This document shows positions 1 through 64,000 of a stretch of 64,000 nucleotides of DNA, piece by piece (position 1 is the stretch's first letter; every line of letters begins with the position of its first letter). This stretch comes from Chloroflexota bacterium. Its GTDB lineage: Bacteria > Chloroflexota > Limnocylindria > Limnocylindrales > CSP1-4. The position numbers and the translations under genes were made by a program. The DNA lies in NCBI GenBank assembly GCA_039931975.1, contig JBDTQW010000001.1, positions 2,921-66,920 on the forward strand, in the 5' to 3' direction. Below the pieces are notes generated by a model that was not told where the DNA came from, searched no databases, and was given only the letters and a program-made list of their open reading frames with translations.

Positions 1-167
1 ATGTTGGGCACCTGGCAGCCCACCCGAGTGCTGAGGTCGCTCACGGAGAGCTCGCCGATGGCGAGCGACTCGAGGACGCACAGCCGCTTGGGATCCGACA
101 GCGCTCGACCGATCGCGGCGTACCGCTCTCGATCGGCCTCGGCCGAGACCGGAAGGTGGTCCAACAC
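1..167 (-). CDS. ArsR/SmtB-family HTH transcriptional regulator, 5' part only; the gene runs off the left edge. The reverse-strand frame reads V-LDHLPVSAEADRERYAAIGRALSDPKRLCVLESLAIGELSVSDLSTRVGCQVPN.
   Basis: Hand translation of the minus strand. The motif RLxxLxxLaxGELsVsDLs is typical of ArsR/SmtB HTH regulators. A GTG start sits at about position 167, preceded by an in-frame stop. The gene is divergent from the dehydratase. Confidence 0.5.
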   Translation of the reverse strand, partial: MLDHLPVSAEADRERYAAIGRALSDPKRLCVLESLAIGELSVSDLSTRVGCQVPN

Positions 168-239
168 CGTTCAAGACTATCACGACTTGCGCAAGCACGC
201 AAGTTCCATGGACCTTGGTGACGGGCCGGTTGGCGCGCA

Positions 240-1280
240 GTGGGCGTCTGCGATACTCCGGCGATGCCCGACCAGATCGTGCCGCTTGAGCGCATCCTCG
301 CGGCGCGCGAGGTGGTAGCGGCCCGGGTCCATCGGACGCCGATGCTGTCGTCACGGACCGCCGCCCGGCTCGTCGCGGCCACCGCTGGCGTTGCCTTCGC
401 CGGCGACCGTCTCTTCGTCAAGGCGGAGCATCTCCAGAAGACGGGCTCGTTCAAGCCCCGTGGGATGACCGCCAAGGTCGCGTCGCTGTCGCCCGAACAA
501 CGGCGAGCCGGGATCGTGACCCTCTCCGCCGGGAACGCCGGGCAGGCGTACGCGTGGGCGGGTGGGCAGGCGGGCGTGCCGACCGTCGTCGTGATGCCTG
601 CCGCTGCCGTTCGCTCCAAGGTCGAGGCTTGCCTGGGCTATGGGGCCGAGGTCGTGCTCCACGGGGCGCACGTCGGTGAGACGTTCGCCCGGATGGAGGA
701 GATCAGGGCCGAGCGCGGGCTGACCTTCGCCCACCCATTCGACGATCCGGACGTCATCGCGGGCCATGGCTCGATCGGTTTGGAGATCCTCGAAGACCTG
801 CCCGATGTCGACGTGGTCGTCGTCGGGATCGGCGGCGGCGGCCTCATCAGCGGGGTTGCGGCCGCACTCAAGGAGCGCCGCCCGGGCGTGCGGGTCTACG
901 GCGTCGAGCCGACCGAGTCCAACGCGGTGTCGCTCGCCCTGGAGCACAACGAGGTTGTCACGATCCAGCCGCGCAGCATTGCCGATGGCTTGGGCGCCCC
1001 GTTCGCGGGGAAGTGGACCCTGGCCATGTGCCGTCGCTACCTCGACGGGATCGTCCTGCTCGACGACCCGACGATCCTCTTCGGGCTCCGGTTCGCGGCC
1101 GAACGGATGAAGCAGGTCCTCGAGCCGGCGGGCTCGGCGGCGCTCGGGGCCGTGCTGGCCGGAAGCATCCCGATCCGGGACGGCGAGACGGTCTGCGTGC
1201 TGGCCTCGGGCGGAAACGTGGCGGTCGAGCGGCTTGGCGAGCTCATCGCCGCCGGACCGTCGCCGGGCGCCGGGACGTGA
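240..1280 (+). CDS. Threonine/serine dehydratase, a PLP-dependent fold-type II enzyme
   Basis: The GSFKPRG lysine-PLP motif is present, along with a glycine-rich loop (GIGGGGLISG) and a full-length ~340 aa fold. An alternative start lies at 264 (MPDQIV...). Confidence 0.88.
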   Translation: MGVCDTPAMPDQIVPLERILAAREVVAARVHRTPMLSSRTAARLVAATAGVAFAGDRLFVKAEHLQKTGSFKPRGMTAKVASLSPEQRRAGIVTLSAGNAGQAYAWAGGQAGVPTVVVMPAAAVRSKVEACLGYGAEVVLHGAHVGETFARMEEIRAERGLTFAHPFDDPDVIAGHGSIGLEILEDLPDVDVVVVGIGGGGLISGVAAALKERRPGVRVYGVEPTESNAVSLALEHNEVVTIQPRSIADGLGAPFAGKWTLAMCRRYLDGIVLLDDPTILFGLRFAAERMKQVLEPAGSAALGAVLAGSIPIRDGETVCVLASGGNVAVERLGELIAAGPSPGAGT

Positions 1281-1414
1281 CCGACCCCGGCGCGCCACTC
1301 GACGGATCGACCGAGCTGTCGCCCACCGCCGAGCCGCCGCCGGCGGGCCCGACCATCGATCCGTTGCCGACCCCTGCGCCACGGGTGCCGCCTGCTCGTG
1401 TGGTCTGGCCGCGG

Positions 1415-2392
1415 ATGACCAAGGTGCTCGTCGGCTCGCTGGACCTCGTCACCCAGTCGCGGATCCCGCTGCGCAACGCGTCGCTCTACATCGGCCTGCT
1501 CGGTTTGATCACGGCCGGACCGCTGACCGTGGCGCTGATCGCCGACGCCCCGCACATCGATTCGACGACCCTCGAGGGACTCTCCGGCGGCACCTTCCTC
1601 GCGGGGTTCGTCGCCTTACTGGCGCTCATCGCCATCAACCTCGAGGCCCAGATCATCGCGGTGGCCATCCTCGGCGGGGCGGCGGCCGGGCAGCCGCTCA
1701 CGCTGCGCGAGGCGCTACGTCGTTCGCGGCAAGTCTTCTGGCCGGTCTTCCGCGCGTCGCTGCTCGTCGGCCTCCTTAGCCTGATCGTGCTGCTGATCCT
1801 GTCTTCGGTCCTCGGCGGCGCATTGGGCGACACGACGGACGCTGCAAGCGTCAGTTCGCAGCTCCTCGTGGGCGCGCTGATCGCACCCTTCGTCTACGCG
1901 ACGGCGGGGGTCGTCCTCGGCGACGTGCAGGCGGCCGAATCCCTGCGGCGTTCGGTTCGCTTATCTCGCCGCAGGCTCCGCCTCGCGATCGTGGTTTCGC
2001 TGTTCGCCGTCGTCGCCCAATATCTGGTGACCTTCGCGGCCGTCGCCGGAGTCGATCTCGTTGCCCGGGCACTCGAGCCGTTCCATGCCCAGCTCGAGGT
2101 TTTCGATGCGAGCAGCATCGGCGGGTTCCTGCTCCTCACCGGTGGCGCCTTCGTCGCGCTGTTCGCCTTCGGGACCCTGTCGTTCACGGTCGGGGCCCTG
2201 GCCGCGGCGCCCCAGGTGGTGGCATTCCTCGGGCTGACCGGTTACTCGCGCGGGCTGGACCGGGCACGCGAGGCGGCTGAAGGCGAGCCCGCCCGCGACA
2301 CACCGGCATGGATCAGTCGCCTGATGGTCATCGGCGCGCTCCTGGCTGGTTTGTGCGCAGCAGCCGCGGTCTACTCGGTGCTGTCCTCCTGA
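1415..2392 (+). CDS. Integral membrane protein of unknown function
   Basis: The ATG at 1415 is in frame with track ORF 1013..2392. Several hydrophobic stretches look like transmembrane segments (LYIGLLGLITAGPL, FLAGFVALLALIAI, LLVGLLSLIVLLIL). The upstream in-frame extension overlaps the dehydratase and is probably not translated. Confidence 0.6.
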   Translation: MTKVLVGSLDLVTQSRIPLRNASLYIGLLGLITAGPLTVALIADAPHIDSTTLEGLSGGTFLAGFVALLALIAINLEAQIIAVAILGGAAAGQPLTLREALRRSRQVFWPVFRASLLVGLLSLIVLLILSSVLGGALGDTTDAASVSSQLLVGALIAPFVYATAGVVLGDVQAAESLRRSVRLSRRRLRLAIVVSLFAVVAQYLVTFAAVAGVDLVARALEPFHAQLEVFDASSIGGFLLLTGGAFVALFAFGTLSFTVGALAAAPQVVAFLGLTGYSRGLDRAREAAEGEPARDTPAWISRLMVIGALLAGLCAAAAVYSVLSS

Positions 2393-2398
2393 TCGTCA

Positions 2399-2812
2399 TC
2401 ACTCGATGCCGAGCTCCTCGAGTCGATCGTCGTCGATGCCCAGGTGGTGGGCGAGCTCGTGGATGACCGTGATCCGGACCTCGTCGGCGAGCTCGTCCGG
2501 ATCGGGGAAGTCCTCTTCGAGCGACAGACGGAAGAGGCTGATCTTGTTCGGGAACGGAACCAGGTCGGCGCCCCACTCCGTTCGTGGCGTGCCCTCGTAG
2601 AGCCCGTACAGCGCGTCATCGGGATCGAGCCCGGAGATCTCCAGCTGCTCGTCGGTGGCGTCGTCCTCGATGACCACGGCCACCTCGGCGAGGGCGGCGC
2701 GGAACGGCGCAGGGATGCCGTCGAGGGCGCGCTCGACCAGCCGCTCGAATCGATCGGAGCTGGGGCGGCGACCCGGGGCAGCGGACCGGGCACCGCGGCG
2801 GCGTTTGGGCAT
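2399..2812 (-). CDS. Metallopeptidase-family protein, zincin-like DUF1025 type
   Basis: The HExxH zinc motif is embedded in ITVIHELAHHLGIDD. The 137-aa acidic protein matches the conserved actinobacterial 'metallopeptidase family protein'. Confidence 0.7.
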   Translation of the reverse strand: MPKRRRGARSAAPGRRPSSDRFERLVERALDGIPAPFRAALAEVAVVIEDDATDEQLEISGLDPDDALYGLYEGTPRTEWGADLVPFPNKISLFRLSLEEDFPDPDELADEVRITVIHELAHHLGIDDDRLEELGIE

Positions 2813-2833
2813 CGCACCCGTATCCTAGGCCCG

Positions 2834-3778
2834 ATGGAGCTCGCGGCCGATGCTCTCGCCGCACAAGCGCCGGTGCCGGACATTGGTGTTGAGCCGGACG
2901 GCTTCCTGGTCGAGATCGCGCCGGGGGAGCGGATCCACTTCCTGGATTGGGGTGGTCCGTCCGCGCGGACCGGTCGCTCGGTCATCCTCGTGCACGGCCT
3001 CGGCGGCACCGCGTGGGGCTGGACGGCGGTCGCCCGCCGTCTCCATGACGCGGTCCGGGCGGTCGCGATCGACCTCCGCGGTCACGGCCTGTCCGACGCG
3101 CCGACCGATCCCTACGAGCCGGACACCCTGGTGTCCGACGTGGTCGCCGTCGCCGAGGGCGCTGGACTGGTCGAACGCCCTGACGTGGCGGACCGGCGAA
3201 CGGTGGTGCTGGTCGGTCACGGTTACGGCGGGATGGTCGCGGCCTGGGCGGCGGCCGACCTCGGGGAGCGCTGCGCCGGCCTGGTCCTCGTCGATGGTGG
3301 ATGGCAGGACGTGGCCGACGAGACCGGCCTGACCCCGGCCGAATTTCTGCGCGAGGTGGCCGAGCCGCCGGAGGTCCTCGCCTCGATGGAGGCGTACCTG
3401 GCCGACCGACGCGACTGGGATCCTCGCCACTGGGACGGAGACGAGGAACGCGCGGCTCGGGCAACGGTCGTGGCGGTCCCGGCCGGGCACGTCGTACCCG
3501 CGATCCGGCCGCACGCCCTGGAGCGATCGGTCGAGGCGATCTTCCGGTACCGTCCGACCGACGTCCTGACCACGCTCGACGTCCCGATCGTGGCGCTGGT
3601 CGCGGTCGACGACGAGGACGCCCCGAAGGCGACCGCCCTGCAGGCCGTCCAGGATGCCCGCCGGAAGGCCGATCGCCCGCCCCTCGAGGTTGCCCGGTTT
3701 CCGGCCGACGGGCACAACCTGCCCCGGTATCGCCCGGACGAGCTGGCCGGGGCGATCCTCCGGCTCGTGGCCCGCTAG
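2834..3778 (+). CDS. Alpha/beta-hydrolase fold protein
   Basis: The HGLGG oxyanion region (VILVHGLGGTAWGW) and a nucleophile elbow GHGYGG are present. The ATG at 2834 is in frame with track ORF 2444..3778. Confidence 0.8.
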   Translation: MELAADALAAQAPVPDIGVEPDGFLVEIAPGERIHFLDWGGPSARTGRSVILVHGLGGTAWGWTAVARRLHDAVRAVAIDLRGHGLSDAPTDPYEPDTLVSDVVAVAEGAGLVERPDVADRRTVVLVGHGYGGMVAAWAAADLGERCAGLVLVDGGWQDVADETGLTPAEFLREVAEPPEVLASMEAYLADRRDWDPRHWDGDEERAARATVVAVPAGHVVPAIRPHALERSVEAIFRYRPTDVLTTLDVPIVALVAVDDEDAPKATALQAVQDARRKADRPPLEVARFPADGHNLPRYRPDELAGAILRLVAR

Positions 3779-3817
3779 CATCGACGGCAGCCGACCGGCC
3801 CACCCGCGGAGGATCCG

Positions 3818-4933
3818 ATGCGCGTCGTCTACACGGCCGGCCACCTCGGCCACGATCCCGTCAGCGAAACGATCATGGGCGAGGCCGTGCCGGCCTACGA
3901 AGTGCCCGAGCGGGCCGAGCGGATCCGTGGCGCGCTGGTCGCGGACGGCGGGTTCGACCTGGTCGAGCCTGACGAGCACGGTCTCGACCCTATCCTGGCC
4001 GTTCACGATCCCGGGCTTGTGCGCTTCCTCGAGGAGGCCTGGGCGCAGGCCCGGCGCGAGGGCCTGGTCCGGTCCGCGCTCATCCCCGACACGTTCCAGG
4101 TCCGGGGGTTGTCCGAGGGCTTCGGTCCCGAGTCCGAGCGACTCGTCCGAGAGCCGGCGTCGGTCCTCGGCCAGTCAGGTCGGTGGGGGCTCGATTCCAC
4201 GACCCCGATCGTGGCCGGGACGTATCGGGCCGCGCGCGGAGCGGTGGACACCGCCCTGACCGCGGTCGATCTCGTCCTCGACGGCGGCGAGACAGCCGTG
4301 TACGGGCTATGCCGGCCACCCGGCCACCACGCCGCTCGCTCGATGTATGGCGGCTACTGCTACTTCAACAACGCGGCGATCGCCGCCGAGTCGGTCGTCA
4401 GCCGGACCGGCGAGCGGGTGGCCGTCCTCGACCTCGACTACCACCATGGCAATGGCACCGAGCAGATCTTCTGGCGACGGGGCGACGTCCTGTATGTCTC
4501 GATCCATGCCGACCCGGATCGCCAGTACCCGTACTACCTGGGGCGCGCAGACGAGACCGGCGAGGGGCCCGGTGCCGGGGCCAACCTGAACCTGCCTCTC
4601 GAGGCCGGGGTCGAGGACGAGCGCTACCTGGCCGTGCTCGACCGCGCCCTCGAGGCGATCGGAGACACGCCCGGGTCGATCGTCGTCGTTTCGCTCGGCT
4701 TCGACACCTACGGCCACGACCCCATCTGCGACTTTGCCCTGACCACGCCGGTCTATCACGAGATCGGCCAGCGGGTCGCCGCGCTGGGGCGGCGGCTGGT
4801 CATCCTCCAGGAGGGCGGCTATCACCGGCCGAGTCTCGGGGAGAACGCCCGGACCTGGTTGCGTGGGGCCGAGGGTCGGCCGCTCGAGCCCATCCCGGCC
4901 GGGGGCTGGGGCTCGACCGGCACCCGGAGCTGA
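3818..4933 (+). CDS. Histone deacetylase-family protein, AcuC or acetylpolyamine amidohydrolase-like
   Basis: HDAC signature regions PPGHHA, DLDYHHGNGT and SLGFDTYGHD are all present. Confidence 0.85.
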   Translation: MRVVYTAGHLGHDPVSETIMGEAVPAYEVPERAERIRGALVADGGFDLVEPDEHGLDPILAVHDPGLVRFLEEAWAQARREGLVRSALIPDTFQVRGLSEGFGPESERLVREPASVLGQSGRWGLDSTTPIVAGTYRAARGAVDTALTAVDLVLDGGETAVYGLCRPPGHHAARSMYGGYCYFNNAAIAAESVVSRTGERVAVLDLDYHHGNGTEQIFWRRGDVLYVSIHADPDRQYPYYLGRADETGEGPGAGANLNLPLEAGVEDERYLAVLDRALEAIGDTPGSIVVVSLGFDTYGHDPICDFALTTPVYHEIGQRVAALGRRLVILQEGGYHRPSLGENARTWLRGAEGRPLEPIPAGGWGSTGTRS

Positions 4934-5025
4934 GCCCCGCCCGACCGCGTCGCGACCGGGGCGTCCAGCGCACCCGGCGACGAAGCAGGGCGCCGGCGGT
5001 ACCATCGCCGGCGTAGAGGAGTCCG

Positions 5026-5712
5026 ATGTCCGTCCTGCCCGACCACGTCAAGAAGATCGTCGCCGAGATCGAGACCGAGATCGGCGACGAGCCCGGCGAT
5101 GCCGAATCCGCGATCGAGGGCGGCTCGCTGCGCGGTGATGACGGCAACGGTCGGGTTGAGGCGGCCGTCCGCGAGATCCTGACCGAGATCGGCGAGGAGC
5201 CCGACCGTGAGGGTCTGGTCGGGACCCCGGTCCGGGTCCATCGGATGTACACGGAGCTGACCGCCGGCTACCACGTCGACCCTGCCAGGCTGATGAACGG
5301 GGCGGTCTTCGAGGTCGACTACTCGGAGATGGTCGTCGTGAAGGACATCCCGTTCTATAGCCTGTGCGAGCATCATCTCCTGCCGTTCTTCGGCGCGGCG
5401 GCGGTGGCCTACATCCCGCGCGGCAGGGTCATCGGGCTGTCGAAGATCCCGCGCATCGTCGAGATGTACGCCCGGCGGCTGCAGGTCCAGGAGCGGATGA
5501 CCCAGCAGATCGCCGACTTCCTCCAGGATCACCTCTCCCCGCAGGGAGTCGGCGTCGTGGTCGAGGCGACCCACCTGTGCGCGGTGATGCGCGGCGTGCG
5601 CAAGCCAGGCACGGTCATGACCACGAGCGCGGTGCTTGGCCTGTTCCGCTCGCGCGACAAGACCCGGTCCGAATTCCTGGCCCACATCGAGCGCCGCGCA
5701 CCGGGCGTCTGA
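5026..5712 (+). CDS. folE: GTP cyclohydrolase I
   Basis: The CEHHLLPF active-site motif is present, and the length and conservation along the whole protein fit FolE. An AGGAG Shine-Dalgarno sequence lies upstream. Confidence 0.93.
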
Positions 5713-5800
5713 GCCGCCGGGAAAGCCGGGCCATCAGGAACAGCCGGGACGTGCCCGGGATCAGGCCCTGAGCGTCGGGTCACCGCGCTACCATGGCGCG

Positions 5801-6205
5801 ATGACCGAACGGCCCATCAAGGTCCTCATCGCCAAGCCGGGCCTCGACGGGCACGATCGGGGGGCGAAGGTGCTCGCCCGCGGGTTGCGCGACGAGGGCT
5901 TCGAGGTCGTCTACACGGGCCTTCGCCAGACTCCCGAGATGATCGCCTCGGCGGCCCTCCAGGAGGACGTCGACGTGGTCGGGCTGTCGATCCTCTCGGG
6001 CGCCCATATGACCCTCCTGCCGCGGATCTGCGCTCTCCTCCAGGGGGCCGGCCTTGACGACGTCCTGGTGACCGCCGGCGGGATCATCCCCGACGTCGAC
6101 GTCCCGGCGCTCAAGGCCGCCGGCGTGTCTGCCGTGTTCGGGCCGGGCACGACGATCGGCGAGGTCGCCGCGTTCCTCCGGGCGAACGTTCGCGCGCGCG
6201 AGTAG
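5801..6205 (+). CDS. Cobalamin (B12)-binding domain protein, an acyl-CoA mutase small subunit or C-terminal-domain homolog
   Basis: The [10 protein letters not shown]12-binding motif (DxHxxG) is present within a ~135-aa Rossmann-like domain. The ATG at 5801 is in frame with track ORF 5636..6205. Confidence 0.82.
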
Positions 6206-6213
6206 CGAGCAGG

Positions 6214-7251
6214 GTGGGCGCCGAGCGGGCCACGCCGGCCATCGAGCCGGTCGCGCGGGCCACCGAACTGGCCACCGCAGCCACTGCCGGCGATCGACGC
6301 GCCCTGGCCCGGCTGCTGACCGCGATCGAGAACCGGACGCCGGTCGCCGAGGCCGCCCTCCGCGAGCTCTACCCGCAGGCCGGGCGGGCCCACCTGGTGG
6401 GCATCACCGGACCGCCCGGATCGGGCAAATCGACCCTCGTCGCAGCATTGATCGTCGCGGTCCGTGCGGCTGGGCGCTCGGTCGCCGTCGTGGCCGTCGA
6501 TCCGTCCAGCCCGATCACCGGCGGCGCGATCCTGGGCGATCGCGTGCGCATGCAGGCGCATGCTGGCGATGGCGACGTGTTCATCCGGTCGATGGCCGCC
6601 CGGGGGCACGCGGGCGGTCTCGCCTCGACGACCGGGGCCGCCTGTGCCGTGCTCGATGCGGTCGGCTTCGACCTGGTCCTGGTCGAGACGGTGGGCACTG
6701 GCCAGAGCGAGGTCGAGGTGGCGTCCTCGGCCGACACGACGGTCGTCCTGGAAGCGCCCGAGATGGGCGACGAGGTCCAGGCGATCAAGGCCGGCCTGCT
6801 CGAGGTGGCCGATCTGGTCGTGGTCAACAAGGGCGACCGGCCGGGTGCCATGCGGACCGCGTCTCAGCTCCGGGCGATGCTCGTTGCGGCTCCGGTCGTC
6901 GCCGTGGACCCGAGCGCCATCGACCGACCTCGTCCCAAGCGGCCCGAGGTCCTGATCACGACCGCGTCGACCGGGGCCGGCGTCGCGGAGCTCCTGGCCG
7001 CGCTCGACCGACATCGTGCGGCGGGCGTCGCCCGGGCGGCGGCCGATGGGGGACCGGACGCGTCGCGGCTGGCTCGCGCCGATGCCCAGGTCCGGGCGAT
7101 CATGGCCGACCGGATCGCCGATCGGTTGAGGGGCGGCGCACTGGCCAGCGAATCGGCCGCCACCCTTCGCTCGGTGGCCGCGCACGAGCTGGATCCGTTC
7201 GCCGCCGCCGACCGGCTGATCGCGGCCATCGGGCGGGAGGATCGATCGTGA
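6214..7251 (+). CDS. meaB: Methylmalonyl-CoA mutase-associated GTPase, MeaB/ArgK family
   Basis: P-loop GITGPPGSGKST is present, along with a conserved NKGD-like VVNKGD motif. It is located with the B12 subunit gene. GTG start. Confidence 0.9.
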   Translation: MGAERATPAIEPVARATELATAATAGDRRALARLLTAIENRTPVAEAALRELYPQAGRAHLVGITGPPGSGKSTLVAALIVAVRAAGRSVAVVAVDPSSPITGGAILGDRVRMQAHAGDGDVFIRSMAARGHAGGLASTTGAACAVLDAVGFDLVLVETVGTGQSEVEVASSADTTVVLEAPEMGDEVQAIKAGLLEVADLVVVNKGDRPGAMRTASQLRAMLVAAPVVAVDPSAIDRPRPKRPEVLITTASTGAGVAELLAALDRHRAAGVARAAADGGPDASRLARADAQVRAIMADRIADRLRGGALASESAATLRSVAAHELDPFAAADRLIAAIGREDRS

Positions 7252-8117
7252 GCGTCGAGCGGGTCTTCGTGGCCGGAGCGGGGCTGATGGGCCATGGGAT
7301 CGCGCAGGTCCACGCCGCCGTCGGCAAGCAGGTCGACCTCTACGAGCCGGATCTCAGCCGGGCCGAGGCAGGCAAGGCCCGGATCGAGGGCAATCTCGAG
7401 CGTGCCGTGGCCAAGGGCAGGATCGCCGCCGCGGCCCGGGAGGAGACCCTGGCCCGGATCGCGCCGACGGCCGACATCGGCGCGGTCGCCGCGGCCGACC
7501 TGGTCATCGAGGCGGTGTTCGAAGACGAGGCGGTCAAGGCGAGGCTCTGGCAGGCCCTCGACGCCGCCGCGCCGGAGCGGGCGATCTTTGCCTCGAACAC
7601 GAGCTCCATCTCGATCGACCGGCTGGCCGCCGTCGTGGCGGCGCCGCGCCGGGCGCGGTTCGCCGGGATGCACTTCTTCAGCCCGGTGCCGGTGATGCCG
7701 CTCATCGAGCTCATCCGTGGCAGCGCGACGGACAACGCGACAGAGGCGGCGATCCGGGCGCTGGCGGCCGAGCTCGACAAGCAGGTCATCGTGTCAGCCG
7801 ATCGCCCGGGGTTCCTGGTGAACCGGGTGCTGATGCCCCTGCTCGCCGAGGCGATGCGGGCCTGCGCGGAAGGGGTCGGCACGGCCGAGGACATCGATAC
7901 CGGGGCGAAGGTCGGCCTCAACCACCCGATGGGTCCGCTGGAGCTGGCCGACTTCATCGGCCTCGACGTCTGCCTCGGGATCCTGCGCGTGCTCCACGAC
8001 GGGCTGGGCCAGGAGCACTTCCGCCCGCCGGCCATCCTCGAGCGACTCGTCGCCGAAGGCCATCTCGGCCAGAAGACCGGCCGCGGCTTCCACGTCTATC
8101 CGCGCGGAGGCGAGTAG
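7248..8117 (+). CDS. hbd: 3-hydroxybutyryl-CoA dehydrogenase (3-hydroxyacyl-CoA dehydrogenase, NAD-binding)
   Basis: N-terminal Rossmann motif VAGAGLMGHGIAQ. The 3HCDH signature region and C-terminal dimerisation domain are also present. The start overlaps the meaB stop. Confidence 0.9.
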   Translation: MSVERVFVAGAGLMGHGIAQVHAAVGKQVDLYEPDLSRAEAGKARIEGNLERAVAKGRIAAAAREETLARIAPTADIGAVAAADLVIEAVFEDEAVKARLWQALDAAAPERAIFASNTSSISIDRLAAVVAAPRRARFAGMHFFSPVPVMPLIELIRGSATDNATEAAIRALAAELDKQVIVSADRPGFLVNRVLMPLLAEAMRACAEGVGTAEDIDTGAKVGLNHPMGPLELADFIGLDVCLGILRVLHDGLGQEHFRPPAILERLVAEGHLGQKTGRGFHVYPRGGE

Positions 8118-8126
8118 ATTCTGGTC

Positions 8127-8353
8127 ATGCCCGAGCACGACCTTCGACCGAACGGCCACGTCTACATCGTCAGCGCCCAGCGGACCCCGATCGGGAAATT
8201 CGCCGGAGCCGTCGCGGGCACTCCCGCCGTGGAGGTCGGTGGCGTGGCGATCCGTGCGGCCGTCGAACGGGCCCAGCTTCCCGGGGCACGCCGATCGATG
8301 AGGTCCTGATGGGCCAGGTGCTCCAGGCAGGCGTGGGAGAGAGTCTGACATGA
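8127..8353 (+). pseudogene. Acetyl-CoA acetyltransferase (thiolase) remnant. Only the N-terminal ~75 codons remain, with an internal frameshift near 8285. It ends where the ALDH start codon begins.
   Basis: Frame 0 gives VYIVSAQRTPIGKFAGAVAG...AIRAAVERAQL, a canonical thiolase N-terminus. A shifted frame continues PIDEVLMGQVLQAGVGESLT and then stops. The ~315 codons that normally follow are absent. Confidence 0.6.
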
Positions 8354-9888
8354 CCGACACGGTGACACCGAGCGAGCCGACGACCGACCGGCCGGCCGAG
8401 CCGCCCACGTATCGGCTGTTCGTCGACGGGGAGTGGGTCCCGTCCGGGACGGGGCGCACCTTCGAGAGCGTCAACCCCGCCGATACCCGCGACGTGATCG
8501 GACGCTTCCAGGCCGGCGACGCGGCCGATGCCGCCCGAGCCATCCGCGCGGCCGAGACCGCCTTCCCGGCCTGGCGGCGGACCCCGGCTCCCAAGCGCGG
8601 CGAGATCCTGTACCGCTTCGGTGCGCTCATGGCCGAGCACAAGGAGCGGCTCGCCCGGGCGATGACCCGGGAGATGGGCAAGGTCCTGGAGGAGGCCCGC
8701 GGAGATGTCCAGGAGGGCATCGACATCGCCTACCTGATGGCCGGTGAGGGCCGCCGCCTGTTGGGTGACACGACGCCATCCGAGCTGCCCGACAAGTGGG
8801 CGATGAGCATCCGCGAGCCGATCGGTGTGGCCGGGATCATCACCCCCTGGAACTTCCCGATGGCCATCCCGTGCTGGAAGTCGATGCCGGCGCTGGTGAC
8901 GGGCAACACGATCGTGCTCAAGCCGTCGAGCGACACGCCCCTTTGCGCGACCCTGCTGGTCGAGCTGATGGCCGAAGCCGGCTTCCCGCCGGGCACGGTC
9001 AACCTCGTTACCGGACCCGGCTCGGAAGTCGGCGACGCGATCGTGGCCAGCCCGGACGTCCAGGTCATCAGCTTCACCGGCAATACCCTGACCGGCAAGC
9101 GCATCGCCGAGATCGCCGCCCGCCGGCTCAAGCGGGTCAGCCTGGAGCTCGGCGGCAAGAACGGGATCATAGTCATGGCCGACGCCGACCTTGACCTGGC
9201 GACCGAAGGCATCCTGTGGTCGGCGTTCGGCACGACCGGCCAGCGCTGCACCGCCGCTTCGCGGGTCATCGTCGAGCAGGCCGTGCTCGGGTCACTCCTC
9301 GACCGGTTGGAGAGCCGCACCCGGGCGCTCCGGGTCGGCTCGGGGCTCGACCCCGCGACCGAGGTCGGGCCGCTGGTCAACGCCGGAGCGCTCGACAAGG
9401 TGGCGTCCTACATCGACGTCGGCAAGCGCGAGGGCGAGTTGCTGACCGGTGGCGTCCGGGCGACCGGAGCCGGCCTGGAGCACGGTCATTTCTTCGAGCC
9501 GACGATCTTCGCCGGGGTCAAGCCGATGGATCGGATCGCCCAGGAGGAGATCTTCGGACCGGTCCTCTCGATCGTCCCCGTGCCGGATTACCCGGCAGCC
9601 GTGACCGCCTTGAACCAGACCCGCTACGGGCTGTCTTCGTCGATCTTCACGAGCGACGCGAACACCGCCTTCCGGGCGATGCGCGACTTCGAGACCGGCA
9701 TCGTCTACGTCAACGCCGGGACGATCGGCGCCGAGACCCACCTCCCGTTCGGCGGCACGAAGGAGACCGGGAACGGCCACCGCGAGGCTGGTCACGCGGC
9801 ACTCGAGACGTATACGGAATGGAAGTCGATCTACGTCGACTTCAGCGGCCGGCTGCAACGGGCCCAGATCGACAACCAGCCCGACTGA
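8350..9888 (+). CDS. NAD(P)-dependent aldehyde dehydrogenase
   Basis: ALDH motifs are present: PWNFP, the ELGGKN glutamate site and the catalytic Cys region GQRCTAASR. The protein is full length at 512 aa. Confidence 0.9.
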   Translation: MTDTVTPSEPTTDRPAEPPTYRLFVDGEWVPSGTGRTFESVNPADTRDVIGRFQAGDAADAARAIRAAETAFPAWRRTPAPKRGEILYRFGALMAEHKERLARAMTREMGKVLEEARGDVQEGIDIAYLMAGEGRRLLGDTTPSELPDKWAMSIREPIGVAGIITPWNFPMAIPCWKSMPALVTGNTIVLKPSSDTPLCATLLVELMAEAGFPPGTVNLVTGPGSEVGDAIVASPDVQVISFTGNTLTGKRIAEIAARRLKRVSLELGGKNGIIVMADADLDLATEGILWSAFGTTGQRCTAASRVIVEQAVLGSLLDRLESRTRALRVGSGLDPATEVGPLVNAGALDKVASYIDVGKREGELLTGGVRATGAGLEHGHFFEPTIFAGVKPMDRIAQEEIFGPVLSIVPVPDYPAAVTALNQTRYGLSSSIFTSDANTAFRAMRDFETGIVYVNAGTIGAETHLPFGGTKETGNGHREAGHAALETYTEWKSIYVDFSGRLQRAQIDNQPD

Positions 9889-9901
9889 CGTCGAGCCTGC
9901 C

Positions 9902-11659
9902 TCAGGGGCGGGTGTGGGTCTCCTGGAGCAGGTCGGCCAGGCCCTGGCGGGTGGCAGCCACCACCATTTCGCAGCCGGGCACGAGCGGCTCGTCGGGTCG
10001 AGGGTGCCAGCGGGTCTTGCCGTCGCCATCCACGATGGCCAGCAGCCGGCGCTCGCCCGATCGGTCGATGGTCCCGGCCTGCCGGCCGACGAGGTCTGCC
10101 GTCGCGGGGACCTGGACCCGAGCGAACAGGATGACCCGGCGGTCGCCCACCGGCACTGAGGCCACGACCTGGGAACCGGTCGCCGCTGCCGCGAAGGCCG
10201 GTGCCGCGAGATGCGACACGCTCCGGGTGAAGCGCATCCCGAGGCCGCGCTGGACCCGCACGGCGAAGTCCGGGTCGTAGAGCCGGACGACCACCCGAAG
10301 GTCGGGTCGAACGTCCCGGGCGTGGAGTGCCGCCGCGATGTTGACCAGGTCGTCGTTGGTGGCCGCGACCATCGCCCGGGCGGTCCCGATCCCGACGGCC
10401 GCCAGGGTCTCGGGCTGGCGAGCATCGCCGATGACGACCGGGATGCCGCGCGCTCGGACCGCAGCAGTGAATCGCGCGTTCTCGTTCAACTCGACGGCCA
10501 CGACCGGGACCCCGCGGGCGGCGATCCCCAGCACGATCCGGTAGCCGATGGTGCCGAGCCCGCACACGATCACGTGGTCGTGGATGCTCGCGGGGACGGT
10601 CCGTCGACCGAGCGTCTGGAGCAGCCGGGAACGGATGATCGCGTCGGTGATGAGGGCGTACACGACCGCCACGATCGACGCGCCGAGCAGGCTCAGGAAG
10701 ATGCCGTAGACCTTGAGCGCGCCCGGCGCGGCCCGCTGATCGACGTTCGCGAAACCGGATCCGGCACCGGTCAGGAGGCTGATCGCGAAGGACATCGCGT
10801 CGAGCGGGCTGAGGTCGGCCACGAGTTGGAAGAACGTCGCCGAGATCACCGCCAGCACGGTCAGGATGACCAGCAGGTTGATCAGCCGGCGGTCCGGGCT
10901 CGAGAGCCGGCCGCGGAGGTCGCCGGGCAGATCGGCCAGGCGGCGCCGAGCGGCGCGCACCGCCGCCGTGCGGCGCGGCACGGGCACGTGGGCCTGGAGC
11001 ATCTCCGGCGGCTGCGACTGGAGAACGATGAGGCCCGGTTCGGTCGGGTCGGCCTCTGGGAACAGCTCGACCGAGCGATCCGGGCGGATACGAGCAAGCG
11101 CCACGGCTGGATCGCCGCCTGCGTCCGGCGTCTGTGCACCGCGAGAACCGAGCCTGGTGGCTCGGGCGACGAGCTGCCGACCGGCCAGCTCGAAGCGGCT
11201 GCCTCCCTCACCGTCGAGCGCCGCCCCCACAAATCCTGGGGCCCCCAACGCCGACGACGACAGGGCCACGGCATCACCCAGAAGCGCATGGATCCGGGCG
11301 CCCAGCTCGGCGTCGAACATGCGGATGACGATCCGGATGTCGGGGTTCAGGTCGTGGGCGGCCAGGGCAGCCTGCAGATTCGCGAGGTCGTCGTCGCCGG
11401 TGAGGACGATCGCCACAGCGGTCTCGATCCCGGCCTGGCGAAGGACCGATTCCCGGCGGCAGTCGCCGACGATCACCCGGACGTCGTGCAGCCGCTCGGT
11501 CACGAGCCCCTGATCGGCGCTGGCGGTGATCGCCCTTACGGTTTCGTCGCGGAGCTTGAGCTCTTCGACCGTCTGCAGGCCGAGATGGCCGAGCCCGCAG
11601 ACGATCACCAGGTCGCCGGTCTGGGCGTCGCCGCTCGGGGGGTCGCTGGGCTCGGGCAT
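9902..11659 (-). CDS. Potassium channel protein with two RCK/TrkA-N NAD-binding domains
   Basis: There are two VIVCGLG(H/T)xG Rossmann motifs of the RCK_N type. A central membrane pore region lies between them (LVILTVLAVISATFFQL, LLTGAGSGFANV selectivity-filter-like region). Confidence 0.8.
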   Translation of the reverse strand: MPEPSDPPSGDAQTGDLVIVCGLGHLGLQTVEELKLRDETVRAITASADQGLVTERLHDVRVIVGDCRRESVLRQAGIETAVAIVLTGDDDLANLQAALAAHDLNPDIRIVIRMFDAELGARIHALLGDAVALSSSALGAPGFVGAALDGEGGSRFELAGRQLVARATRLGSRGAQTPDAGGDPAVALARIRPDRSVELFPEADPTEPGLIVLQSQPPEMLQAHVPVPRRTAAVRAARRRLADLPGDLRGRLSSPDRRLINLLVILTVLAVISATFFQLVADLSPLDAMSFAISLLTGAGSGFANVDQRAAPGALKVYGIFLSLLGASIVAVVYALITDAIIRSRLLQTLGRRTVPASIHDHVIVCGLGTIGYRIVLGIAARGVPVVAVELNENARFTAAVRARGIPVVIGDARQPETLAAVGIGTARAMVAATNDDLVNIAAALHARDVRPDLRVVVRLYDPDFAVRVQRGLGMRFTRSVSHLAAPAFAAAATGSQVVASVPVGDRRVILFARVQVPATADLVGRQAGTIDRSGERRLLAIVDGDGKTRWHPRPDEPLVPGCEMVVAATRQGLADLLQETHTRP

Positions 11660-11918
11660 CGTGCCAGTCTACGGTCCGGTCAGGCCCCCCGAGAGATGTC
11701 CGAGGACGGGGCACCGGGCCCGTCCGGAGGATGGCCCGCGAGGGCGATGGGCGTGAGTAGACCTCGACGCAGAGGGGGAAATCTGAGCCGAGGTCTGCGA
11801 CCAGTCTGGTTGGCAAGCCGCGATCCGCGCCATAGGGCGTTCTCCCTAGGGCATCTTGAGCGGGTTCGACCGGCCGATCCGATGGCCGAGACCCCGGTCA
11901 TGCGCTACCATCGGCCGC

Positions 11919-11993
11919 GGGCCGGTAGCTCAATGGCAGAGCAAGTGACTCTTAATCACTAGGTTGCGAGTTCGACCCTCGCCCGGCTCACCA
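11919..11993 (+). tRNA. tRNA-Lys (anticodon CTT)
   Basis: Folds as a cloverleaf by hand. The acceptor stem is GGGCCGG/CCGGCTC with one G-U pair. D-arm is GCTC-AATGGC-AGAGC. Anticodon stem is AGTGA/TCACT with loop CTCTTAA, giving anticodon CUU. T-arm is GCGAG-TTCGACC-CTCGC. The discriminator A and CCA are encoded. Confidence 0.85.
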
Positions 11994-11998
11994 CGATT

Positions 11999-14026
11999 TC
12001 AGCCCGCCCGGATGACGACAGGTCGCGTGCCATACGGAATGGGCGGGAGGATCCGGGCGATCGGCGTCACCACCGAACCGTCCCACGTCTCGACCGGTGC
12101 CGGTCTGCCGAGAAAATAGCCCTGCCCGAGGGTGACGCCGAGCTCGGTCAGGATCACCTGTTCGGCCCATGTCTCGATGCCCTCGGCGATGACCAGGCTT
12201 CCCGCTTCGGCTGCGAAGTGGATCAGTCCGACGACCACGGCGCGCCGGCCCGGATCGGCATCGACCCCGCGCACGAGACCGGCGTCGATCTTCACGAAGC
12301 TCGGTCGCAGCTCGACGAGGTGGTTGAAGTTTGCGACCCCCGCGCCGGCATCGTCGACCGCCAGTCGAACCCCGGGTCCCAGCTCGAGCATTGATTCGCG
12401 CAAAGGTGCGTACGCCTCGATCGCCTCATGCTCGGTGATCTCGAGGACCAACGGTCGAGACCGGTCGACCAGCGCGCGTCCGATGACATCGGCACGGGCC
12501 AGAAGAGCTGGGGAGACGTTGAGGCTGAGCCACGCTCTCGCGGGGAGCCGTTGCGCAGTCCGCAGCGCCAGCTCGAGGGTCACCGTCTCGAGCTCGATGC
12601 CCAATCCCGCGTCGATCGCCGCCGCGAACGTGATGTCCGGCGGGATGCCGTCGTCGAACCGGGTGAGGGCCTCGAACCCAACGGTCTCGCCGGTCACCAG
12701 ATCCACGACCGGCTGGAAGACCGGCCGGAATGAGCCGGCTGCGATCGTGGCGGCGATCCGGCGAAGCTTCTCCGCCGCGCCTCGGCGGGCGAGCAGGGTG
12801 GGCGCCAGGATCGTCTCCGCGACCGACGCGAACTCGCCGACGGCCGGCAGGTCCTCGACCATGTGGCGTCCGTGGTCCTCGTCGGTCGTGGCAACCCCGA
12901 TCAGCCCGACCAATTCGCCGTTTGCCTCGATCGGCGCGAACGCCCGGCTCTTGATCCCGAGCGCGGCGAGGCGCTCGTAGAAGGCACTGGGCTCCGACGG
13001 TTCGGTCACGACCTCGGCCCAGGGTCCATCCACGGACTGTGCCAGGAGGTAGGCGGCGTGTGCCCTGGCGACCGATTCGCCGGTCCGGATCGGGAACCCG
13101 GCCAGGCCCACGACCGCCAGGGCGACCATCTCGTCCCCGGTGCAGTCGAAGACGCCGGCGACATCCACCCCGGGCAACCGAGCCAGGGCCCGTGCGATGA
13201 GCGTCGCCGTCTGATGTGGCGTCGTTTGCGTGCGCAGGGTCCGGAGTGAGGCGATGATCTCGAGCCGCTCGGAGCTGGTGCGGGCTCGCCGGCGCGCATC
13301 TTGCGAGACCGTGAGGCCGTAGCGCCTGACGAACCACAGCGATAATCCGGCCGCGAGGAGCTCGATGGCGAGGCCGATCGCGTTCGCGGCGGCACGCATG
13401 TCGTCGAGCGCATGGAACCGGCTGTCGAACGCCGCCGACACCTGGTCGATCTCAGAGACGAACCGGACGATGGCGGCGTCGCTCGATCCCTGGGCCAGGA
13501 CCCTGAGCCTGATGGCCGCAGTGATCGACTCGGGCCGGCCGTTCTGAACCGCCTCGATCGCGGGCTCCGCGACGGTCGCCCGCCAGACATCGTTCTCGGC
13601 GTCGACGCCCGCCAAGGCTTGCTCGACGCCGGTCAGGCTGCCCGCCTCGGCTCGGATCTGGACGGCGGTGAGCGTCTCCTGGTCGACAGCCTGTTGGAAC
13701 CGGTTCAATGAGGCTGGATCACGGGACAGAAGGTAGTTGCCGAGCGCGTTGTGCTGCCCGTGGACCGCAGCCACCAGCTCATCGCCCAGAGCCGCCGCCG
13801 TGTCGGCCGCGGCCTGGTCGGTCTCGAGCGTGGCGTTCGCCGCGTTGATCTGGAGGTAGATGGCCGCAGTGGCCACGCACACGCTGATCGCGGCCCCGCC
13901 CACCACGAAGAGGACCCTGTTGTAAGGAGTCACAAAGGCAGCGTATGGGTTGCGCTGTCCACATGGTAGGTGCCAATCGGTCCCGGTAGGAGCCCATTCG
14001 TACGGCCGTGGTGCGCTGCCAGGCAC
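11999..14026 (-). CDS. EAL-domain c-di-GMP phosphodiesterase with an N-terminal membrane/sensor region; no GGDEF domain
   Basis: EAL motifs are present: EALTRF, LEITE, DDAGAG, EGIET and GQGYFLGRP. There is an N-terminal transmembrane segment and a long helical sensor region. The true start may lie downstream of 14026. Confidence 0.8.
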   Translation of the reverse strand: MPGSAPRPYEWAPTGTDWHLPCGQRNPYAAFVTPYNRVLFVVGGAAISVCVATAAIYLQINAANATLETDQAAADTAAALGDELVAAVHGQHNALGNYLLSRDPASLNRFQQAVDQETLTAVQIRAEAGSLTGVEQALAGVDAENDVWRATVAEPAIEAVQNGRPESITAAIRLRVLAQGSSDAAIVRFVSEIDQVSAAFDSRFHALDDMRAAANAIGLAIELLAAGLSLWFVRRYGLTVSQDARRRARTSSERLEIIASLRTLRTQTTPHQTATLIARALARLPGVDVAGVFDCTGDEMVALAVVGLAGFPIRTGESVARAHAAYLLAQSVDGPWAEVVTEPSEPSAFYERLAALGIKSRAFAPIEANGELVGLIGVATTDEDHGRHMVEDLPAVGEFASVAETILAPTLLARRGAAEKLRRIAATIAAGSFRPVFQPVVDLVTGETVGFEALTRFDDGIPPDITFAAAIDAGLGIELETVTLELALRTAQRLPARAWLSLNVSPALLARADVIGRALVDRSRPLVLEITEHEAIEAYAPLRESMLELGPGVRLAVDDAGAGVANFNHLVELRPSFVKIDAGLVRGVDADPGRRAVVVGLIHFAAEAGSLVIAEGIETWAEQVILTELGVTLGQGYFLGRPAPVETWDGSVVTPIARILPPIPYGTRPVVIRAG

Positions 14027-14101
14027 CCGGCCGGGTCTACTCTTGACCTGAGGAGGCGCGAGACAACGCGAGCCTTCGACGAACCCCCACGCGGATGAGG
14101 A

Positions 14102-14329
14102 ATGGACACAGAGGCCCGCAGCCGACTACGCAAGGCGGTCGAGGCGCTGGGTCCCGACTGGTCGCACGAGATCCGCCACGACCCGGACGGAGACCCGCGG
14201 TTCGTCGTGGTGTTCCGAAGGGCCGGCCAGCGCTACTTCCTGGTCGGAGGCAACGACGAGCCGGAGGCGATGCGCAGGGCCATGGATTGGGTGGACAAGC
14301 GATCGGCCGTCCAGGAGCCCGACCGATGA
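14102..14329 (+). CDS. Small hypothetical protein (75 aa)
   Basis: An ORF with protein-like composition in an otherwise gene-free gap. I recognise no homology. Confidence 0.3.
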   Translation: MDTEARSRLRKAVEALGPDWSHEIRHDPDGDPRFVVVFRRAGQRYFLVGGNDEPEAMRRAMDWVDKRSAVQEPDR

Positions 14330-14451
14330 CCATTAGGGCGATCGCCCGATAGCCGGCCGCGCGACGTGCCGCCCAGACTCACATTCCTGATCCCGGTCGG
14401 CGCGCAACGCCGGGGTGATCCACGCCGCCGTGCGGTGATCGTCGACGAGGA

Positions 14452-14688
14452 GTGACCGTGGCGCGATGGGTCCGCAAGCGAGGCGACGTCTTCGGCGTGT
14501 GGCACCTGCGAGGCGAGCCACCGCTGTGGGCGGTCGACCGCGGACTATTCGTGGCCGCCTGCGGTCTGCCGCTCGGTGATCGGAGCGCCCGGCTCGAGCG
14601 TGTCGATGAGGACACGATGTTCGGCACGCGCTGTCCGGCGTGCGAGCTGGTCGGCAAGGCGCCCGCCGGCCAGTCGTCGCTCAAGTGA
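14452..14688 (+). CDS. Small hypothetical protein (78 aa) with a C-terminal CxxC pair
   Basis: An ORF in the same gap. The CPAC motif could bind zinc. Weak call. Confidence 0.25.
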   Translation: MTVARWVRKRGDVFGVWHLRGEPPLWAVDRGLFVAACGLPLGDRSARLERVDEDTMFGTRCPACELVGKAPAGQSSLK

Positions 14689-14826
14689 CCGTGAGGTAGG
14701 CCGAAAACCGCCGCGGAGAGGCCCTCGGGCGCTCGAGGCGTGCCTCGGCTCGAGCGTGACATAGGACTTTCGTAGGACTGCCAGTCCGGGATCGAACGCG
14801 CTCCAATTGGGGCGCTCCTGAGGCCG

Positions 14827-16347
14827 GTGGGAGGATATCGCCGCCGCGCCCGGGTAGCGATCCCGAGGCCCCGGTTGAGCGTCCCCCACGAAACGTCCCC
14901 GGCGACCGAGCAAATCGGACCGGCTCCGGCCACCCGAATCGTCGAGTGGCTGCGTGTTCGGCTGCCTCTCGACGTCACCCGTTTCGTGACCGTCCTGGGG
15001 CTGGCAGCCGCCGCCTCCCTGTTCCTGCCGCATCCGGCGGCGGGGCCGGAGGACACTTGGATCTCGGCTTTCGTGGTGCTGACGGTCCTCTCGATCGGCC
15101 TCGAATTCGTGGCCGTCGAGCTGCCCCAGGGTGGCGTCGTCTCGGTCGCGACGATCGGGCACATCGCCACGATCCTGCTCGTTCCGCCGCCGTTCGCCGC
15201 GATCTCCGTCGGCTCGGCGGTGCTGGTCGAGGAACTGATCCAGCGGACCTCCTTCCAGCGCGTCGCGTTCAACACCTCCGGCCACGTGCTGACGATCTCG
15301 CTTGCATCGTTCGCGGTCGGCCTGGTCGGCGACCCGAGGGTCATCGTCGAGGGACACGAGCAGCTGGCGCTCGTCGTCGTGGTCGTCGCGGCCAGCCTGG
15401 TCTACCACCTGGTCAACGACGTCCTGACGAGCGCGGTGATGGCCCTGGCCTCCGGCCGGCCGCTGGTCTATCTCCTGCGGACGAGCAGCCGGGGCACGAT
15501 CTTCGCCGAAGCTGGAGCCGGCATGATCGGCGTCCTGTTCGCGCTCATCTGGATCGTCGCGCCGCTGTGGACGACGCTCCTGGCGATCCCGGCGGCGGTC
15601 ATCGCCCGCGCCCTCCGCTACATCCGCCAACTGGAGGGCGAGACCCGCTCCGCCGTGGCGACCATGGCCCAGGTCGTCGACGATCGGGACTCGTCGACCT
15701 TCCACCACTCCGAGCGGGTCGCGAGCTACGCAGTCTCGCTGGCCGGCGAGCTCGGCCTCGACCAATCCCTCATCGAGCTCATCGAGCAGGCGGCGTCGGT
15801 CCACGACCTCGGCAAGATCGGGGTCCCCGACCGGGTGCTGCTCAAGCCGGGTCCGCTCACCACCGACGAGCGGGCGACGATGTGGCTCCACACTCAGATA
15901 GGGGCTCGGATCCTCAGCCAGTTCCACCTCTTCCGGTCGGGTGCCGAGATCGTCCTCCACCACCACGAGGCCTTCGACGGCTCGGGCTATCCTGGCGGCC
16001 TGGCCGGCGACGCGATCCCCCTCGGCGCTCGCGTGGTCGCCGTCGCCGACGCGTTCGATGCGATGACCTCGGACCGCCCCTATCGCAGGGCCCTGTCGGT
16101 CGACGAGGCGGTCGACCGATTTCGGATCGGCTCCGGCCGCCAGTGGGACCCGGCCGTGGTGTCGGCGATGCTGCGGCTGCTCCGCGAGAGCCGGCTGGAC
16201 CAGCACATCGGCCATGACCGGCCGGGACACGAGCACCCGCATGGATCGGACCACGGCCTGGCGGACCACCCTGACGGGCACCCGGTCGACCACGACGACC
16301 TGGCCCCGGCCCTGGTCGGGCCTGACAGCACCAGGGACGCGGCGTGA
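14827..16347 (+). CDS. HD-GYP domain phosphohydrolase (c-di-GMP phosphodiesterase class II) with an N-terminal multi-pass membrane domain
   Basis: HD-GYP motifs are present: HHSERVASYAV, HDLGKIGVPD and HHHEAFDGSGYPGGLAG. About six hydrophobic helices precede the domain. The true start may be internal to the track ORF. Confidence 0.85.
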   Translation: MGGYRRRARVAIPRPRLSVPHETSPATEQIGPAPATRIVEWLRVRLPLDVTRFVTVLGLAAAASLFLPHPAAGPEDTWISAFVVLTVLSIGLEFVAVELPQGGVVSVATIGHIATILLVPPPFAAISVGSAVLVEELIQRTSFQRVAFNTSGHVLTISLASFAVGLVGDPRVIVEGHEQLALVVVVVAASLVYHLVNDVLTSAVMALASGRPLVYLLRTSSRGTIFAEAGAGMIGVLFALIWIVAPLWTTLLAIPAAVIARALRYIRQLEGETRSAVATMAQVVDDRDSSTFHHSERVASYAVSLAGELGLDQSLIELIEQAASVHDLGKIGVPDRVLLKPGPLTTDERATMWLHTQIGARILSQFHLFRSGAEIVLHHHEAFDGSGYPGGLAGDAIPLGARVVAVADAFDAMTSDRPYRRALSVDEAVDRFRIGSGRQWDPAVVSAMLRLLRESRLDQHIGHDRPGHEHPHGSDHGLADHPDGHPVDHDDLAPALVGPDSTRDAA

Positions 16348-17663
16348 GCGCACCCTCGCGCCGATCTGGGGTCGCGGGCCGGTCCTTCCGTGCCCTCTGG
16401 CTCGGGCAGACCGTTTCCGCGCTCGGGACCCAGGTGTCGCTCGTCGCCCTGCCCCTCGTGGCGGTCCTGGTCCTCCATGTCGGACCACTCGAGCTGGGGA
16501 TCCTGGCCGCCCTCGAGACGCTGCCGTACCTGGTCCTCGCCCTGCCGGCCGGCGTGTTCATCGATCGGGCGGATCGGCGCTGGACGATGATCGCCTGCGA
16601 TCTCGGTCGGGCGGTGGTGCTGGTCGGGACCGCGCTCGCCATCTTCACCGGCGTCGTGTCCATCGCCCTGCTGTGCGCGGTCGCCCTGGTGGTCGGCTCG
16701 CTGAGCGTCTTCTTCTCGGTCGCCTACAGCACGTATGTTCCGTCCATCGTCGAGGCCGACCAGCTTGTCGACGGCAACCAGCGGCTCGAGCTGTCCGACT
16801 CGGCGGCCCAGGTCCTCGGTCCGAGCATCGGCGGGACGGTCCTCCAGCTGGCCGGCGGAGCGGCCACCGCGGCGCTCGACGGCGTCTCCTACCTGGTCTC
16901 GGCGATCGCGATCCTGGCCGCCCGGCCGGTCCGCGAGCCCGAGCCTGCTTCACGACCGGAACGGATCGCCATGTTCGCCGGGATCGGCGAGGGACTCCGC
17001 CGGGTCGCCGGAGATCGTGTCTTGCGCGACCTGGCCGGGTCGACGGGTCTGTTCAACCTCGGCAGCGGGATGCTCCTGGCGGTCGTCGTCCTCTTCGCTA
17101 CGACTGAGGTCGGCCTCGATGCTGCGGGCTTCGGGTTGGTCTACGGGGTGGGTAACGTCGGCTTCATCCTCGGCGCATTGGCCGTCGGCGCGCTCACCAA
17201 GCGAGTCGGGGTCGGTCGCGCGTTCGCGTGGTCGACCTACCTCGGCGCCGTGGCGATGATCCTCATCGCGATCGCCGGCGGCGCCGCCGGCGCGCTGCTG
17301 CTCCTCGCCGGCCGGTTCGTCGGCGCCGTGGCGGCGCCCCTCTTCAACGTCAACGCGTTGAGCCTGCGCCAGGCCCGGGTGAGCGACGAGATCATGGGCC
17401 GGGTCAACGCCACGTTCCTGTTCATCGACTGGGGTCCCCTGCCGATCGGCAGTCTGCTCGGCGGCCTGCTGGCGGGCGCGCTCGGGCGGCGGGCGGCGCT
17501 CATCGCGGCGGCTGCGTGCGGCGTGGCCGGCGCGGTCTGGGTCCGGCTCTCACCGGCGGCTCGCTTGACCAGCCTGACTTCACCTGCGGACTCGGCCGCC
17601 AGGGGTGCGTCGCCCGTCGACGATCGCGACGACATCCCGCACGATCCGCGGCTGGTGGCGTAG
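16344..17663 (+). CDS. MFS transporter
   Basis: About 12 hydrophobic helices with MFS-like loop spacing. An MFS signature is present in the LALPAGVFIDRADRR region. The GTG start overlaps the HD-GYP stop. Confidence 0.85.
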   Translation: MSAPSRRSGVAGRSFRALWLGQTVSALGTQVSLVALPLVAVLVLHVGPLELGILAALETLPYLVLALPAGVFIDRADRRWTMIACDLGRAVVLVGTALAIFTGVVSIALLCAVALVVGSLSVFFSVAYSTYVPSIVEADQLVDGNQRLELSDSAAQVLGPSIGGTVLQLAGGAATAALDGVSYLVSAIAILAARPVREPEPASRPERIAMFAGIGEGLRRVAGDRVLRDLAGSTGLFNLGSGMLLAVVVLFATTEVGLDAAGFGLVYGVGNVGFILGALAVGALTKRVGVGRAFAWSTYLGAVAMILIAIAGGAAGALLLLAGRFVGAVAAPLFNVNALSLRQARVSDEIMGRVNATFLFIDWGPLPIGSLLGGLLAGALGRRAALIAAAACGVAGAVWVRLSPAARLTSLTSPADSAARGASPVDDRDDIPHDPRLVA

Positions 17664-17967
17664 CCGGCAGCACCGGGCCTTTGCCAAGGTTGGTGTAGGC
17701 TTCCTGACCGGACGCCGCGGGGAGGGCGTCGCAGGCGCAGCAGGGCCCGACTCGGGCAGCCACGACCGCGCCACAGGGCACTGTGGCCAGCCGTTCCACG
17801 GAACGGGATCGGCGGATCCCGTCACGCAGAGGAGCCGAACCCTGACCCCTGACGACCCGACGGCGGACGTCGAGAGCTTCGCGCCGCCCGTGGCGTATCC
17901 GAGCGCCGATCACGACCCCGCCCCTTCGAGTCGTACCTCGCGCCAGGCGACGGGGCCGCGGGGCCGG

Positions 17968-19506
17968 ATGGCGAGGCCGATGCTGGCGCGCGGCCGGACC
18001 GCCCGCTTCGGCGTCGGGTTGCTCAGCGCCCTGCTGCCCGGTCTCGGCCACCTGGCCACCGGCCGGCGGCGTCACGCCGCCGTCTTCCTGGCCCCGGTCC
18101 TGGTCGGCATCTTCGTCCTCGGAGTGGTCGTGGCGACGACCGACCGCTTCAGACTGGCCGCGTCCCTGGTCGACCCGGCCGTGATCTGGGGGATCCTCAT
18201 CGTCGAGGGGTTGTTCCTCGTCTGGCGGCTCGTGGCGGTCTTGTCGGCGATGGCCGACCGGTCGTTCCCGCGCTTCCGCGCGGCGGATGCGGTCGGGCTG
18301 CTGATCGTGCTCGCCGTCGTGGTCGTTCCCCAGGCCGGTCTCGGGCTGGTCACCTACACGGCCCAGGAGGCGGACTCGGAGGTCTTCGCCGGCGCCCCGT
18401 TCCCGAGCGAGGAACCGGAATCGCGCGCAGTGGTGGAGAGTCCCAACGGGTCCCTGTCGCCGTCTGCCGCCCCGTCACCGAGCGGCCCGCCGATGCCGCC
18501 CCGGGTCACGGTCCTGCTCATCGGGGTCGACTCGGGCGTGGGCCGCAACACCGCCCTGACGGACACGATGATCGTGGCCAGCCTGGACCCCGTCACCAGG
18601 ACCGTGTCCATGGTGTCGATCCCCCGCGACCTGGTCGACGCTCCGCTGCCCAAGGGCGGCAAGTTCAGCGCCAAGATCAACGGCCTGGTCGCCTGGGTCC
18701 GCTGGCACCCCGAGCAGTTCCCCGGCTACAACGGCCACGGTCAGGCCGTCCTGGCCTACTCGCTGGGCAAGATGCTCGGGGTCCACATCGACTACTACGC
18801 CCAGGTCGACCTGGGCGGCTTCGTGCAGACGGTCAACGCCGTCCGCGGCGTCGACATCAACGTCGACCACGCGATCTGCGACGCCGGCTACGACGAATAC
18901 GGTTTCAACGGCTACTCGATCGGGGCCGGCCGGCACCACATGAACGGCAATGCCGCCCTGGCGTACGCCCGGATCCGCCACTCGGCCGGCGAGAGCGACT
19001 TCACCCGCGCCGCCCGCCAGCAGCAGGTCGTCGTCGCGCTCAAGGACAAGATCGTCCGGGGCGGGTTCCTCGACGACCCGATCGGGCTGCTCAAGGCGAT
19101 CGGCAAGACTGTCCAGACCAACATCCCACCGGCGGTCGTCCGCGATCTTGCCCCACTTGCTGCCGACATCAGCTCGAAGGACATCTACAAGACCGTGGTC
19201 AGTCATCCCCTCGTCCGTCCCGGCTTCGACGCCCGCGGCTCGATCCAGCTTCCCGACTTCAAGAAGATCGCGACGCTCGGGGCAGCGATGTTCCCGACGG
19301 TCGGGACCCGGCCGGTCGACAAGTACGTGTCGAAGGCCCCGAGCGCGACGGCCAAGGGCCCGGCCCAGGCCGCCCCGCGCTGCGCCGTGCCGCCCAAGCC
19401 CAAACCCAAGCCGACGCCCAAGCCGACTCCGAAGCCGCCCCCCAAGCCGACCCCGACCCCGACCGACAGCACCCCGTCCGAGCCGCCGGCGTCGTCCGGC
19501 CCGTAG
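17968..19506 (+). CDS. LytR-CpsA-Psr (LCP) family cell-envelope phosphotransferase with a C-terminal Pro/Lys/Thr-rich low-complexity tail
   Basis: An N-terminal TM helix precedes the LCP core (LIGVDSGVGRNTALTDTMIVASLDP...SIPRDL...VDINVDHAI). The tail is PKPKPKPTPKPTPKPPPKPTPTPTD. The ATG at 17968 is in frame with the track ORF, and an alternative ATG lies at 17980. Confidence 0.8.
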   Translation: MARPMLARGRTARFGVGLLSALLPGLGHLATGRRRHAAVFLAPVLVGIFVLGVVVATTDRFRLAASLVDPAVIWGILIVEGLFLVWRLVAVLSAMADRSFPRFRAADAVGLLIVLAVVVVPQAGLGLVTYTAQEADSEVFAGAPFPSEEPESRAVVESPNGSLSPSAAPSPSGPPMPPRVTVLLIGVDSGVGRNTALTDTMIVASLDPVTRTVSMVSIPRDLVDAPLPKGGKFSAKINGLVAWVRWHPEQFPGYNGHGQAVLAYSLGKMLGVHIDYYAQVDLGGFVQTVNAVRGVDINVDHAICDAGYDEYGFNGYSIGAGRHHMNGNAALAYARIRHSAGESDFTRAARQQQVVVALKDKIVRGGFLDDPIGLLKAIGKTVQTNIPPAVVRDLAPLAADISSKDIYKTVVSHPLVRPGFDARGSIQLPDFKKIATLGAAMFPTVGTRPVDKYVSKAPSATAKGPAQAAPRCAVPPKPKPKPTPKPTPKPPPKPTPTPTDSTPSEPPASSGP

Positions 19507-19565
19507 CGACGCCGGAGAACGCCTCGCCGGGGTCGCCTCTGCTACCCTGTGCCAGGTCCTTGCAG

Positions 19566-19605
19566 CCGGTCCCGTGAGACCGGCGTACCGGTCCCGTGAG
19601 GCCGG
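19566..19605 (+). promoter_or_regulatory. Two tandem hairpins carrying the PyrR-binding-loop-like motif GGUCCCGUGAG(A/G)CCGG in the carA leader
   Basis: The sequences are CCGGTCCCGTGAGACCGG at 19566-19583 and CCGGTCCCGTGAGGCCGG at 19588-19605. Each is an inverted repeat (CCGGTC/GACCGG). The loop matches the PyrR box core consensus RUCCNGNGAGG. They lie just 5' of a GGAAGGGAGG Shine-Dalgarno sequence. Confidence 0.45.
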
Positions 19606-19624
19606 AAGGGAGGCTCGATCGAGC

Positions 19625-19696
19625 GTGTCCGCGCAGCTTCGCCGTGACCCGGTCCGCCTCCCGTTCCTCGTTCCGCCGGACGAATACCCGGCCTGA
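19625..19696 (+). CDS. Putative 23-codon leader peptide, translationally coupled to carA by a TGATG stop/start overlap
   Basis: GTG at 19625 follows the GGAAGGGAGG sequence. The ORF VSAQLRRDPVRLPFLVPPDEYPA ends with a TGA overlapping the carA ATG at 19696. Confidence 0.3.
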   Translation: MSAQLRRDPVRLPFLVPPDEYPA

Positions 19697-20856
19697 TGCA
19701 GATCCCGCCGTTCCCGCTGCCGAGCGCGATCGTCGACCCGCGAGTCGGCGACCTGGGCCCGGCGCTGCTGGCCCTGGCCGACGGGACGGTCTTTCCGGGG
19801 ATCGCCTTTGGGGCGCCGCTCGCCGCGGGCGGGGATCTCGTCGTGAACACCAGCCAGACGGGCTACCAGGAGGTCTGCACCGACCCGTCCTATGCGGGCC
19901 AGGTCGTGGTCATGACCTACCCACTCATCGGCAACTATGGCCGGTTACGCGACGACGACCAGTCCGAGCGACCCTGGCTGCGCGGGCTGGTCGTGGCCAA
20001 TGCCACGGCGGCCGTCGTCGAGAAGGCCGCCCAGTTGGCGGCGCTGCTTCGCGACCAGGGCATCCCGGCCATCGCCGGGATCGACACCCGGGCGCTGGCC
20101 CGCCATCTGCGGACCCACGGCTCGGTCCCGGGCTGGGTCGGGCCGCCCGGCGCCACGGACCCGGTCGCTGCCGTCGCGGCCGCCCGGGCGCTGCCCCGCT
20201 GGGAAGACCAGGACTTCGTCGAGCTGGTCTCACCAGAGGCACCGCGCGAGGTCGGTGACCCGGCGGCCGGCGGGCCGCTCATTGCGATCGTCGACTACGG
20301 CCTGAAGGCCAATATCGTGCGGTCGCTCCGTCGCCGCGGGGTCCGGGTGCGGATCCTGCCGCACACCGTCGCGCCGGCCGACGCGCTCGCCTCGGACGTG
20401 GACGGGCTGGTCCTGTCTCCTGGGCCCGGGGATCCATCGCGGCTGGCCGGCCCCGTGGCGCTGGCCAGGGCGGCCATCGCCGACGGGCGGCCGCTCCTGG
20501 GGATCTGCCTGGGTCATCAGATCGTGGGCCGGGCGGCCGGGGCCGACACCCGCCGTCTCCGCTTCGGGCATCACGGCGCCAACCACCCCGTCCGCGACGT
20601 CGACAGCGGGCTGGTCCAGGTGACCGCCCAGAACCACGAGGTCCAGGTCGTCGCCGACTCGCTCCCCGCCCGCGGCGGCTTTCACGTCAGCCAGGTCAAC
20701 CTCAACGACGGGTCGGTCGAGGGGCTGCGTCACCGCGAGCTCCCGATCGAGACCGTCCAGTACCACCCCGAGGGGGCCCCGGGGCCGCTCGACGCACTGG
20801 CCGTGTTCGACCGGTTCGTGACCGCCTGTGCCATACGCCGGGGCGCCTCGTCGTGA
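19696..20856 (+). CDS. carA: Carbamoyl-phosphate synthase small (glutamine amidotransferase) subunit
   Basis: The GATase catalytic region GICLGHQ is present, as is the CPSase small-chain N-terminal domain. The gene is adjacent to and overlaps carB. Confidence 0.93.
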   Translation: MQIPPFPLPSAIVDPRVGDLGPALLALADGTVFPGIAFGAPLAAGGDLVVNTSQTGYQEVCTDPSYAGQVVVMTYPLIGNYGRLRDDDQSERPWLRGLVVANATAAVVEKAAQLAALLRDQGIPAIAGIDTRALARHLRTHGSVPGWVGPPGATDPVAAVAAARALPRWEDQDFVELVSPEAPREVGDPAAGGPLIAIVDYGLKANIVRSLRRRGVRVRILPHTVAPADALASDVDGLVLSPGPGDPSRLAGPVALARAAIADGRPLLGICLGHQIVGRAAGADTRRLRFGHHGANHPVRDVDSGLVQVTAQNHEVQVVADSLPARGGFHVSQVNLNDGSVEGLRHRELPIETVQYHPEGAPGPLDALAVFDRFVTACAIRRGASS

Positions 20857-23800
20857 GTGGTGCCGGGGCTCCGGAATCGGTCCTCATCCTTGGCTCAGGC
20901 CCCGTCGTCATCGGCCAGGCGGCCGAATTCGACTATGCCGGCACGCAGGCCTGTCGCGCGCTCCGCGCCGAGGGCGTCCGGACCATCCTGGTCAATTCCA
21001 ACCCCGCCACGATCATGACCGACCCGACCGTCGCCGACGTGGTCTACCTCGAGCCGCTCACGGTCGAGGCCGTCGAGGCCGTGATCGCCCGGGAACGTCC
21101 CGAGGGTCTGCTGGCCGGGCTGGGCGGCCAGACGGCCCTCAACCTGGCGGTCGCGCTGGCCCGTGCGGGGGTCCTGGAGCGCCATGGAGTCCGGCTCATC
21201 GGCACCCCGCTCGCGGCGATCGAGATGGCCGAGGATCGCGAGCTGTTCCGATCCCTTCTGGACCGGATCGGCCAGCCCTACGCCCCGTCCTGGATCGTCG
21301 AGGGCGCCACGGCCGAGGAGCGCAAGGATTCGGCCGACGCGGCGCTGCACGAGATCGGCCTGCCGGCGATCGTCCGACCGGCGTTCACCCTGGGTGGCAC
21401 CGGCGGCGGGATCGTCGAGACCGAGACGGCCTACCGCGAGCGGGTCCGGGCCGGCCTGAGGGCCAGCCCGATCGGCCAGGTCATGGTCGAGCGCTGCCTG
21501 GTCGGCTGGGGCGAGATCGAATACGAGGTGATGCGCGACGCCGACGACACGTGCATCGCCGTGTGCTCGATGGAGAATGTCGATCCGCTGGGGGTCCACA
21601 CCGGCGACTCGATCGTGGTGGCCCCGGTCCAGACCCTGCCCGACGCGGTCCACCAGCGACTCCGCAGCGCGGCACTGGCGATCATCAGGGCGCTCGGCGT
21701 CGAGGGCGGCTGCAACGTCCAGTTCGCGCTCAGCCCGGATTACGAGGACTTCGCGGTCATCGAGGTCAACCCGCGGGTCAGCCGGTCCTCGGCGCTGGCC
21801 AGCAAGGCGACCGGCTACCCCATCGCCCGAGTCGCGGCCCAGATCGCAGCCGGACGCCGCCTGGCCGAGATCCCCAACGTGGTGACCGGCACGACCGTGG
21901 CCGCCTTCGAGCCGGCGCTCGACTACGTGGTGGTCAAGCTGCCTCGTTTCCCGTTCGACAAGTTCCCGACCGCAGACCGGACGCTGGGCAGCCAGATGAA
22001 GGCGACCGGCGAGGTGATGGCGATCGACCGGACCTTCGGTTCCGCTCTGAACAAGGCGCTGCGCGGGCTGGAGCAGGCCGGCGTCGGCCCGCTGGCCGAG
22101 GATCCGGCCTGGGAGCCCAGCCTGGCTTACCTGGCGGCCGTTCTGGCTCGGTCGGCCGACGCCGCGACCGACGAGACCGATGCGGACGATGAGGCCGACG
22201 GGCCGATCCGCTGGGTCGACGCGGACGGACAGGCCTGCGAATCGACCCGTCACGCCGAGCGCGCCGCGGCCCCGATCGTCCTGCGTCAGTTCCTCGGTCC
22301 ATCCGACACGCGGCTGTGGCGCGTCCTGGCGCTGTTGCGGCGAGGGGTGGCCGAGGCCACCGTCCACGAGGCCACCGGGATCAACCCCTGGTTCCTGGCC
22401 GAGTTCGGGCGGGCCGTCGGCCTCGAGCACGACGTGGCGACGCTCGGCCCGCGCCTGACCGATCCCACCGATCCAGAGGCCGCGACCCTTCTGGCCACCG
22501 CGAAGCGGGCCGGCTTCGGCGACCGCGAGCTGGCCACGCTGGCCGGCGTGGAACCGGACGACCTGGCCCGGACCCGCGACGCGCTTGGCCTCCGGCCGGG
22601 CTACGCGATGGTCGACACGTGCGCCGCCGAGTTCGCCGCGGAGACGCCCTACTTCTACGCCACGTACGCCGCCGCGGGTTCGCCGCCGGAGGCCCCACCG
22701 GTGGCCCGACCGGCTGCCCTGGTCATCGGCTCAGGGCCGGTCAGGATCGGCCAGGGGATCGAGTTCGACTATTGCGCCGTCCATGCCGCGGAGTCCCTCC
22801 GGCGCCAGGGCTGGTCGGCGGTCATGATCAACTCGAACCCCGAGACCGTTTCGACCGACTTTGACGCCAGCACCCGGCTCTACTTCGAGCCACTCGACTC
22901 GGAGTCCGTGCTGAGCGCGATCGAGGCCGAGACCGGGCTCGGCGCCGAGACCCTGCCGGCCTTCGTCCAGTTCGGTGGCCAGACACCGCTCAACCTGGCG
23001 GCCAGGCTGGCTGCCGCCGGTGTCCCGCTCCTTGGCGCCGATCTCGAGGCGATCGACCAGTCCGAGGAGCGGACTCGTTTCGCCGCGCTGCTCGACCGAC
23101 TGGGCATCCCCCAACCCGAGGGTGGGATGGCCCACAGCGTCGAGGAAGCGCTCACGATCGCCGATCGGATCGGCTACCCGGTCATCGTCCGTCCGTCGTT
23201 CGTCATCGGGGGGCTGGCCATCGACTTTGCCTACTCGGCCGGCGACCTCGTCCGGCAGCTGGCGATGGCGACCGTGGTCGACCCCGACCGGCCCGTCCGG
23301 ATCGACCGCTATCTCGAGGGCGTCGAGGTCGACGTCGACGCGATCTCGGACGGGAACGACGTGCTGATCCCCGGCCTGCTCGAGCACATCGAGCGTGCCG
23401 GCGTCCACTCCGGAGACTCGGTCGGGGTCTTCCCGCCGCAGACCGTCTCGCCGGGCGATCGCGAACTGATCGTGACGACCATGGAGCGTGTCGTCCGGGC
23501 CCTGGGCGTGCGCGGCCTGGTCAACGCCCAGTTCATCGTCCGCGACGATGGCGTGTACCTCATCGAGGTCAACCCGCGGGCATCGCGGACGGTGCCGTTC
23601 CTGAGCAAAGTGACCGGCGTGCCGATGGTCGACCTGGCCGTCCGGATCGCCCTCGGCGAGACGCTCCGGGAGATGGGCTGGCCGGGTGGCCTGTTGCCGC
23701 CCCCGCCGTTCGTCGCGGTCAAGGCGCCGGCCTTCTCGACGGCCAAGCTGCGTGGGGTCGACCCTTCGGTCGGGCCAGGCATGCAGTCGACCGGGGAGGT

Positions 23801-24332
23801 CATCGGCATCCACGAGGACCCCAGGGTGGCCCTGGCCAAGGCGCTCCTCGGCGCTGCGCTGGTGCCGCCCCGGGCGGGTCCCGACGGCGCGCTCGCCCTG
23901 CTGACGATCGCCGATCGCGACAAGCCCCTGCTCGGGCGCCTTGCGGCGGGGCTGGCCCGGGCCGGCTACCGGTTCGCGGCGACCGCCGGCACGGCGGCCG
24001 CCCTCGCCGCCCTCGGCTACGAGTCCCGGCCCGTCGCGAAGTACGGGGCGGGGGAGGGGGCCGAGGGGGAGGGGTCCGAGAGCGTCGCGATCATGGATCT
24101 CATCGAGTCCGGCGAGATCCACCTCGTGGTGAACACGCCGACCCCCCAGTCGGGCGCCGTCCGCGACGCGGCCGAGATCCGGCTGGCGGCCACCGCCGAG
24201 GGGATCCTGTGCCTGACCGCGATCGAGACCGCGGTGGCCGCCGCAGAGGCACTCGATCCGGCCGTCGTGGATCGGCTGGCCGAGGTCCGCCCGCTCGGGG
24301 AGTGGGTGACGGGCGCGCGCGTCGCGGTCTAG
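20853..24332 (+). CDS. carB: Carbamoyl-phosphate synthase large subunit
   Basis: There are two ATP-grasp halves, an oligomerisation domain and a C-terminal MGS-like domain. The protein is 1159 aa. The GTG start overlaps the carA stop. Confidence 0.95.
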   Translation: MSGAGAPESVLILGSGPVVIGQAAEFDYAGTQACRALRAEGVRTILVNSNPATIMTDPTVADVVYLEPLTVEAVEAVIARERPEGLLAGLGGQTALNLAVALARAGVLERHGVRLIGTPLAAIEMAEDRELFRSLLDRIGQPYAPSWIVEGATAEERKDSADAALHEIGLPAIVRPAFTLGGTGGGIVETETAYRERVRAGLRASPIGQVMVERCLVGWGEIEYEVMRDADDTCIAVCSMENVDPLGVHTGDSIVVAPVQTLPDAVHQRLRSAALAIIRALGVEGGCNVQFALSPDYEDFAVIEVNPRVSRSSALASKATGYPIARVAAQIAAGRRLAEIPNVVTGTTVAAFEPALDYVVVKLPRFPFDKFPTADRTLGSQMKATGEVMAIDRTFGSALNKALRGLEQAGVGPLAEDPAWEPSLAYLAAVLARSADAATDETDADDEADGPIRWVDADGQACESTRHAERAAAPIVLRQFLGPSDTRLWRVLALLRRGVAEATVHEATGINPWFLAEFGRAVGLEHDVATLGPRLTDPTDPEAATLLATAKRAGFGDRELATLAGVEPDDLARTRDALGLRPGYAMVDTCAAEFAAETPYFYATYAAAGSPPEAPPVARPAALVIGSGPVRIGQGIEFDYCAVHAAESLRRQGWSAVMINSNPETVSTDFDASTRLYFEPLDSESVLSAIEAETGLGAETLPAFVQFGGQTPLNLAARLAAAGVPLLGADLEAIDQSEERTRFAALLDRLGIPQPEGGMAHSVEEALTIADRIGYPVIVRPSFVIGGLAIDFAYSAGDLVRQLAMATVVDPDRPVRIDRYLEGVEVDVDAISDGNDVLIPGLLEHIERAGVHSGDSVGVFPPQTVSPGDRELIVTTMERVVRALGVRGLVNAQFIVRDDGVYLIEVNPRASRTVPFLSKVTGVPMVDLAVRIALGETLREMGWPGGLLPPPPFVAVKAPAFSTAKLRGVDPSVGPGMQSTGEVIGIHEDPRVALAKALLGAALVPPRAGPDGALALLTIADRDKPLLGRLAAGLARAGYRFAATAGTAAALAALGYESRPVAKYGAGEGAEGEGSESVAIMDLIESGEIHLVVNTPTPQSGAVRDAAEIRLAATAEGILCLTAIETAVAAAEALDPAVVDRLAEVRPLGEWVTGARVAV

Positions 24333-25804
24333 GGTTCGCGGGGCACGACCGCGGTCGTGGGCGTGAACGCTGGCCCGGTCGCCTCCGGTGTCTCGCTCAC
24401 CACGGCCTGGCCGAGCGACCACAGGGTCAGCGCGGTCAGACCGACCATGAGAAGGGCCAGCGGAACCTGGCGCAGCTGAACGGACCCGATCCCTGCGCCG
24501 GACGGGCTAACGGACGGTCCGCTCGCCTCGAGGACGGCGGTCCGGTGGCCGGCCCACGCACCAACGACGTGGCCGCCGACGACGGCCACGAGCTGGATGC
24601 TCCAGGCGACCGCTCCCGGCAGCCAGTCGGTGGCGGGCTCGAATTCGCCGATCCCGAGCAGGTCCCAGCCCTGGCCCAGTGGATCGGAGAAGGCGAGGAG
24701 GATCCGCTGCCCGTCGAACGCGACGAAGGTCAGGTAATGGGCGATCAGGTAGCCGATCGAGATCGGGATCAGGCCCGCAACCAGTGCCCGGATCCCGACG
24801 ACCCGACCGACGGCGATCGCGATCCCGGCCATCAGCCCAAGCCAGGCGGCCAGGAGCAGCGTCTGCTCGAGGATGGTGGGCACCCCGAACAGATCGAAGA
24901 AGATCTGGGTCTGGGACAGGCCGTCGAACAGGATGCCGCCGACTGACAACGCGACCAGGACGAGGCTAGCCAGGTCCGTACCCGGCTCGAGCAGCCCGGC
25001 GCCGAAGGACCGGACGCGGAGCTGCTCCGGCTCTCCCGGCTCGGGCTCGTGCTCCTTCGCGTGCAGGTGAGCGAGTGGTGCGATCCGGCCGACCAGGTCG
25101 AACCAGACCGAGAAGACCTCGCCGTTCTGCCGCCAGGCAGTCGGCCCGAACTGGACCATCCCCGCGACGGTCACGACCGTATAGCCAAGCAGGACGATCC
25201 CGAGGGCCCGACCGCCGGCTGTCGCCGGCACGGCCAGCTCGAACCAGATGAACACCGCCAGGCCGAGGACCGCCGGCCAGCGCCCAAGCCACTCGGGGTA
25301 GGGCGCCGGCGGAGCCCCGGCGACGCCGACGCCCCGGAGGGTCCAGGAGCCGAGTCGGTGGAGCGTCGAGAACGGGTCCAGCCAGGTCCAGGCCGGCCCG
25401 ACGAACGCGCAGATCAGGGCCAGCCCGACCCAGCCGTACGTCCACAGGAAGAGCGAGGCGACGTCGCCCGGTGATGCCCCATCGAGCACGACCGAGCGCA
25501 GGACGATCCAGATCCAGGCCAGCAGGCCGATAGCGGCGAGGACGCGGCGGACGACCGCCGGGACCCGGACGACCCGTTCATCGCTCGGTGCGGAGGGCGC
25601 GAGCTGCGCGCCGGCCGCGCGGGCTCCCATCACGACGACGGCGAACGACGCGGCGACGGCGAACGCCGCCCCGATGAGATAGGCACCCAGCGGGATCGGC
25701 GACGGGAACCGTCCGGTCAGCTCGTGAGCGGCGGCGATCCCCGGGGATGCGAGATAGGCCACGGCGATCGCGGCCGCGAGGGCGAGGGTCGCGCCGATCC
25801 GCAT
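24329..25804 (-). CDS. Polytopic integral membrane protein of unknown function
   Basis: The ATG at 25804 gives an N-terminal signal/TM region (MRIGATLALAAAIAVAYLASPGIAAAHEL). There are ten or more hydrophobic helices. The track ORF's Arg-rich upstream extension is unlikely to be translated. The stop overlaps the carB stop. Confidence 0.6.
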   Translation of the reverse strand: MRIGATLALAAAIAVAYLASPGIAAAHELTGRFPSPIPLGAYLIGAAFAVAASFAVVVMGARAAGAQLAPSAPSDERVVRVPAVVRRVLAAIGLLAWIWIVLRSVVLDGASPGDVASLFLWTYGWVGLALICAFVGPAWTWLDPFSTLHRLGSWTLRGVGVAGAPPAPYPEWLGRWPAVLGLAVFIWFELAVPATAGGRALGIVLLGYTVVTVAGMVQFGPTAWRQNGEVFSVWFDLVGRIAPLAHLHAKEHEPEPGEPEQLRVRSFGAGLLEPGTDLASLVLVALSVGGILFDGLSQTQIFFDLFGVPTILEQTLLLAAWLGLMAGIAIAVGRVVGIRALVAGLIPISIGYLIAHYLTFVAFDGQRILLAFSDPLGQGWDLLGIGEFEPATDWLPGAVAWSIQLVAVVGGHVVGAWAGHRTAVLEASGPSVSPSGAGIGSVQLRQVPLALLMVGLTALTLWSLGQAVVSETPEATGPAFTPTTAVVPREP

Positions 25805-25872
25805 CTGGAGGTGGCGCCGGCGGAACGGATCAGATCGGATCACGTGCCCCGAGTCTAGCTCGCGACGGCCGA

Positions 25873-27405
25873 TCAGGGTTCGGCGGAGAGGCCCTTCGGG
25901 CCGACACCGACCGACGTCCTGGAAAGGTCGCGTCCGGTCGACGACAGCGCACCCCGGACCGGGTTCACGACGTCTGCGGTCAGCGTCCACGTACCGGCGT
26001 CGGGCGGAGCCACGAGGGCGACGCTCAGCGCAACGGCCTGACCGGGCGCCAGCTCGGCGGGCACCTCGGCCGCCGGCAGCTCGGTGCCGTCGTCCGATCG
26101 CCAGGACAGGACGAACAGGGTCGGGGTCGCGGGCGCGATCGTCCGAGTGCCTTCCGCCTCGAGGACGGGCGTCCGCCAATCGAGCGAGCCGATGTTGGCC
26201 AGACCGACCTTTACCTTGAACCGTTCGCCGGCGGTGACGTCACCGACCGCGGGCAGGCTGACCCTGGCGGCAAACGGATCCACGACCTCGACGACGACGG
26301 TGCGGAAGGACCGCGATGGCGTCCTATGGCCGACCTCCGTCAGCCCGAGGCTGAGTCGATACCGACCGGGGATCGTCGGCACCGGGACCGCCGCGCGGAA
26401 CCCCGACGAGCTGGGCCGATCGGGAGCCGACGAGGTCGTCGCAGCGACGGGCGGGGGAGGGAGTCCCGCACCCGGCGACGCACCGTCGAGCACGGCTCGC
26501 AGGAGCCGCGGCGGCTGGGCCACTCGCGCCGCTGCCACGGGTACCCAGCGGCCGACGAAGCGGTGGGCCGCCGGGTTCGGGAAGCCACTCGAGATGTGCA
26601 GGCCGACCGACACCCGGAGGACCGACCCTGCGACCGCCGTCGTCGCGAGCCGGGGGCTGGTCAGGTCATAGGCGTGATCGGTCAGCGGCGCGGTCTGGGG
26701 CTGGTGGCGGACCGGAGTCGCCGCGGCCATCACCTTGCCGCGGTCGATCGTGGCGAAGCGATGAAGCGCCTCGACGTTGATCCACTCGCCGGGATAGTGG
26801 CCCTCGGCGAGGGGGTCCATCAGCCAGACCTTGCCGTGGATCCGGTCGTACGTCTGGATGTAGACGGCGTGGCTGTTGTTGCGGCGGTTGGCGAAGGCCC
26901 GGTCCCAGCGCGTGAAATACGCCGACAGCCGGCCGTACTCGCCGATGAGCACCGCTCCGCCGTTGTGCTCGATCCGATCCAGGAGCTGCCACCAGGTCAT
27001 CGTGTCGCCGGACCCCGGCGAGAAGCGCAGGCGGATCCCGGTGACTGCCCCGACGCCACGCGCCAGGTTGTACAGGCTCGAGCCGCCCTTCTTGTCGTTG
27101 GATGCGCGGCGCAGGACACTCTGGCTGACCCGGACGCCCCCATGGGTCCACTTGTCGACGAGCATCGCCCCCGCCGCCCACACGCAGTTCTTCTTCATCT
27201 GCCAGACGCGATGGGGGGTGTACTCGCGGGTCGGCCGATCGGGCGACGACGTCGCTTCAGCCGGGACCGGGGTCAGCCACGTCGCGTCAGCTTGGGCGGG
27301 CAGGGTGGCAGCGGATCCGGCGACCACGACCAGTCCCACGACGACGCGCGCGATGAGGCGCAGAGATCGGGCGCGTCGGGTCAGGGGTGGGACATCGTGG
27401 GGCAC
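25873..27405 (-). CDS. Secreted protein with an N-terminal C39-like (papain-fold) peptidase domain and a C-terminal beta-rich domain
   Basis: A signal peptide is present (LRLIARVVVGLVVVAGSAATLPAQA). A Cys motif QMKKNCVWAAGAML resembles the C39-like/BtrH_N catalytic region. Downstream His residues could complete a catalytic site. Confidence 0.5.
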   Translation of the reverse strand: MPHDVPPLTRRARSLRLIARVVVGLVVVAGSAATLPAQADATWLTPVPAEATSSPDRPTREYTPHRVWQMKKNCVWAAGAMLVDKWTHGGVRVSQSVLRRASNDKKGGSSLYNLARGVGAVTGIRLRFSPGSGDTMTWWQLLDRIEHNGGAVLIGEYGRLSAYFTRWDRAFANRRNNSHAVYIQTYDRIHGKVWLMDPLAEGHYPGEWINVEALHRFATIDRGKVMAAATPVRHQPQTAPLTDHAYDLTSPRLATTAVAGSVLRVSVGLHISSGFPNPAAHRFVGRWVPVAAARVAQPPRLLRAVLDGASPGAGLPPPPVAATTSSAPDRPSSSGFRAAVPVPTIPGRYRLSLGLTEVGHRTPSRSFRTVVVEVVDPFAARVSLPAVGDVTAGERFKVKVGLANIGSLDWRTPVLEAEGTRTIAPATPTLFVLSWRSDDGTELPAAEVPAELAPGQAVALSVALVAPPDAGTWTLTADVVNPVRGALSSTGRDLSRTSVGVGPKGLSAEP

Positions 27406-27503
27406 CGCCTGATCCTGTCAGCCCCGGTGACTTCCTCCCATCGCCCGTACGGTCGGATCGTGACGGTACGTTCGGCCCATACGCGGGGCGTCGGAGCGGC
27501 GAC

Positions 27504-27788
27504 TCAGCAGGGTTGACCGGTGGTCGAATGGGGTTCGGTCGCTGCTGGATCGCCGGCCAGGACCGTCCCGACCGTTACCAGCCGCCGACCCAGCCGGACC
27601 CGCGCGCCGCGCGGTCGATCGGATCCTTCGGCCCGGTCGGCGGGGCGATCCAACGCGTTGGCCAGGTTCTCGGCGCGGACCCGCGTCCGCTCCTCGTCGA
27701 GCCGCCTGCGGACGACGAAGAAGTCGTTATCTGGGTGCACGGTCCCCTCCTTTGCGCTATTCATCTCATCCTCTTGTAAGTCATTCAT
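27504..27788 (-). CDS. Small hypothetical ORF (94 aa) with an atypically AT-rich 5' end
   Basis: This is the only ORF in the 27406-27851 gap. Its first ~15 codons use AT-rich codons unlike the rest of the window. It may be non-coding. Confidence 0.2.
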   Translation of the reverse strand: MNDLQEDEMNSAKEGTVHPDNDFFVVRRRLDEERTRVRAENLANALDRPADRAEGSDRPRGARVRLGRRLVTVGTVLAGDPAATEPHSTTGQPC

Positions 27789-27851
27789 CTAACATGCGGT
27801 TAACAACGGTCCCGAACTTGGCGGCGACCGGGGTGGCCGCGGCCCAGTGGG

Positions 27852-28967
27852 CTAGTGCAGCAGGTATTCGATGAGGCCCGCCCCGTTGGCCTCGATCGTG
27901 CCTCGGCGAAGGCTGTAATAGGACAGCCCGCCCTCTTCGGTGAGGGTCACCAGACCCGCCGCGCGGAGGAGCGCAAGGTGGTGCTTGATGGTCGGCTTCG
28001 ACAGCTCCAGGGCAGCAGCGATCTCGGTCAGGTAGTGGTCGCGGCCGACGAGCAGGCGCAGGATCCGCAGCCGGGTCTCGTCGCCCAGGGCGCGATGGAG
28101 CCGGACCACGGCCGCGGGCGGCGCGAGGGGGTCGCCTGCATCGAGCGCCTCGTCCGCGATGGGATAGCCGAACATCCGCCAGTCCTCGCCACCGAACACG
28201 AAGTTGTAGGGGCGGGCAAAGTAGGACGGAGCGAGGATCACCCGGCGGATGCCTGGTTCGGCCAGCCAGCGGATCCCCCTGGTCGTGGCCTCGATGAGGT
28301 CGGTCGGGCGGAGCGTGGCGATCGCCCCGGCCCGGGCATCCACGTCACGCCGGATCATCGTCGCGATTCGGCGCTCGATCGGCTGGAAGAGGGGCAGCCA
28401 CTCGCTGAGGACCTTGCGCGCCGGCCCGACGATCGAAGTGGGGTCGCGATACATCGCCCGGAGCCGGGCGACCTTGTCGGGCGAGTGCGAATCGGCCAGG
28501 CCGCTGACCAGCTCGTCGATCGCGGCCTCGTCGCCGGCCAGCACCTTGTCGGCCAGGCGGCGGCGGTCGGGATCGCGCAGATCGTCCGCGACCACGGTCC
28601 GGGCGATCGCCGCGTCGTCGAGGCCGTTCAGCAGGGCCACCAGGCCCGCCGCGTCGTGGACCTCGGGTCGGTCGACGGCCAGGCCGGCCAGGACCACGCA
28701 CAGCTCGATGCCATACAGCTCGAGCGCCGTCCCGGTCCGCGCGCGCAGGGTCGTCTTGGCCTCGTCGAGCCAGGCGCGGTCGGCCGCCGGCAGGTCGTCG
28801 GTGGAGCCGGCGTCGTCGGACAGGCTGAACACGAAGTCGTACAGGGTGCGCACGTCGAACTCGACTTCATAGGGCGCGGCGCCGCTCCGCGAGAAGTCCC
28901 GGACGATGGCCCGGGCGCGCGCCTCCGGGCTGTCGGCGGGCTGGGGCCGGGCTGATGTGCGGACCAT
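27852..28967 (-). CDS. ArsR-family transcriptional regulator with a large N-terminal domain of unknown function (C-terminal winged HTH)
   Basis: The C-terminus reads RLRILRLLVGRDHYLTEIAAALELSKPTIKHHLALLRAAGLV, an ArsR/SmtB HTH. The ATG at 28967 (MVRTSARPQ...) is in frame. The preceding ~55 codons of the track ORF are Arg/Ser-rich and cross the palindrome. Confidence 0.75.
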   Translation of the reverse strand: MVRTSARPQPADSPEARARAIVRDFSRSGAAPYEVEFDVRTLYDFVFSLSDDAGSTDDLPAADRAWLDEAKTTLRARTGTALELYGIELCVVLAGLAVDRPEVHDAAGLVALLNGLDDAAIARTVVADDLRDPDRRRLADKVLAGDEAAIDELVSGLADSHSPDKVARLRAMYRDPTSIVGPARKVLSEWLPLFQPIERRIATMIRRDVDARAGAIATLRPTDLIEATTRGIRWLAEPGIRRVILAPSYFARPYNFVFGGEDWRMFGYPIADEALDAGDPLAPPAAVVRLHRALGDETRLRILRLLVGRDHYLTEIAAALELSKPTIKHHLALLRAAGLVTLTEEGGLSYYSLRRGTIEANGAGLIEYLLH

Positions 28968-28991
28968 CGGTGTGCCCCGTCTCCTAACAGG

Positions 28992-29011
28992 TGTTAGACG
29001 ACAATCTAACA
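28992..29011. promoter_or_regulatory. Perfect 7-6-7 inverted repeat TGTTAGA-cgacaa-TCTAACA in the divergent intergenic region, a candidate ArsR operator
   Basis: The palindrome sits between the regulator start (28967, minus strand) and the M16 peptidase start (29011 or 29086). The region is locally AT-richer. Confidence 0.4.
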
Positions 29012-29085
29012 TGGCGCTCGGTGCTGTCAAGTCCCGGAGCGACGAGGGCGCGACGGCTGCTACGATCGGCTGCGTGTCCATCCCC

Positions 29086-30456
29086 ATGGTCGAGTTCACC
29101 GACGAGCGCCTCGCGAACGGCCTCCGGCTGATCATCGCCGAGGATCACCTCGCGCCGGTCGTGGCGGTGAACATCTGGTACGGCGTCGGGTCCAAGCACG
29201 AGGTGCCCGGCAAGACCGGCTTCGCTCACCTGTTCGAGCACGTCATGTTCCAGGGCAGCCGGAACGTGGGCAAGGCCGAGCACATCGCCCTGGTCCAGGC
29301 CGCCGGCGGGACGATGAACGGCACGACCTGGCTCGACCGGACCAACTACTTCGAGACGATGCCCTCGCATCAGCTGGAGCTCGCCATCTGGCTCGAGGCG
29401 GATCGGATGGGAACGCTCCTCGACGCCCTGTCCCAGGAGAACCTCGACAACCAGCGCGAGGTCGTCAAGAACGAGAAGCGCTGGTCGTATGACAACCGCC
29501 CGTACGGGAGTTGGTCGGAGAAGCTCCAGGGCCACCTGTACCCGCCCGAGCATCCATATCACCACCCGACGATCGGGTCCATGGAGGACCTCGACGCGGC
29601 CTCGGTGGAGGACGTCTCCGCCTTTTTCCGGACCTACTACGCCCCGAACAACGCCGTGCTGAGCCTGGTCGGTGACGTCGACCCGGTCGCGGCCCGGGCC
29701 TGGGCAGAGCGCTACTTCGGAGGGATCCCGCCCAATCCGGCGATCCCGCCGCTCGGCGACACGAGCCTGCCGCCGATCCTGGGCGAAGAGCGTCGCGAGG
29801 TGGTCGAGGATCGCGTCCCGCTGCCGCGGATCTTCTTCGGCTTCCGGGCGCCGGCCCTCGGCGATGAACGGCTCGATGCCATCGACGTGGCCACCCAGGT
29901 CCTGGCCGGCGGCAAGGGCAGCCGGCTCCACCGCCGGCTCGTCCGTGACGATCGGATCGCCCAGGACGTCGTCGGGTTCAGTCTCGGCTTCGTCGCCGGT
30001 GCCTCGATCTGGGCGGGCTGGGCCACGGTCCGGCCGGGGGTGCCCCTCGAGCGAGTCGAATCGGTCTTCCTCGAGGAGCTCGAGCGGCTGGTCCGAGAGC
30101 CGGTGACCGCCGACGAGCTTGCCCGTGCCCAGGCGCTGATCGAGACCGAGGAGCTCGGGGCGCTTCAGCGAGTCGAGGAGCGAGCCGACCGGCTGTCGAT
30201 GTACGCCAGCCTGTTCGACGAGCCGGGGCTCATCAACGAAATGCTGGGGCGCTTCCTGTCGGTCACGCCGGAACGGATCCAGGCCGTGGCGGGCGAGGTC
30301 TTCCGGGCGGACAACCGGGTGGTCATGACCTACGTCCCGTCGCTGCCGCCCGTCGAGGCGGTCTCCGAGGACGAGACCCCGTCGGCCCACGTGGCGATCG
30401 ACGAGGAGGAAGTGGACGCCGACGTGGAGTCGGGCGGAGAGGAGGACGCGGCGTGA
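29086..30456 (+). CDS. M16-family (pitrilysin-like) zinc peptidase, catalytically active subunit
   Basis: The inverted zinc-binding motif HLFEHVMFQG (HxxEH) and a downstream E are present. The start at 29086 (MVEFTDERLANGLR) is typical. An alternative ATG at 29011 overlaps the palindrome. Confidence 0.85.
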   Translation: MVEFTDERLANGLRLIIAEDHLAPVVAVNIWYGVGSKHEVPGKTGFAHLFEHVMFQGSRNVGKAEHIALVQAAGGTMNGTTWLDRTNYFETMPSHQLELAIWLEADRMGTLLDALSQENLDNQREVVKNEKRWSYDNRPYGSWSEKLQGHLYPPEHPYHHPTIGSMEDLDAASVEDVSAFFRTYYAPNNAVLSLVGDVDPVAARAWAERYFGGIPPNPAIPPLGDTSLPPILGEERREVVEDRVPLPRIFFGFRAPALGDERLDAIDVATQVLAGGKGSRLHRRLVRDDRIAQDVVGFSLGFVAGASIWAGWATVRPGVPLERVESVFLEELERLVREPVTADELARAQALIETEELGALQRVEERADRLSMYASLFDEPGLINEMLGRFLSVTPERIQAVAGEVFRADNRVVMTYVPSLPPVEAVSEDETPSAHVAIDEEEVDADVESGGEEDAA

Positions 30457-31850
30457 GCGGCCCCGGCGACTCCGTCGTGGTCGCCGAGCGACCGACCGGG
30501 GGTCACCCTCGCCCGTACCTGTTCCCGCCGTTCGAGCGGGTGGTCCTGGCCAACGGCCTGAAGGTGCTGTCCGTCCATCTCCCCGGTCGACCCCTGGTCA
30601 GCGCCCAGTTGGTTTACCTCAACGGCGCCGCCGACGAACCCGCGGCCGAGGCCGGTTCAACCGTCCTGTCGGCCCGAGCCCTAACGGAGGGGACCGACCG
30701 CTACGACGCCATCGCCCTGGTCGAGGCGACCGAGCGCCTGGGCGCCGGACTCCACGCCGATGCCAGCTGGGACGCCTATTCGGTCGGGATCGAAGTGCCG
30801 GCGTCGAGACTGGCTCCCACGCTCGACCTCCTGGTCGAGGTCGTAGCGCACCCGACCTTCCCCGAGCCCGAGGTCGAGCGGATCCGTGACGAGCGCCTGA
30901 ACGACATCCTGCAGGCGCGGGCCGATGCCCGCCGGCGCGCCGACGAGGCGTTTGCCGCGACCATCTACCGGGACGACTCGCCATACCACCGGCCTTCTGC
31001 CGGGAATACGTCGACGGTCGCCTTGCTCGATCGGGAGCGACTCCAGCGAGCCTGGACCCGCGGCCTCGATCCCGCTCGGACGACCCTGGTCGTCGCCGGC
31101 GACCTGACCGGCCTGGACGTGGCCCGCCTGGCCGAGGACCTGATGGCCGGCTGGTCTCGTGCCGAAGGTGCGCTCGAACCGGGCCCGATCGGGGCCCGTC
31201 CGACCAAGGGCGGACGACGCCTGCGCCTGGTGGACAAGCCTGGGGCACCGCAGACGGAGATCCGGGTCGGCCACGTCGGTCTGCCTCGGGGCATCCCCGA
31301 CTTCCACGCCGTGTCCGTCCTCGGGGCGATCCTCGGCGGGCTGTTCAACTCGCGGCTGAACATGAAGCTGCGCGAGGAGAAGGGCTACACCTATGGCGCT
31401 CACGCCGGCTGGGACCTGCGCCGCGCGCCGGGGCCGTTCTCGGCGCGGGCCGCGGTCAACACCGAAGTCACCGCGGCCGCGCTGAGCGATCTGACGGCCG
31501 AACTCGAGCGGATCCGATCCGAGCGGGTCACGGACGCCGAGCTCCGGGCGGCCCGCGACTTCTTGATCGGGGTGTTCCCGCTCCGCTTCGAGACGCCCGG
31601 TCCGATCGTCCAGGCGCTGTCCGGGATGGTGATCCACGGCCTCCCCGACGACGAGCTGACGACCTATCGCGACCGGATCGAGGCGGTCTCGGCCGCCGAC
31701 GTCCTGGCCGCCGCCCGTGCCCACCTCGACCTAGAGAAGGCATCGGCTGTCCTCGTCGGGGACGCGGCCGTCGTGGCGTCGAGCCTCGAGGTCGTCGGCT
31801 TCGGTCCGGTCGAGGTCATCCGCGACAGCGAGGAGCTGGTCGAGGCCTGA
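30453..31850 (+). CDS. M16-family peptidase, non-catalytic partner subunit (no HxxEH)
   Basis: The protein has the M16 fold and the same length class. It begins ANGLKVLSV. The zinc motif is absent. Its start overlaps the stop of the upstream M16 gene, so the two are translationally coupled. Confidence 0.85.
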   Translation: MSGPGDSVVVAERPTGGHPRPYLFPPFERVVLANGLKVLSVHLPGRPLVSAQLVYLNGAADEPAAEAGSTVLSARALTEGTDRYDAIALVEATERLGAGLHADASWDAYSVGIEVPASRLAPTLDLLVEVVAHPTFPEPEVERIRDERLNDILQARADARRRADEAFAATIYRDDSPYHRPSAGNTSTVALLDRERLQRAWTRGLDPARTTLVVAGDLTGLDVARLAEDLMAGWSRAEGALEPGPIGARPTKGGRRLRLVDKPGAPQTEIRVGHVGLPRGIPDFHAVSVLGAILGGLFNSRLNMKLREEKGYTYGAHAGWDLRRAPGPFSARAAVNTEVTAAALSDLTAELERIRSERVTDAELRAARDFLIGVFPLRFETPGPIVQALSGMVIHGLPDDELTTYRDRIEAVSAADVLAAARAHLDLEKASAVLVGDAAVVASSLEVVGFGPVEVIRDSEELVEA

Positions 31851-31942
31851 TCCGGCCCGGGTTCGCGCGAGTTCGTCAGCTCTACGAGCGTCCGGACCAG
31901 CTGGACCGAATAGGTGGTTCGCAGACCGCGGGGTGCAGTGAC

Positions 31943-31968
31943 TGAAACCTTGGGGCGTCGGCGTGTCT
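31943..31968 (+). promoter_or_regulatory. Candidate ECF-sigma-type promoter, TGAAAC-N16-GTCT, upstream of the acidic-protein/sigma/anti-sigma unit
   Basis: The -35-like hexamer is at 31943-31948 and the GTCT is at 31965-31968. This is about 60 nt upstream of the 32029 start. Confidence 0.3.
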
Positions 31969-32028
31969 CGATGACAGTGAGCCGCCAAGGACTGCGGCGT
32001 CCCGAACCGTCACACGGGGGATCCCGTT

Positions 32029-32484
32029 TTGGACAACAAGCGAACGCTCAAGGCCATCGGAAGCGGTGCCGCTGCGGCGCTCATCCTGGCCGGTGTCACC
32101 CTCGGCGCGGATGCGCTTCTGCGAGTGCCGGTCGCGACCCAGTCGGTCGTGCTGACCGCCGACGAGACCAATCCGGCTACCACCCCGGCGGCGCCCGAGA
32201 CGCCCGGCGCGGCCGATACCCGCGAGGCGCCCGAGACGCCCGATGCGGCCGAGACCCCCGAGCCGACGGAGACGCCCAAGGCCAAGAAGCCCGGCACGTC
32301 GAGCGCGACCGACAGGTCGAGCGCAACCGACACGGACGGCGACGTCGAAGACGAGAGCGACGACAAGGACGATGGCGACGTCAACGACGATCATGATGGG
32401 AGCGGCGACCACGACAACGGCGATGCCAGCGACGACCACGACGGCGACGACGCCGGTGGCGACGACGGCAGCGGCGACGACTGA
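32029..32484 (+). CDS. Secreted, extremely acidic low-complexity protein. It has a signal peptide, APETP-type repeats and an Asp-rich tail.
   Basis: The N-terminus MDNKRTLKAIGSGAAAALILAGVTLGADA reads as a signal peptide. Pro/Glu/Thr repeats follow. The last ~60 residues are about 50% Asp. Confidence 0.5.
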   Translation: MDNKRTLKAIGSGAAAALILAGVTLGADALLRVPVATQSVVLTADETNPATTPAAPETPGAADTREAPETPDAAETPEPTETPKAKKPGTSSATDRSSATDTDGDVEDESDDKDDGDVNDDHDGSGDHDNGDASDDHDGDDAGGDDGSGDD

Positions 32485-32621
32485 GACCGCGTCAGGGCCA
32501 TCCCATGGGTCCGTTCGGCCCCGCTGAGGTGACCAACGGCCCATGCCGGTGGGACGACCGCCGGACGCATCATCGGACCGGAGACCGCCGGCTCGACGCA
32601 TCGGATCGGCGGCTCTGGTGA

Positions 32622-33290
32622 ACCGGAGCTCACAGGATCGAAAACGCCGCCACCTCGATCACGTCCGGACGATCGCCCGCGGACATCGAAGCCCGCCGGG
32701 CGGTCGAGGCCGTCCTCGGCGGCGACCGTGACGCGTTTCGGGTCCTCGTCGAGCGCGAATCCGCATCGGTGGTTCGCACCTGTTATCGGGTCCTCGGCGA
32801 CCTTCACGAGGCCGAGGACGCAGCCCAGGAGGCATTCGTGATCGCGTATCGCTCGCTCGCCGGTTGGCGCGGCGACGGCTCGTTCGGCGCCTGGCTCGGC
32901 CGGATCGCCGTGCGCAACGCGGTCCGTCGGGCGAAGGCGCGCCGAACGACCGCCCGGATCGATCCGGCCGACCCGGATCGCCTGATGGGCTCTGGTGCGA
33001 GCGAAGGCGCAGACCGGGCCGGACTCGCCGCGCTGGCGCTGGGGATCGGCCGCTCGAACGATCCGGCGGTCCTGAGCCTTCGCGCGGAGCGCGCCAACGC
33101 GCTGCGGCTGGCCGTGGCCCGCCTGGATGAGCCCTATCGCGAGACGGTCATGCTCCGGTTCTATGGCGAGCTGTCGCTCGCCGAGATCGCGGCCCAGACA
33201 GGTCGCCCGATCGGGACCGTCAAGACGCATCTCTTCCGCGGGCTCGCGAAGTTACGGGCCATCACGGCCAGCGAAGGTTTCGACCGGTGA
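32622..33290 (+). CDS. ECF (sigma-70 family) RNA polymerase sigma factor. The start codon is unresolved. The frame is open from 32622, and the first canonical start is GTG at 32769.
   Basis: Region 2 reads ...EARRAVEAVLGGDRDAFRVLVERESASVVRTCYRVLGDLHEAEDAAQEAFVIAYRSL, a textbook ECF region 2.1-2.2. Only the part after GTG 32769 follows a canonical start codon. Region 4 is ETVMLRFYGELSLAEIAAQTGRPIGTVKTHLFRGL. Confidence 0.8.
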   Translation, partial: TGAHRIENAATSITSGRSPADIEARRAVEAVLGGDRDAFRVLVERESASVVRTCYRVLGDLHEAEDAAQEAFVIAYRSLAGWRGDGSFGAWLGRIAVRNAVRRAKARRTTARIDPADPDRLMGSGASEGADRAGLAALALGIGRSNDPAVLSLRAERANALRLAVARLDEPYRETVMLRFYGELSLAEIAAQTGRPIGTVKTHLFRGLAKLRAITASEGFDR

Positions 33291-33979
33291 CCAACCTGTT
33301 CCACCCGAGCGAGCTGACCGGCGGGGATGCCGTCCAGCCGACCACGGCGGATCTGGGGCAATCGCTGTTGATCGCCCGTGAGCTCGAGAGCCTCCTGGCG
33401 GCAACGGACGTCCACCCGTCGGATCGGTTCGTCGATCGAGTCATGTCCGCGGTCGTGGCGCAGCCGCTCCCGCAGCCGGCCGTGGCGGCCGGGCTGGCCC
33501 TCCGAGGGGGACGGTTCGGGGCGATGCTCGCCGCCCTTGCCGACAACTGGCGGATCACCTTCAGCGGCGATCACCCATTCCCGGTTCGCGCCCAGGCCCT
33601 GGCCTTCGTCCTCGTCGCCGTTCTCGCCCTTGGCTCAGTGGGTGGGGTGGCGACGATCGGTGCCGTTCGCCTGCTCGGGCCGGCACCCAGCGTGGCCGCT
33701 CCGGCTCCGACGCAACAAGGCCCGGTGGTTGAGCCGACGCCGAGCCCGGTGCTCGGCCCGATCATCGCTCCGACGGATCACGAGGGCACCCCAGAACCGA
33801 GCACGACGCCCGAGCCGACAGAGACCGCCGAGCCGACCGAGGGGCAGGGCCCTGCCAAGACCCCGCGGGGGACCGAGACGGCTCAGCCCTCGGAGACCGA
33901 CGAACCGAAGGAGACCGACGAACCGAACAAGACCGAGGAGCCGGGCCACGGTCACGTGGACGGCGCCAGCCCCGACTGA
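33287..33979 (+). CDS. Anti-sigma factor. An N-terminal cytoplasmic segment is followed by a TM helix and a Pro/Thr/Glu-rich extracytoplasmic tail.
   Basis: The GTG start overlaps the sigma stop. The TM segment is ALAFVLVAVLALGSVGGVATIGAV. The gene is co-located with the ECF sigma. No conserved enzymatic motif is present. Confidence 0.6.
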   Translation: MTNLFHPSELTGGDAVQPTTADLGQSLLIARELESLLAATDVHPSDRFVDRVMSAVVAQPLPQPAVAAGLALRGGRFGAMLAALADNWRITFSGDHPFPVRAQALAFVLVAVLALGSVGGVATIGAVRLLGPAPSVAAPAPTQQGPVVEPTPSPVLGPIIAPTDHEGTPEPSTTPEPTETAEPTEGQGPAKTPRGTETAQPSETDEPKETDEPNKTEEPGHGHVDGASPD

Positions 33980-34041
33980 AGTCTTCGAGCCGCGGCGACC
34001 GACCGCGGCGAGGGGCGACCCCGAGGCGCTACCCTCGTCGG

Positions 34042-34707
34042 GTGATCGTCGTCATCGGCTCACCGAGGCTCCGTCCCGGCTCCCCTGAGCGCCTGTCGGA
34101 GGCCGCCGGTCTGGCTGCCGGGATCGCCCTGGCCGCCCGCGGCCCGGGTCGGCAGGTCCAGCTCGTCGGTCGTGTCGGCGAGGACCCCGCCGGCGAGTCG
34201 GTCCTCCTGGCCCTTGCCCGCAACGGGATCGGTCACGCGGCCACGTTGCGCGACGCGGTCCACCCGACGGCCGTCGTGCCCGCCCCGGCAGAGGTCGACC
34301 CGGACCTCTTTGCCGACCCGGCCGATGCCCCAGAGGTCGAGTGGAGCTCGCTCGGGCCACCCGGCACGGCGACCCTCGACAGTGGCGACCTCGAACTGGC
34401 CCTGCGCTATCTCGATGGGTTCTCGGTCGTTGTGATCGCCGAGCCGCTCGAGTCCTCATCGCTCGAGATCGTCGCGGAAGCCGCAGCCTACGCCGGCGCA
34501 GTGCTGGTGGTTCTCGCCCCGACCGGCTCCCAGCCCGAAACGGTCCCCGCCGGGTCGATCGTCCTGGAGGCGCCCGCGTCCGATCCCGACGGCGCCTTCG
34601 CCCGGACGGTCGGCGCTTTCGCCGCGGCGCTGGACACCGGGTCCGATCCCGCGGAGGCGCTCGAGGCGGCGACCGCCGCCGAGGGCTGGCAGCGCGCCGA
34701 GGGCTGA
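34042..34707 (+). CDS. PfkB-like (ribokinase-family) protein, short or degenerate form
   Basis: The N-terminal ~80 aa (MIVVIGSP...LVGRVGEDPAGESVLLALARNGIGHA) resemble the PfkB N-terminus. Canonical C-terminal ATP-binding motifs are not evident. Total length is 221 aa. Confidence 0.4.
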   Translation: MIVVIGSPRLRPGSPERLSEAAGLAAGIALAARGPGRQVQLVGRVGEDPAGESVLLALARNGIGHAATLRDAVHPTAVVPAPAEVDPDLFADPADAPEVEWSSLGPPGTATLDSGDLELALRYLDGFSVVVIAEPLESSSLEIVAEAAAYAGAVLVVLAPTGSQPETVPAGSIVLEAPASDPDGAFARTVGAFAAALDTGSDPAEALEAATAAEGWQRAEG

Positions 34708-34745
34708 CGACGCTCGTCGGGTGTACCGGGAACGGGCCGGCCTCC

Positions 34746-35420
34746 TCAGCTCGCGAGCGGCCGGATGAGCTCCGGGCCGTTGTTCCGAACGTTGTTGACC
34801 AGCTGGGCCACCGCCACGATCTCGAGCGGCTCGCTGGGCGATGGACCGAGCAGACCGTGGAGCTCGCCGACGTCCTGGAGGGCCGGGTCGAGCCAGAGCG
34901 CCCAATCGACCGGCTCCAGGATCGCGGGCATCCGGTCGTGGAGCCCGGCGATCGCGTCGTTCGGGTTGGTCGTGACGATCGTGAACGTCCGCCGAACCGT
35001 ATCCGTGGCCGGATCGCGCCAGCCCGACCAGAGGCCCGCGAGGGCAAGCGGCGCGCCGTCGCGACGGTGGATGTAGAACGCCCGGCGAGCGGAGCCGTCG
35101 CGCTGCCATTCGTAGAAGCCGTCCGCGGGAACGATGCAGCGGCGGCGTCGGAAGCTTTCGCGGAACGCGGCACTGGTGGCCACCGTCTCGGCCCGCGCGT
35201 TGATCCGGCCGGCGGCCCGCCGCGGGTCGGTCTCCCAGTGCGGGATGAGGCCCCAGGCAAAGCTGGTGATGGCCCGCCGGTCGCCCTGCTCGACGACGAC
35301 CGCGGCGGCGTCCGTGGGCGCGAGGTTGAAGTGGCCGCCCGGGTCGTCGACGAGGGGCTCGGCCTCGAACAGGGCCGCGAGGTCGGCCGTCGGACGTTGC
35401 TGGGTGAACCGGCCGCACAT
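34746..35420 (-). CDS. SOS-response-associated peptidase (SRAP/YedK/HMCES-like), an abasic-site processing protein
   Basis: The N-terminus is MCGRF, with the catalytic Cys at position 2. The conserved WGLIPHW motif and the 224-aa length fit the SRAP family. Confidence 0.85.
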   Translation of the reverse strand: MCGRFTQQRPTADLAALFEAEPLVDDPGGHFNLAPTDAAAVVVEQGDRRAITSFAWGLIPHWETDPRRAAGRINARAETVATSAAFRESFRRRRCIVPADGFYEWQRDGSARRAFYIHRRDGAPLALAGLWSGWRDPATDTVRRTFTIVTTNPNDAIAGLHDRMPAILEPVDWALWLDPALQDVGELHGLLGPSPSEPLEIVAVAQLVNNVRNNGPELIRPLAS

Positions 35421-35452
35421 GGTCCGATCCTAACCTTGCTAGAGTCCGCGCG

Positions 35453-36814
35453 ATGGATCCGACCGTCCCGGACACGGGCGCCACTCCCGCACCGGACCCC
35501 CGGATCTCCGGGCCGCTCGACCGCGAAACCGCCCTGACCTTCCTGGCGATCGGCGACCGGCTGCTCACTGGGGGCGAGTTCGACGCCGCCAGTGGCTATT
35601 ACCAGCGGGTGATCGGCTTCGACGACCCGGCCATCACCGCAGCCGCGATCCTGGGCGTCGGCAACGTCCTGTACCGACTCAGTCGCGGCGACGAGGCCCT
35701 GGCCACGTGGCGCGAAGCGCTTAAGCTGGGGGAGACCCCGAGCGCGTATCCAGTCTGGCGCCAGATCGCCGCGGCGCTGGTCCGCGAAGGCAAGCTCATC
35801 GATGCTGCTGCCGCCTACCGCGAGGCCGATCGGCTCGCCCCACCGGGGGACAAGCCCGAGATCGCCTCGCGGCTCGGCTGGCTGGCCAAGGAGACCGGCG
35901 ATCCCCGCGGCGCCCGGCGCTACTTCGCCCGGAGCCGGGGGCAGACCGGACTGCCGATCCCCCTCACGTACCTGATCGTCGGCCTGACCGTCGTCGTGTC
36001 GCTGACCGCCGAGACGCCCGACGGCTCCGACATCGTGCAGGCGCTGGCACTGGACGGGTCGGCCGTGGCGCGCGGCGAATGGTGGCGACTCCTGAGCGTG
36101 ACCCTGGTCCACGGCGGGCTGCTCCACCTGGGCCTGAACATGTACGCGCTGTACCTCGTCGGGCCGATCGTCGAGCGTATCTACGGCTGGAGGCTGTTCG
36201 CCTTGATGTACGTCCTGTGCGCGCTGGCGGGCTCCGCGGCGAGCCTGGTCTTCGGCACCCCGGGCGTCCCGTCGGTGGGTGCTTCGGGGGCGATCTTCGG
36301 GATCTTCGGGGTGGTCCTCGCAGCGACCCGTATCCACGATCCGGTCCTCGACCGGCAATCGCGGATGCTCGTCAGCCAGGTGGGCGGGATCATCGTCCTG
36401 AACCTCGTCCTCAACGTCTTCTTCAACAGCGTGGGCGGCAATATCGACATCGGCGCCCACATCGGCGGACTTGTCGCCGGGCTGTGGCTCGGGTTCATCC
36501 TGGTGCCGGGCAATGTCCGATCGGTCCGCGACCTCTGGCAGGTGCCGGCCGGGTCGTCCGCGGGAGACTCCGCGGGTACCTTCGACGCGCGGGTGATCAC
36601 GCTGGTCCGAGTGCTGGCCATCGTCGCGCTGTTGACAGCCGTCGTGGTCGGGGTTGGGATCGGAGCAGATCGTGCCCGCTCGGTCCGCCCATCGACGATC
36701 TCCAGGGTCAGCGTCCTTGAACCGGCGCATGGTCCCAGCAGACCGGCAGGTGAGCGGGGCGTCCCGGCGCTCAGCCTGCCGGCGGACGTAGCGTCATGGG
36801 CAGGATCACGCTGA
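35453..36814 (+). CDS. Rhomboid-family intramembrane serine protease with an N-terminal TPR domain
   Basis: The rhomboid catalytic motifs GASGAIFGIFG (GxSG) and AHIGGLVAGLWLG (His) are present. TPR-like repeats occupy the first ~150 aa. Confidence 0.85.
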   Translation: MDPTVPDTGATPAPDPRISGPLDRETALTFLAIGDRLLTGGEFDAASGYYQRVIGFDDPAITAAAILGVGNVLYRLSRGDEALATWREALKLGETPSAYPVWRQIAAALVREGKLIDAAAAYREADRLAPPGDKPEIASRLGWLAKETGDPRGARRYFARSRGQTGLPIPLTYLIVGLTVVVSLTAETPDGSDIVQALALDGSAVARGEWWRLLSVTLVHGGLLHLGLNMYALYLVGPIVERIYGWRLFALMYVLCALAGSAASLVFGTPGVPSVGASGAIFGIFGVVLAATRIHDPVLDRQSRMLVSQVGGIIVLNLVLNVFFNSVGGNIDIGAHIGGLVAGLWLGFILVPGNVRSVRDLWQVPAGSSAGDSAGTFDARVITLVRVLAIVALLTAVVVGVGIGADRARSVRPSTISRVSVLEPAHGPSRPAGERGVPALSLPADVASWAGSR

Positions 36815-38204
36815 GCCGGGCCCCGTGCGGGGCGACGTTCTCAGCCACGGCCTCGCCACCGTGCGCCCGGGCGAGCTCGCGGACGATGGCCAGCCCCAGG
36901 CCGGTCCCGGAGCCGCTCCGGCTCGGGTCGCCCCGGTAGAACCGCTGGAAGGCGCGCTCGACGTCACCGGGCGGAAAGCCCGGGCCGTCATCCGTGACGC
37001 TCAGGACGAGGCCCGGGACACCGTCGGGCCCGACCGCGGCGACCGGGCGTGCCGCCAGCCAGACGTGACCACCCGGTCCGCCGACGGCCGCCAGGGCGTT
37101 GGCCACGAGGTTGCCCACGATCCGCTCGACCGCCAGGCGGTCCGCCGCGAAAGTGAGCTCTTCGGTCCTCGCCGCCGCGTCGGGATCGGCCAACAGCTCG
37201 ATCCCGGCGGCGGCCGCCGCGGGCGCAAACCGGGCGACGCTCTCGGCGATGAGATCGCCGGCCTCGACGCGTTCCGGTCTCAGGCCGGCAGCGCCGTCGC
37301 GCAGGCGCTCCATCGCTTCGAGCTCGGCGACGAGCCGCTCGAGGCGGGCCGCCTCCTCGGCGATCGCTCTCGCGGCTCTCGCGGCGTCGTCCCCGACGGC
37401 GGTCCCATCGGCCAGCGCAGCGGCGAACCCGGCGATCACAGTCAGCGGTGTGCGCAGGTCGTGGCGCAGATCGGCCAGCAGCCGCGACTCGCGGCGCCGA
37501 GTCTCGGTCAGCTCCGCGGCCATCGCGTTGAATCGATCGGTCAGATCGCGGACCTCGGTCGGACCCTCGAGGGGCAGCGGCTGGGGGTCGCCGCTGGGCA
37601 GGTCGGCACTGGCTGCGGCTAGCCGACGCAGCGGACCGGTCACCGAGCGGGCCAGGACGTAGGCGATCGGCGCGCCGGCCAGGATCACCAGGATGAGGAC
37701 CGCCGGCAGCGTTCGGGTCAGATCGCGAACCGCGTCGGCGCCGGACGTGTCGGGCACGAACAGGACGATCGCCCGGGGCCCGGCGGCATTCGGTCCGCGC
37801 AAGGTCGTCGCGGCATACAGGTAGGGCTTGCCGTCGGCTGCGTCGATCGAACCCGTGTCGACGTTCCCCCGACCGGCCGTCGGGTCGAGCGGGAACCGGG
37901 CGATGGAGACGCCACCGCCGCCCAGGTCCGTGGCACGCCCGTCGCCCATCAGCAGCTCGACCGCGACGCCCTCATCGGCCACCGCGGCCCGCAGATCGCT
38001 GAGGATCTGGCGGAGGTCGCCAGCAAGGGTCGCGGCCCGGAGCTGGAACACCAGGGGCTGCGTGGTCTGGGCCAGGCCTGCCGTGGCAGCGTCGGCGTGG
38101 AGCTGACGAAGCGCAACGAAGAGGGTCGCCCCGACCGCGACGAGGGTGATCACCGCGACCGCCACGAAGGCCAGGGCGATCCGGGCGCTGAGCCTGTCGA
38201 TCAC
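36771..38204 (-). CDS. Sensor histidine kinase (HAMP-HisKA-HATPase)
   Basis: There are two TM helices flanking a periplasmic segment. The H-box is LRHDLRTPLTVI. N, G1 and G2 boxes are present (GTGLGLAIVRELARAHGG). Confidence 0.9.
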   Translation of the reverse strand: MIDRLSARIALAFVAVAVITLVAVGATLFVALRQLHADAATAGLAQTTQPLVFQLRAATLAGDLRQILSDLRAAVADEGVAVELLMGDGRATDLGGGGVSIARFPLDPTAGRGNVDTGSIDAADGKPYLYAATTLRGPNAAGPRAIVLFVPDTSGADAVRDLTRTLPAVLILVILAGAPIAYVLARSVTGPLRRLAAASADLPSGDPQPLPLEGPTEVRDLTDRFNAMAAELTETRRRESRLLADLRHDLRTPLTVIAGFAAALADGTAVGDDAARAARAIAEEAARLERLVAELEAMERLRDGAAGLRPERVEAGDLIAESVARFAPAAAAAGIELLADPDAAARTEELTFAADRLAVERIVGNLVANALAAVGGPGGHVWLAARPVAAVGPDGVPGLVLSVTDDGPGFPPGDVERAFQRFYRGDPSRSGSGTGLGLAIVRELARAHGGEAVAENVAPHGARLSVILPMTLRPPAG

Positions 38205-38896
38205 GTCGGTGGGATCGGCTCACGGACCGGCGGCAACAGGCGGTAGCCCAGGCCGCGGACCGTCTCGATCCGGGGCCCGTCGTCCGCCAGCTTGCGCCGT
38301 ACCTCGGCGACGTGGACATCCACTGTCCGGGTCTCGCCAGGGAAGTCGGTGCCCCACACGCCCTCGAGCAGGGCGTCGCGGGTGAGCACGACCCCCGGGT
38401 CGCGGGCGAGGGCCGCCAGCAGGTCGAACTCGCGCGCCCGCAGCTCGAGGTGGCGCTCGCCGACCGTCGCCTCGCGCCGGCGCGGATCCATCCTGAGCGA
38501 GCCGACCTCGATCGGCCGGCCGGCACGGGATGCGCCGGAGGTCCGTCGCAGGATCGCCTTGATCCGGGCCACGAGCGCTCGCGGGTTGAACGGCTTGGTC
38601 ACATAATCGTCCGCGCCGAGCTCGAGGCCGACGATCGAATCGACGTCGTCGTCGCGGGCGGTGAGCATCAGGATCGGCGTGTCGCCCCGGCGGCGGACCT
38701 CGCGACAGACCTCGAGGCCGTCGAGCCTGGGCAGCATCACGTCGAGGATGATCAGGTCCGGCTCATGCCGACGGTGGAGCTCGAGGCCGCTCTCGCCGTC
38801 GCCGGCGGCGATGACCGCCCAGCCTTCCTTCTCGAGGTACAGCCGGAGCAGCTCGACGATGTTGCGCTCGTCGTCGATGATCAGGATCGTCTTCAT
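38201..38896 (-). CDS. OmpR-family response regulator
   Basis: The receiver domain has DD..D..K residues (IIDDE, ILDVMLP). A winged-helix output domain follows. The gene overlaps the downstream kinase start and is MtrA/PrrA-like. Confidence 0.92.
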   Translation of the reverse strand: MKTILIIDDERNIVELLRLYLEKEGWAVIAAGDGESGLELHRRHEPDLIILDVMLPRLDGLEVCREVRRRGDTPILMLTARDDDVDSIVGLELGADDYVTKPFNPRALVARIKAILRRTSGASRAGRPIEVGSLRMDPRRREATVGERHLELRAREFDLLAALARDPGVVLTRDALLEGVWGTDFPGETRTVDVHVAEVRRKLADDGPRIETVRGLGYRLLPPVREPIPPT

Positions 38897-38959
38897 CCGG
38901 CCGAGGATAGCGGGCCGGTCGGGGCCCGTTCGCGCGCCATGTAAGCGGAGCGTAAGACG

Positions 38960-40441
38960 TCAGCCCGGCAGGGCGCCCGCAGCGGCTACGAGGTCATCCG
39001 CTGCCGATCGCAACCGGGCCGCGTCCTCCGCGGAGAAGCGATCGTCGCCGACTCGGTCGTCGACCGCGCTCCAGAACCGGGCGGCCTCGCGACGGGCGTC
39101 TCCATTGTCACCGTTCTGTATCGCCCGCTCGAACTGTTCGAGCGAGGACTCGAGGGCGTGGGCATCCTTGCGCTTGAGCGACCCATGGTCGATGGCGTCG
39201 TCGACGGCGGTCCGTGCAGCGGCCGATGCAGCCAGCGCCCGGGCCACCGGGCCGGGCGTCGGCACCGGGGTCGGGGTCGGCGTCGGCGACGGCGTCGGCG
39301 TCGGCACCGGGCTGGGCGTCGGCGTGGGGGATGCGGTCGGGGCCGGCAGGGACGGGCTGCCCGCGGTCGGGTCGGGACCGCCATTGCCTCGCCCGCCGAG
39401 CACCGAGGCGAGCAGCCAGGCGCCGGCAAGAACGACCAGCACCGCCTCGATGGCGACCAGCCCGACGAGGCGCCTCGATGGTCGCCCTGCCGCGTTCTCC
39501 GACGGGACCGCGACCGAGCGCACCGTCGGGGCGTCGCCGTCGAACGGCGACCGGACGCCCGACCCGACGGCGGCGATCGCGGGCAGAGGCCGGGCAGCGC
39601 GGGCCGGGCGGCTCGCCCGGAGCGCGGCGGTGAGGGCCGAGCCGAACCGGGCCGCCGAAGGCCGGTCGGCAGGCGACCGCGCAAGGGCGGCCGCGACCGG
39701 CTCGTCGTAGGCGGTTCCCAGCAGGGGCGCGGCCTGGGACACCGGCGGCGCGGCGATCCGGCTCGCCGCCACGATCTCGGCCAAATTGGCGACCGGCCGG
39801 GGCAGGGTCCCGGTCAGCCCGAGGTAGGCGACCACGCCCAACCCGTGAACGTCGCTCGCCGGCGATGCGGGCTCACCGGCGAGCTGCTCGGGCGCCAGAT
39901 AGGCCAGCGTTCCCACGGTCGTCTCCGGCACGGTCAGATCGCTCGGCTCCGCGAGGGCGATGCCGAGGTCGGCGATCCGGGCCCGACCGTCGCCGAGCAG
40001 GATGTTCGACGGCTTGAGATCGCGATGGACGATTCCCTGGAGATGGAGGGCATCGAGACCTGCCGCAACGTCCACCAGGATCGGGATGAGCTCCTCGGGC
40101 GCGAGGGTGCCCAGGTCCGACGCCGCCAGCCGGTCGGCGAGCGAGCCGTCGGCGCACAGGTCCATCACGAGGAACGGGTCGACCCCGGCCGCTGACTCGT
40201 CGGGACCGACGTCGTGGATGGCGACCACGTTGGGGTGGCTGAGCGCCGCCAACGCCCGGGCCTCGCGGTCGAACCGGGCGGCCAGGACCGGGTCGCTGAC
40301 ATGGTTGGGGAGGAGGATCTTGACCGCGACGTCACGGCCCAGGCGTATGTCGCGGGCGCGATAGACCGTCGCGAATCCACCGGACCCGATGCGGGCCAGG
40401 AGTCGGTAGCGGCCGACCAGGCGGGTCCCGATCCGGGGCAT
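38960..40441 (-). CDS. Ser/Thr protein kinase with a TM anchor, a Pro/Thr-rich linker and an extracytoplasmic C-terminal domain
   Basis: The Hanks kinase motifs GSGGFATVYRA, VAVK, HRDLKPSNILL, DLG and APE are present. A TM helix follows (LVGLVAIEAVLVVLAGAWLL), then a PTPTPSPVPTPTPSPTPTPTPVPTPGP linker. The ATG at 40441 is in frame with the longer track ORF. Confidence 0.9.
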   Translation of the reverse strand: MPRIGTRLVGRYRLLARIGSGGFATVYRARDIRLGRDVAVKILLPNHVSDPVLAARFDREARALAALSHPNVVAIHDVGPDESAAGVDPFLVMDLCADGSLADRLAASDLGTLAPEELIPILVDVAAGLDALHLQGIVHRDLKPSNILLGDGRARIADLGIALAEPSDLTVPETTVGTLAYLAPEQLAGEPASPASDVHGLGVVAYLGLTGTLPRPVANLAEIVAASRIAAPPVSQAAPLLGTAYDEPVAAALARSPADRPSAARFGSALTAALRASRPARAARPLPAIAAVGSGVRSPFDGDAPTVRSVAVPSENAAGRPSRRLVGLVAIEAVLVVLAGAWLLASVLGGRGNGGPDPTAGSPSLPAPTASPTPTPSPVPTPTPSPTPTPTPVPTPGPVARALAASAAARTAVDDAIDHGSLKRKDAHALESSLEQFERAIQNGDNGDARREAARFWSAVDDRVGDDRFSAEDAARLRSAADDLVAAAGALPG

Positions 40442-40468
40442 GGTCGGCAGGGTACCCGATGGCGGTGG

Positions 40469-41497
40469 ATGACCTACGATCGGCCGATGTTCGCCACGCT
40501 CGTCGGCGGCTACCCCGCAACGGATCCCGGCAGCCCGCCGGATCGGCCCGTCGACGACCTCGTCCGGGCCATCCTGGCTGAGCAGGCCGAGGCCGGCCTC
40601 GCGCTGCTGACGGACGGCTCCCTGCGCTGGCCGGATCCGGCCGAGACGATCGCGCGGGTCCTGCTCAGGACCGATCCTGCCGTGCCGCGGCGGGAGGCGC
40701 CGCTCACCCTGGATGCCTGGCGGTTCGCGGCGGACGCTGCCGGCGACATCCCGGTCAAGCAGTGCCTGCCCGGGCCGTACAGCCTCGGGCGCCGTTTCGC
40801 CGAAGGCGAGCCGGCCCGGGCCGATCTCACCAGGGCCTTCGCCGACGCCCTTGCCCTGGAGCTGGTCGATCTCGGCGCCGCCGGCTGCCCATTCATCCAG
40901 GTCGACGAGAACGCCGCGGTCTCGATCGGCCCGGACCCGGCGGAGCAGGCGCTCTTCCGCGATGCCCATTTGCGGCTCCTGGACGGCCTCGGCCCGGCGG
41001 GCGATCGGCCCCACCTGTCGTTGGCGATCAGTGGCGGGAACGCCGACCTTGCGGGCGGGGAAACCATCTTCGCGGCGCCGTACGACAGTCACCTGTTCGA
41101 CCTCATCGCCGGGCCCGACAACTGGCGCCTGATCACCACCGCTCCGGCCGAACGGGGGATCGTCCTCGGCGTCGCCGACGCCGGCTCGGCGCAGGTCGAC
41201 GAGCCCGAGGTCATCGTGTGGGCCGTCGCCTACGCATCGGCCAGCCGCGGTCGCGGTGACGCACGGATCGGGATCGCCCCGTCGGGCAGCCTGGCGGGCC
41301 TGCCCCGGGACGCAGCCCGGGCCAAGATCGAACGGCTCGGCGAGATCGTCAGGCTGGTCGACCGGCGGGCCGAGGAAGCCATCGCGGCGTCGCTCGATCC
41401 GCGCACCGTCGACAGTCGCAGCGCCGCCCTGGGACGCTGGACGCCGCCCGAGGCGCGGTATGCTCGGCCCGTCCGGGCGCCGCGTGAAAGGAGCTGA
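40469..41497 (+). CDS. Cobalamin-independent methionine synthase (MetE) C-terminal-domain-like protein, UroD/MetE fold
   Basis: A PFIQVDE motif resembles the MetE IQIDE motif. The domain length is about 340 aa. The ATG at 40469 is in frame. Confidence 0.55.
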   Translation: MTYDRPMFATLVGGYPATDPGSPPDRPVDDLVRAILAEQAEAGLALLTDGSLRWPDPAETIARVLLRTDPAVPRREAPLTLDAWRFAADAAGDIPVKQCLPGPYSLGRRFAEGEPARADLTRAFADALALELVDLGAAGCPFIQVDENAAVSIGPDPAEQALFRDAHLRLLDGLGPAGDRPHLSLAISGGNADLAGGETIFAAPYDSHLFDLIAGPDNWRLITTAPAERGIVLGVADAGSAQVDEPEVIVWAVAYASASRGRGDARIGIAPSGSLAGLPRDAARAKIERLGEIVRLVDRRAEEAIAASLDPRTVDSRSAALGRWTPPEARYARPVRAPRERS

Positions 41498-41516
41498 TGA
41501 TTAGCGAGAGCTGGCG

Positions 41517-44500
41517 ATGATCTGCGAGAGCTGCGGGACCGAGAACCGAGCCGGCCGGCGGTTCTGTCGGTCGTGCGGCAACGCGATGGCGGCGCTCTGC
41601 CCAGCATGCGGCTCGCCGGCCGAGCCGGGCGACCGCTTCTGTGGCACGTGTGGCAACCCGCTCACGGCGGAGACGGGCGTCGCCGCCGCCGACGGTCCCT
41701 CGGCGGGCCCAGGCCCGGACGCCGGTCCGTCCGGAGCCGGCGCGTCGACCGAGCGCCGAGTCGTCAGCGTCCTGTTCGCCGACCTGGTCGGCTTCACGGC
41801 CCTGTCCGCCGATCGCGACCCGGAGGCGGTCCGCGAATTCCTCGACGGCTACTTCGCCCTGGCCCGAGAGCGGATCGGGCGCTACGGCGGCACCATCGAG
41901 AAGTTCATCGGCGACGCGGTCATGGCCGTCTGGGGCACGCCGGTCGCCCACGAGGACGACGCTGAGCGAGCGGTCCGGGCGGCGCTGGACCTGCTGGATG
42001 CGATCGCTGAGCTCCGCGCGCCGGACGGATCGGCGATCGCGGTCCGCGGCGCGGTCCTCACCGGCGAGGCGGCGGTTGCGATCGGCCGTGACGGCCAGGC
42101 GATGGTCGCCGGGGATCTCGTCAACACGGCGTCGCGTCTCCAGAGCGTGGCTCCTCCAGGCTCCGTCCTCGTCGGAGAGGCCACCGTCAACGCCTCGGAA
42201 TCTGCGATCGTGTACGAGCCGGCCGGCGACCAGCTCCTCCGCGGCAAGGAGCTTCCGGTGTCCGCCTGGCGGGCCGTTCGCGTCGTGGCCGGGCGCGGCG
42301 GGTTCGGCCGGACCACCCGGCTCGAGGCGCCGTTCGTCGGTCGGGACGACGAGCTCCGACTGCTCAAGGAGCTGCTTCACGTCACTGCCCGCGACCGCCG
42401 AGCGCGGCTGGTCTCCATCCTCGGGATCGCCGGGATCGGCAAGAGCCGGCTGGCCTGGGAGCTCGAGAAGTACATCGACGGGTTGGTCGAGGTCGTCTAC
42501 TGGCACCAGGGCCGTTCTCCGGCGTACGGCGACGGCGTGGCGTTCTGGGCCCTCGGCGAGATGATCCGGGGGCGGGCCCGGATCGCCGAGTCGGACCCGC
42601 CTGACATTGCCCGGGTGAAGCTCGCGACGATGGCCGAGGAATACCTCCCGGACCCCGACGAGCGGACGCGGGTCGAGCCCCGTCTGGCGACCCTGCTTGG
42701 ACTGGGGGGCGAGTCCGCCGGCAGTGCCGAGGAGCTGACCGCAGCCTGGCGCACGCTATTCGAGCGGATCGCCGACCGGGGCACCACCGTGCTCGTGTTC
42801 GAAGACCTCCATTGGGCGGACGCCGGGCTGCTCGACTTCATCGAGAGCCTGCTCAGCGCGTCACGGAACCGCCCGATCCTCGTCATCGCTCTAGCCCGGC
42901 CCGAGCTGATCGAGGATCGCCCGGGATTCGGCGCAACGCTCCGGAACCACACCCGCCTCGATCTCGCGCCGCTGACGGACGAGGCGATGGACATGCTCCT
43001 CCTCGGTCTCGTCCCGGGCATCCCCCAGGCGGCCCTGCGGACCATCCGGGATCGGGCAGCGGGCATCCCGCTGTACGCCGTCGAGACCGTCCGGATGCTC
43101 CTCGACCAGGGGCGTCTGAGCGAGTCCGAGGGCCGCTTCCGGTTGGTCAGCGACCTGGGATCGCTGGCGGTCCCGGAGTCGCTCCAGGCGCTCCTCGGGG
43201 CACGGCTCGACACGCTCGACGAGCCCGCCCGCGAGCTCGTCGAGATCGCCGCCGTCCTCGGCCTGAGTTTCACGGTCGACGCCCTCGTGGCCTTGTCGGA
43301 CCGGCAGGAAGCCGAGGTACGCCGCCGGCTCGATGGCCTCGTCGCGCGGGAGGTCTTCCAGTTCGACGACGATCCCTCGTCTCCGGAACGAGGCCAGTTC
43401 CAGTTCATCCAGGGGGTCCTGCGCGAGGTGGCCTATACCCGGCTCGCCCGACGAGAGCGGCTCGCCCGACACCTGGCGGCGGCGAACTACTACGAGACCC
43501 GAGCGGGCGAGGAGCTGGCCGGGATCGTGGCCTGTCACTACCAGGACGCGCTGAACAGTGCTCCGGACGACGCTGATCGGTCCGAGCTTGCCGTGCAGGC
43601 CGGGACCGCCCTCGAGGCCGCCGCGAACCGCTCGACCGCGATCGGCGCCCACGCCAGCGCGGCAGGCTACCTCGGGGACGCCGCCAAGCTAACGACCGAT
43701 GAGGCCGAACGATCCCGGTTGAACGAGATGCGCTCCAACGCGTTGGGCGCCGCCGGCCAGCTCGACGAGGCCGGGAACCTGGCTCGTGAGCTCGTCGAGC
43801 TGGGCCGCCTGCGTGGCGACCGAGGCCTCGAGGCGCGAGCGGCGATCAGTCTCACCGCCGCCCTGCTCGGGAGCGGTCGTCCGGCCGATGCGCGGCGCGA
43901 GGCCGAGGCGGTCCGGGCATCGCTGGGGCCCTTCGCGGACGAGGAGCCCGACGGGATCCGGCTGACAGCGGAGGTCGCGCGAGCCCAGCTGATGAGCGGC
44001 GACCATGGCGCCGCGCTCGAGCTCATCGAGGCGACCCTTCCGATCGCGGAACGGCTCGGGCTGCGAGAGGTGATGGCCCAGCTCCTGCCGAGCTGGGGCT
44101 GGGCGTTGAACGGCGACGGTCGGCCGATCGAGGCGCTGGCGGTCCTGCGCGGTGCGCTCGCGTTCGCCGAGCGCGAGGGCCTGTTCGAGGCAGAGATGCG
44201 TTCTCGGATGAACCTGTCCTCGTTCGCGGTGCGCGAGTCGCCGGCCGAGGCGCTCGAGGTGGCCTGGACCGGCAGCGTCCATGCGCGCGAGCGTGGCTAC
44301 ATCGGCTGGTCGAACTCGGCCGCAGGAAACGTCGCTTCGTGTGCCCGTCCGCTCGGTGAGTGGGACCGGATCGAGTCGATCGGGTCCGAGCTCGACTCGC
44401 TCGGCGATTGGCTCAGCCCGTGGGACTTCGCGGTCCCGGCCGAGATCTGCATCATCCGCGCGTATCGCGGCCGAGCCGCGGAGGCGCGCGACCTGATCGA

Positions 44501-45104
44501 GCGGTTCGAGCGCCAGTTCGGCGACATGTCGGACCCGCAGATCCAGGTGACCCTCATCTTGCTTCGCGAGAGCATGGCCCTGGCCGAAGGCGACCTGGCC
44601 GAGTCCATCCGGGCCAGTCGCGAGGCCCAACGGTTGCTGGACCAGCTCGGGACCGAGGACCTGTTCTCGGAGGCGCTCGCGGCGGCGGTCGAGGCGCTCG
44701 ATGCCGAGCGCGTTGGCGAAGTGGCGGACGCGATCCGCCGCGGCGGGGCCGCCGGTCGCGTCTCCGGCGCCGTTCTAACGGCGGCATCCGGCGCGCTGCG
44801 GGTCCTCGACGGCGACCGGTCGGCGTTGGAGGAGCTCGACCGTGCGGCCGACGTGCTCCGGCAGGAGGGCGTCCGATTCGCGCTCGCCCTGATCCGCCGG
44901 GCCCGAGTCATGCTCGCTCCGGAAGACGCCGGAGCCGACGCGGCGGCGGCCGAGGCTCGGGCGATCCTGACCGACCTCGGGGCCGTCACGATGTTGCGGG
45001 GCCTGCCCGCTCCGTCCGTGGTGATGAGGGAGGACGAACCGACCGGCGCGCAGACGGCCCATGCCTCGACCGATCCGGGTACCGCGGGGGTGGCCCCCGG
45101 CTGA
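41517..45104 (+). CDS. Multidomain signalling protein: double zinc ribbon, class III adenylate/guanylate cyclase domain, STAND/AAA ATPase and a TPR-like helical repeat region. No DNA-binding domain is evident.
   Basis: The N-terminus CESCGTEN...CRSCG / CPACG...CGTCG forms two zinc ribbons. The cyclase core is RVVSVLFADLVGFTALS...GGTIEKFIGDAVMAVWG. Walker A is ILGIAGIGKSRLAWE and Walker B-like is VLVFEDLHWAD. About 650 aa of helical repeats follow. Confidence 0.85.
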   Translation: MICESCGTENRAGRRFCRSCGNAMAALCPACGSPAEPGDRFCGTCGNPLTAETGVAAADGPSAGPGPDAGPSGAGASTERRVVSVLFADLVGFTALSADRDPEAVREFLDGYFALARERIGRYGGTIEKFIGDAVMAVWGTPVAHEDDAERAVRAALDLLDAIAELRAPDGSAIAVRGAVLTGEAAVAIGRDGQAMVAGDLVNTASRLQSVAPPGSVLVGEATVNASESAIVYEPAGDQLLRGKELPVSAWRAVRVVAGRGGFGRTTRLEAPFVGRDDELRLLKELLHVTARDRRARLVSILGIAGIGKSRLAWELEKYIDGLVEVVYWHQGRSPAYGDGVAFWALGEMIRGRARIAESDPPDIARVKLATMAEEYLPDPDERTRVEPRLATLLGLGGESAGSAEELTAAWRTLFERIADRGTTVLVFEDLHWADAGLLDFIESLLSASRNRPILVIALARPELIEDRPGFGATLRNHTRLDLAPLTDEAMDMLLLGLVPGIPQAALRTIRDRAAGIPLYAVETVRMLLDQGRLSESEGRFRLVSDLGSLAVPESLQALLGARLDTLDEPARELVEIAAVLGLSFTVDALVALSDRQEAEVRRRLDGLVAREVFQFDDDPSSPERGQFQFIQGVLREVAYTRLARRERLARHLAAANYYETRAGEELAGIVACHYQDALNSAPDDADRSELAVQAGTALEAAANRSTAIGAHASAAGYLGDAAKLTTDEAERSRLNEMRSNALGAAGQLDEAGNLARELVELGRLRGDRGLEARAAISLTAALLGSGRPADARREAEAVRASLGPFADEEPDGIRLTAEVARAQLMSGDHGAALELIEATLPIAERLGLREVMAQLLPSWGWALNGDGRPIEALAVLRGALAFAEREGLFEAEMRSRMNLSSFAVRESPAEALEVAWTGSVHARERGYIGWSNSAAGNVASCARPLGEWDRIESIGSELDSLGDWLSPWDFAVPAEICIIRAYRGRAAEARDLIERFERQFGDMSDPQIQVTLILLRESMALAEGDLAESIRASREAQRLLDQLGTEDLFSEALAAAVEALDAERVGEVADAIRRGGAAGRVSGAVLTAASGALRVLDGDRSALEELDRAADVLRQEGVRFALALIRRARVMLAPEDAGADAAAAEARAILTDLGAVTMLRGLPAPSVVMREDEPTGAQTAHASTDPGTAGVAPG

Positions 45105-45248
45105 CCTGCCGGCGGCCGTTCCAGGTTGCGGTTCCGGCTTGATTCCCAGGCGCGGGGGTGCCACCATCGCGGTTCACCTCTCCCGACCCGCTCCGTCCCC
45201 CGGAGAGGCGCATCGACCGGTCCCCGCGCACCTCGGAAGGAGAGCCCC

Positions 45249-45752
45249 GTGGTCGCTGAGCACGTCAAGCTGACCGTCAACGGCGTCGAGCGAGAGGTGG
45301 TGGTCGAGCCCAGACGACTGCTCGTACATGCGCTCCGCGAGGACCTTGGGCTGACCGGCACCCATGTCGGCTGCGATACCAGCCAGTGCGGCGCCTGCAC
45401 GGTCCAGCTCGATGGACGAGCCGTCAAGTCGTGTGCCGTCCTGGCCGTCCAGGTCGACGGGTCCACGATCACGACGATCGAGGGCCTCGCCCCCGCAGAC
45501 GGGCTCCATCCGCTCCAGACCGCGTTCTGGGAGAAGCACGGCCTGCAGTGCGGGTTCTGTACGCCCGGGATGATCATGGCTGCGGCCGACCTGCTGGCCG
45601 GCAACCCCGATCCGACCGACGACGAGATCCGGCACGCGATCGAGGGCAACATCTGCCGTTGCACCGGCTACCACAACATCGTGGCTGCGATCCGCGAAGC
45701 AGCGGCGACGATCCGGGCCGGTTCTGCGGCCCCCATCACCGTCAACGCCTGA
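45249..45752 (+). CDS. coxS: Aerobic-type molybdenum hydroxylase small subunit with two [2Fe-2S] clusters, CoxS-like
   Basis: Two cysteine motifs are present: [11 protein letters not shown] (plant-type) and CGFCTPGM...CRCTGY. A GGAAGGAGAG Shine-Dalgarno sequence is followed by a GTG start at 45249. Confidence 0.9.
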
Positions 45753-45765
45753 GAGGAGGCTCCCG

Positions 45766-48165
45766 ATGGCCACCGACGTCCTGGGCGCCTCGATTAAGCG
45801 TGTCGAGGACCCGCGTTTCATCACTGGCAAGGGCCGCTATCTCGACGACATCAAGCTGCCCGGGATGACCTACATGGCCATTTTGCGCAGCCCGTACGCC
45901 CACGCCAACATCCGCTCCGTCGACACCGCTGCAGCGGCCGCGATGCCCGGCGTGGTGACGGTCCTGACCGGCGCCGACGTCCCCTACAACCCGCTGCCGA
46001 TGGCCTGGCCGGCCGGTGGCTCGTCGGGGGTCCAGAACAACATCAACATGCCCCGGGCGCTGGCGACCGACAGCGTCAAGTGGACCGGCGAGGGCGTCGC
46101 CGCGGTCATCGCCGAGACGCCCGAGCAGGCGGCCGACGCGCTCGATGCGATCGTCGTCGACTGGGAGCCGCTGCCGACCGTGGTCGACGCCGAGAAAGCG
46201 GTCCAGGACGGCGCGCCGCAGCTCCACGAGAACGCTCCGAACAACGTCGTGTTCGAGTGGACGGTCGGCGACAAGGCCGGCACGGACGCGGCCATCGAGG
46301 CTGCGGAGGTCGTGGTCCGCCAGCGGATCGTCAACCAGCGGCTCATCCCCAACCCAATGGAGGTGCGCGGCGACATCGGCCTGTACAACCCCGGCACCGA
46401 GGAGTACACGGTCTGGATGTCGAGCCAGACGCCGCACATCCAACGGCTCCTGCTCACCGCCTTCGTGACCGGCATCCCCGAGCACAAGGTCCGCTGCATC
46501 GCTCCCGACGTCGGCGGCGCGTTCGGGACCAAGATCTTCTGCTACGCGGACATGGCCCTGGTCATGCTCGCCTCGAAGCTCATCGGTGGACGCCCGGTGA
46601 AGTGGGTCGAGACCCGGCGGGAGAACTACCAGAGCACGACCCACGGTCGCGACCACATCACCTACCTGGAGATCGCGGGCAATCGCCAGGGGGAGATCAG
46701 CGGGCTTCGGGTCAAGACCTATGCCAACCTCGGCGGCCGGCTCTCGACGATCGGCCCGGGCATCCCGACGACCCTCTACGCCCGCGTCCTGGCGGGCTGT
46801 TACAAGATCCCCAACGTCCATTGCGAGGTCACTGGCGTCTACACCAACACGACCTTCGTCGACGCCTATCGCGGCGCCGGACGGCCCGAGGCGACCTACG
46901 TGATCGAGCGCGCGATGGACCTGTTCGCCGACGAGATCGGAATGGATCCTGCGGCGATCCGGCGCAAGAACTTCATCGCCCCCGACCAGTTCCCGTATGA
47001 CAACCCGTCGGGCCTCGGCACCGCGGTCAACGGCGAGAAGATCTACATCGATTCGGGCAACTATGAGCCGGCCCTGGACAAGGCCCTGACCGCCGTCGGC
47101 TACTACACGCTCGACAAGGACAAGGCCGAGGCGCGCAAGCGCGGCAAGTACCTTGGCGTCGGCCTGTCGACCTACATCGAGGTCTGCGGCGTTGCGCCGT
47201 CGAAGTGGATCGGCGCGGTCGGCGAGGGCTGGGGCGCCGCGATGTGGGAGTCGGCCAATCTCAAGGTCCACCTGACCGGCAAGATCATCCTGACGATGGG
47301 TACCCAGCCCCAGGGCCAGGGTCACGAGACGACTTACTCACAGATCATCGCCTCGGAGCTGGGCCTGCCGATGGAGGACATCATCGTCCAGCACTCGGAT
47401 ACCCAGGGGACGCCGTTCGGCTATGGCTCGTACGGCAGCCGGACGGGGTCGGTCGGGGGGACCGCGGCGGTCCTGGTCGCCGGCAAGATCCGCGAGAAGG
47501 CCCGCCGTTATGCCGCGCACATGCTCGAGGCCTCGGTCGACGACATCGAGGTCGAGGGCAACGAGTACCGGGTCAAGGGCTCGCCCGAGCAGAAGAAGAC
47601 GCTCCAGGAGATCGCCTTCGCGCTCGATCTCGGGTTCAGCCTGCCCGACGGCATGGAGCCATATCTCGACGAGACCGTGTACCACGACACGCCGAACTGC
47701 ACCTGGCCGTTCGGGACCCACGTGGCCATCGTCGAGATCGACGAGGAGACCGGCGTCGTCGACCTCAAGCGATACGTCGCGGTCGACGACGTCGGCAAGA
47801 AGATCAACCCGATGATCGTCGACGGCCAGCTCCACGGCGGGATCGTCCAGGGCGTCGGGCAGGCACTCTGGGAGGAGGCCGTCTACAACGACGACGGCCA
47901 GCTCCTGTCGGGCACCATGCTCGACTATGCGCTGCCCAGGGCGTCCTGGCTGCCGGCGCTCGAGCTGGACGAGACGGTCACCCCGTCGCCGGTCAACCCG
48001 CTGGGGGTCAAGGGCGTCGGCGAGGCCGGCGCGATCGCCAGCACGGCGGCCGTGGCCAACGCCGTCATCGACGCGCTCAGTCCGCTCGGCGTGCGTCATC
48101 TCGACATGCCCCTGACGGCACCCAAGATCTGGGGCGCCATCCACGGGAAGGAGGCCCGCGCGTGA
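45766..48165 (+). CDS. coxL: Molybdopterin-binding large subunit of an aerobic-type Mo hydroxylase, form II CoxL-like with an AYRGAGR active-site loop
   Basis: The protein is 799 aa. The N-terminus is [23 protein letters not shown]. The active-site loop [14 protein letters not shown] is the form-II signature rather than form-I VAYRCSFR. Confidence 0.9.
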
Positions 48166-49028
48166 TCCCGGCAGCCTTCAATTACACCCGTCCCGCTGAT
48201 CTGGCCGCCGTCCTCGAGCAGCTCGCGAACGGCGGGGACGGGGTCAAGGTCCTGGCCGGAGGCCAGAGCCTCATCCCGCTCCTCCGGCTGCGCCTGGCCA
48301 GCGCCGCCACGCTCGTCGACATCGGCGGGCTGCCCGAGCTGCGCAGGATCCGCGAGCTGCCCGACGGCGACCTGGGGATCGGCGCGACCGTCACCTACCG
48401 GGAGGTCCTCGACTCGGAGGTGGCGACCGCACGGGTCCCGCTGCTGGCCCTGGCCATCCAGGGCATCGGCGACGTCCAGGTACGCAACCGGGGCACCCTC
48501 GTCGGCTCGATCGCCCACGCCGATCCCGCCTCGGACATGCCCGCCATCGTGCTCGCCCTCGACGCCACCCTGACGATCCGCTCGAGGCGTGGTGAGCGGG
48601 AGGTGGCCGCCGCCGACTTCTTCGAGGGCCCGTTCGTCACGGGACTGGAAGATGACGAGCTGGTGACCGAGCTCCGGATCCCGGCTCCACCGGCCGGAGC
48701 GGGGATGGCCTATCGCCGGCTCGAGCAGCGCGCCTCGGGCTATTCGATCGCCGGCGTGGCAGCCGTCGTCGGCCGCTCGGGCGGCTCGGTGACGACCGCC
48801 CGGGTGGGCATCACCGGCGTCGGCGATGCCGCCTACCGGGCGGCGGCTGTCGAGACTGCGCTCCTCGGCACGAGCGGCGACGCGGCGGCGATCGCCGCGG
48901 CCGCGGCGCACGCGACCGATGGGGTCACCGTCGCCTCGGATATCCACGCCGGGGTGGAATATCGGGCCGAGATGGCGCGGGTCCACACTCGACGGGCGAT
49001 CGAGGCGGCGCTGGCCGCCAGCGACTGA
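48162..49028 (+). CDS. coxM: FAD-binding medium subunit, CoxM-like
   Basis: The FAD-binding PCMH domain contains AGGQSLIPLL. It belongs to the CO dehydrogenase flavoprotein family. The GTG start overlaps the coxL stop. Confidence 0.85.
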   Translation: MIPAAFNYTRPADLAAVLEQLANGGDGVKVLAGGQSLIPLLRLRLASAATLVDIGGLPELRRIRELPDGDLGIGATVTYREVLDSEVATARVPLLALAIQGIGDVQVRNRGTLVGSIAHADPASDMPAIVLALDATLTIRSRRGEREVAAADFFEGPFVTGLEDDELVTELRIPAPPAGAGMAYRRLEQRASGYSIAGVAAVVGRSGGSVTTARVGITGVGDAAYRAAAVETALLGTSGDAAAIAAAAAHATDGVTVASDIHAGVEYRAEMARVHTRRAIEAALAASD

Positions 49029-49037
49029 CCCCGGCGG

Positions 49038-50117
49038 GTGCGGCTCGAGCGGATCGTCCCGGGTCGCCCCCCGCCGCCAGGGTTGGCAGGGGCGGTACTG
49101 ACCCGTGACCTGGTCGTCGACGGTCGGCGCTGGGCCAAGGGTCGCGTCCTGGGCGTCGACGACCTGGCGGCCATCGGGTCGCCGACGGTTCGGGTCGAGG
49201 GCGGGCCGCGCAGCCTGGCCGCCGGCATCGCCGTCATCGTCCTCGAACCGACCGACCTCCACGAGGACGAGGCCGCCCGCCGGCTGGCAGCCGCCGTCGG
49301 CGGCCCGGGTGTCGTGGTCCGCGGACCGGCCGAGAGCCGCATCGACCTGTTGGCCGCGCACGACGGGGTGGTCCACGTCGGGGCGGCCCAGGTGGAGCGC
49401 CTCGACCGGATCGATCCGGTCGAGGTCTTCACCGTGTTCGACGGGCAGGTCGTCCGGGCCGGCGAGCTCGTGGCCAGCGTCAAGGTGGCGCCACACGTCG
49501 TGCCTGCGGCGACGATCGAGCGGGCCGAGCGGATCGCCGCCCGGTCCGGGTCGGGCGGACTCGTCAGCGTCGCCGGTTTCGTGCCCCGCCGGGTCGCGGT
49601 GGTGGTCAAGGAGTCGCTCCATGCCCCGGCTCGCGAGCGGTTCGAGGCGAGCGTCCGGCTCAAGGTCGAGTCGCTGGGCTCGTCCCTCGGCACGGTGGCC
49701 TACGTGGACGACGACGCCGAGGCCGTGACCGAGGCGCTCGCTGCCGTCGCTCGCGGCCGGGGCCGCGCCCGGGCCGACCTGGTGCTGACCGCCGGCTCGG
49801 CCAGCACGGATCCCTCCGACCCGTTCTTCGTGGCTATCGAACAGCTCGGTGGACGGATCGTCCGGCACGGGGTGCCGGCCCACCCAGGGTCGATGCTCTG
49901 GTTGGCTCGGATCGGGCAGACCGATCTTCTCGGGCTGCCGACCTGCGGGGCGTACTCCAAGGCGACCGCGGCCGACCTGCTCCTGCCGCGGCTCCTGTCG
50001 GGTGAACGAGCCAGCGCCGCCACCGTGGCCCGCCTCGGGGTGGGCGGCATCCTCACCCGGTCGATGCGGTTCCGGTTCCCGGCCTACGCCCGCGAGCTGG
50101 ACGCGCCGGACGGCTGA
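49038..50117 (+). CDS. Molybdopterin-binding (MoCF-biosynthesis-like) domain protein in the cox accessory cluster
   Basis: A MoeA/MogA-like region is present (DLVLTAGSASTDPSDP, a GGTG-like motif). Its position mirrors accessory genes in cox clusters. Confidence 0.55.
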   Translation: MRLERIVPGRPPPPGLAGAVLTRDLVVDGRRWAKGRVLGVDDLAAIGSPTVRVEGGPRSLAAGIAVIVLEPTDLHEDEAARRLAAAVGGPGVVVRGPAESRIDLLAAHDGVVHVGAAQVERLDRIDPVEVFTVFDGQVVRAGELVASVKVAPHVVPAATIERAERIAARSGSGGLVSVAGFVPRRVAVVVKESLHAPARERFEASVRLKVESLGSSLGTVAYVDDDAEAVTEALAAVARGRGRARADLVLTAGSASTDPSDPFFVAIEQLGGRIVRHGVPAHPGSMLWLARIGQTDLLGLPTCGAYSKATAADLLLPRLLSGERASAATVARLGVGGILTRSMRFRFPAYARELDAPDG

Positions 50118-50157
50118 GCGGCGCCCATCCGAGCGGGTCGCGTGTAGACTCGGCGCC

Positions 50158-51090
50158 ATGCCACCCGCCCAGCCGATCCCGGTCCCCGGTCGCCCCGCCG
50201 GGACGACCACCGTCGATGGCATCGTCGCCGCGTTCAAGGAAGCCGACTACATCTGCGATCGGTCGCTGGCCACTGCGGTCTTCCTGGCCCTCGAGCTCGG
50301 CCGGCCGCTCCTCCTCGAGGGCGAGGCCGGGGTCGGCAAGACGGAGCTGGCCAAGACCCTCGCGACCACGCTCGGGACGCGGCTGATCCGCCTGCAGTGC
50401 TACGAGGGGCTCGACGTCAACTCGGCCGTGTACGAGTGGAACTATCCCCGGCAGATGCTCGAGATCCGCATGCTCGAGGCGGCGGGGCGGGTGGACCGGG
50501 CCACTGCCCACGACATCTTCGGGCCGGAGTTCCTGATCAAGCGTCCGCTGCTCCAGGCGCTCGAGTCGCCCGACGGCCGGGCCCCGGTCCTGCTCATCGA
50601 TGAGATCGACCGGGCCGACGAGGAGTTCGAGGCGTACCTCCTCGAGATCCTGTCGGACTTCCAGGTCACCGTGCCGGAGATCGGCACGGTCCGGGCGGAG
50701 CTGACCCCACGCGTCGTCCTCACCTCGAACCGGACGCGCGAGGTGCACGACGCCCTGAAGCGGCGCTGCCTGTACCACTGGATCGACTACCCGAGCTTCC
50801 AGCGTGAGCTCGAGATCGTCCTGACCCGGGTTCCAGAGGCGCCCGAGCTGCTGGCCGGCCAGATCGTCGGCTTCGTGCATCGCCTGCGCGAGGCCGATCT
50901 GACCAAGGTCCCCGGCGTGGCCGAGACCATCGACTGGGCGTCGGCCCTGCTTGCCCTCGGTGCTACCGAGCTCCGGCCCGAGCTCGTCGACGAGACGCTG
51001 GGCGTGGTCCTCAAGTACGAGGAGGACGTCCGCCACGTCCGTGGCGAGGCCGGGCGGCGGATGCTCGACGAGGCCGTCGCCGGCGGCTGA
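50158..51090 (+). CDS. coxD: MoxR-like AAA+ ATPase, CoxD-like
   Basis: Walker A is LLLEGEAGVGKTELAK and Walker B is VLLIDEIDRA. The protein has MoxR-family length. The ATG at 50158 is in frame with the track ORF. Confidence 0.85.
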   Translation: MPPAQPIPVPGRPAGTTTVDGIVAAFKEADYICDRSLATAVFLALELGRPLLLEGEAGVGKTELAKTLATTLGTRLIRLQCYEGLDVNSAVYEWNYPRQMLEIRMLEAAGRVDRATAHDIFGPEFLIKRPLLQALESPDGRAPVLLIDEIDRADEEFEAYLLEILSDFQVTVPEIGTVRAELTPRVVLTSNRTREVHDALKRRCLYHWIDYPSFQRELEIVLTRVPEAPELLAGQIVGFVHRLREADLTKVPGVAETIDWASALLALGATELRPELVDETLGVVLKYEEDVRHVRGEAGRRMLDEAVAGG

Positions 51091-51106
51091 GCCGGGACCG
51101 CCTGCC

Positions 51107-52576
51107 ATGGCCGCCAAGCGGGACTCGCGCCGTATCCTGCCGCCACCGCCGGGCGGGCGGACCACCCTGGTCGTCGACGGCGAGCGCTTCACCGGGAGCG
51201 CCGTCCGCTTCGCGAGGGCCCTGAGGCAGGCCGGCCTGGCGACCGATCTCGGTGCGGCCATCGACTTCGCCCGCGCCCTGTCCATGGTCGACATCGGCGA
51301 TCGCGAGCAGGTGCGCGCAGCCGGTGCGACGCTGTTCGTCCGTCGCCGCGATGATCTCGAGATCTATGAGGCGGTCTTCGACCGGTTCTGGCGAGAGCGG
51401 GGCCGGCGTCTCGGCAACGAGGGACCGACGACGATCGCGGACCCCGAGGCCGTCCAGGCCGAGGAGGACGAGGCAGGCGGCGTGGCGGCTGAGGAAGGCT
51501 CGGAAGGTAGCTCGCGCGAGGACGAGCGCGATGGCCAACCCGTCCCGGGCGACGAGGACAGTGACGACCCCGACGCCGAGCAGGCGATCGACGGCGTCCT
51601 TATCAGCGAGCAGGCGTACAGCGTCGGAGAGGTCGACCGGCACCGCCAGTTCGACCGGATGACCGCGGCCGAGCTGCGCGATGCGGAACGCCTGATCGAC
51701 CTGTTGATCCCGAACCTCGAGCGGCGGCGGACCCGCCGCAGCGAGCTCCACCGGCACGGCCGGATCGTCGCTCCCCGGGCGATGTTCCGGCGCAGCCTGG
51801 CCACCGGCGGTGACGTCCTCGACTGGGTCTGGCGGCGACCGGTCCGCCGGCCGCGGGCGTTGGTCGTCATCTGCGATATCTCGGGCTCGATGGAACGCCA
51901 CGCCCGGGTCCTGCTGCGGTTCAGCCAGGCGCTGGCCTCGTCGACCGTCCGGACGGAAGCGTTCGTCTTCGGCACCAGGCTGACGCGAGTGACCCGGATC
52001 CTCCGCGACCGCGACCGCGATCGGGCCCTCGACCGGGTGGCCGACACCGTGACCGACTGGTCGGGCGGGACCCGGATCGGGGCGTCGTTCCGCGAATTCA
52101 ACCAGGTCTGGGCCCGTCGGGTCCTGCGCAGCAGCTCGGTCGTGGTGGTCGTGTCGGACGGCTGGGACCGGGGCGACCCGGCGCTGGTCGCGAGCGAGAC
52201 CGCCCGGCTCCAGCGGAGCTGTCATCGGCTCATCTGGCTCAACCCGCTCGCGTCCACCCCCGGTTACCAGCCGCTTGCCGGAGGGATGTCCGCGGCGATG
52301 CCCTTCGTCGACGATTTCGTGCCGGCCGGAACCCTGGCCAGCCTCGAGCGGCTGGGCGTCCTTCTCTCGGACGCTCCGACCCGCCGCGAGGCGGAGCGAC
52401 GGGCGCGCGGGTTCGGCGGTGAAGGGGCCCGTTCGGCCGGCCGGGCGCCCCTGGTCGAGAGCGTCCGGCCGCAGATCCACGACGTCGCCCCCGAGGTCGC
52501 CGCTGTCCGGACGGCGGGGGACGGGCCGAGCGGCACCGTGGCCCGGCCGCTCGATGGGCGCGGTCCCATTGGATGA
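51107..52576 (+). CDS. coxE: VWA-domain protein, CoxE-like
   Basis: The VWA MIDAS motif is DISGSM, and a conserved ~180-aa VWA core is present. It immediately follows the MoxR ATPase, as in cox accessory operons. Confidence 0.8.
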   Translation: MAAKRDSRRILPPPPGGRTTLVVDGERFTGSAVRFARALRQAGLATDLGAAIDFARALSMVDIGDREQVRAAGATLFVRRRDDLEIYEAVFDRFWRERGRRLGNEGPTTIADPEAVQAEEDEAGGVAAEEGSEGSSREDERDGQPVPGDEDSDDPDAEQAIDGVLISEQAYSVGEVDRHRQFDRMTAAELRDAERLIDLLIPNLERRRTRRSELHRHGRIVAPRAMFRRSLATGGDVLDWVWRRPVRRPRALVVICDISGSMERHARVLLRFSQALASSTVRTEAFVFGTRLTRVTRILRDRDRDRALDRVADTVTDWSGGTRIGASFREFNQVWARRVLRSSSVVVVVSDGWDRGDPALVASETARLQRSCHRLIWLNPLASTPGYQPLAGGMSAAMPFVDDFVPAGTLASLERLGVLLSDAPTRREAERRARGFGGEGARSAGRAPLVESVRPQIHDVAPEVAAVRTAGDGPSGTVARPLDGRGPIG

Positions 52577-52669
52577 CCTGCCGGATGACCTCGCCGTCGA
52601 CCCGGAGATGACCCGCCGGACGACCGCGCAGCGCGAACGGCGGTAGGCTTCCGGCATGGGAGTCCTGCG

Positions 52670-53767
52670 ATGAGGGAGCTGTTCGAGACCCTGGCGGCGT
52701 GGCGCTCAGACGGGCTCGACGTCGGGCGGGCCGTTGTCGTCCGGACGTTCGGCTCGGCGCCTCGTCCCGAGGGTGCCGTCCTGCTGGCGGCGGCCGACGG
52801 CCGGATCGCGGGCTCGGTCAGCGGCGGCTGCGTCGAGGGCGCGGCCTACGAGGAGATCGAACGCGCCCGCCGCGACGGCGTGAGCCGGGTCATCCGCTAC
52901 GGCATCAGCGACGAGCAGGCGTGGGACGTTGGCCTGGCCTGCGGCGGGACGATCGACGTGCTGGTGGAGGCCGCGGTTCGGCCGGAGGTGTCGGCCGCCG
53001 GCGTTGATGTCGAGCGGGGCCGGGCAGTGGTCACGCCCCTGCCGGCCGATTCGCCGGGTCCGGATTTCGGGCCCCACGAACCTGGCGCGGGGGAGCCGGC
53101 CGGGCCGGTCCTCGTCGTCGGCGACGATGGCTCGCTCTCGGGGTCGCTCGGCGATCCGGCCCTCGACGCCGAGCTCGTCCGGGCGGGGCTGGCGGCGCTG
53201 GCCAGCGGGACGTCGCGCACCGTCGAGCTCGCCGGCCGCTCGCTGTTCATCGAGGCCTACCCGGTCCGTCCGCGGCTCATCGTGGTCGGTGCCGTCCAGG
53301 TCGCCATCCCCCTCGTCGCGATGGCCCACGAGCTCGGGTTCGAGACGGTGGTCGTCGACGGGCGTCCGGCGTTCGCCACGACCGAGCGCTTCCCGTCGGT
53401 CGACCGGCTCGTGGTGGGCTGGCCGGACGAGGTGGCCGACGAGATCGGCCTGGGCCCGGCGGACGCGGTCGCGGTGCTCAGCCACGACGTGAAGTTCGAC
53501 GAGCCGGCGATCGTCGAGGCGCTGCGGCGGGGCTGTCGCTATGTCGGCGCCGTCGGCTCGCGCAAGACCCAGGCGGATCGCCGCGAGCGCTTGTTGGCCG
53601 CTGGCGTGACCGTCGAGGAGCTGGCTCGGCTGCACGGCCCGATCGGCCTGGACCTGGGCGGCCGGGCCCCCGCCGAGACCGCCCTGGCGATCCTGGCCGA
53701 GATCGTGGCCGATCGACACGGCGGATCGGGCCGGTCCATGCTGGAGCTGACCGCCGCCCGAGCGTGA
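52670..53767 (+). CDS. XdhC/CoxI-family molybdenum hydroxylase maturation factor, CoxF-like
   Basis: An XdhC N-terminal domain is followed by a Rossmann-like C-terminal domain (LIVVGAVQVAIPLVAMAHELGFETVVVDGR). Confidence 0.85.
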   Translation: MRELFETLAAWRSDGLDVGRAVVVRTFGSAPRPEGAVLLAAADGRIAGSVSGGCVEGAAYEEIERARRDGVSRVIRYGISDEQAWDVGLACGGTIDVLVEAAVRPEVSAAGVDVERGRAVVTPLPADSPGPDFGPHEPGAGEPAGPVLVVGDDGSLSGSLGDPALDAELVRAGLAALASGTSRTVELAGRSLFIEAYPVRPRLIVVGAVQVAIPLVAMAHELGFETVVVDGRPAFATTERFPSVDRLVVGWPDEVADEIGLGPADAVAVLSHDVKFDEPAIVEALRRGCRYVGAVGSRKTQADRRERLLAAGVTVEELARLHGPIGLDLGGRAPAETALAILAEIVADRHGGSGRSMLELTAARA

Positions 53768-53795
53768 TCGGGCCCCTTCGGAGGAGAGAGCGATC

Positions 53796-55256
53796 GTGGA
53801 ACAGCGCGTCCCGGCGACCGTCGCGCCGCCTGCCGAGATCGAGGGCGGGACGCCGGACCTGCTCCGTCACACGGCCGATGTGGCCATCGCCTACCGTTCG
53901 TCCCTGGCCGAGCGTCGGGTGGGGTCCGCGCCCGGGCTGACCGCTGAGTCGCTTCGAGCCAGCCTCGGCGGCCCGCTGCGCGACCTCGGCGAGGATCCGC
54001 GGACCGTCATCGATGACCTGGTGGCCGGGGTCGAGCCGGGCCTCGTCGCGATGGGCTCACCGCGCTACTTCGGGTTCGTCATCGGCGGCTCGGTTCCGGC
54101 CGCCCTGGCCTCCGACTGGCTGACCTCGACCTGGGAGCAGAACACCGGACTGTACCTGGCGACGCCGGCGGCGTCAGTCGTCGAGGAGATCGTGGGTGGC
54201 TGGCTGCTGGACCTGTTCGGGCTGCCGCCCGGCAGCTCGGTCGGGTTCACCTCGGGCGCCACGATGGCCCACTTCACGGCACTGGCCGCGGCGCGTCACG
54301 CCGTCCTGCGCCAGGTCGCCTGGGACGTCGAGGAGGATGGCCTGATCGGCGCGCCGGCGATCCACGTGATCGTCGGCAAGGACGTGCACGTGTCCCTCGT
54401 GAAGGCCCTCCGGATGGTCGGCCTTGGTCGACGCCGGGCGATCCGCGTGGCGAGCGATGACGAGGGCCGGATGCGGCCGGCCGAGCTGCGACAGGTGCTG
54501 GCCCAACTGCCCGCTGGCCCGACGGTCGTGTGCGCCCAGGCCGGCGAGGTGAACACCGGCGCGTTCGATCCGCTCGATGAGATCGCCGACGTGCTGCGTG
54601 ACCGGCCGGGCGCCTGGCTCCACGTCGACGGCGCCTTCGGCCTGTGGGCCGCCGCGGTCCCGGCGATGCGGTCGCGGGTGGCCGGCAACGACCGAGCGGA
54701 CTCGTGGACCACCGATGCCCACAAGTGGCTCAATGTCCCGTACGACTCTGGCCTCGTCTTCGTTCGCGACGTCGCCGCGCATCGGGCAGCGATGGGTGCG
54801 GCAGCCGCCTACCTGCCTCCGGCCACGGGTGCCGAGCGCGATCCCTTCGATTACGTGCCCGAGCTGAGCCGGAGGGCGCGCGGCTTCGCGGTCTCTGCCG
54901 CGCCGCGCTCGCTCGGTCGGGCCGGCGTCGCCGAGCTGGTCGAGCGGACCTGTGCGGTGGCTCGGCGGATGGCCGAGCGGCTGGCGTCGGTTTCCGGCAG
55001 CGAGCTCCTCAACGAGGTGGTCCTCAACCAGGTCCTCGTCCGCTTCGACGACGACGATGAGCTGACTAGGGACGTGGCCGCCCGGGTCCAGGCCGAAGGC
55101 ACGGCCTGGCTGGGTGGGACCACCTTCCACGGCCGCCAGGCGATCCGGATCTCCGTCTCCAACTGGGCCACGACCGAGGCCGACGGCGACCGCTCGGTCG
55201 ACGCCATCGTGCGCAGTCTCGGGGAAGCCCGGGTCGCGCACGGTCGCCCGGGCTGA
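53796..55256 (+). CDS. PLP-dependent group II decarboxylase, of the amino-acid decarboxylase or DABA decarboxylase family
   Basis: The PLP-lysine region is TDAHKWLNVPYDSGLVFVRD. The protein is 486 aa with an aminotransferase class V/decarboxylase fold. Confidence 0.8.
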   Translation: MEQRVPATVAPPAEIEGGTPDLLRHTADVAIAYRSSLAERRVGSAPGLTAESLRASLGGPLRDLGEDPRTVIDDLVAGVEPGLVAMGSPRYFGFVIGGSVPAALASDWLTSTWEQNTGLYLATPAASVVEEIVGGWLLDLFGLPPGSSVGFTSGATMAHFTALAAARHAVLRQVAWDVEEDGLIGAPAIHVIVGKDVHVSLVKALRMVGLGRRRAIRVASDDEGRMRPAELRQVLAQLPAGPTVVCAQAGEVNTGAFDPLDEIADVLRDRPGAWLHVDGAFGLWAAAVPAMRSRVAGNDRADSWTTDAHKWLNVPYDSGLVFVRDVAAHRAAMGAAAAYLPPATGAERDPFDYVPELSRRARGFAVSAAPRSLGRAGVAELVERTCAVARRMAERLASVSGSELLNEVVLNQVLVRFDDDDELTRDVAARVQAEGTAWLGGTTFHGRQAIRISVSNWATTEADGDRSVDAIVRSLGEARVAHGRPG

Positions 55257-55291
55257 GCACCCGACCCGTCATCGACGCCGAGACGGACTCG

Positions 55292-56731
55292 ATGACGCAG
55301 GCTGGCCGGTTCGGCGCCGTCGTCCTGGCGGCCGGGGCCGGTTCGCGCTTTGGAGGTCGCAAGCTCCTGGCGCCCCTCAACGGTCGCCCGGTCCTTGGTC
55401 ACGTCCTCGAGGCGATCCGGGCCGCGGGGCTGAGCGACACGGTCGTGGTCCTCGGTCACGGCGCGGAGGCGATCGAATCGGCGATCCCGTGGGTCGCCGA
55501 GCGGCGGGTCGTCAACGCTGACCCCGACGCCGGGCTGTCGAGCTCGCTTCGTGTCGGCTTCGCCGCGCTCGACCCCGCCGATCTCGTGGGCGTCTTCGTG
55601 GTCCTGGGTGACCAGCCCCAGGTCGATCCGGCCGTGTTCGACGCCCTTCGCCGAGCGGAGGTCCGAGCCGCGGTGGCCTTTGTTGTGCCACGCTACCTCG
55701 GCGGCGGCGGCCCGAACCCGGTCCTCGTCCTGCGCGACGGCTGGCCCCACGTCGCCGCGGCCGACGGCGATCGCGGGCTCGGTCCGATCCTGGCGACCCA
55801 TCCCGAGCTCGTTGCCGAGGTCGAGCTGGGCGGCTCGAACCCGGACGTCGACACCGCGGCCGACCTGGCCGAGCTGGCCTGGGCCGACCGCGTCCGGCGC
55901 AACCGCGACCAGGTCGACCGTCACCGCGAGGTGCCGGACGGACCCGACTTCTACGGCCCGATGACCGGTCTCTTCCGGGCCGATCCCCGGCGGACCGACG
56001 AGCCCCTTCTCGATGCCCTCCGCGCCCTGGCCCGACCGGAGGACAGCTGGCTCGACATCGGCGCCGGCGCAGGCCGCTACGCCCTGCCTCTGGCGTTGCG
56101 CGTCCGAGAGGTCCTCGCCGTCGAGCCGTCGGATGGCATGCGGGCGGCCCTGACCGAGCTGATGGACCAGCACGGGATCGTCAACGTCCGGGTGCTCGCC
56201 GACCGCTGGCCGCCCGAGCCGGGCTCGTCCGCGGCCCAGCTCCGGGCGGACGTCGCCCTTATCGCCAACCTGGGCTATGACATCGAAGCGATCGGCCCGT
56301 TCATCGACTCCATGGAGACCGCGGCCAGCCGGCGCTGCGTGGCCGTCCTGATGGACCGCCAGCCGTCGTCCATCGTCGATCCGTTCTGGCCGCCCATCCA
56401 CGGCGAGGAGCGGGTCGCCCTGCCAGCCCTGCCCGAATTCCTGGACTTTCTCCGGGCCCTCGGCCGCCGGGCCGACGTGGCCCTGTACGACCGGCCGCCG
56501 CGGGGCTTCGACTCGCTCGACGAGCTGCACGGTTTCGTCCGCCGCCAGCTGTGGCTGGCCGAGGGCGGCCGCCAGGACCGCCGTCTGCGCGCCCTGCTCG
56601 AACAGAGTGCCCTGGAGGCCGCCGGGCGCTGGTCGCTGCCATTCGGGCGGACGCGGATCGGGCTCGTCTCCTGGACCCCGGCCGGTGCCGGCTCGACGAC
56701 GGGCGCCGACGCAGCGGCACGGACCGTCTGA
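55292..56731 (+). CDS. Fusion protein: an N-terminal MocA/MobA-like nucleotidyltransferase (molybdenum cofactor cytidylyl/guanylyltransferase-like) joined to a C-terminal class I SAM-dependent methyltransferase
   Basis: The N-terminus is AVVLAAGAGSRFGGRKLLAPLNGRPVL, with an NTP-transferase G-rich loop. The C-terminal half has the LDIGAGAGRYALPLA SAM-binding motif I followed by motif II/III-like segments. Confidence 0.7.
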   Translation: MTQAGRFGAVVLAAGAGSRFGGRKLLAPLNGRPVLGHVLEAIRAAGLSDTVVVLGHGAEAIESAIPWVAERRVVNADPDAGLSSSLRVGFAALDPADLVGVFVVLGDQPQVDPAVFDALRRAEVRAAVAFVVPRYLGGGGPNPVLVLRDGWPHVAAADGDRGLGPILATHPELVAEVELGGSNPDVDTAADLAELAWADRVRRNRDQVDRHREVPDGPDFYGPMTGLFRADPRRTDEPLLDALRALARPEDSWLDIGAGAGRYALPLALRVREVLAVEPSDGMRAALTELMDQHGIVNVRVLADRWPPEPGSSAAQLRADVALIANLGYDIEAIGPFIDSMETAASRRCVAVLMDRQPSSIVDPFWPPIHGEERVALPALPEFLDFLRALGRRADVALYDRPPRGFDSLDELHGFVRRQLWLAEGGRQDRRLRALLEQSALEAAGRWSLPFGRTRIGLVSWTPAGAGSTTGADAAARTV

Positions 56732-56770
56732 GCGGCGGCGCCGGGACAAAGCACGACCGTGGGACCCTCG

Positions 56771-56799
56771 TTGACTCGTCCAGTGGCCGGGCCTATCCT
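56771..56799 (+). promoter_or_regulatory. Sigma-70-like promoter TTGACT-N17-TATCCT upstream of cox cluster 2
   Basis: TTGACT lies at 56771-56776 and TATCCT at 56794-56799 with a 17-nt spacer. It is about 140 nt upstream of coxM2, which has an AGAGGAGGA Shine-Dalgarno sequence. Confidence 0.4.
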
Positions 56800-56938
56800 C
56801 GCGCAACGACCCCGTGCATCGCCGGAACCGGCAGCCGCGTTTCTCATCCTGCTGGACAGGGCGCCAGCCTCGAGTCGACATCCAGCTCGCGCGGCATTCC
56901 CCGTCGCGCATCGTCCCGCGGGGCGCAGAGGAGGACGG

Positions 56939-57811
56939 ATGATCCCGAGTCAGTTCGAGTACGTCCGACCAGCCGGCCTCGACGATGCGCTGCGGATCCT
57001 CGCCGAGCGTGAGGGCGAGGCCAAGGTCCTATCCGGCGGCTACAGCCTCCTGCCGCTCCTCAAGCTGCGGCTGGCTCAGCCCGCCCTCCTGGTCGACATC
57101 CGCGACGTCGATGGCCTCGCCGGGATCGTCGAGACGAATGATGGGCTGCGGATCGGCGGCCGCGTCACGCATCGGCAGATCCACGAGGATCCGGCGATCC
57201 GAGCCGGATATCCGTTGCTGACCGACGCGGCCGGCGGGATCGGAGACCCGCAGATCCGCAACTGGGGCACGATCGGCGGTTCCTGCGCCCACGCCGATCC
57301 CTCCGCCGATTGGCCGGCGGTCCTTCTCGCCGTCCGAGCGACGCTGGTCTGCCAGAGCAGCACTGGGCAGCGCGAGGTGGTCGCCGCCGACTTCTTCATC
57401 GACACCTTCCAGACCGCGATCGAGCCGACCGAGCTGCTGGTCGAGGTCCGGATCCCGCGCTGGCCGAAGGGAAGTGGCGGGGCCTATGCCAAGCTCGAGC
57501 GAAGAGCCGGGGATTTCTCGACGGTCGGCTGCGCGGCGATGATCGAGATCGTGGGCGCTGGCACGATCGGGGACGCCGCGATCGGTCTGACCGCGGTCGC
57601 CGACAGCCCGTTCGCGTCAGCCGGGGCAGCCGCCGCGCTGATTGGCGCCAGCCCGAGCGAGGCGACCTTCCGCGCCGCCGGTGCGGCCGCGGCGAGCGAG
57701 TCGAACCCGGCCGCTGACGGTCACGGACCCGTCGACTACAAGCGGGCCATGGTCGAGGAGATGACCGTCCGGGCCTTGCGCAGCGCCGTCGATCGCGCGC
57801 TGGCGCAATGA
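56939..57811 (+). CDS. coxM: FAD-binding medium subunit, CoxM-like (second copy)
   Basis: The N-terminus is [18 protein letters not shown], followed by [14 protein letters not shown]. It is a paralog of the 48162 gene. The ATG at 56939 is in frame. Confidence 0.85.
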
Positions 57812-57824
57812 CAGGGAGCGTGCG

Positions 57825-58367
57825 ATGACCACCCAGAAGGTCCACCTCACCGTCAACGGCGAGGCCCGCGAGGCGGAGGTCGAGCCGCGGCTCCTCCTCG
57901 TCCACCTGCTGCGCGACGTGTTCACCTTGACCGGCACCCACATCGGCTGCGACACCAGCAACTGCGGGGCATGCACCATTCTCGTCGACGGCGAAAGCGC
58001 CAAGTCGTGCACGATGCTGGCCCTCAGCGCCGAGGGCCGCGAGATCACGACGATCGAGGGCCTGGCCGACGGTGCCACCCTCCACCCGCTCCAGCAGGCG
58101 TTCTGGGACCAGCACGGCCTGCAATGCGGCTTCTGCACCCCGGGCATGATCATCCAGGCCTCGTGGTTGCTCGCCCGCAATCCCGACCCGTCCGAGGCCG
58201 AGATCCGCGAAGGGATCGCCGGTAACCTCTGCCGCTGCACCGGCTACGTCAACATCGTCAAGGCGATCCAGCAAGCCGCCGGCGAGCTGAGCGCCGTTGC
58301 TGCGGCCCCGGTCGTGGCCGCCGAGACGATCGATCCGGGCGCCGCCGATGCAGCCGCGGCCGGCTGA
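57825..58367 (+). CDS. coxS: [2Fe-2S] small subunit, CoxS-like (second copy)
   Basis: The cysteine motifs [11 protein letters not shown] and CGFCTPGM...CRCTGY are present. It is a paralog of the 45249 gene. Confidence 0.9.
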
Positions 58368-58381
58368 GCGAGGCGAACGAG

Positions 58382-58654
58382 ATGGCCGCAGACGCGCTCC
58401 AGACGACGCCCGAAGTGGGCGGCATGGGCCACTCAGTTAAGCGCAAGGAGGATGCCCGCTTCATCCAGGGCCGGGGCGAATACATCGACGACCTGGTCCT
58501 GCCCGGCATGCTCTGGCTGGACATCGTCCGGAGCCCGTACGCCCACGCCCGGATCAAGGGCATCGACGCGACCGAGGCACTGGCGATCCCCGGTGTCCTG
58601 GCGGTTCGCGAGCCGACGGCCTACGTCGGGACCGGCGCCACGACCGGCGGCTGA
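58382..58654 (+). pseudogene. Truncated CoxL-like large-subunit gene. Only the N-terminal ~85 conserved residues remain.
   Basis: GMGHSVKRKEDARFIQGRGEYIDDLVLPGMLWLDIVRSPYAHARIKGIDATEALAIPGVLAV aligns with the N-terminus of the 799-aa CoxL at 45766. The ORF stops 21 nt before coxG. About 700 codons are missing. Confidence 0.65.
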
Positions 58655-58674
58655 GCGATCAGCCCGGAGGAGCG

Positions 58675-59115
58675 ATGCATTTCGAAGGCAGAGTCGAGAT
58701 CGCGGCTCCCCGCGACAAGGTCTGGTCGTTCGTCATCGATCCGACCGAAGTGGGCCAGTGCGGACCGGGTGTCGAGTCGGTCGAGGCCGTCGACGACAGC
58801 CACTTCAAGGCGAAGGCCAAGGTCGGCATCGGCTTCATCCGCGCCCGGTTCAACGCCGACGGCGAGATGATCATCATCTCTCCGCCGGAGCTCGCCGAGG
58901 TGAAGGTCCACGGCCAGGCGCCCGGCAGTGCCGCCGACGCGGTCGCGACGATCAAGCTGAGCCAGGGCGGCGAGGGCATCACGATCATGGACTGGTCGGC
59001 CGAGGTCAACATCTCGGGCACCCTGGCCAGCGTGGGCGCGAGGCTCATCGAAGGCACGGCCAACAAGCTCATCGCTCAGACGTTCGCGTGCATGAAGACC
59101 AAGCTCGAGGGCTGA
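58675..59115 (+). CDS. coxG: CoxG-like SRPBCC-fold protein (carbon monoxide dehydrogenase subunit G family)
   Basis: The protein is 146 aa with a polyketide-cyclase/SRPBCC-like composition. It begins MHFEGRVEIAAPRDKVWSFVIDP. Its position after coxL matches cox clusters. Confidence 0.75.
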   Translation: MHFEGRVEIAAPRDKVWSFVIDPTEVGQCGPGVESVEAVDDSHFKAKAKVGIGFIRARFNADGEMIIISPPELAEVKVHGQAPGSAADAVATIKLSQGGEGITIMDWSAEVNISGTLASVGARLIEGTANKLIAQTFACMKTKLEG

Positions 59116-59124
59116 TCGGACCGC

Positions 59125-62100
59125 TCAGCGCTCGAGCGGCGACTGCGCAGGGGACGCCGATCCTTCGGACGGTCCTCCGGCCGCGACGCCAGCCGACCCC
59201 GCCGGCGCTGGGCGAGACCAGTGCTCGACCCCGATCCTCAGACGCTCCAGGTACGGCGGTGAGCCCAGGCGGGTGAAGATCTCCCCGGCCTCGACGGCTG
59301 CCGCCCGGGCGGCCGGGTCGTCGGGACCGACCAGCGTCGCGAACTCCAGGAGGCACAGGCCCAGATCGAATGGGAGATCGAGCTCGCGGAAGGTCGCGGA
59401 CGCCGCGCGGTACCCCTCGGCGGCCTCCGATCGACCCCCTTCGAGCGCCGCAAGGCCTGCCTGCAGCGACCGCCGGATCGCCCCGGAATACCGGCCGCGT
59501 TCGGGGGCCGCGATCACGAGCTCATAGGCGGACCGAGCCTTCTGGAGATCGCGCATCGAGAGCGCCCAGCGCATCGCAAGCGTGGCGTACACGATTGCCG
59601 GCGCGAGCCTGGCGCCGGTCATCGCCTCGTCGAACGCCTCCTCGACATCGTTGTCCAGACCGACGATCTGTGATCGATCGGAATGCCGCCAAGCCAGGAA
59701 CTCAGGCCGGGAGATATCCGTGGCGACCGCTTCGGAGGCCGACAGCAGCTCCCGCGCCGACCCGGCGTCACCACGCAACGCTGCAATGACCGCACGTGCG
59801 CTCAGGTTGGCGTCCTGATCGTAGGAGCTGAGATCGCCCGCTTCCAGCTCCTCGACGTTTTGTAGGGCACGGTCCCATTCCCCGAAGGCGATGCTGGCCT
59901 TCATCGTGCCCCAGGTCGCCCACCTGTACTGCTCGCCACTGCCAAGCGAGCGCGCCCGTTCGATGGCTTCGAGACTTACTGCATCGGCGGCCCGCGGGTC
60001 GTCGTTCCAGAGCTGTACCGCGAGATTGCTCCGGCCTCGCAGCTCCGCCGTCGTCAGACCATTGGCCGTAGCAAGCTCGATCGCTCCTCGGAGCAGGGCG
60101 ATGCCTTCGACTGGCCTTCCCTCGGTATCGAGGATCGCAGCCTTCGTGACGAGCGCGTCGGCCAGGATCCAGACGGCCTCGAGTGGTTCGGCCATCGCGA
60201 TCGCCCGTTCGATCGTCCCGAGCGCCCGGGGGTCGTAGGTCACCATGTAGGCGCGTCCGAGCTCGGCGTGGAGCGCGATCACGTCAGGTTCTCCGGCAAG
60301 CTCCGAGCAGGCTGCCAAGGCGGACTCGAGCAGGTCGATTGCCTCGGCCGACCGTCCGGTCTCGAAGTACGGCTGAGTCTGCCGGATGGTCATACGGGCA
60401 ACGCCACGGAGATCGCCGATGGAGCGATACCAATCCGACGCTTCCCTCGCGGACCGCTCGGCGACGTCGAACCGCGTCGCGCGATTCGCTGCGACGGCGG
60501 CCGAGTCCATGGTCGCGGCTCGCTCGGCCGGATCTGTCGTGACCGTCAGAGCCTTTTCGAGGTAGCTCAACGCCAGGTCATTCGACCCAAGGGCGGTGGC
60601 CCGGTCGGCGGCGGCCCGCAGGGCGACCCGGGCCTGGGCGGCCAGCGCGTCCGATCCCGGGCCCTGGGGCGTCGCGCGGTACGCGTCGAGGTAGTGGCTG
60701 GCGAGGATGCCGGCCAGCTCCTCGCTGTCGAGTGTCTCGAAATAGCGCGCCGCGGCGATGTGACGGGCACGGCGTTCCTTCTTCGCCAGGGTGTCGTAGA
60801 CGACCTCGCGGATGAGCCCCTGGACGAAGGAGTACTGACCTCGCTCGGGCGACCGGGGGTCTTCGTCGAGGGTGAGGATCTCCTGGCGGACCAGGATCCG
60901 GAGGCTCGGTTCGAGCCGTTCCGTCAATCGTCCCGTCAGGGCGGCGAGGGCGTCCACGGTGAAGGTCTGGCCGAGGACGGCAGCATCCTGGAGCAGCGAC
61001 CGTTCCTCGCCCGCCAACCCGTCGATGCGAGCGGCGATCAGGCCTCGCAGCGACTCGGGGATCGCGAGCTCACGCGCGTCGCCTTCGAGCCGATAACGAC
61101 CATCCGCTGGAACGAGGCGACCTTCGTCGACCAGCATCCGGAAGGTCTCGACGGCGAACAGCGGGACCCCGGCGGCACGCTCGACGATCCGACGCATGAA
61201 TGGCCTGGGCAGGCCAGGGGCGACCCCGTCGAGCAGCCCGGTCATCGCCTCGTCCGACAGTGGCTCCAGGTGGAGCGCGGTGAAGTTGCGCTGGCCGGCC
61301 CCCCAGGTCGGCCGACGGTCGAGCAACTCCGGTCGGGCCAGGGTCACGATGAGGATCCGATGGTTGCGGCTCCACTCCAGGATCGATTCGATGAACGTGA
61401 TGAGCCCGCTGTCGGCCCACTGAAGGTCCTCGAACACCAGGACGACGAGACCTCGCTCGGCGATCCGCTCGAGCAGCCCCCGTGCCGCAGCGAAGGCCTT
61501 CTCCTGGTCTTCCCCGCGGGCCTCGCGGAGCCCGAGAAGGGCCTGCAGCCAGGGCTCGATCTCGCCGCGTGCGGTCTCGTCGGGCACGTACTCGTCGAGC
61601 GCCGCCGCCAGCTTTGTCCGGGCAGTCTCGGCGTCATCGACCTCGGCGATCCCCGCGCGGCCGCGGACCATCTCGGCCAGTGCCCAGAAGGCGATGCCCT
61701 CGCCGTAGGCGGGCGACCGACCCTGGTGCCAGTAGACGTCATGGACGATCCCGTCGATGTACTTCTCCAGCTCCCAGGCGAGCCGGCTCTTGCCGATCCC
61801 GGCGATCCCGGTCACCGACACCAGCCGGGCCCGCTTCTCGTCGTCGACTGCGTGAAGCAGGTCCTTGAGCAGGCGGAGCTCGGCGTCACGTCCCACGAAT
61901 GGCGGTTCCAGCCGATCCACGCGACCACCGCCCCCGCGCATCGCGATCACGCCGATCGCGCGCGAGGCGGCCACCGGAGCCGCCTTGCCGCGGAGCTCCA
62001 GCTCACCGGCCGATTGGGATGCGATGGCCGACTCGGTCGCTCGGCGAGTCGGTTCGTCGATCAGCACAGCACCCGGGGGCGCGACGGACTGGAGGCGCGA

Positions 62101-62679
62101 CGTCGCACTGACCAGGTCCCCGCTGACCAGACCCTGACCCACCGCTCCAACGGCCACGGCCGCCTCGCCGGTCATCACGGCGGCTCGGACAGCCAGCCTC
62201 GGACCGTCCGAGTCGAGACCGAGTGCGCCAACGGCGGCGACCAGGTCGAGGGCCGCCCGGACGGCCCGTTCCGCGTCGTCCTCGAACACGGCCGGTGCAC
62301 CCCAGATGGCCATGACCGCGTCGCCGATGAACTTCTCGACGGTTCCGCCGTAGCGCTCGACGATCACTCGCGCGGTCGCAAAGTAGCGGTCCTGGAGGTC
62401 GCGGATCTCCTCGGCGTCGCGACCTTCGGTCAGCGTCGTGAACCCGACCAGGTCGGCGAACAGGATCGACACCACCCGACGCTCAGTTGCCGGCCCGGCC
62501 GACCCGGCGGCCGTTTCGACAGCGGCCTCCTGGAGCGCCGTGCCGCACTCTCCGCAGAACTTGGCCGCGGGCGAGTTGATCGCTCCGCACGCCGGACAAC
62601 CGGAAAAAAGGCGAGTCCCGCACTCGTGACAGAACTTGCGTCCCGGCTCGTTCTCGGTTGAGCAGCTGGGACAGCGCAC
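59125..62679 (-). CDS. Second zinc-ribbon / nucleotidyl-cyclase / STAND-ATPase / TPR protein, a paralog of 41517..45104 in the opposite orientation
   Basis: The N-terminus is MRCPSCSTEN...CHECG / CPACG...CGECG. The cyclase core is RVVSILFADLVGFTTLT...GGTVEKFIGDAVMAIWG. Walker A is VTGIAGIGKSRLAWE and Walker B-like is VLVFEDLQWAD. The N-terminal ~700 aa are nearly collinear with the paralog. Confidence 0.85.
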   Translation of the reverse strand: MRCPSCSTENEPGRKFCHECGTRLFSGCPACGAINSPAAKFCGECGTALQEAAVETAAGSAGPATERRVVSILFADLVGFTTLTEGRDAEEIRDLQDRYFATARVIVERYGGTVEKFIGDAVMAIWGAPAVFEDDAERAVRAALDLVAAVGALGLDSDGPRLAVRAAVMTGEAAVAVGAVGQGLVSGDLVSATSRLQSVAPPGAVLIDEPTRRATESAIASQSAGELELRGKAAPVAASRAIGVIAMRGGGGRVDRLEPPFVGRDAELRLLKDLLHAVDDEKRARLVSVTGIAGIGKSRLAWELEKYIDGIVHDVYWHQGRSPAYGEGIAFWALAEMVRGRAGIAEVDDAETARTKLAAALDEYVPDETARGEIEPWLQALLGLREARGEDQEKAFAAARGLLERIAERGLVVLVFEDLQWADSGLITFIESILEWSRNHRILIVTLARPELLDRRPTWGAGQRNFTALHLEPLSDEAMTGLLDGVAPGLPRPFMRRIVERAAGVPLFAVETFRMLVDEGRLVPADGRYRLEGDARELAIPESLRGLIAARIDGLAGEERSLLQDAAVLGQTFTVDALAALTGRLTERLEPSLRILVRQEILTLDEDPRSPERGQYSFVQGLIREVVYDTLAKKERRARHIAAARYFETLDSEELAGILASHYLDAYRATPQGPGSDALAAQARVALRAAADRATALGSNDLALSYLEKALTVTTDPAERAATMDSAAVAANRATRFDVAERSAREASDWYRSIGDLRGVARMTIRQTQPYFETGRSAEAIDLLESALAACSELAGEPDVIALHAELGRAYMVTYDPRALGTIERAIAMAEPLEAVWILADALVTKAAILDTEGRPVEGIALLRGAIELATANGLTTAELRGRSNLAVQLWNDDPRAADAVSLEAIERARSLGSGEQYRWATWGTMKASIAFGEWDRALQNVEELEAGDLSSYDQDANLSARAVIAALRGDAGSARELLSASEAVATDISRPEFLAWRHSDRSQIVGLDNDVEEAFDEAMTGARLAPAIVYATLAMRWALSMRDLQKARSAYELVIAAPERGRYSGAIRRSLQAGLAALEGGRSEAAEGYRAASATFRELDLPFDLGLCLLEFATLVGPDDPAARAAAVEAGEIFTRLGSPPYLERLRIGVEHWSRPAPAGSAGVAAGGPSEGSASPAQSPLER

Positions 62680-62769
62680 GCGCCTGCCCTCCTCGGCGAC
62701 CTAGGTATGGGCCGGAGCGTAGACCAATCCGTGGGGGAGCGGAAGCCGCTCGTCCGCCATGATGGGCCG

Positions 62770-63408
62770 ATGCAGATCGTAAGCCGGGTCGTCGGTCCGA
62801 TCGCCACGAACGTCCACCTGCTGGCCGACGAGCGGTCGCGCGAGGCGATCGCCATCGACACCGCGATCCCCTCACTCGACTGGATCGCGGGGGAGCTGGC
62901 CGATCGCGGCTGGACGCTGAAGCTGATCGTGTCGACCCACGGCCATTGGGATCACATCGGCGACAACGCCGCGGTCTCGGAGCACACCGGTGCCGAGATC
63001 GCGGTCCACCCCCTCGATCGTGACCGATTGACCGATCCCCAGCCGGTCTGGGCCCCCTTCCCGATCCCACCGTCGGTACCCGCGGTCGAGCTCGCCGAGG
63101 GCGGCTTCGTGCGCTTCGGGCGGATCCGCCTCGAGGTCCTGCACACGCCGGGCCACACCGAGGGCTCGGTCTGCCTGCTCGCCTCGGACGACGGCATCCT
63201 CCTCAGCGGCGACACCCTGTTCGCCGGCGGGTGGGGCCGGGTCGACCTGCCCGGTGGCTCACCCGAGGCGATGGCCGGGTCAATCGCCCGCCTGGCCGGC
63301 CTCGAGGACCGCCTCCGGGTCCTGCCTGGACACGGCCCCGAGACGACGATCCAACGCGAGCGCGCCTGGATGGACCTGGTCGCCAGTCAGCGGCGTCTCT
63401 TCGCCTAG
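62770..63408 (+). CDS. MBL-fold metallo-hydrolase (hydroxyacylglutathione hydrolase-like)
   Basis: The HGHWDH metal-binding motif is present, as are HTPGHT and downstream His/Asp ligands. The ATG at 62770 is in frame with the track ORF. Confidence 0.8.
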   Translation: MQIVSRVVGPIATNVHLLADERSREAIAIDTAIPSLDWIAGELADRGWTLKLIVSTHGHWDHIGDNAAVSEHTGAEIAVHPLDRDRLTDPQPVWAPFPIPPSVPAVELAEGGFVRFGRIRLEVLHTPGHTEGSVCLLASDDGILLSGDTLFAGGWGRVDLPGGSPEAMAGSIARLAGLEDRLRVLPGHGPETTIQRERAWMDLVASQRRLFA

Positions 63409-63480
63409 CGTTGTCGCTCAGTTGGCAACTCGGCACGCGCGGATGCAAGGATCCACCGTTCTGCGGCGTATAGAGACGTG

Positions 63481-64000
63481 ATGGACCAGGAGCTCCGCCG
63501 GCAGGCTGTCGATCGGGCGTATCGCGACCACGCCCAGGACGTATACCGAGTGGCCTTCGCGATCCTGCGCGAGTCCGAAGCGGCGGTGGATGCGACCCAC
63601 GACACGTTCGCTCGTGCGTTCGAGCGCTGGGAGCAGTACGACGCCAATCGTCCCCTGCGCGGTTGGCTCCACGGGATCGTCACCCATGCCGCCTTGGACG
63701 CGCTCCGCCGGCGCCGCGTGCGCCAGCTGGCCATGCCCGTCCTGGGCCGGATCGGCGAGCTCGACCTATCCGGCACCGGGCGCGGCGGCGATCCGGCGAT
63801 CGAGGTGGTCCGGCGTCGGATCGTCGACGAGGGCCTCGCCAGGCTGCGACCCGACGCCCGCGCGGCGATCGTCCTGCGTCACTACTACGGGTACGACTAC
63901 GCCGAGATCGCCGGCTTCCTCCGGACGAGTCCAGGCAACGTCGGCTCGATCCTGTCGCGTGCCCACGCGGTCCTCCGCGAACTCCTGTCGGCTGACGGGA
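63481..64000 (+). CDS. ECF sigma factor, partial; it runs off the right edge
   Basis: Region 2 is HAQDVYRVAFAILRESEAAVDATHDTFARAFERW and region 4 is ARAAIVLRHYYGYDYAEIAGFLRTSPGNVGSILSRA. No stop codon occurs before the window ends. Confidence 0.7.
   Translation, partial: MDQELRRQAVDRAYRDHAQDVYRVAFAILRESEAAVDATHDTFARAFERWEQYDANRPLRGWLHGIVTHAALDALRRRRVRQLAMPVLGRIGELDLSGTGRGGDPAIEVVRRRIVDEGLARLRPDARAAIVLRHYYGYDYAEIAGFLRTSPGNVGSILSRAHAVLRELLSADG

Follow-up and report, generated by a model that had tools for sequence, protein, structure and literature searches.

The window, by which we mean the whole 64,000-nucleotide (64-kb) stretch of DNA that was analysed, carries the genes carA and carB for the small and large subunits of carbamoyl-phosphate synthase. 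CarA is 70–83% identical to CarA from Limnocylindria-like metagenome-assembled genomes, and carB starts with a GTG that overlaps the carA stop codon (GTGA). The preliminary description had placed this pair outside a pyr operon, next to an LCP gene, and both points hold: the 5' neighbour carries PF03816, and no other pyr gene was found in the 64-kb window, where carAB stands alone. The carA ATG lies at 19696–19698; an in-frame stop codon at 19645–19647 rules out an earlier start, and no Shine-Dalgarno (SD) sequence of its own was read in front of it. The features of the region are the following:

17605–19506: LCP protein gene (PF03816), 5' neighbour of the leader
19540–19548, plus strand: putative extended -10 promoter TGCTACCCT (TGnTAnnnT), proposed from conservation only
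19555–19561, plus strand: predicted 5' strand of closing stem P1, GGUCCUU (MFE fold of the 5' UTR, RNAalifold)
19566–19583, plus strand: candidate PyrR-box hairpin 1, CCGGTC-CCGTGA-GACCGG (sequence, covariation, model R1)
19584–19587, plus strand: linker CGUA (CGTA), 4 nt, between the hairpins (alignment)
19588–19605, plus strand: candidate PyrR-box hairpin 2, CCGGUC-CCGUGA-GGCCGG, full consensus (match to an RF00515-aligned 18-mer)
19606–19615, plus strand: SD AAGGGAGG(CU) of the leader ORF, also the predicted 3' strand of P1 (sequence, UTR fold)
19625–19696, plus strand: leader ORF VSAQLRRDPVRLPFLVPPDEYPA, GTG + 22 codons + TGA (sequence, conservation)
19659–19670, plus strand: stretch GCCUCCCGUUCC within the leader ORF, an anti-SD complementary to 19604–19614 (role hypothetical)
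19696–20856, plus strand: carA, small subunit (Pfam PF00988 and PF00117)
20853–24332, plus strand: carB, large subunit (ORF list; Pfam CPSase_L_D2, D1, D3 and MGS)

The Rfam model RF00515 represents the PyrR binding site of the pyr attenuators of Firmicutes (BL1–BL3 of Bacillus subtilis). In its consensus, the lower stem is CCUUU/AAGG, the upper stem has 6 bp and ends in U.G and C-G, and the hexaloop is CaGaGA. Hairpin 2 has the 6-bp upper stem, the closing U.G and C-G pairs and a C-N-G-N-G-A hexaloop, and its 18-mer is the same as that of a leader located 5' of pyrR (L197), in which it falls on the upper-stem and hexaloop positions of RF00515. Hairpin 1, with a 6-bp stem CCGGUC/GACCGG and the hexaloop CCGUGA, fits the same stem-loop except that U-A replaces the consensus U.G; because U.G is strongly preferred at this position, hairpin 1 may be the weaker site. 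In the alignment of 28 leaders, the loop keeps C.G.GA throughout and varies at its N positions, and conservation in the tandem leaders falls on those bases that define the PyrR consensus. The linker is CGTA in most of the aligned leaders, with variants of 2 to 7 nt.

The scan of metagenomes with CCGGTCCNGNGAGGCCGG returned 120 loci, and every box found in the context CCUUUAA...AAGG (53/53) precedes pyrR, within about 170 nt. All 53 of these pyrR-linked boxes are single, and the tandem form occurs only 5' of carA or carB in Limnocylindria-like Chloroflexota, at about 30 loci. Among the genomes with the leader are those under accessions CAWBFV01, CAVPIF01, CAWFBR01, CAVQKO01, CAVZME01, PMYK01, DATBMM01 and JBBRXB01. 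The preliminary description had read the hairpins as PyrR-type boxes and had called their duplication unusual; the comparison bears out both statements. The identity of hairpin 2 with a box upstream of pyrR supports the assignment of the tandem hairpins to PyrR-type boxes, with PyrR itself as the probable binder in the Limnocylindria-like lineage. In effect, the tandem leader is a canonical PyrR binding loop in which the upper hairpin has been duplicated. One further locus (L170), which has two box-like hairpins and no recognisable gene downstream, was given no weight.

Covariation was consistent with this structure: hairpin 1 is paired in 98.8% of the cells of the alignment, with 2 compensatory pairs, and the two-hairpin fold as a whole is 98.5% paired, also with 2 compensatory pairs, and does better than shuffles (0/500 and 12/500). 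The whole leader region is no more stable than shuffled sequences (z = -0.85 and -1.15). A long alternative hairpin formed by the two repeat units, which is often the MFE structure, was rejected, having no covariation support and a linker of 2–7 nt. A covariance model (R1) built from 23 relatives, with the window excluded, scored positions 19552–19619 at 74.4 bits (E = 2e-19), the next match reaching 16 bits, and no further copy of the tandem element was found in the 64 kb. When one mismatch is allowed, the single-box pattern shows no enrichment in the window (5 occurrences against 2.6 expected); chance falls far short of accounting for the tandem element.

The preliminary description had proposed a search with RF00515, expecting a match. 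This expectation failed: RF00515 gave no match in the window at the gathering threshold (54 bits), none at E ≤ 10 on 19450–19800, and none at E ≤ 10 on five tandem relatives. At first this result could be taken as disproof of a PyrR box, a reading that was dropped after a control, in which the model at its gathering score picked up a single one of 20 genuine high-GC pyrR leaders and missed the other 19, although they contain the same hairpin. Because of this low sensitivity the null result does not refute the PyrR-box reading, and the model is uninformative here.

The gene for PyrR was searched for by tblastn of a PyrR, and none was found in the 64-kb window or in the Limnocylindria-like loci (about 9 kb per relative). 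The pyrR loci long enough to judge all belong to other lineages (11/11), with carAB inside the pyr operon and a CarA only 38–54% identical to that of the window. A nucleotide comparison of the pyrR-bearing metagenome contigs with Limnocylindria-like DNA matched carB only (about 70%), and GC content does not discriminate. It might thus be argued that the hairpins are real regulatory sites bound by something other than PyrR, such as a phosphoribosyltransferase-like protein that has diverged or some unrelated protein that binds RNA, or that they sense a metabolite directly: pyrR is missing from the sequence of this clade that was examined, none of the assignable pyrR-linked boxes comes from it, and RF00515 does not recognise the element. 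We consider this unlikely, since the stem-loop agrees base for base with the boxes 5' of pyrR in all canonical contexts, it is the bases of the PyrR consensus that are conserved, and the regulated genes belong to the pyrimidine pathway, the element lying, as expected of a PyrR regulon, in the 5' leader of a pyrimidine gene (carA-carB); moreover, the search for pyrR extended over the 64 kb and about 9 kb per relative only. The clade may also lack pyrR, its box having been taken over by another factor, which would be even more unusual than the anti-SD scheme described below.

Upstream of the hairpins, alignment positions T5, G6, T8, A9 and T13 (alignment A1) are invariant or nearly so in the 28 leaders, and the sequence further 5' is unconserved. 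A generic sigma-70 scan gave no promoter match at the leader, generic promoter and terminator scans being too insensitive to be useful. Judging from the position of the conserved motif, transcription probably starts at about 19555, which would place GGUCCUU at the 5' end of the mRNA. In the MFE fold of the 5' UTR, this strand (19555–19561) pairs with the SD to form closing stem P1, which is seen in nearly all UTR folds, and RNAalifold applied to 23 relatives independently predicted P1 together with the two hairpins. The counterpart of the 5' strand of P1 in the RF00515 lower stem is the CCUUU strand; the lower-stem pairing UCCUU/AAGGG is predicted, but it encloses two hairpins, its bulge is different, and the SD has another possible partner when the full leader is folded. 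Since the full-length fold pairs the SD with the downstream anti-SD instead of the 5' strand, P1 appears from these predictions not to be the sole candidate for SD sequestration.

The SD core AAGGGAGG (19606–19613) starts 0 nt 3' of hairpin 2, in agreement with the strong SD next to the hairpins noted in the preliminary description, and the 23-codon ORF described there is likewise present at 19625–19696, its TGA (19694–19696) sharing one base (A) with the carA ATG (TGATG). The spacing between the SD and the GTG is long (11 nt). An SD at this box-adjacent position is kept in all relatives, and a start codon always follows it. In the 23 relatives with a separate leader ORF, the latter has 18–39 codons and an unconserved peptide sequence, and in every case (23/23) its stop codon either overlaps the start of carA or carB or lies directly against it, mostly as NTGA. 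The arrangement of box, SD, leader ORF and overlap is also present in 24 of the 53 pyrR leaders. Other leaders have the same SD directly on the main gene: on carA or carB in relatives L114, L156, L011 and L001 (carB), and on pyrR in 18/53 pyrR leaders. Because of these direct cases, the box-adjacent SD is probably the controlled element. A reading of the leader ORF as a frameshifted N-terminal extension of carA, as in L156, was rejected because the window is longer than L156 here by about 47 nt and has the in-frame stop at 19645–19647 ahead of carA.

A short ORF of unconserved peptide sequence could nevertheless be incidental, the PyrR sites being real and acting through mRNA decay, Rho-dependent termination or direct occlusion, with carA initiating independently at its ATG. 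Open frames are common in GC-rich DNA (the frame of the leader ORF is open from 18950), three relatives have no separate leader ORF, and in the window the start codon is GTG at an 11-nt spacing. We find this distinctly unlikely, given that the junction with carA or carB is retained in all 23 relatives despite differing lengths and sequences of the ORF, that it recurs in pyrR leaders of other lineages, that carA has no SD of its own, and that a start codon always comes after the SD adjoining the box.

The terminator scan found no intrinsic terminator in 19400–19800, and the best leader hairpin of the window (-11 kcal/mol) has no U-tail. About 16 relatives have a terminator inside the leader ORF, with a hairpin and a U-run (e.g., L002, L005, L009, L012, L133 and L147). 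The relatives thus fall into three designs: a leader ORF with a terminator, a leader ORF without one, as in the window, and no leader ORF. Because the window lacks a terminator, control there is most likely translational rather than by transcription attenuation; of the two modes that the preliminary description had offered side by side, PyrR-mediated attenuation and translational control, the second is favoured for the window. The leader is conserved across the clade and its 5' neighbour differs, being a tRNA in L011 and the region after carA in L012 and L001. The hairpins are GC-rich inverted repeats 60 nt past the LCP stop codon (19506), but the idea that they terminate transcription of the LCP gene, or form a repetitive palindrome that takes no part in the control of carAB, is hardly credible and fits the data poorly, as there is no U-tract and no hit in the terminator scan, a conserved promoter motif separates them from the LCP stop codon, the cassette always precedes carA or carB whatever its 5' neighbour, and the 64 kb contain no second copy.

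On this evidence, carAB probably forms an operon of its own whose promoter and 5' leader occupy 19540–19696, and PyrR, an RNA-binding protein that senses pyrimidines, probably controls it. In the proposed mechanism, the 5' strand of P1 would pair with the SD AAGGGAGG and close a three-way junction that has the two near-identical PyrR hairpins as its arms. At high levels of uridine nucleotides, PyrR would bind the hairpins, stabilise the closing stem and cover the SD sterically, so that ribosomes could not load on the 23-codon leader ORF. Since carA has no SD and its ATG has one base in common with the leader TGA, its translation would rely on ribosomes that terminate on the leader ORF and reinitiate, and would drop together with that of the leader. 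At low pyrimidine levels the SD would be free, the leader translated, and carA, followed by the overlapping carB, would be made. In relatives with a terminator in the leader ORF, blocked translation of the leader would end transcription as well.

The anti-SD stretch may add to this scheme. In the MFE fold of the full leader it pairs with the SD over 11 bp (duplex -21.2 kcal/mol; shuffle p about 0.013), and similar stretches are present in four other terminator-less leaders and in none of the 16 terminator-containing leaders. Speculatively, and with considerable doubt, the leader could be a terminator-free, co-transcriptional translational attenuator, in which two PyrR dimers bind the doubled box cooperatively and decide whether the pioneer ribosome loads; if it does not, the anti-SD at 19659–19670 would lock the SD and switch carAB off. 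Were this true, the anti-SD would replace the intrinsic terminator of the sister leaders in this clade, and the terminator, the SD lock and direct occlusion of the SD would be three interchangeable read-outs of one sensor.

To our knowledge, descriptions of PyrR leaders, a textbook case of protein-mediated RNA control, come almost entirely from Firmicutes, mycobacteria and Thermus. The present leader is a variant conserved throughout a clade, in an uncultured class of Chloroflexota, and it is wired to the only carAB genes seen there. The three output modules that sister genomes place on one sensor offer a natural series in which the interconversion of attenuation and translational repression can be followed, and the adjacent double site could show whether PyrR control of the carbamoyl phosphate supply is cooperative or threshold-shifted. 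Nearly all PyrR leaders of high GC content escape the Rfam PyrR model, which found 1/20 here, so that the annotation of PyrR regulons is incomplete in Actinobacteria-like and Chloroflexota genomes.

Compared with the attenuators of Firmicutes represented by RF00515, the window has the same 6-bp upper stem with U.G and C-G closing, the same C-N-G-N-G-A hexaloop, a CCUU 5' strand pairing with AAGG 3' of the hairpin, and the same location in the leader of a pyrimidine gene. Unlike them, it has two upper hairpins in one closing stem, the 5' bulge GCAG in place of UAA, and no antiterminator or terminator, and the 3' strand of its closing stem is predicted to be a functional SD.

PyrR reportedly represses the translation of pyrR in Mycobacterium smegmatis. 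The window resembles that system in coming from a high-GC organism, in having no terminator and in the position of the SD, which lies within the 3' side of the binding loop or adjoins it, here 0 nt after hairpin 2, so that binding would block initiation; the direct layout of M. smegmatis recurs in the 18 pyrR leaders and in L114, L156, L011 and L001 (carB) mentioned above. In contrast to M. smegmatis, the repressed cistron of the window is proposed to be the 23-codon leader ORF coupled to carA, the box is doubled, and the target is a carAB pair outside the pyr operon.

For the pyr operon of Thermus ZO5, a PyrR attenuation coupled to a leader peptide is said to have been proposed, in which the PyrR box overlaps the ribosome binding site of a short leader ORF and translation of the leader sets downstream expression. 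The window is proposed to be alike in these respects and has the short leader ORF with the overlapping stop codon, and those of its relatives with a strong hairpin and a U-run inside the leader ORF resemble the Thermus model further. As the leader ORF of the window contains no terminator, the Thermus mechanism can apply there in its translational half only; the window also differs from Thermus ZO5, where the target is pyrR-pyrB, in its tandem boxes and in having carA or carB as the target.

In Lactococcus lactis, PyrR reportedly controls a stand-alone carB, which is a precedent for carbamoyl-phosphate synthetase genes that are transcribed separately from the pyr operon and yet answer to PyrR. 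Unlike the present leader, that of L. lactis is an attenuator of the Firmicute type, with a single box and a terminator/antiterminator and with neither a leader ORF nor tandem boxes. The regulatory system itself is thus well known, and the novelty of the carAB leader is a structural variant of it, in which the binding hairpin is duplicated within one closing stem.

The region between a gene of the LCP family and carA is 189 nt long, and the tandem hairpins, the Shine-Dalgarno (SD) sequence, the 23-codon ORF and the TGA/ATG overlap of the preliminary description are base-accurate. The features of the locus are as follows.

17605-19506, LCP-family gene (PF03816), 5' neighbour of the leader
19540-19548, TGCTACCCT
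19555-19561, GGUCCUU
19566-19583, hairpin 1, CCGGUC-CCGUGA-GACCGG
19584-19587, linker CGUA
19588-19605, hairpin 2, CCGGUC-CCGUGA-GGCCGG
19606-19613, SD sequence AAGGGAGG
19625 (GTG) to 19694-19696 (TGA), leader ORF of 23 codons, the A being common to its TGA and the carA ATG
19696-20856, carA (PF00988 and PF00117)
20853-24332, carB, following carA

The carA gene has no SD sequence of its own, and an earlier start is impossible because of an in-frame TGA at 19645-19647. No terminator was found in the leader. Other pyr genes are absent from the 64-kb window, which agrees with the earlier view that this carAB pair stands apart from a pyr operon. The G+C content of the window is 71%. Its CarA shares 70-83% identity with CarA of metagenome-assembled Candidatus Limnocylindrales and uncultured Chloroflexota genomes, and about 50% or lower with all other CarA proteins.

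Elsewhere in the window, long ORFs with high third-position G+C and no Pfam match lie at 24329-27405 (minus strand) and 31882-34000, including the region directly 3' of carB on the opposite strand. A 1195-aa protein (41517-45104) combines double zinc ribbons, an adenylate/guanylate cyclase domain and an AAA_16 ATPase. The cluster at 45766-58367 resembles a CO-dehydrogenase or xanthine-dehydrogenase maturation locus, with molybdopterin-binding subunits, a CoxE-like VWA protein, XdhC, a MobA-like nucleotidyltransferase and a 2Fe-2S subunit. A tRNA-Lys(CUU) gene is located at 11919-11993; a gene of almost the same sequence occurs near carA in several relatives (L004, L009, L013 and L108) and immediately 5' of the boxes in L011.

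The Rfam model of the PyrR binding site (RF00515) did not recover the hairpins assigned to PyrR in the preliminary description: there was no match at the gathering threshold, nor at E<=10 on 351 nt, and the tandem-box relatives likewise gave none. The model spans 115 positions, including a Firmicute-type spacer hairpin and terminator. When it was applied at gathering to 20 metagenome loci (among them L113, L124, L159 and L195), all carrying the same hairpin in canonical context directly before pyrR, only one (L197) was matched. High-GC PyrR leaders are mostly invisible to the Rfam model, and its miss on the window is uninformative. In the alignments of L197 and L026, the RF00515 consensus comprises a CCUUU/AAGG lower stem, bulged on its 5' side (UAA), and an upper 6-bp stem ending in U.G and C-G with the hexaloop CaGaGA; the upper stem-loop residues of L197, CCGGUCCCGUGAGGCCGG, are identical to hairpin 2 of the window. 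As RF00515 does not match it, the tandem element is not an Rfam-defined member of the family, yet it probably works like one.

The metagenome collection was scanned for CCGGTCCNGNGAGGCCGG, which occurred at no fewer than 120 loci (>=120). Among the matches listed, 53 had the context CCUUUAA-N(1-3)-box-N(0-1)-AAGGRG, and a pyrR homologue was present within about 170 nt 3' in all 53. About 15 of the listed loci had two tandem boxes; those reaching far enough all continued into carA (70-81% identity to that of the window) or carB (72-86%). The other approximately 50 listed matches, in neither context, appear to be fortuitous occurrences within coding sequence. Therefore, among the matches listed, the box is single before pyrR in several lineages and doubled only before carA/carB of the window's clade, and the association with pyrR argues that the window hairpin is a PyrR box. 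The tandem duplication had been called unusual, and indeed none of the 53 listed pyrR leaders has two binding hairpins in one closing stem. On one metagenome contig (Ga0105048_10018968, L086:317-334), a single CCGGUCCUGUGAGGCCGG hairpin without the CCUUUAA/AAGG context is followed by a terminator-like hairpin with a U-run and by purA (MPATIVVGLQWGDEGKGK); the match may be accidental or may reflect PyrR-type control of a purine gene.

The element precedes carA in 14 of the 15 closest genome loci, and in the fifteenth (L001) it precedes carB only. Of the relatives, L001 has the CarA nearest to that of the window (83%). Its carA lacks a box and has a -10 motif, TGCTACGCT, 7 nt before the GTG (L001:3650-3680), so that the carA mRNA is apparently leaderless; its tandem boxes (L001:5043-5090) immediately precede carB, and a leader ORF is absent. 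In L012 (PMYK01000029.1), two complete cassettes were present about 3.5 kb apart, at 3898-3937 before carA and 8619-8658 before carB, each with a TGCTAnnCT promoter, tandem boxes, an SD, a leader ORF with terminator and a stop/start overlap.

In the alignment of 28 tandem-box leaders, conservation starts at a predicted promoter motif, TGnTAnnnT; C.G.GA in the loop and the G next to it show little or no variation, and the two N positions are free to vary. One long hairpin formed from both repeat units, often the minimum free energy fold, lacked compensatory support and showed no excess over shuffles. The two-hairpin structure was 98.5% paired, with compensatory double changes in two pairs, and exceeded column shuffles (0/500 for pairing, 12/500 for compensatory pairs). 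RNAalifold, run on 23 relatives, independently predicted a three-way junction of a closing stem (5' CCUU/SD) and two hairpins. A covariance model built on the same 23 relatives, leaving the window out, scored window positions 19552-19619 at 74.4 bits (E=2e-19), with no other credible match across the 64 kb. The most fitting interpretation of the element is a canonical PyrR binding loop with a duplicated upper hairpin, in which the SD would be the 3' strand of the closing stem.

An SD immediately 3' of the box is constant across all leader designs, of which three exist side by side in the clade. The first has an intrinsic terminator within the leader ORF, made up of a strong hairpin (about -19 to -25 kcal/mol) and a U-run after it (for example in L002, L005, L009, L010, both cassettes of L012, L021, L133, L142, L147 and L152). 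The second has a leader ORF without terminator (the window, L006, L008, L108, L157, L186 and L190), while in the third a separate leader is absent and the same SD serves an N-terminally extended carA or carB (L114, L156, L011 and carB of L001). In 23 relatives, the start codon lies 5-12 nt past the SD, and the ORF has 18-39 codons and an unconserved peptide sequence; its stop overlaps or directly abuts the carA/carB start in 23/23, about 19 of them by a 4-nt NTGA overlap. The same range of designs is seen in the 53 listed single-box pyrR leaders: 18 are direct and 24 have a leader ORF of 12-52 codons with a stop that overlaps or abuts the start of pyrR. Coupling through a leader ORF is therefore common among high-GC PyrR leaders and not a peculiarity of the window.

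When the full leader of the window was folded, the SD region (19604-19614) paired not with the 5' strand but with GCCUCCCGUUCC (19659-19670), within the leader ORF, in an 11-bp helix (-21.2 kcal/mol, shuffle p ~0.013). Four more leaders without a terminator have a similar anti-SD stretch (L157, p ~0.01; L190; L108; L186), as do 0/16 terminator-containing ones. As a lead, the anti-SD may be an SD lock in place of a terminator.

In the best-supported reading, PyrR with uridine nucleotides would bind the hairpins, stabilise the closing stem and then occlude the SD. For the window, this would mean that the leader ORF is no longer translated and that, given the TGA/ATG overlap and the lack of a carA SD, reinitiation at carA stops as well; in relatives of the first design, the terminator would also be free to form in the untranslated leader. 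Binding, nucleotide dependence, transcription start and coupling are steps that we infer. A binder other than PyrR in the window's lineage is conceivable, as pyrR was located neither in the 64-kb window nor in the Limnocylindria-like sequences searched; all pyrR loci of sufficient length for assignment had carAB within a pyr operon and a CarA 38-54% identical to that of the window, and such loci therefore come from other lineages. However, the bases recognised by PyrR are exactly kept in the element, which speaks against another binder.

Control of stand-alone carbamoyl-phosphate synthetase genes by PyrR is reportedly known from Lactococcus carB, PyrR boxes are said to occlude the SD in M. smegmatis, and PyrR leaders coupled to a leader ORF are reported from Thermus. 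The first design, in which an untranslated leader would lead to termination, follows the scheme proposed for Thermus ZO5, and the third corresponds to the translational repression reported from mycobacteria. We know of no description of two binding hairpins within one closing stem. In the loci compared, this arrangement is conserved across a whole class-level clade, where it recurs as a cassette serving carA, carB or carAB and linked to one of three alternative output modules.

Follow-up and report, generated by a model that had tools for sequence, protein, structure and literature searches.

In the window analysed here, a 64,000-nt stretch of DNA from a soil Chloroflexota genome, two large genes enclose a set of genes for aerobic molybdenum (Mo) hydroxylases, with gene A (41517..45104, + strand) at one end and gene B (59125..62679, - strand) at the other. 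Their open reading frames (ORFs) are convergent, with the 3' ends pointing inward and 14.0 kb between them, and encode proteins of 1195 and 1184 aa, exactly where a preliminary description had placed two genes of ~1190 aa in inverted orientation at the ends of the segment. That description also proposed that the gene pair can invert the intervening DNA and that it provides a cyclic-nucleotide signalling layer dedicated to the molybdoenzymes. Is the bracket a recombination device, a regulatory unit, or an inherited gene order? We favour, with a probability of roughly 70%, an inherited, lineage-specific arrangement in a Limnocylindria-like Chloroflexota clade rather than a recombination device. 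A functional link between either gene and cox is possible but unproven, and any such coupling would be clade-specific and dispensable for the cluster.

Gene content of the bracketed segment

Form II cox clusters have the gene order coxSLM and an AYRGAGR motif, while form I clusters have the order coxMSL, an AYXCSFR motif, and accessory coxD/E/F/G genes (PMC7645674). Gene A is preceded by a MetE-like (Meth_synt_2-like) gene (40469..41497, +), with weak Pfam and NCBIfam matches to cobalamin-independent methionine synthase and a start refined by alignment to the related locus L083. Gene A is followed by coxS1 (45249..45752, +; Pfam Fer2_2 and Fer2), which encodes a [2Fe-2S] small subunit and has a GTG start, set from the sequence and orthologues, with the ribosome-binding site GGAAGGAGA. 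The large subunit gene coxL1 (45766..48165, +; Ald_Xan_dh_C, MoCoBD_1, and MoCoBD_2) and the gene for the FAD-binding medium subunit, coxM1 (48162..49028, +; FAD_binding_5 and CO_deh_flav_C), come next. This coxS-coxL-coxM order and the AYRGAGR motif in the CoxL translation identify a form II enzyme, the substrate of which is unknown (PMC7645674); CoxL1 scores 754 bits against TIGR02416, under the cutoff of 991 bits. Downstream on the same strand are genes for a MoCF_biosynth (molybdopterin-binding) domain protein (49038..50117, +; PF00994), found in every related cluster compared, a coxD-like MoxR AAA+ ATPase (50158..51090, +; AAA_5 and AAA), a coxE-like VWA protein (51107..52576, +; VWA_CoxE, 199 bits), and an XdhC/CoxI-family maturation protein (52670..53767, +; XdhC_CoxI and XdhC_C). 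Two further genes, absent from the preliminary description, encode a PLP-dependent decarboxylase (53796..55256, +; Pyridoxal_deC), which varies among related clusters (present in L083, L087, L088, and L164, not in L086 or L145), and a fusion of a MocA-like molybdenum cofactor cytidylyltransferase with a methyltransferase-like domain (55292..56731, +; NTP_transf_3 and Methyltransf_25) that scores 105 bits against TIGR03310, under its cutoff.

The second cluster is the remnant of a form I cluster. Its medium and small subunit genes, coxM2 (56939..57811, +; FAD_binding_5 and CO_deh_flav_C) and coxS2 (57825..58367, +; Fer2_2 and Fer2), encode proteins 82% and 81% identical to CoxM2 and CoxS2 of locus L085, and they are followed by a relic ORF (58382..58654, +; 90 aa) and coxG (58675..59115, +; SRPBCC, Pfam COXG, 123 bits), toward which gene B is transcribed convergently. 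In the relic, ~76 codons from the start of form I coxL run in frame into the final ~15 codons of an XdhC_C-YHS gene: tblastn matches it to CoxL2 residues 6-76 at 83% identity, its C-terminal REPTAYVG... agrees with the end of the YHS protein, and the deletion junction lies at a shared CGTC. An in-frame deletion of ~3.2 kb has destroyed form I coxL in this genome, and with just 76 N-terminal coxL2 codons left the window lacks the complete coxM-coxS-coxL set and the AYXCSFR motif of a form I CO dehydrogenase. The gene is present in relatives L085, L170, and L087, intact in L085 (795 aa, AYRCSFR) and split by apparent frameshifts in L087, while L084 retains the YHS gene.

The Pfam content agrees with the earlier account of a form II coxSLM-coxDE-xdhC cluster and a partial second coxMS-coxL'-coxG cluster between A and B. 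We suggest that the locus of this clade is a composite, in which form II coxSLM and a form I coxMSL-XdhC/YHS-coxG cluster would share one maturation set (the MoCF-domain protein, coxD, coxE, xdhC, and mocA), and at its two ends lie members of a single cyclase-STAND-TPR family that diverged long ago. Both forms can occur in one genome (PMC7645674); Aminobacter carboxidus and Oligotropha carboxidovorans are examples of organisms with such cox clusters. In contrast to known cox clusters, the two forms are joined here in a single locus with one maturation set, and the form I large subunit is deleted.

Architecture and catalytic residues of A and B

Pfam assigns both proteins a double zinc ribbon (DZR), a class III cyclase domain (Guanylate_cyc, PF00211; 72.8 bits in A and 55.6 bits in B, with a cutoff of 21.9 bits), and an AAA_16 ATPase (74.6 and 72.5 bits), all above the gathering score, and a profile search matched TPR proteins in the C-terminal half. 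The AlphaFold (AF2) model of A (pLDDT 85) has an NBD (residues 277-480), a helical region (488-620), and an alpha-solenoid (623-1160), with a disordered tail after residue ~1160. Over 766 columns, Foldseek aligned this model with PH0952 (6mfv; E=3e-11), a STAND protein with a TPR sensor, and it also matched the model to the class III cyclases CyaB, Cya2, CyaC, and RhGC at target-normalised TM-scores of 0.8-0.9; a single-sequence query of the STAND part against the PDB gave no match at the sequence level. Across an alignment of 221 homologues, the Walker A (GxxGxGKS) and Walker B (hhhhED) motifs are invariant or essentially so, and eight Cys of the N-terminal zinc ribbon are conserved. The AAA_16 match, Walker motifs, AF2 model, 6mfv alignment, and TPR region together display the STAND NTPase layout of the MalT-like clade with a TPR sensor. 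No HTH family, LuxR/GerE included, was found by Pfam in A or B at E<=0.01. Both the four-part architecture and the absence of a DNA-binding domain had been recognised in the preliminary description. The architecture is not new: it is matched by more than 8000 database proteins (species representatives alone contain more than 598, in multiple copies), for which 'class 3 adenylate cyclase/TPR repeat protein' is a routine annotation. A and B belong to this family of soluble class III cyclase-STAND-TPR proteins, which is very large and uncharacterised. A different convergent pair of family members is found at locus L169, where it brackets toxin-antitoxin and two-component genes.

Alignment of A to Rv1625c (1yk9) maps D89, K129, D133, N203, and R207, and places M196 at the position of the substrate Asp, so that A keeps the catalytic Asp, Lys, Asp, Arg, Asn, and Arg and has Met at the substrate position. 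B has Ser in place of the transition-state Asn and Leu in place of the substrate Asp. The 221 homologues show almost no variation at the two metal-binding Asp, the Lys, the Arg, or the transition-state Arg; the transition-state Asn occurs in 214 of them, and the substrate Asp position is Met in 180 and Leu in 36. The preliminary description had made its signalling proposal depend on metal and transition-state residues; these are kept family-wide, but B has lost the transition-state Asn and the substrate Asp has become Met or Leu. Because of this last replacement, the identity of any cyclic nucleotide produced cannot be read from the sequence.

The closest known systems suggest how such proteins could work. 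Like A and B, Rv0386, Rv1358, and Rv2488c of M. tuberculosis place a class III cyclase at the N terminus, ahead of a P-loop MalT/AAA_16 ATPase and a TPR region, but they end in a LuxR HTH that A and B lack, and A and B carry an additional N-terminal double zinc ribbon. Without a LuxR/GerE HTH, the output of A and B would be limited to nucleotide or protein contacts rather than direct DNA binding. A mycobacterial enzyme active as both an adenylyl and a guanylyl cyclase has Gln-Asn as its substrate-defining pair (bioRxiv 10.1101/2024.03.06.583649); the pair is also non-canonical in A and B, where it is Lys-Met/Leu. The NOD and TPR-sensor layout is shared with MalT, PH0952 (6mfv), and AfsR, and both Walker motifs are intact in A and B, whereas the effector is an enzyme in A and B and a DNA-binding domain in that group. 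Inducer-triggered, ATP-dependent multimerisation is the mechanism presumed for STAND proteins of this type, A and B included (PMC6468293, PMC4381067, PMC10936776). By analogy with MalT and PH0952, we infer that activation most likely follows the STAND paradigm (PMC4381067, PMC6468293). In this process, the TPR half would bind a ligand or partner protein, relieving autoinhibition and allowing the NOD to exchange ADP for ATP and multimerise. Multimerisation would bring together the N-terminal cyclase domains, which could then form active sites and produce a cyclic nucleotide, as class III cyclases are obligate dimers. The TPR halves of A and B are strongly different (33% identity), and therefore the two proteins probably sense different signals.

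The best NCBIfam match to the cyclase and ATPase region of A and B is TIGR03903 (TOMM system kinase/cyclase fusion; model positions 263-955). The proteins are not such fusions: they score 213-216 bits against a cutoff of 705.75, have no Pkinase domain, and have no TOMM genes nearby. TIGR03903 does offer a precedent for a member of the superfamily that is tied to a particular gene cluster.

Divergence of A and B

The proposed inversion treats A and B as long inverted repeats that flip the 14-kb segment by homologous recombination, in the manner of a phase-variation switch. The two genes are homologous and inverted, and their longest identical stretches, of 32 and 30 nt, are close to the minimal efficient processing segment for RecA, which is ~25-30 bp in E. 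coli. However, their DNA is too dissimilar to be a repeat in any sense relevant to recombination. The proteins align end to end with 47% identity over 1167 aa (E=0), but identity falls from 58% in the N-terminal 650 aa to 33% in the C-terminal half. At the DNA level, blastn finds 68.7% identity over 1960 nt, the codon alignment of the whole genes gives 58%, identity drops to 39-53% in the 3' third, and there are only 7 exact matches of >=15 nt. The preliminary description had rested the idea on sufficient DNA identity between the paralogues in the first ~2 kb, and the value there, ~69%, is too low. Moreover, B is more distant from A than are 169 of 219 homologues, and the genes fall in separate clades of a neighbour-joining (NJ) tree drawn without support values; these comparisons indicate that A and B diverged anciently and are neither sisters nor nearest paralogues. 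A Pfam scan of the ORFs found no recombinase gene in or adjoining the segment. The orientation is identical in all three genomes that have both A and B, which have diverged to 60-65% protein identity, and every orthologue is A-like or B-like in both of its halves, with zero A/B chimeras. A and B are too different to invert the DNA between them, and a recombinational switch at this locus is extremely improbable.

Synteny, co-occurrence, and possible function

Synteny of the cyclase genes with cox clusters, anticipated in the preliminary description, is seen in relatives within one Limnocylindria-like clade. The full bracket recurs in the same relative orientation on ERZ25039488:contig_276 and ERZ25039554:contig_19167. 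Six further loci (L001, L082, L083, L086, L088, and L090) have an A-type gene upstream of form II coxS, and four loci (L084, L085, L087, and L170) have a B-type gene adjoining coxG, B-type orthologues being beside coxG in 5/5 cases examined. With the exception of the nested paralogues P0019 and P0020, all examined orthologues (56-89% identity) keep the A-type gene beside coxS and the B-type gene beside coxG. However, the surrounding ~45 kb are likewise syntenic in these genomes, and background synteny is therefore inseparable from selection.

Outside these loci the association dissolves. Among 47 informative loci with CoxL 80-90% identical to that of the window, 44 have no cyclase gene upstream of coxS. 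The MetE-like gene is widely retained next to the form II cluster on its upstream side and directly abuts coxS (<1 kb upstream) in 28 of the 47 loci, while a class III aminotransferase occupies the slot between them in at least 7; elsewhere the slot holds Fic, trypsin-like, or cyclase genes. On the other side of the segment, B is followed by a conserved outer flank, a metallo-beta-lactamase (MBL)-fold gene (62707..63408, +; Lactamase_B). Locus L145, the one 'empty' locus that could be checked for B, has the backbone from the MetE-like gene through coxG to the MBL gene with neither A nor B, coxG being followed directly by the MBL gene. Conversely, a search within 10 kb of 80 family members in other genomes found no cox-like gene for 77 of them. 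Co-occurrence with coxSLM thus holds for the loci of one clade but fails in most close relatives and family-wide.

The variable slot raises the possibility that A and B act in conflict or defence, as NLR-like sensors whose effector is the cyclase. They would then resemble Avs-type STAND proteins or Pycsar cyclases and would collect in variable slots where operons end, without any relation to cox. The family is hugely expanded, PADLOC PycC models match the cyclase domain (best E=8e-16), and, as in PycC, the substrate-specifying position is non-canonical, with Met or Leu leaving the product open. The PADLOC matches are limited to the cyclase domain, where they score under Pfam Guanylate_cyc, and no STAND defence model was matched; cox, MetE-like, and MBL genes make up the neighbourhood, with no adjacent cNMP-activated effector gene, no flanking mobile-element genes, and no defence-island context. 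A Pycsar system was rejected on these grounds. Unlike typical fast-turnover defence islands, the orthologues are also stably syntenic and full-length at 60-90% identity, and we regard a defence role as improbable.

A second possibility is that A and B are dedicated cNMP regulators, A for form II coxSLM and B for form I coxMSL-coxG, with the receptor encoded elsewhere. The conserved A-type/coxS and B-type/coxG positions, sensor halves divergent enough to fit two inputs, and catalytic residues under purifying selection are consistent with this idea, as is the fact that regulation of trace-gas oxidation enzymes is still unresolved in model actinobacteria (PMC13098282). However, 44 of the 47 close cox loci lack the upstream cyclase gene, L145 lacks both genes, there is no family-wide association with cox, and the shared flanking synteny means that linkage may be plain inheritance. 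The coxS promoter-like element also argues against it. This element (45139..45167, +), TTGATT and CACCAT with a 17-nt spacer, is conserved across 20 aligned loci with and without an upstream cyclase gene and is the putative promoter of the form II cox operon, although a strict sigma-70 consensus scan did not call it; gene A lies upstream of this element and outside it. Further, no cNMP-binding protein was found among the scanned ORFs of the window, and B persists despite the deletion of form I coxL, its presumed target, and the loss of its own transition-state Asn. Dedicated regulation is therefore unlikely, and the dedicated signalling layer of the preliminary description is not borne out.

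The inherited arrangement that we favour must nonetheless accommodate two non-sister family members that hold the same locus boundaries down to 60-65% protein identity. Occupancy of both boundaries exceeds a single chance adjacency and could reflect function. One specific form of such a function, which we consider more doubtful still than regulation in general, is that A- and B-type proteins are dedicated sensors, converting different signals into a cNMP of unusual specificity (from the Lys-Met/Leu pair) that controls form II and form I, respectively. If so, expression or maturation of these Mo-hydroxylases would be controlled by a second-messenger layer for trace-gas and CO oxidation.

Architecture and predicted activity of the two cyclase proteins

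Gene A (41517-45104, + strand) encodes a 1195-aa ORF and gene B (59125-62679, - strand) an 1184-aa ORF at the two ends of the cox locus, in a window with a G+C content of ~71%. Database protein P0001, from a Chloroflexota MAG, is 100% identical to A. Both ORFs were found exactly at the coordinates given in the preliminary description, and the architecture proposed there, a zinc ribbon-cyclase-STAND-TPR protein with no DNA-binding domain, was borne out by Pfam, profile, and structure matches. The double zinc ribbon, the class III cyclase domain, and AAA_16 score above Pfam gathering thresholds in both proteins, and Pfam detected no HTH family in either. A profile of the C-terminal 930 residues matched TPR proteins, LGN/Pins and kinesin light chain among them. 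For the STAND half, a single-sequence search of the PDB gave no match and a profile search gave TPR proteins only; because these searches were insufficient, the STAND protein PH0952 (6mfv) was found by Foldseek with an AlphaFold2 model of A (mean pLDDT 85). The model places the zinc ribbons at residues 1-50, followed by a disordered linker, the cyclase at residues 78-256, a P-loop domain at residues 277-480, a helical region at residues 488-620, and an alpha-solenoid at residues 623-1160. Its cyclase domain resembles CyaB, Cya2, CyaC, and RhGC, and the rest of the protein resembles PH0952, a solved STAND protein with a TPR sensor, over 766 columns (E=3e-11). In the public annotation, B appears as P0121, an 'AAA family ATPase' of 1115 aa with a start 69 codons too late, which omits the double zinc ribbon (62473-62679); orthologues support a GTG start at 62679.

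Canonical cyclase residues were mapped by alignment to Rv1625c (1yk9), and their conservation was counted over 221 homologues. The two metal-binding aspartates, the substrate lysine, the phosphate-binding arginine, and the transition-state arginine are essentially invariant, with the Walker A and Walker B motifs and the eight cysteines of the zinc ribbons conserved as well. The transition-state asparagine is present in 214 of the 221, while B and six relatives (database proteins P0121-P0124, P0127, and P0136) carry a serine instead. The position of the substrate-defining aspartate (residue 196 of A) is always hydrophobic, with methionine in 180/221 and leucine in 36/221. This residue pattern indicates catalysis under purifying selection, and the nucleotide product is not predictable because methionine or leucine replaces the substrate-defining aspartate across the family. 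Because of the serine in place of the transition-state asparagine, B of this genome is likely a weaker enzyme. Mutagenesis of the equivalent mammalian asparagine reportedly lowered kcat.

A and B are 47% identical across 1167 aligned residues, with 58% identity in the N-terminal 650 residues and only 33% in the sensor half, so the two proteins probably respond to different ligands. In MalT and PH0952, an inducer bound to the sensor lifts autoinhibition, and the NOD swaps ADP for ATP and multimerizes (PMC4381067, PMC6468293). By analogy, binding of a ligand to the TPR sensor of A or B would release autoinhibition, allowing its NOD to exchange ADP for ATP and the protein to multimerize. Since a class III cyclase domain must dimerize to be active, induced multimerization could be a natural switch that turns on the N-terminal cyclase. 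The closest characterized relatives, Rv0386, Rv1358, and Rv2488c, carry an additional LuxR HTH, whereas A and B lack an HTH and have the double zinc ribbon instead. PADLOC matches to the Pycsar protein PycC are limited to the cyclase domain, and the best NCBIfam match, a TOMM kinase/cyclase fusion model, falls far under its cutoff.

Form II cluster and relic form I cluster between A and B

The gene content of the cox segment was confirmed. From the A side it begins with coxS1 (45249-45752), coxL1 (45766-48165), which carries the form II signature AYRGAGR, and coxM1 (48162-49028). These are followed by a MoCF_biosynth-domain gene (49038-50117), a coxD-like AAA+ gene (50158-51090), a coxE-like VWA gene (51107-52576), an XdhC-family gene (52670-53767), a PLP-dependent decarboxylase gene (53796-55256), and a MocA-methyltransferase fusion (55292-56731). 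In this last gene the methyltransferase-like domain is C-terminal to the MocA-like cytidylyltransferase, a fusion kept in the related loci L085 and L086. The form I genes coxM2 (56939-57811) and coxS2 (57825-58367), a 90-aa coxL remnant (58382-58654), and coxG (58675-59115) complete the segment. Both cluster forms, with their signatures, are textbook knowledge (PMC7645674).

A MetE-like gene (40469-41497) is the form II cluster's conserved partner. A class III aminotransferase separates the MetE-like gene from coxS in many related loci (L117 6338-8359, L147 2876-4648, L163 6115-7680, L166 4924-6198, L167 2593-3960, L168 7295-8581, and L153 1937-3430), and the PLP decarboxylase is variably embedded in related form II clusters. 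The company of these three genes hints that the substrate of the form II enzyme is a nitrogen-containing organic compound, not CO. The Ser/Thr kinase-FIMAH ORF as listed (38960-41092, - strand) overlaps the MetE-like gene on the + strand; because its kinase domain begins at residue 229 and the product of a relative's equivalent gene has ~504 aa, the gene probably starts near 40.47 kb. In some relatives this position is taken by an RskA/ECF-sigma pair.

The form I cluster is a relic in the window. In L085 it is intact and comprises coxM, coxS, coxL (795 aa, with the form I signature AYRCSFR), a gene combining XdhC_C and YHS domains, and coxG. L170 has the same gene set, as does L087, but with coxL split by apparent frameshifts. 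Judged against L085 14028-17461 and L170 14025-17487, the window lacks ~3.2 kb: the ORF at 58382-58654 joins CoxL2 residues 1-76 in frame with the last ~15 residues of the XdhC_C-YHS protein (...PGVLAV|REPTAYVG...), and the junction, within 58600-58610, lies at a shared CGTC. An assembly artefact would be equally compatible with this truncation, since an in-frame junction at a 4-nt microhomology fits a real deletion and an artefact alike. The YHS gene is still present in L084, the closest B-side relative (88%), and, barring an assembly artefact, the form I CO-dehydrogenase catalytic subunit appears to have been recently lost from this genome. On a recent deletion, coxM2, coxS2, and coxG would be orphans, and the true CO-dehydrogenase has therefore probably been lost. 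B is still intact in frame despite the deletion in coxL. The XdhC-family and YHS domain fusion lies between form I coxL and coxG at L085 14028-14777, L087 14087-15133, and L170 14025-15074. YHS is a putative copper-binding domain, and a role of the fusion protein as a copper-insertion factor for the Mo-Cu active site is therefore plausible.

Inverted orientation of A and B

The preliminary description had suggested that A and B, as a long inverted repeat, could drive inversion of the DNA between them. This interpretation is refuted by their DNA identity, with the best blastn alignment reaching 68.7% over 1960 nt and codon-aligned identity of 58% overall and 39-53% in the 3′ third. Only seven exact matches of at least 15 nt exist; the two longest (32 and 30 nt) fall in the codons for the EKFIGDAVMA catalytic motif and the Walker A loop. 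The relative orientation of A and B is as in the window in both other contigs with the bracket, ERZ25039488:contig_276 (A-type 347648-351196, B-type 366712-370260) and ERZ25039554:contig_19167 (B-type 693466-697074, A-type 714137-717646), and in both the cox genes run in A's direction. Every orthologue is A-like or B-like in both halves, and this half-by-half comparison gave no trace of past exchange between A and B. Inverted orientation of homologous genes is thus not enough to make them recombination substrates.

A recent local inverted duplication as the origin of the pair is also ruled out, because A and B are not each other's closest relatives. Of the 219 homologues sampled, 169 resemble A more closely than B does over the first 480 aligned residues, and many other family members separate the A-type and B-type clades in a neighbour-joining tree without support values.

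Association of the cyclase genes with cox clusters

Within one clade the linkage between cyclase and cox genes is real. A-type genes (56-74% identity) immediately precede form II coxS in L001, L082, L083, L086, L088, and L090, and B-type genes (63-88% identity) lie tail-to-tail with coxG in L084, L085, L087, and L170. Scanning metagenomes with CoxL1 yielded 80 loci whose CoxL is 80-90% identical, 47 of them with at least 1.5 kb of upstream sequence. A cyclase-STAND homologue is upstream in only three of these 47 (L090, the divergent L102, and a fragment in L118). In 28/47, coxS directly follows the MetE-like gene, and in nine other loci a gap of 1.7-3.9 kb before coxS is filled by other genes: the class III aminotransferase (7/7 loci tested), a Fic gene, and a trypsin-like gene. 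The backbone of L145 consists of MetE-like, coxSLM, MoCF, coxD, coxE, xdhC, mocA, coxG, and MBL (a metallo-beta-lactamase-fold gene), with neither A nor B and no form I cluster. Among the best 80 family members in genomes of species representatives, synteny is limited to the closest (L001), and 77 lack any cox-like gene within 10 kb. P0019 and P0020 are nested in the A-type clade, yet are sited elsewhere, and P0019 is convergent with another family member, the two enclosing toxin-antitoxin and two-component genes. In L169 a convergent zinc-ribbon-cyclase-STAND pair (10001-13558, +; 19312-22848, -) has ~6 kb of toxin-antitoxin and two-component genes and no cox genes between, so paired convergent family members are not cox-specific.

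When the 150 nt preceding coxS were aligned across 20 loci, a promoter-like element proved conserved, with an AGGAGG ribosome-binding site after it. The window's element spans 45139-45167, in the context CGGCTTGATTCC...GGTGCCACCATCG, with TTGATT (45139-45144), a 17-nt spacer, and CACCAT (45162-45167). Because it is kept in loci with and without an upstream cyclase gene, A appears to sit outside the cox operon's own control region. A strict scan of the A-coxS spacer for sigma-70 and terminator consensus sequences returned nothing and misses this element, and an informal look by eye saw no CRP-like palindrome there. Rfam matched only a tRNA, and the cox leader gave no riboswitch match. The window ORFs scanned include no cNMP-binding protein. 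Upstream in the window lie a tRNA (11919-11990, +) and c-di-GMP-related genes (11999-14125, -; 14776-16347, +), which encode a CHASE3-EAL protein and an HD_5/HD-GYP-like protein.

Conservation of A and B beside cox cannot be told apart from inherited gene order, because the genomes with the bracket also keep the same gene order over ~45 kb around the locus: M16 peptidase, sigma factor, SRAP, rhomboid, and HK/RR genes flank one side, and MBL, sigma factor, and acetyltransferase genes the other. A conserved neighbourhood inside one clade may thus be inherited synteny and not functional coupling. The proposal of a cyclic-nucleotide layer dedicated to cox keeps its linkage in one clade, but is weakly supported given the 44/47 loci with no upstream cyclase, the absence of both genes from L145, the 77/80 family members distant from cox genes, and a promoter-like element kept with or without A.

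The arrangement had been presented as undescribed, and we found no literature linking cyclase-STAND-TPR proteins to cox genes, but the architecture itself is routinely annotated, with >8000 database matches in Chloroflexota, Actinomycetota, and Dormibacterota. Biochemical characterization of such proteins covers the Rv0386 type only. The cox clusters are of known types and A and B come from an abundant, already annotated family, and their arrangement is real but ordinary and lineage-specific, with little general significance as the findings stand. Control of CO-dehydrogenase and other trace-gas enzymes is an open question (PMC13098282), on which a link to CO-dehydrogenase regulation would bear if shown. 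In a family that combines invariant catalytic residues with a non-canonical substrate-specifying residue, the product and the sensed ligands are worth determining.

Follow-up and report, generated by a model that had tools for sequence, protein, structure and literature searches.

Two genes of one shared architecture bracket a CO-dehydrogenase-type gene cluster in the window, the stretch of 64,000 nucleotides that was analysed. Copy 1 stands ahead of the cluster on the same strand, with cox genes starting about 145 nt downstream, likely at a GTG codon with an RBS, and copy 2 stands at the other end, convergent to coxG. The genes next to the two copies are the cox genes, a MetE-like gene, a gene for an MBL-fold hydrolase and an ECF sigma gene. 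The features and the evidence for them are as follows.

41517..45104, + strand: copy 1, double zinc ribbon (DZR), class III cyclase, STAND NTPase and putative TPR sensor (ORF, Pfam, AF2)
41523..41654, + strand: double zinc ribbon, aa 3-46 (Pfam DZR, E 2e-9)
41745..42290, + strand: class III cyclase catalytic domain, aa 77-258 (PF00211, alignment to Rv1625c and CyaB)
42330..43400, + strand: STAND nucleotide-binding oligomerisation module, aa 272-628 (AAA_16, invariant residues, fold)
43401..44996, + strand: arm and TPR-like helical-hairpin solenoid, the putative sensor, aa 629-1160 (AF2, profile match)
44997..45101, + strand: disordered C-terminal tail without HTH, aa 1161-1195 (pLDDT, C-terminal model)
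45250..49028, + strand: neighbouring coxS-coxL-coxM-like Mo-hydroxylase genes (Pfam, NCBIfam; form II motif AYRGAGR)
59125..62679, - strand: copy 2, same architecture as copy 1, 1184 aa, GTG start (Pfam, alignment)
62770..63408, + strand: neighbouring MBL-fold hydrolase (YcbL/glyoxalase-II-like), divergent from copy 2 (Pfam, NCBIfam, PDB)

Copy 1 reads from ATG through stop as 1195 aa, with a GC3 of 0.88, as in real genes of this 71% GC window. Its product is 100% identical to the NCBI MAG protein P0001, which already bears the name "adenylate/guanylate cyclase domain-containing protein". Pfam matches are to Guanylate_cyc (PF00211; residues 81-245, 72.8 bits, cutoff 21.9), to AAA_16 (residues 272-457, 74.6 bits, cutoff 32.6) and, weakly, to TPR_MalT (residues 746-888). 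The full-length AF2 model (pLDDT 88.3) places DZR, cyclase, NBD-HD-WHD, arm and solenoid in that order, and its best PDB fold match by Foldseek is PH0952 (6mfv, E 1.5e-11). No promoter or terminator was found in a scan of 40300-45500. Copy 2 is a paralog, 47% identical to copy 1 over its own full length, with 55.6 bits for Guanylate_cyc and 72.5 bits for AAA_16 against the same cutoffs. The public NCBI call for this gene, P0121 (1115 aa), starts 69 codons downstream and thereby loses the zinc ribbon; the upstream start and long form given in the original prediction agree with the orthologs P0122 and P0123. Cysteines occupy positions 3, 6, 17, 20, 28, 31, 42 and 45 in both copies alike, and all eight are invariant wherever the region exists among 107 homologs. 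The predicted cyclase-STAND-TPR architecture with a double zinc ribbon holds for both proteins.

On HMM score, fold and the presence of two metal-binding Asp residues, the N-terminal domain is a predicted class III nucleotidyl cyclase, with Foldseek target-normalised TM-scores (TMt) of 0.8-0.92 against CyaB, Cya2 and RhGC. Alignment to Rv1625c and CyaB gives copy 1 a complete catalytic set: the metal-binding D89 and D133, K129, and the transition-state residues N203 and R207, which correspond to N372 and R376 of Rv1625c. These five residues are conserved in 110 of the 110 copy-1 relatives that have the position, an invariance that would be hard to explain without catalysis. Copy 2 retains the two metal-binding Asp (D76 and D120), the Lys (K116) and the Arg (R195), and has Leu184; its transition-state Asn is replaced by S191. 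Ser at this position is common to copy 2 and its orthologs P0122-4, P0127, P0136 and P0144, other orthologs retaining Asn. From mammalian cyclase mutagenesis (Yan et al. 1997), a change of Asn to Ser is reportedly expected to lower turnover strongly. Degenerate catalytic residues had been named at the outset as one of the findings that would refute the original prediction; copy 1 is intact, and copy 2 is degenerate at one position.

The nature of the substrate is less legible. The criterion used takes Lys/Asp or Lys/Thr at the two substrate-specifying positions to denote ATP, and Glu/Cys or Glu/Gly to denote GTP. The first position is Lys in both proteins (K129 and K116); the second, where adenylyl cyclases have Asp, is Met196 in copy 1 and Leu184 in copy 2, and of the family sequences 94 have M there and 14 have L. 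The Lys/Met and Lys/Leu pairs differ from the canonical guanylyl cyclase pair, and because the second position holds Met or Leu instead of Asp, Thr or Cys, the choice among ATP, GTP and other NTPs is unreadable from sequence.

Assignment of the central module was judged by an AAA_16 match, a Walker A motif GxxGxGK[ST], a Walker B motif hhhhD/E, and a helical domain with GxP, a winged helix and a repeat sensor behind them. In sequence and fold both copies are STAND NTPases of the MalT/AAA_16 clade. The Walker A motif of copy 1 is GIAGIGKS, whose K309 is invariant; its Walker B motif is VLVFED (D430), conforming to a family pattern of FE[DE], and G516 and P518 of the GxP motif are invariant. The order of secondary structure after the NBD in the AF2 model is as expected, with the helical domain, then the winged helix, then the repeats. 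Helical repeats had been predicted to span about 650 aa, and a repeat solenoid is indeed present; it covers about 470 aa (~688-1160), and the earlier figure also took in parts of the NTPase module (~486-685), namely its helical subdomain, its winged-helix subdomain and its arm. The solenoid is modelled at pLDDT 95-98, and a family profile searched against the PDB matched the TPRs of LGN/Pins at E 1e-11. A 35-aa disordered tail follows, with pLDDT under 50 for residue 1174 and all residues beyond it.

The C-terminus holds no DNA-binding domain, as had been proposed. Pfam gave no GerE/LuxR match at E<=10 in either copy, whether the final 295 or the final 545 aa were scanned, and no HTH protein was matched by the family profile against the PDB. 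The C-terminal 236 aa, modelled on their own (pLDDT 92), show only TPR-like hairpins, the best PDB match being to TPR proteins at E 0.07. A cryptic C-terminal HTH was thus rejected by Pfam, by the full-length and 236-aa AF2 models with Foldseek against the PDB, and by the profile search. When the sensor was used alone to search 1.84 billion representatives, it was found solely in this architecture among the best 150 of 1254 matches. A recurrent class of ~700-aa sensor proteins was considered as a new architecture and rejected as gene-call or fragment artefacts, because all of its members start at the equivalent of the internal Met491.

Between the two copies, identity is 62-64% in the cyclase and NBD and only 28-35% in the sensor, the least conserved part, a pattern of receptor-like divergence. 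Both protein searches returned at least 8000 candidates, and the architecture was found in at least 597 loci, in genomes of Chloroflexota, Actinomycetota, Dormibacterota and Methylomirabilota, with a concentration in the first two. Both genes are ordinary members of a very large, annotated yet unstudied family of soil-bacterial signalling proteins. The rarity that had been implied for the form lacking an HTH is reversed by these numbers: this form is the common one, and it is the CHD+LuxR combination that has been described as nearly exclusive to mycobacteria (PMC4452763). Nothing specific was found in the literature on a characterised DZR-cyclase-AAA_16 protein or on a link between cAMP and CODH. 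With parts that are well understood and an architecture that is abundant and already annotated, the genes carry little weight as a discovery. As a family, they make up a large uncharacterised share of what uncultured soil Chloroflexota and Actinomycetota have for cAMP signalling.

What such proteins do is probably best described as follows: each gene would encode a self-contained, cytoplasmic, one-protein STAND device of the MalT/AAA_16 type, in which a sensor-driven switch turns on the N-terminal cyclase. A class III cyclase domain works only when paired, since its active site spans the interface of the dimer, so that multimerisation would start synthesis. STAND proteins carry their effector on the N-terminal side of the NTPase and sense with their C-terminal repeats (PMC6468293), and on that ground the cyclase would be the output and the TPR solenoid the sensor for some ligand or protein. 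The original prediction's view that the proteins lack an output domain fails on the same ground, PH0952, a protein of this plan, being also the best structural match (PMC6468293). At rest, the sensor and arm would keep an ADP-bound NTPase module closed; ligand binding would lift this autoinhibition, ADP would be exchanged for ATP, and the NTPase modules would multimerise, bringing the cyclase domains together and turning on synthesis of a 3',5'-cyclic nucleotide. The double zinc ribbon may serve as an accessory module. For MalT and PH0952, autoinhibition and a multimerisation dependent on inducer and ATP have been described (PMC6468293). For the present proteins we infer that they depend on a ligand, oligomerise through ATP, are activated by induced proximity and make a particular nucleotide. 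The product would most probably be cAMP, and receptors encoded at other places in the genome would read it. Counting against this account are the Met or Leu at the second substrate-specifying position, the Ser at the catalytic Asn of copy 2, the failure to find a STAND-dependent regulator of mammalian full-length soluble adenylyl cyclase in vitro (PMC12802110), and a scan of window genes in which no gene for a cNMP-binding protein turned up. A diffusible cyclic nucleotide, already suggested at the outset, is the best reading of the output, given catalytic residues that are invariant in the family.

Whether neighbouring genes share in this output was approached by tblastn of the window neighbours against 80 related loci, with counts made on 42 long loci, and by all-vs-all clustering of flanking ORFs. 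The latter found no conserved partner gene in 78 related loci, in keeping with a self-contained device; the only recurrent flanking gene was a paralog of the same family (9 loci). The MBL-fold hydrolase had been put forward as an enzyme that could act on the product, a suggestion that found no support. Its Pfam matches are to Lactamase_B and Lactamase_B_2 only, its best NCBIfam match, GloB, lies below cutoff, and its best PDB match is the YcbL hydroxyacylglutathione hydrolase 2xf4 (E 4e-24). It is accordingly not recognisable as a class II cNMP phosphodiesterase, the closest matches being YcbL-type glyoxalase II and no cNMP phosphodiesterase family being matched. The ECF sigma gene follows it directly, an arrangement repeated in the related loci L005 and L087, and MBL genes, 33-36% identical, are near family members in 3 of the 42 loci. 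A Mo-hydroxylase gene is present within 10 kb in 5 of the 42 (2 of these 5 being orthologs). A family-wide link to either gene type was rejected, as both frequencies are close to a rough, unmeasured background estimate for genomes rich in such operons.

The position of the two copies nonetheless invites the view that both are dedicated regulators of the bracketed CO-dehydrogenase/Mo-hydroxylase cluster, sensing substrate, product or carbon starvation and acting through a cyclic nucleotide. Catabolic operons next door are classic targets of MalT-type STAND regulators, and the bracketing arrangement is retained in eight related loci (L002, L003, L004, L005, L006, L071, L086 and L087), in which the cyclase-STAND proteins are 50-74% identical. 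Yet conservation reaches far beyond the cox cluster, over a block extending from M16 peptidases, SRAP and rhomboid through to the MBL and ECF sigma genes; the synteny is one of the whole block, is restricted to close relatives, and resembles a general conservation of gene order within a single lineage. Moreover, P0020 (64% identity) and most other relatives have unrelated neighbours, consistent with the low Mo-hydroxylase count above. The CRP-type site TGTGA-N6-TCACA, at up to 2 mismatches, occurs 0 times in the window against 8.9 expected, a test of low power because the depletion is put down to GC3 codon bias, a factor left out of dinucleotide shuffling. Dedicated control of the cluster is thus unlikely. 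In a more specific form, which we regard as quite unlikely, the paralogs would be a matched pair of cyclic-nucleotide sensors gating expression or maturation of the bracketed form II and form I CO-dehydrogenase operons, with copy 2, by its Asn-to-Ser change, as the low-activity or modulatory partner; if true, a STAND-controlled cAMP signal would thereby be tied to the oxidation of trace gases by soil Chloroflexota (Limnocylindria-like).

A reading of another kind, also quite unlikely and most relevant to copy 2, makes the cyclase domain a nucleotide-binding regulatory module or pseudoenzyme, the output being a protein-protein interaction through the TPR or zinc ribbon. The Ser found in copy 2 and in one subclade among its orthologs would suit it, as would the Met or Leu that stands for the canonical Asp throughout the family, and a like argument has been made for Rv1358 and Rv2488c, which lack canonical residues (PMC4452763). 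Against it stand the invariance of the copy-1 catalytic set, the Asn retained in most copy-2 orthologs and the four catalytic residues that copy 2 still has. It is very unlikely, finally, that the proteins are NLR-like conflict or anti-phage sensors, in which a diversifying TPR domain would detect a protein of the invader and the cyclase would respond with a cyclic-nucleotide alarm as in Pycsar. The effector-STAND-TPR architecture, the presence of Avs3 among the structural matches (rank 43), weak PycC HMM matches to the cyclase domain (E 8e-16), fast sensor divergence with clustered paralogs, and the concentration of the family in two phyla are all compatible with such a role. However, the only strong PADLOC matches are partial ones of PycC to the generic cyclase core, copy 2 adding one marginal PDC-S39 match (E 0.004), no Avs or other STAND defence model is matched, and the two genes lie in a syntenic block of stable, housekeeping character, not in a variable defence island. 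Membership of the Avs-type antiviral STANDs was rejected on the latter two grounds, and membership of Pycsar because there is neither a neighbouring cNMP-binding effector gene nor a conserved partner.

Several known systems come close to the sensor-switched cyclase proposed here. PH0952 of Pyrococcus horikoshii (PDB 6mfv) and MalT share its NBD-HD-WHD-arm-TPR module, AAA_16-type Walker A/B motifs and TPR/SUPR sensor (PMC6468293). The effector of MalT is a C-terminal LuxR HTH and PH0952 has a small N-terminal domain, whereas the window proteins carry at that end a class III cyclase behind a double zinc ribbon. The mycobacterial Mclx proteins Rv0386, Rv1358 and Rv2488c likewise join a class III cyclase domain at the N-terminus to a STAND-type ATPase (AAA/NB-ARC) behind it, Rv0386 being an active cyclase, and they do end in a LuxR HTH, as the original prediction held (PMC4452763). 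Unlike them, the window proteins have no such HTH, on which account membership of the Mclx/LAL-type regulators was rejected; they add the zinc-ribbon prefix and retain the substrate Lys. Rv0386 is said to use Gln/Asn at the substrate-specifying positions (Castro et al. 2005). The best curated family match is the TOMM system kinase/cyclase fusion protein (TIGR03903), to which the cyclase and NTPase core aligns (profile positions 263-908 for copy 1 and 283-955 for copy 2); membership was rejected at 213-216 bits against a cutoff of 705.75, with no Pkinase match and no TOMM biosynthesis context. Pycsar cyclases (PycC) share the class III-like fold and weak HMM similarity, in contrast to the window proteins' fusion to STAND-TPR and their housekeeping context without an adjacent cNMP-sensing effector gene. 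Mammalian full-length soluble adenylyl cyclase (ADCY10, sACfl) also combines an N-terminal cyclase with a predicted STAND P-loop region and no DNA-binding domain, differing in its tandem pair of heterologous catalytic domains (C1-C2) and in further regions predicted as autoinhibitory and haem regions (PMC12802110). The window proteins have one catalytic domain, must homodimerise, and bear the zinc ribbon. By what means a STAND switch governs a class III cyclase is a question that stands equally for sACfl, for which no STAND-dependent regulator has been found in vitro (PMC12802110), and a bacterial version with a single catalytic domain and a confidently modelled structure would be the easier object of study; as a clean model for that control, both genes have their value.

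Two genes of the window (G+C ~71%) encode proteins that are 47% identical over their full length and carry the same four Pfam modules:

41517-45104 (+): copy 1, ATG to stop, 1195 aa, with GC3 of 0.88 as for other real genes of the window
59125-62679 (-): copy 2, GTG start, 1184 aa
aa 3-46 of both copies: double zinc ribbon (DZR)
copy 1 aa 81-245 (72.8 bits), copy 2 aa 68-233 (55.6 bits): Guanylate_cyc, cutoff 21.9
copy 1 aa 272-457, copy 2 aa 260-436: AAA_16, ~73-75 bits, cutoff 32.6
C-terminal to AAA_16 in both copies: TPR, weak matches

Given these modules and the zinc-ribbon cysteines at 3, 6, 17, 20, 28, 31, 42 and 45 in both proteins, the four-module architecture originally described is real and lies where it was placed; none of the 107 aligned homologs that has the region deviates at any of these cysteines. 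An NCBI protein of a Chloroflexota MAG (85,755-bp contig) matches copy 1 at 100% identity and is already annotated as "adenylate/guanylate cyclase domain-containing protein". The public call of copy 2 (P0121, 1115 aa, 'AAA family ATPase') begins 69 codons downstream and loses the DZR (window 62473-62679 (-)), which is present in the copy-2 orthologs P0122 and P0123; many database homologs seemingly devoid of a DZR may reflect the same start-site artefact.

An AlphaFold2 model of copy 1, built on a 107-sequence alignment (mean pLDDT 88.3), divides the protein as follows:

aa 1-50: zinc ribbons
aa 52-74: disordered linker
aa 77-256: alpha/beta cyclase domain
aa ~272-628: P-loop nucleotide-binding domain (NBD), helical domain and winged helix
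aa 645-681: long arm helix
aa 688-1160: ~13 helical hairpins, pLDDT 95-98
after aa 1160: disordered tail

Helical repeats thus exist as predicted, although the modelled limits place ~200 of the "about 650 aa" allotted to them in the NTPase module and arm. The whole model finds its best PDB match in 6mfv (Foldseek, E 1.5e-11), the PH0952 crystal structure that is the archetype for TPR-sensor STAND proteins, and the model's cyclase domain superposes on CyaB, Cya2, CyaC and RhGC with Foldseek target-normalised TM-scores (TMt) of 0.8-0.92. Because the family profile matches LGN/Pins TPR domains in the PDB at profile positions 740-940 (E ~1e-11), the repeats are genuinely TPR-type. Three tests agree that no cryptic helix-turn-helix (HTH) lies at the C-terminus, which upholds the predicted lack of a DNA-binding domain there: the C-terminal 295 and 545 residues of each copy give no Pfam match to GerE/LuxR or any other HTH family at E<=10; the last 236 residues, modelled separately (pLDDT 92.2), contain only helices of 14-18 residues paired as hairpins; and the best PDB matches of that model are TPR proteins (LGN, Rap, AimR, KLC, OGT), none better than E 0.07.

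The final TPR hairpin (copy 1 aa 1130-1165, window ~44905-45010; consensus ARAMLAPDDPGA..AA..EAR.IL..LGAVTLLRGL) is the most conserved stretch of an otherwise divergent sensor in the family alignment (A2). Within the 236-aa fragment Ala at position 188 is invariant and P176, L195, G196 and A197 are nearly so, while R822 and R895, earlier in the sensor, are invariant; these residues could make a contact that keeps the protein autoinhibited, or form a binding site that is shared.

Residues of the active site were assigned through HMMER alignments to Rv1625c (4p2f, 1yk9) and CyaB (3r5g), which in copy 1 give:

D89 and D133: two metal-binding Asp
K129: substrate Lys
M196: second substrate position (Asp365 in Rv1625c, Thr in CyaB), 7 residues before the Asn
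N203 and R207: transition-state Asn and Arg

With every catalytic residue retained, copy 1 is predicted to be a fully equipped class III cyclase, and the fear of degenerate catalytic residues is allayed for this protein. In a set made up of both copies and 109 full-length copy-1 homologs, the D, K and D are kept in 110/110 sequences having the residue and the R in 111/111; the catalytic Asn is found in 110, copy 2 being the sole exception, and 94 sequences have Met at position 196 against 14 with Leu. The family alignment shows no variation at Walker A Lys309 or in the GxP motif of the helical domain (G516 and P518), and its Walker B reads FE[DE]. Lys rather than Glu at the substrate position speaks against canonical guanylyl cyclase activity, and the predicted enzyme most likely uses ATP; the copy 1 pair nevertheless combines this Lys with a non-canonical Met that alone fits neither the ATP nor the GTP code. 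Copy 2 has D76, K116, D120, L184 and R195, but Ser191 where Asn is expected, a substitution common to six of its orthologs (P0122-4, P0127, P0136, P0144), whereas the others retain Asn. Copy 2 is thus probably weakened catalytically, the effect size assumed for it being that of Asn-to-Ser mutants of mammalian cyclases. Apart from the non-canonical Met/Leu position and the copy-2 Ser, all sequence tests identify both proteins as class III cyclases.

Class III cyclase active sites span a dimer interface, and multimerisation would therefore be a natural on-switch for them. In STAND proteins the C-terminal repeats detect an inducer, the NTPase module, closed with ADP, takes on an open ATP form that multimerises, and whichever domain is left acts as the effector (PMC6468293). 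By this logic the N-terminal cyclase, the sole remaining enzymatic domain, would itself be the output that the original prediction found missing, and NTPase-driven multimerisation would switch the cyclase domains on. A diffusible cyclic nucleotide, one of the outputs then proposed, is indeed likely, the copy 1 catalytic residues being intact. Several observations fit a self-contained receptor with such an output: the cyclase and NBD are most conserved (62-64% between copies, 73-74% family mean) and the sensor most divergent (28-35% and 35-46%); no conserved partner gene stands beside family members in 78 loci, another paralog being the only recurrent neighbour; and mammalian full-length soluble adenylyl cyclase similarly places a predicted STAND P-loop region after its cyclase domains and has no HTH (PMC12802110).

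The HTH-less architecture, whose rarity the original prediction implied, is the rule. Two protein searches each returned at least 8000 candidates, and nearly all of the best 120 matches inspected have the same domains in ~1150-1200 aa. Species-representative genomes hold at least 597 confirmed loci, those listed including Chloroflexota/Limnocylindria, Gaiellaceae, Solirubrobacterales, Acidimicrobiia, Dormibacterota and Methylomirabilota. A sensor-only query gave 1254 representatives (50% clustering); in the best 150 the sensor lies at ~640-1180 of every full-length protein. A recurrent ~700-aa class was rejected as a separate architecture, as its members begin at the residue corresponding to internal Met491 and are artefacts of gene calling or fragmentation. 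The cyclase+LuxR combination (Rv0386, Rv1358, Rv2488c), by contrast, is described as nearly exclusive to mycobacteria (PMC4452763).

The genes around the two copies are:

upstream of copy 1: Ser/Thr kinase gene, divergent, and an OmpR-type two-component pair
upstream of copy 1: MetE-like gene, ending 20 nt before the copy 1 ATG
~145 nt downstream of copy 1: start of a coxS-coxL-coxM-like operon
then, in order: MoCF-biosynthesis-like gene, MoxR-type AAA gene, CoxE (VWA), XdhC, PLP decarboxylase
then: MobA-like gene, second coxM-coxS, 90-aa CoxL stub, coxG
copy 2: convergent to coxG
62770-63408: MBL-fold hydrolase gene, divergent from copy 2
from 63409: ECF sigma gene, directly after the MBL gene here and in relatives

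The suggestion that the MBL hydrolase acts on the cyclase product is unsupported, and nothing points to cyclic-nucleotide hydrolysis: the protein has only generic Lactamase_B matches in Pfam, its best NCBIfam match (GloB) is below cutoff, YcbL-type hydroxyacylglutathione hydrolases are the closest solved structures (2xf4, E 4e-24), its immediate neighbour here and in relatives is an ECF sigma gene, and an MBL gene occurs near family members in only 3/42 loci. The arrangement with the cox genes recurs in relatives with 50-74% identical cyclase-STAND proteins. Yet the conserved block reaches far beyond the cox genes, the homolog P0020 (64% identity) has unrelated neighbours, and a Mo-hydroxylase gene lies within 10 kb in only 5/42 long related loci; the linkage is therefore a lead and not a finding, and paired cAMP-producing sensors dedicated to a CO-dehydrogenase cluster are improbable. 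The CoxL beside copy 1 (45766-48165 (+)) has the form II motif AYRGAGR and scores 754 bits on TIGR02416, under the 991 cutoff, and is therefore probably not a true CO dehydrogenase; coxS likely starts at the GTG at 45250, with GGAAGGAG just before it.

Other features of the region deserve record. The stub (58382-58654 (+)), an N-terminal remnant between coxS2 (57825-58367) and coxG (58675-59115), is 84% identical over its first 75 aa to the 795-aa form I CoxL (motif AYRCSFR) of a related locus, L005; the remainder and the xdhC-like gene after it are missing in the window, so that the form I catalytic subunit was apparently lost in the MAG or the assembly collapsed at the stub. The longest ORFs of the kinase (38960-41092 (-), C-terminal FIMAH domain) and the MetE-like gene (40214-41497 (+)) overlap by ~880 nt, and ortholog lengths of 334-341 aa suggest true starts near 40490, making the genes divergent. 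No CRP-type palindrome (TGTGA-N6-TCACA, <=2 mismatches) occurs in the whole window, where dinucleotide shuffles give 8.9 +/- 3.1; the strong GC3 codon bias, and not selection, probably accounts for the shortfall. Pfam showed no cNMP-binding protein among those window genes to which it was applied. CHASE3-EAL (11999-14026 (-)) and HD_5 (HD-GYP-like; 14827-16347 (+)) proteins suggest c-di-GMP signalling nearby. ORFs 24329-26179 (-), 26200-27516 (+) and 33287-33979 (+) (616, 438 and 230 aa) have good GC3 and no Pfam match at E<=0.001.

Overall, the original interpretation stands in the missing HTH and the likely cyclic-nucleotide output. It fails on three points: the proteins do have an output domain, their architecture is common, and nothing supports the MBL link. 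The switch and cyclase parts of the architecture belong to known families. The window proteins are not Mclx/LAL members, since the HTH looked for is absent; nor do they belong to TIGR03903, whose cutoff of 705.75 they miss at 213-216 bits and whose kinase domain they lack, or to Pycsar or Avs, as they have no effector gene and no match to Avs or other STAND defence models. Their proposed working mode would instead resemble that of MalT/PH0952-type STAND switches, with a cyclase as the putative effector.
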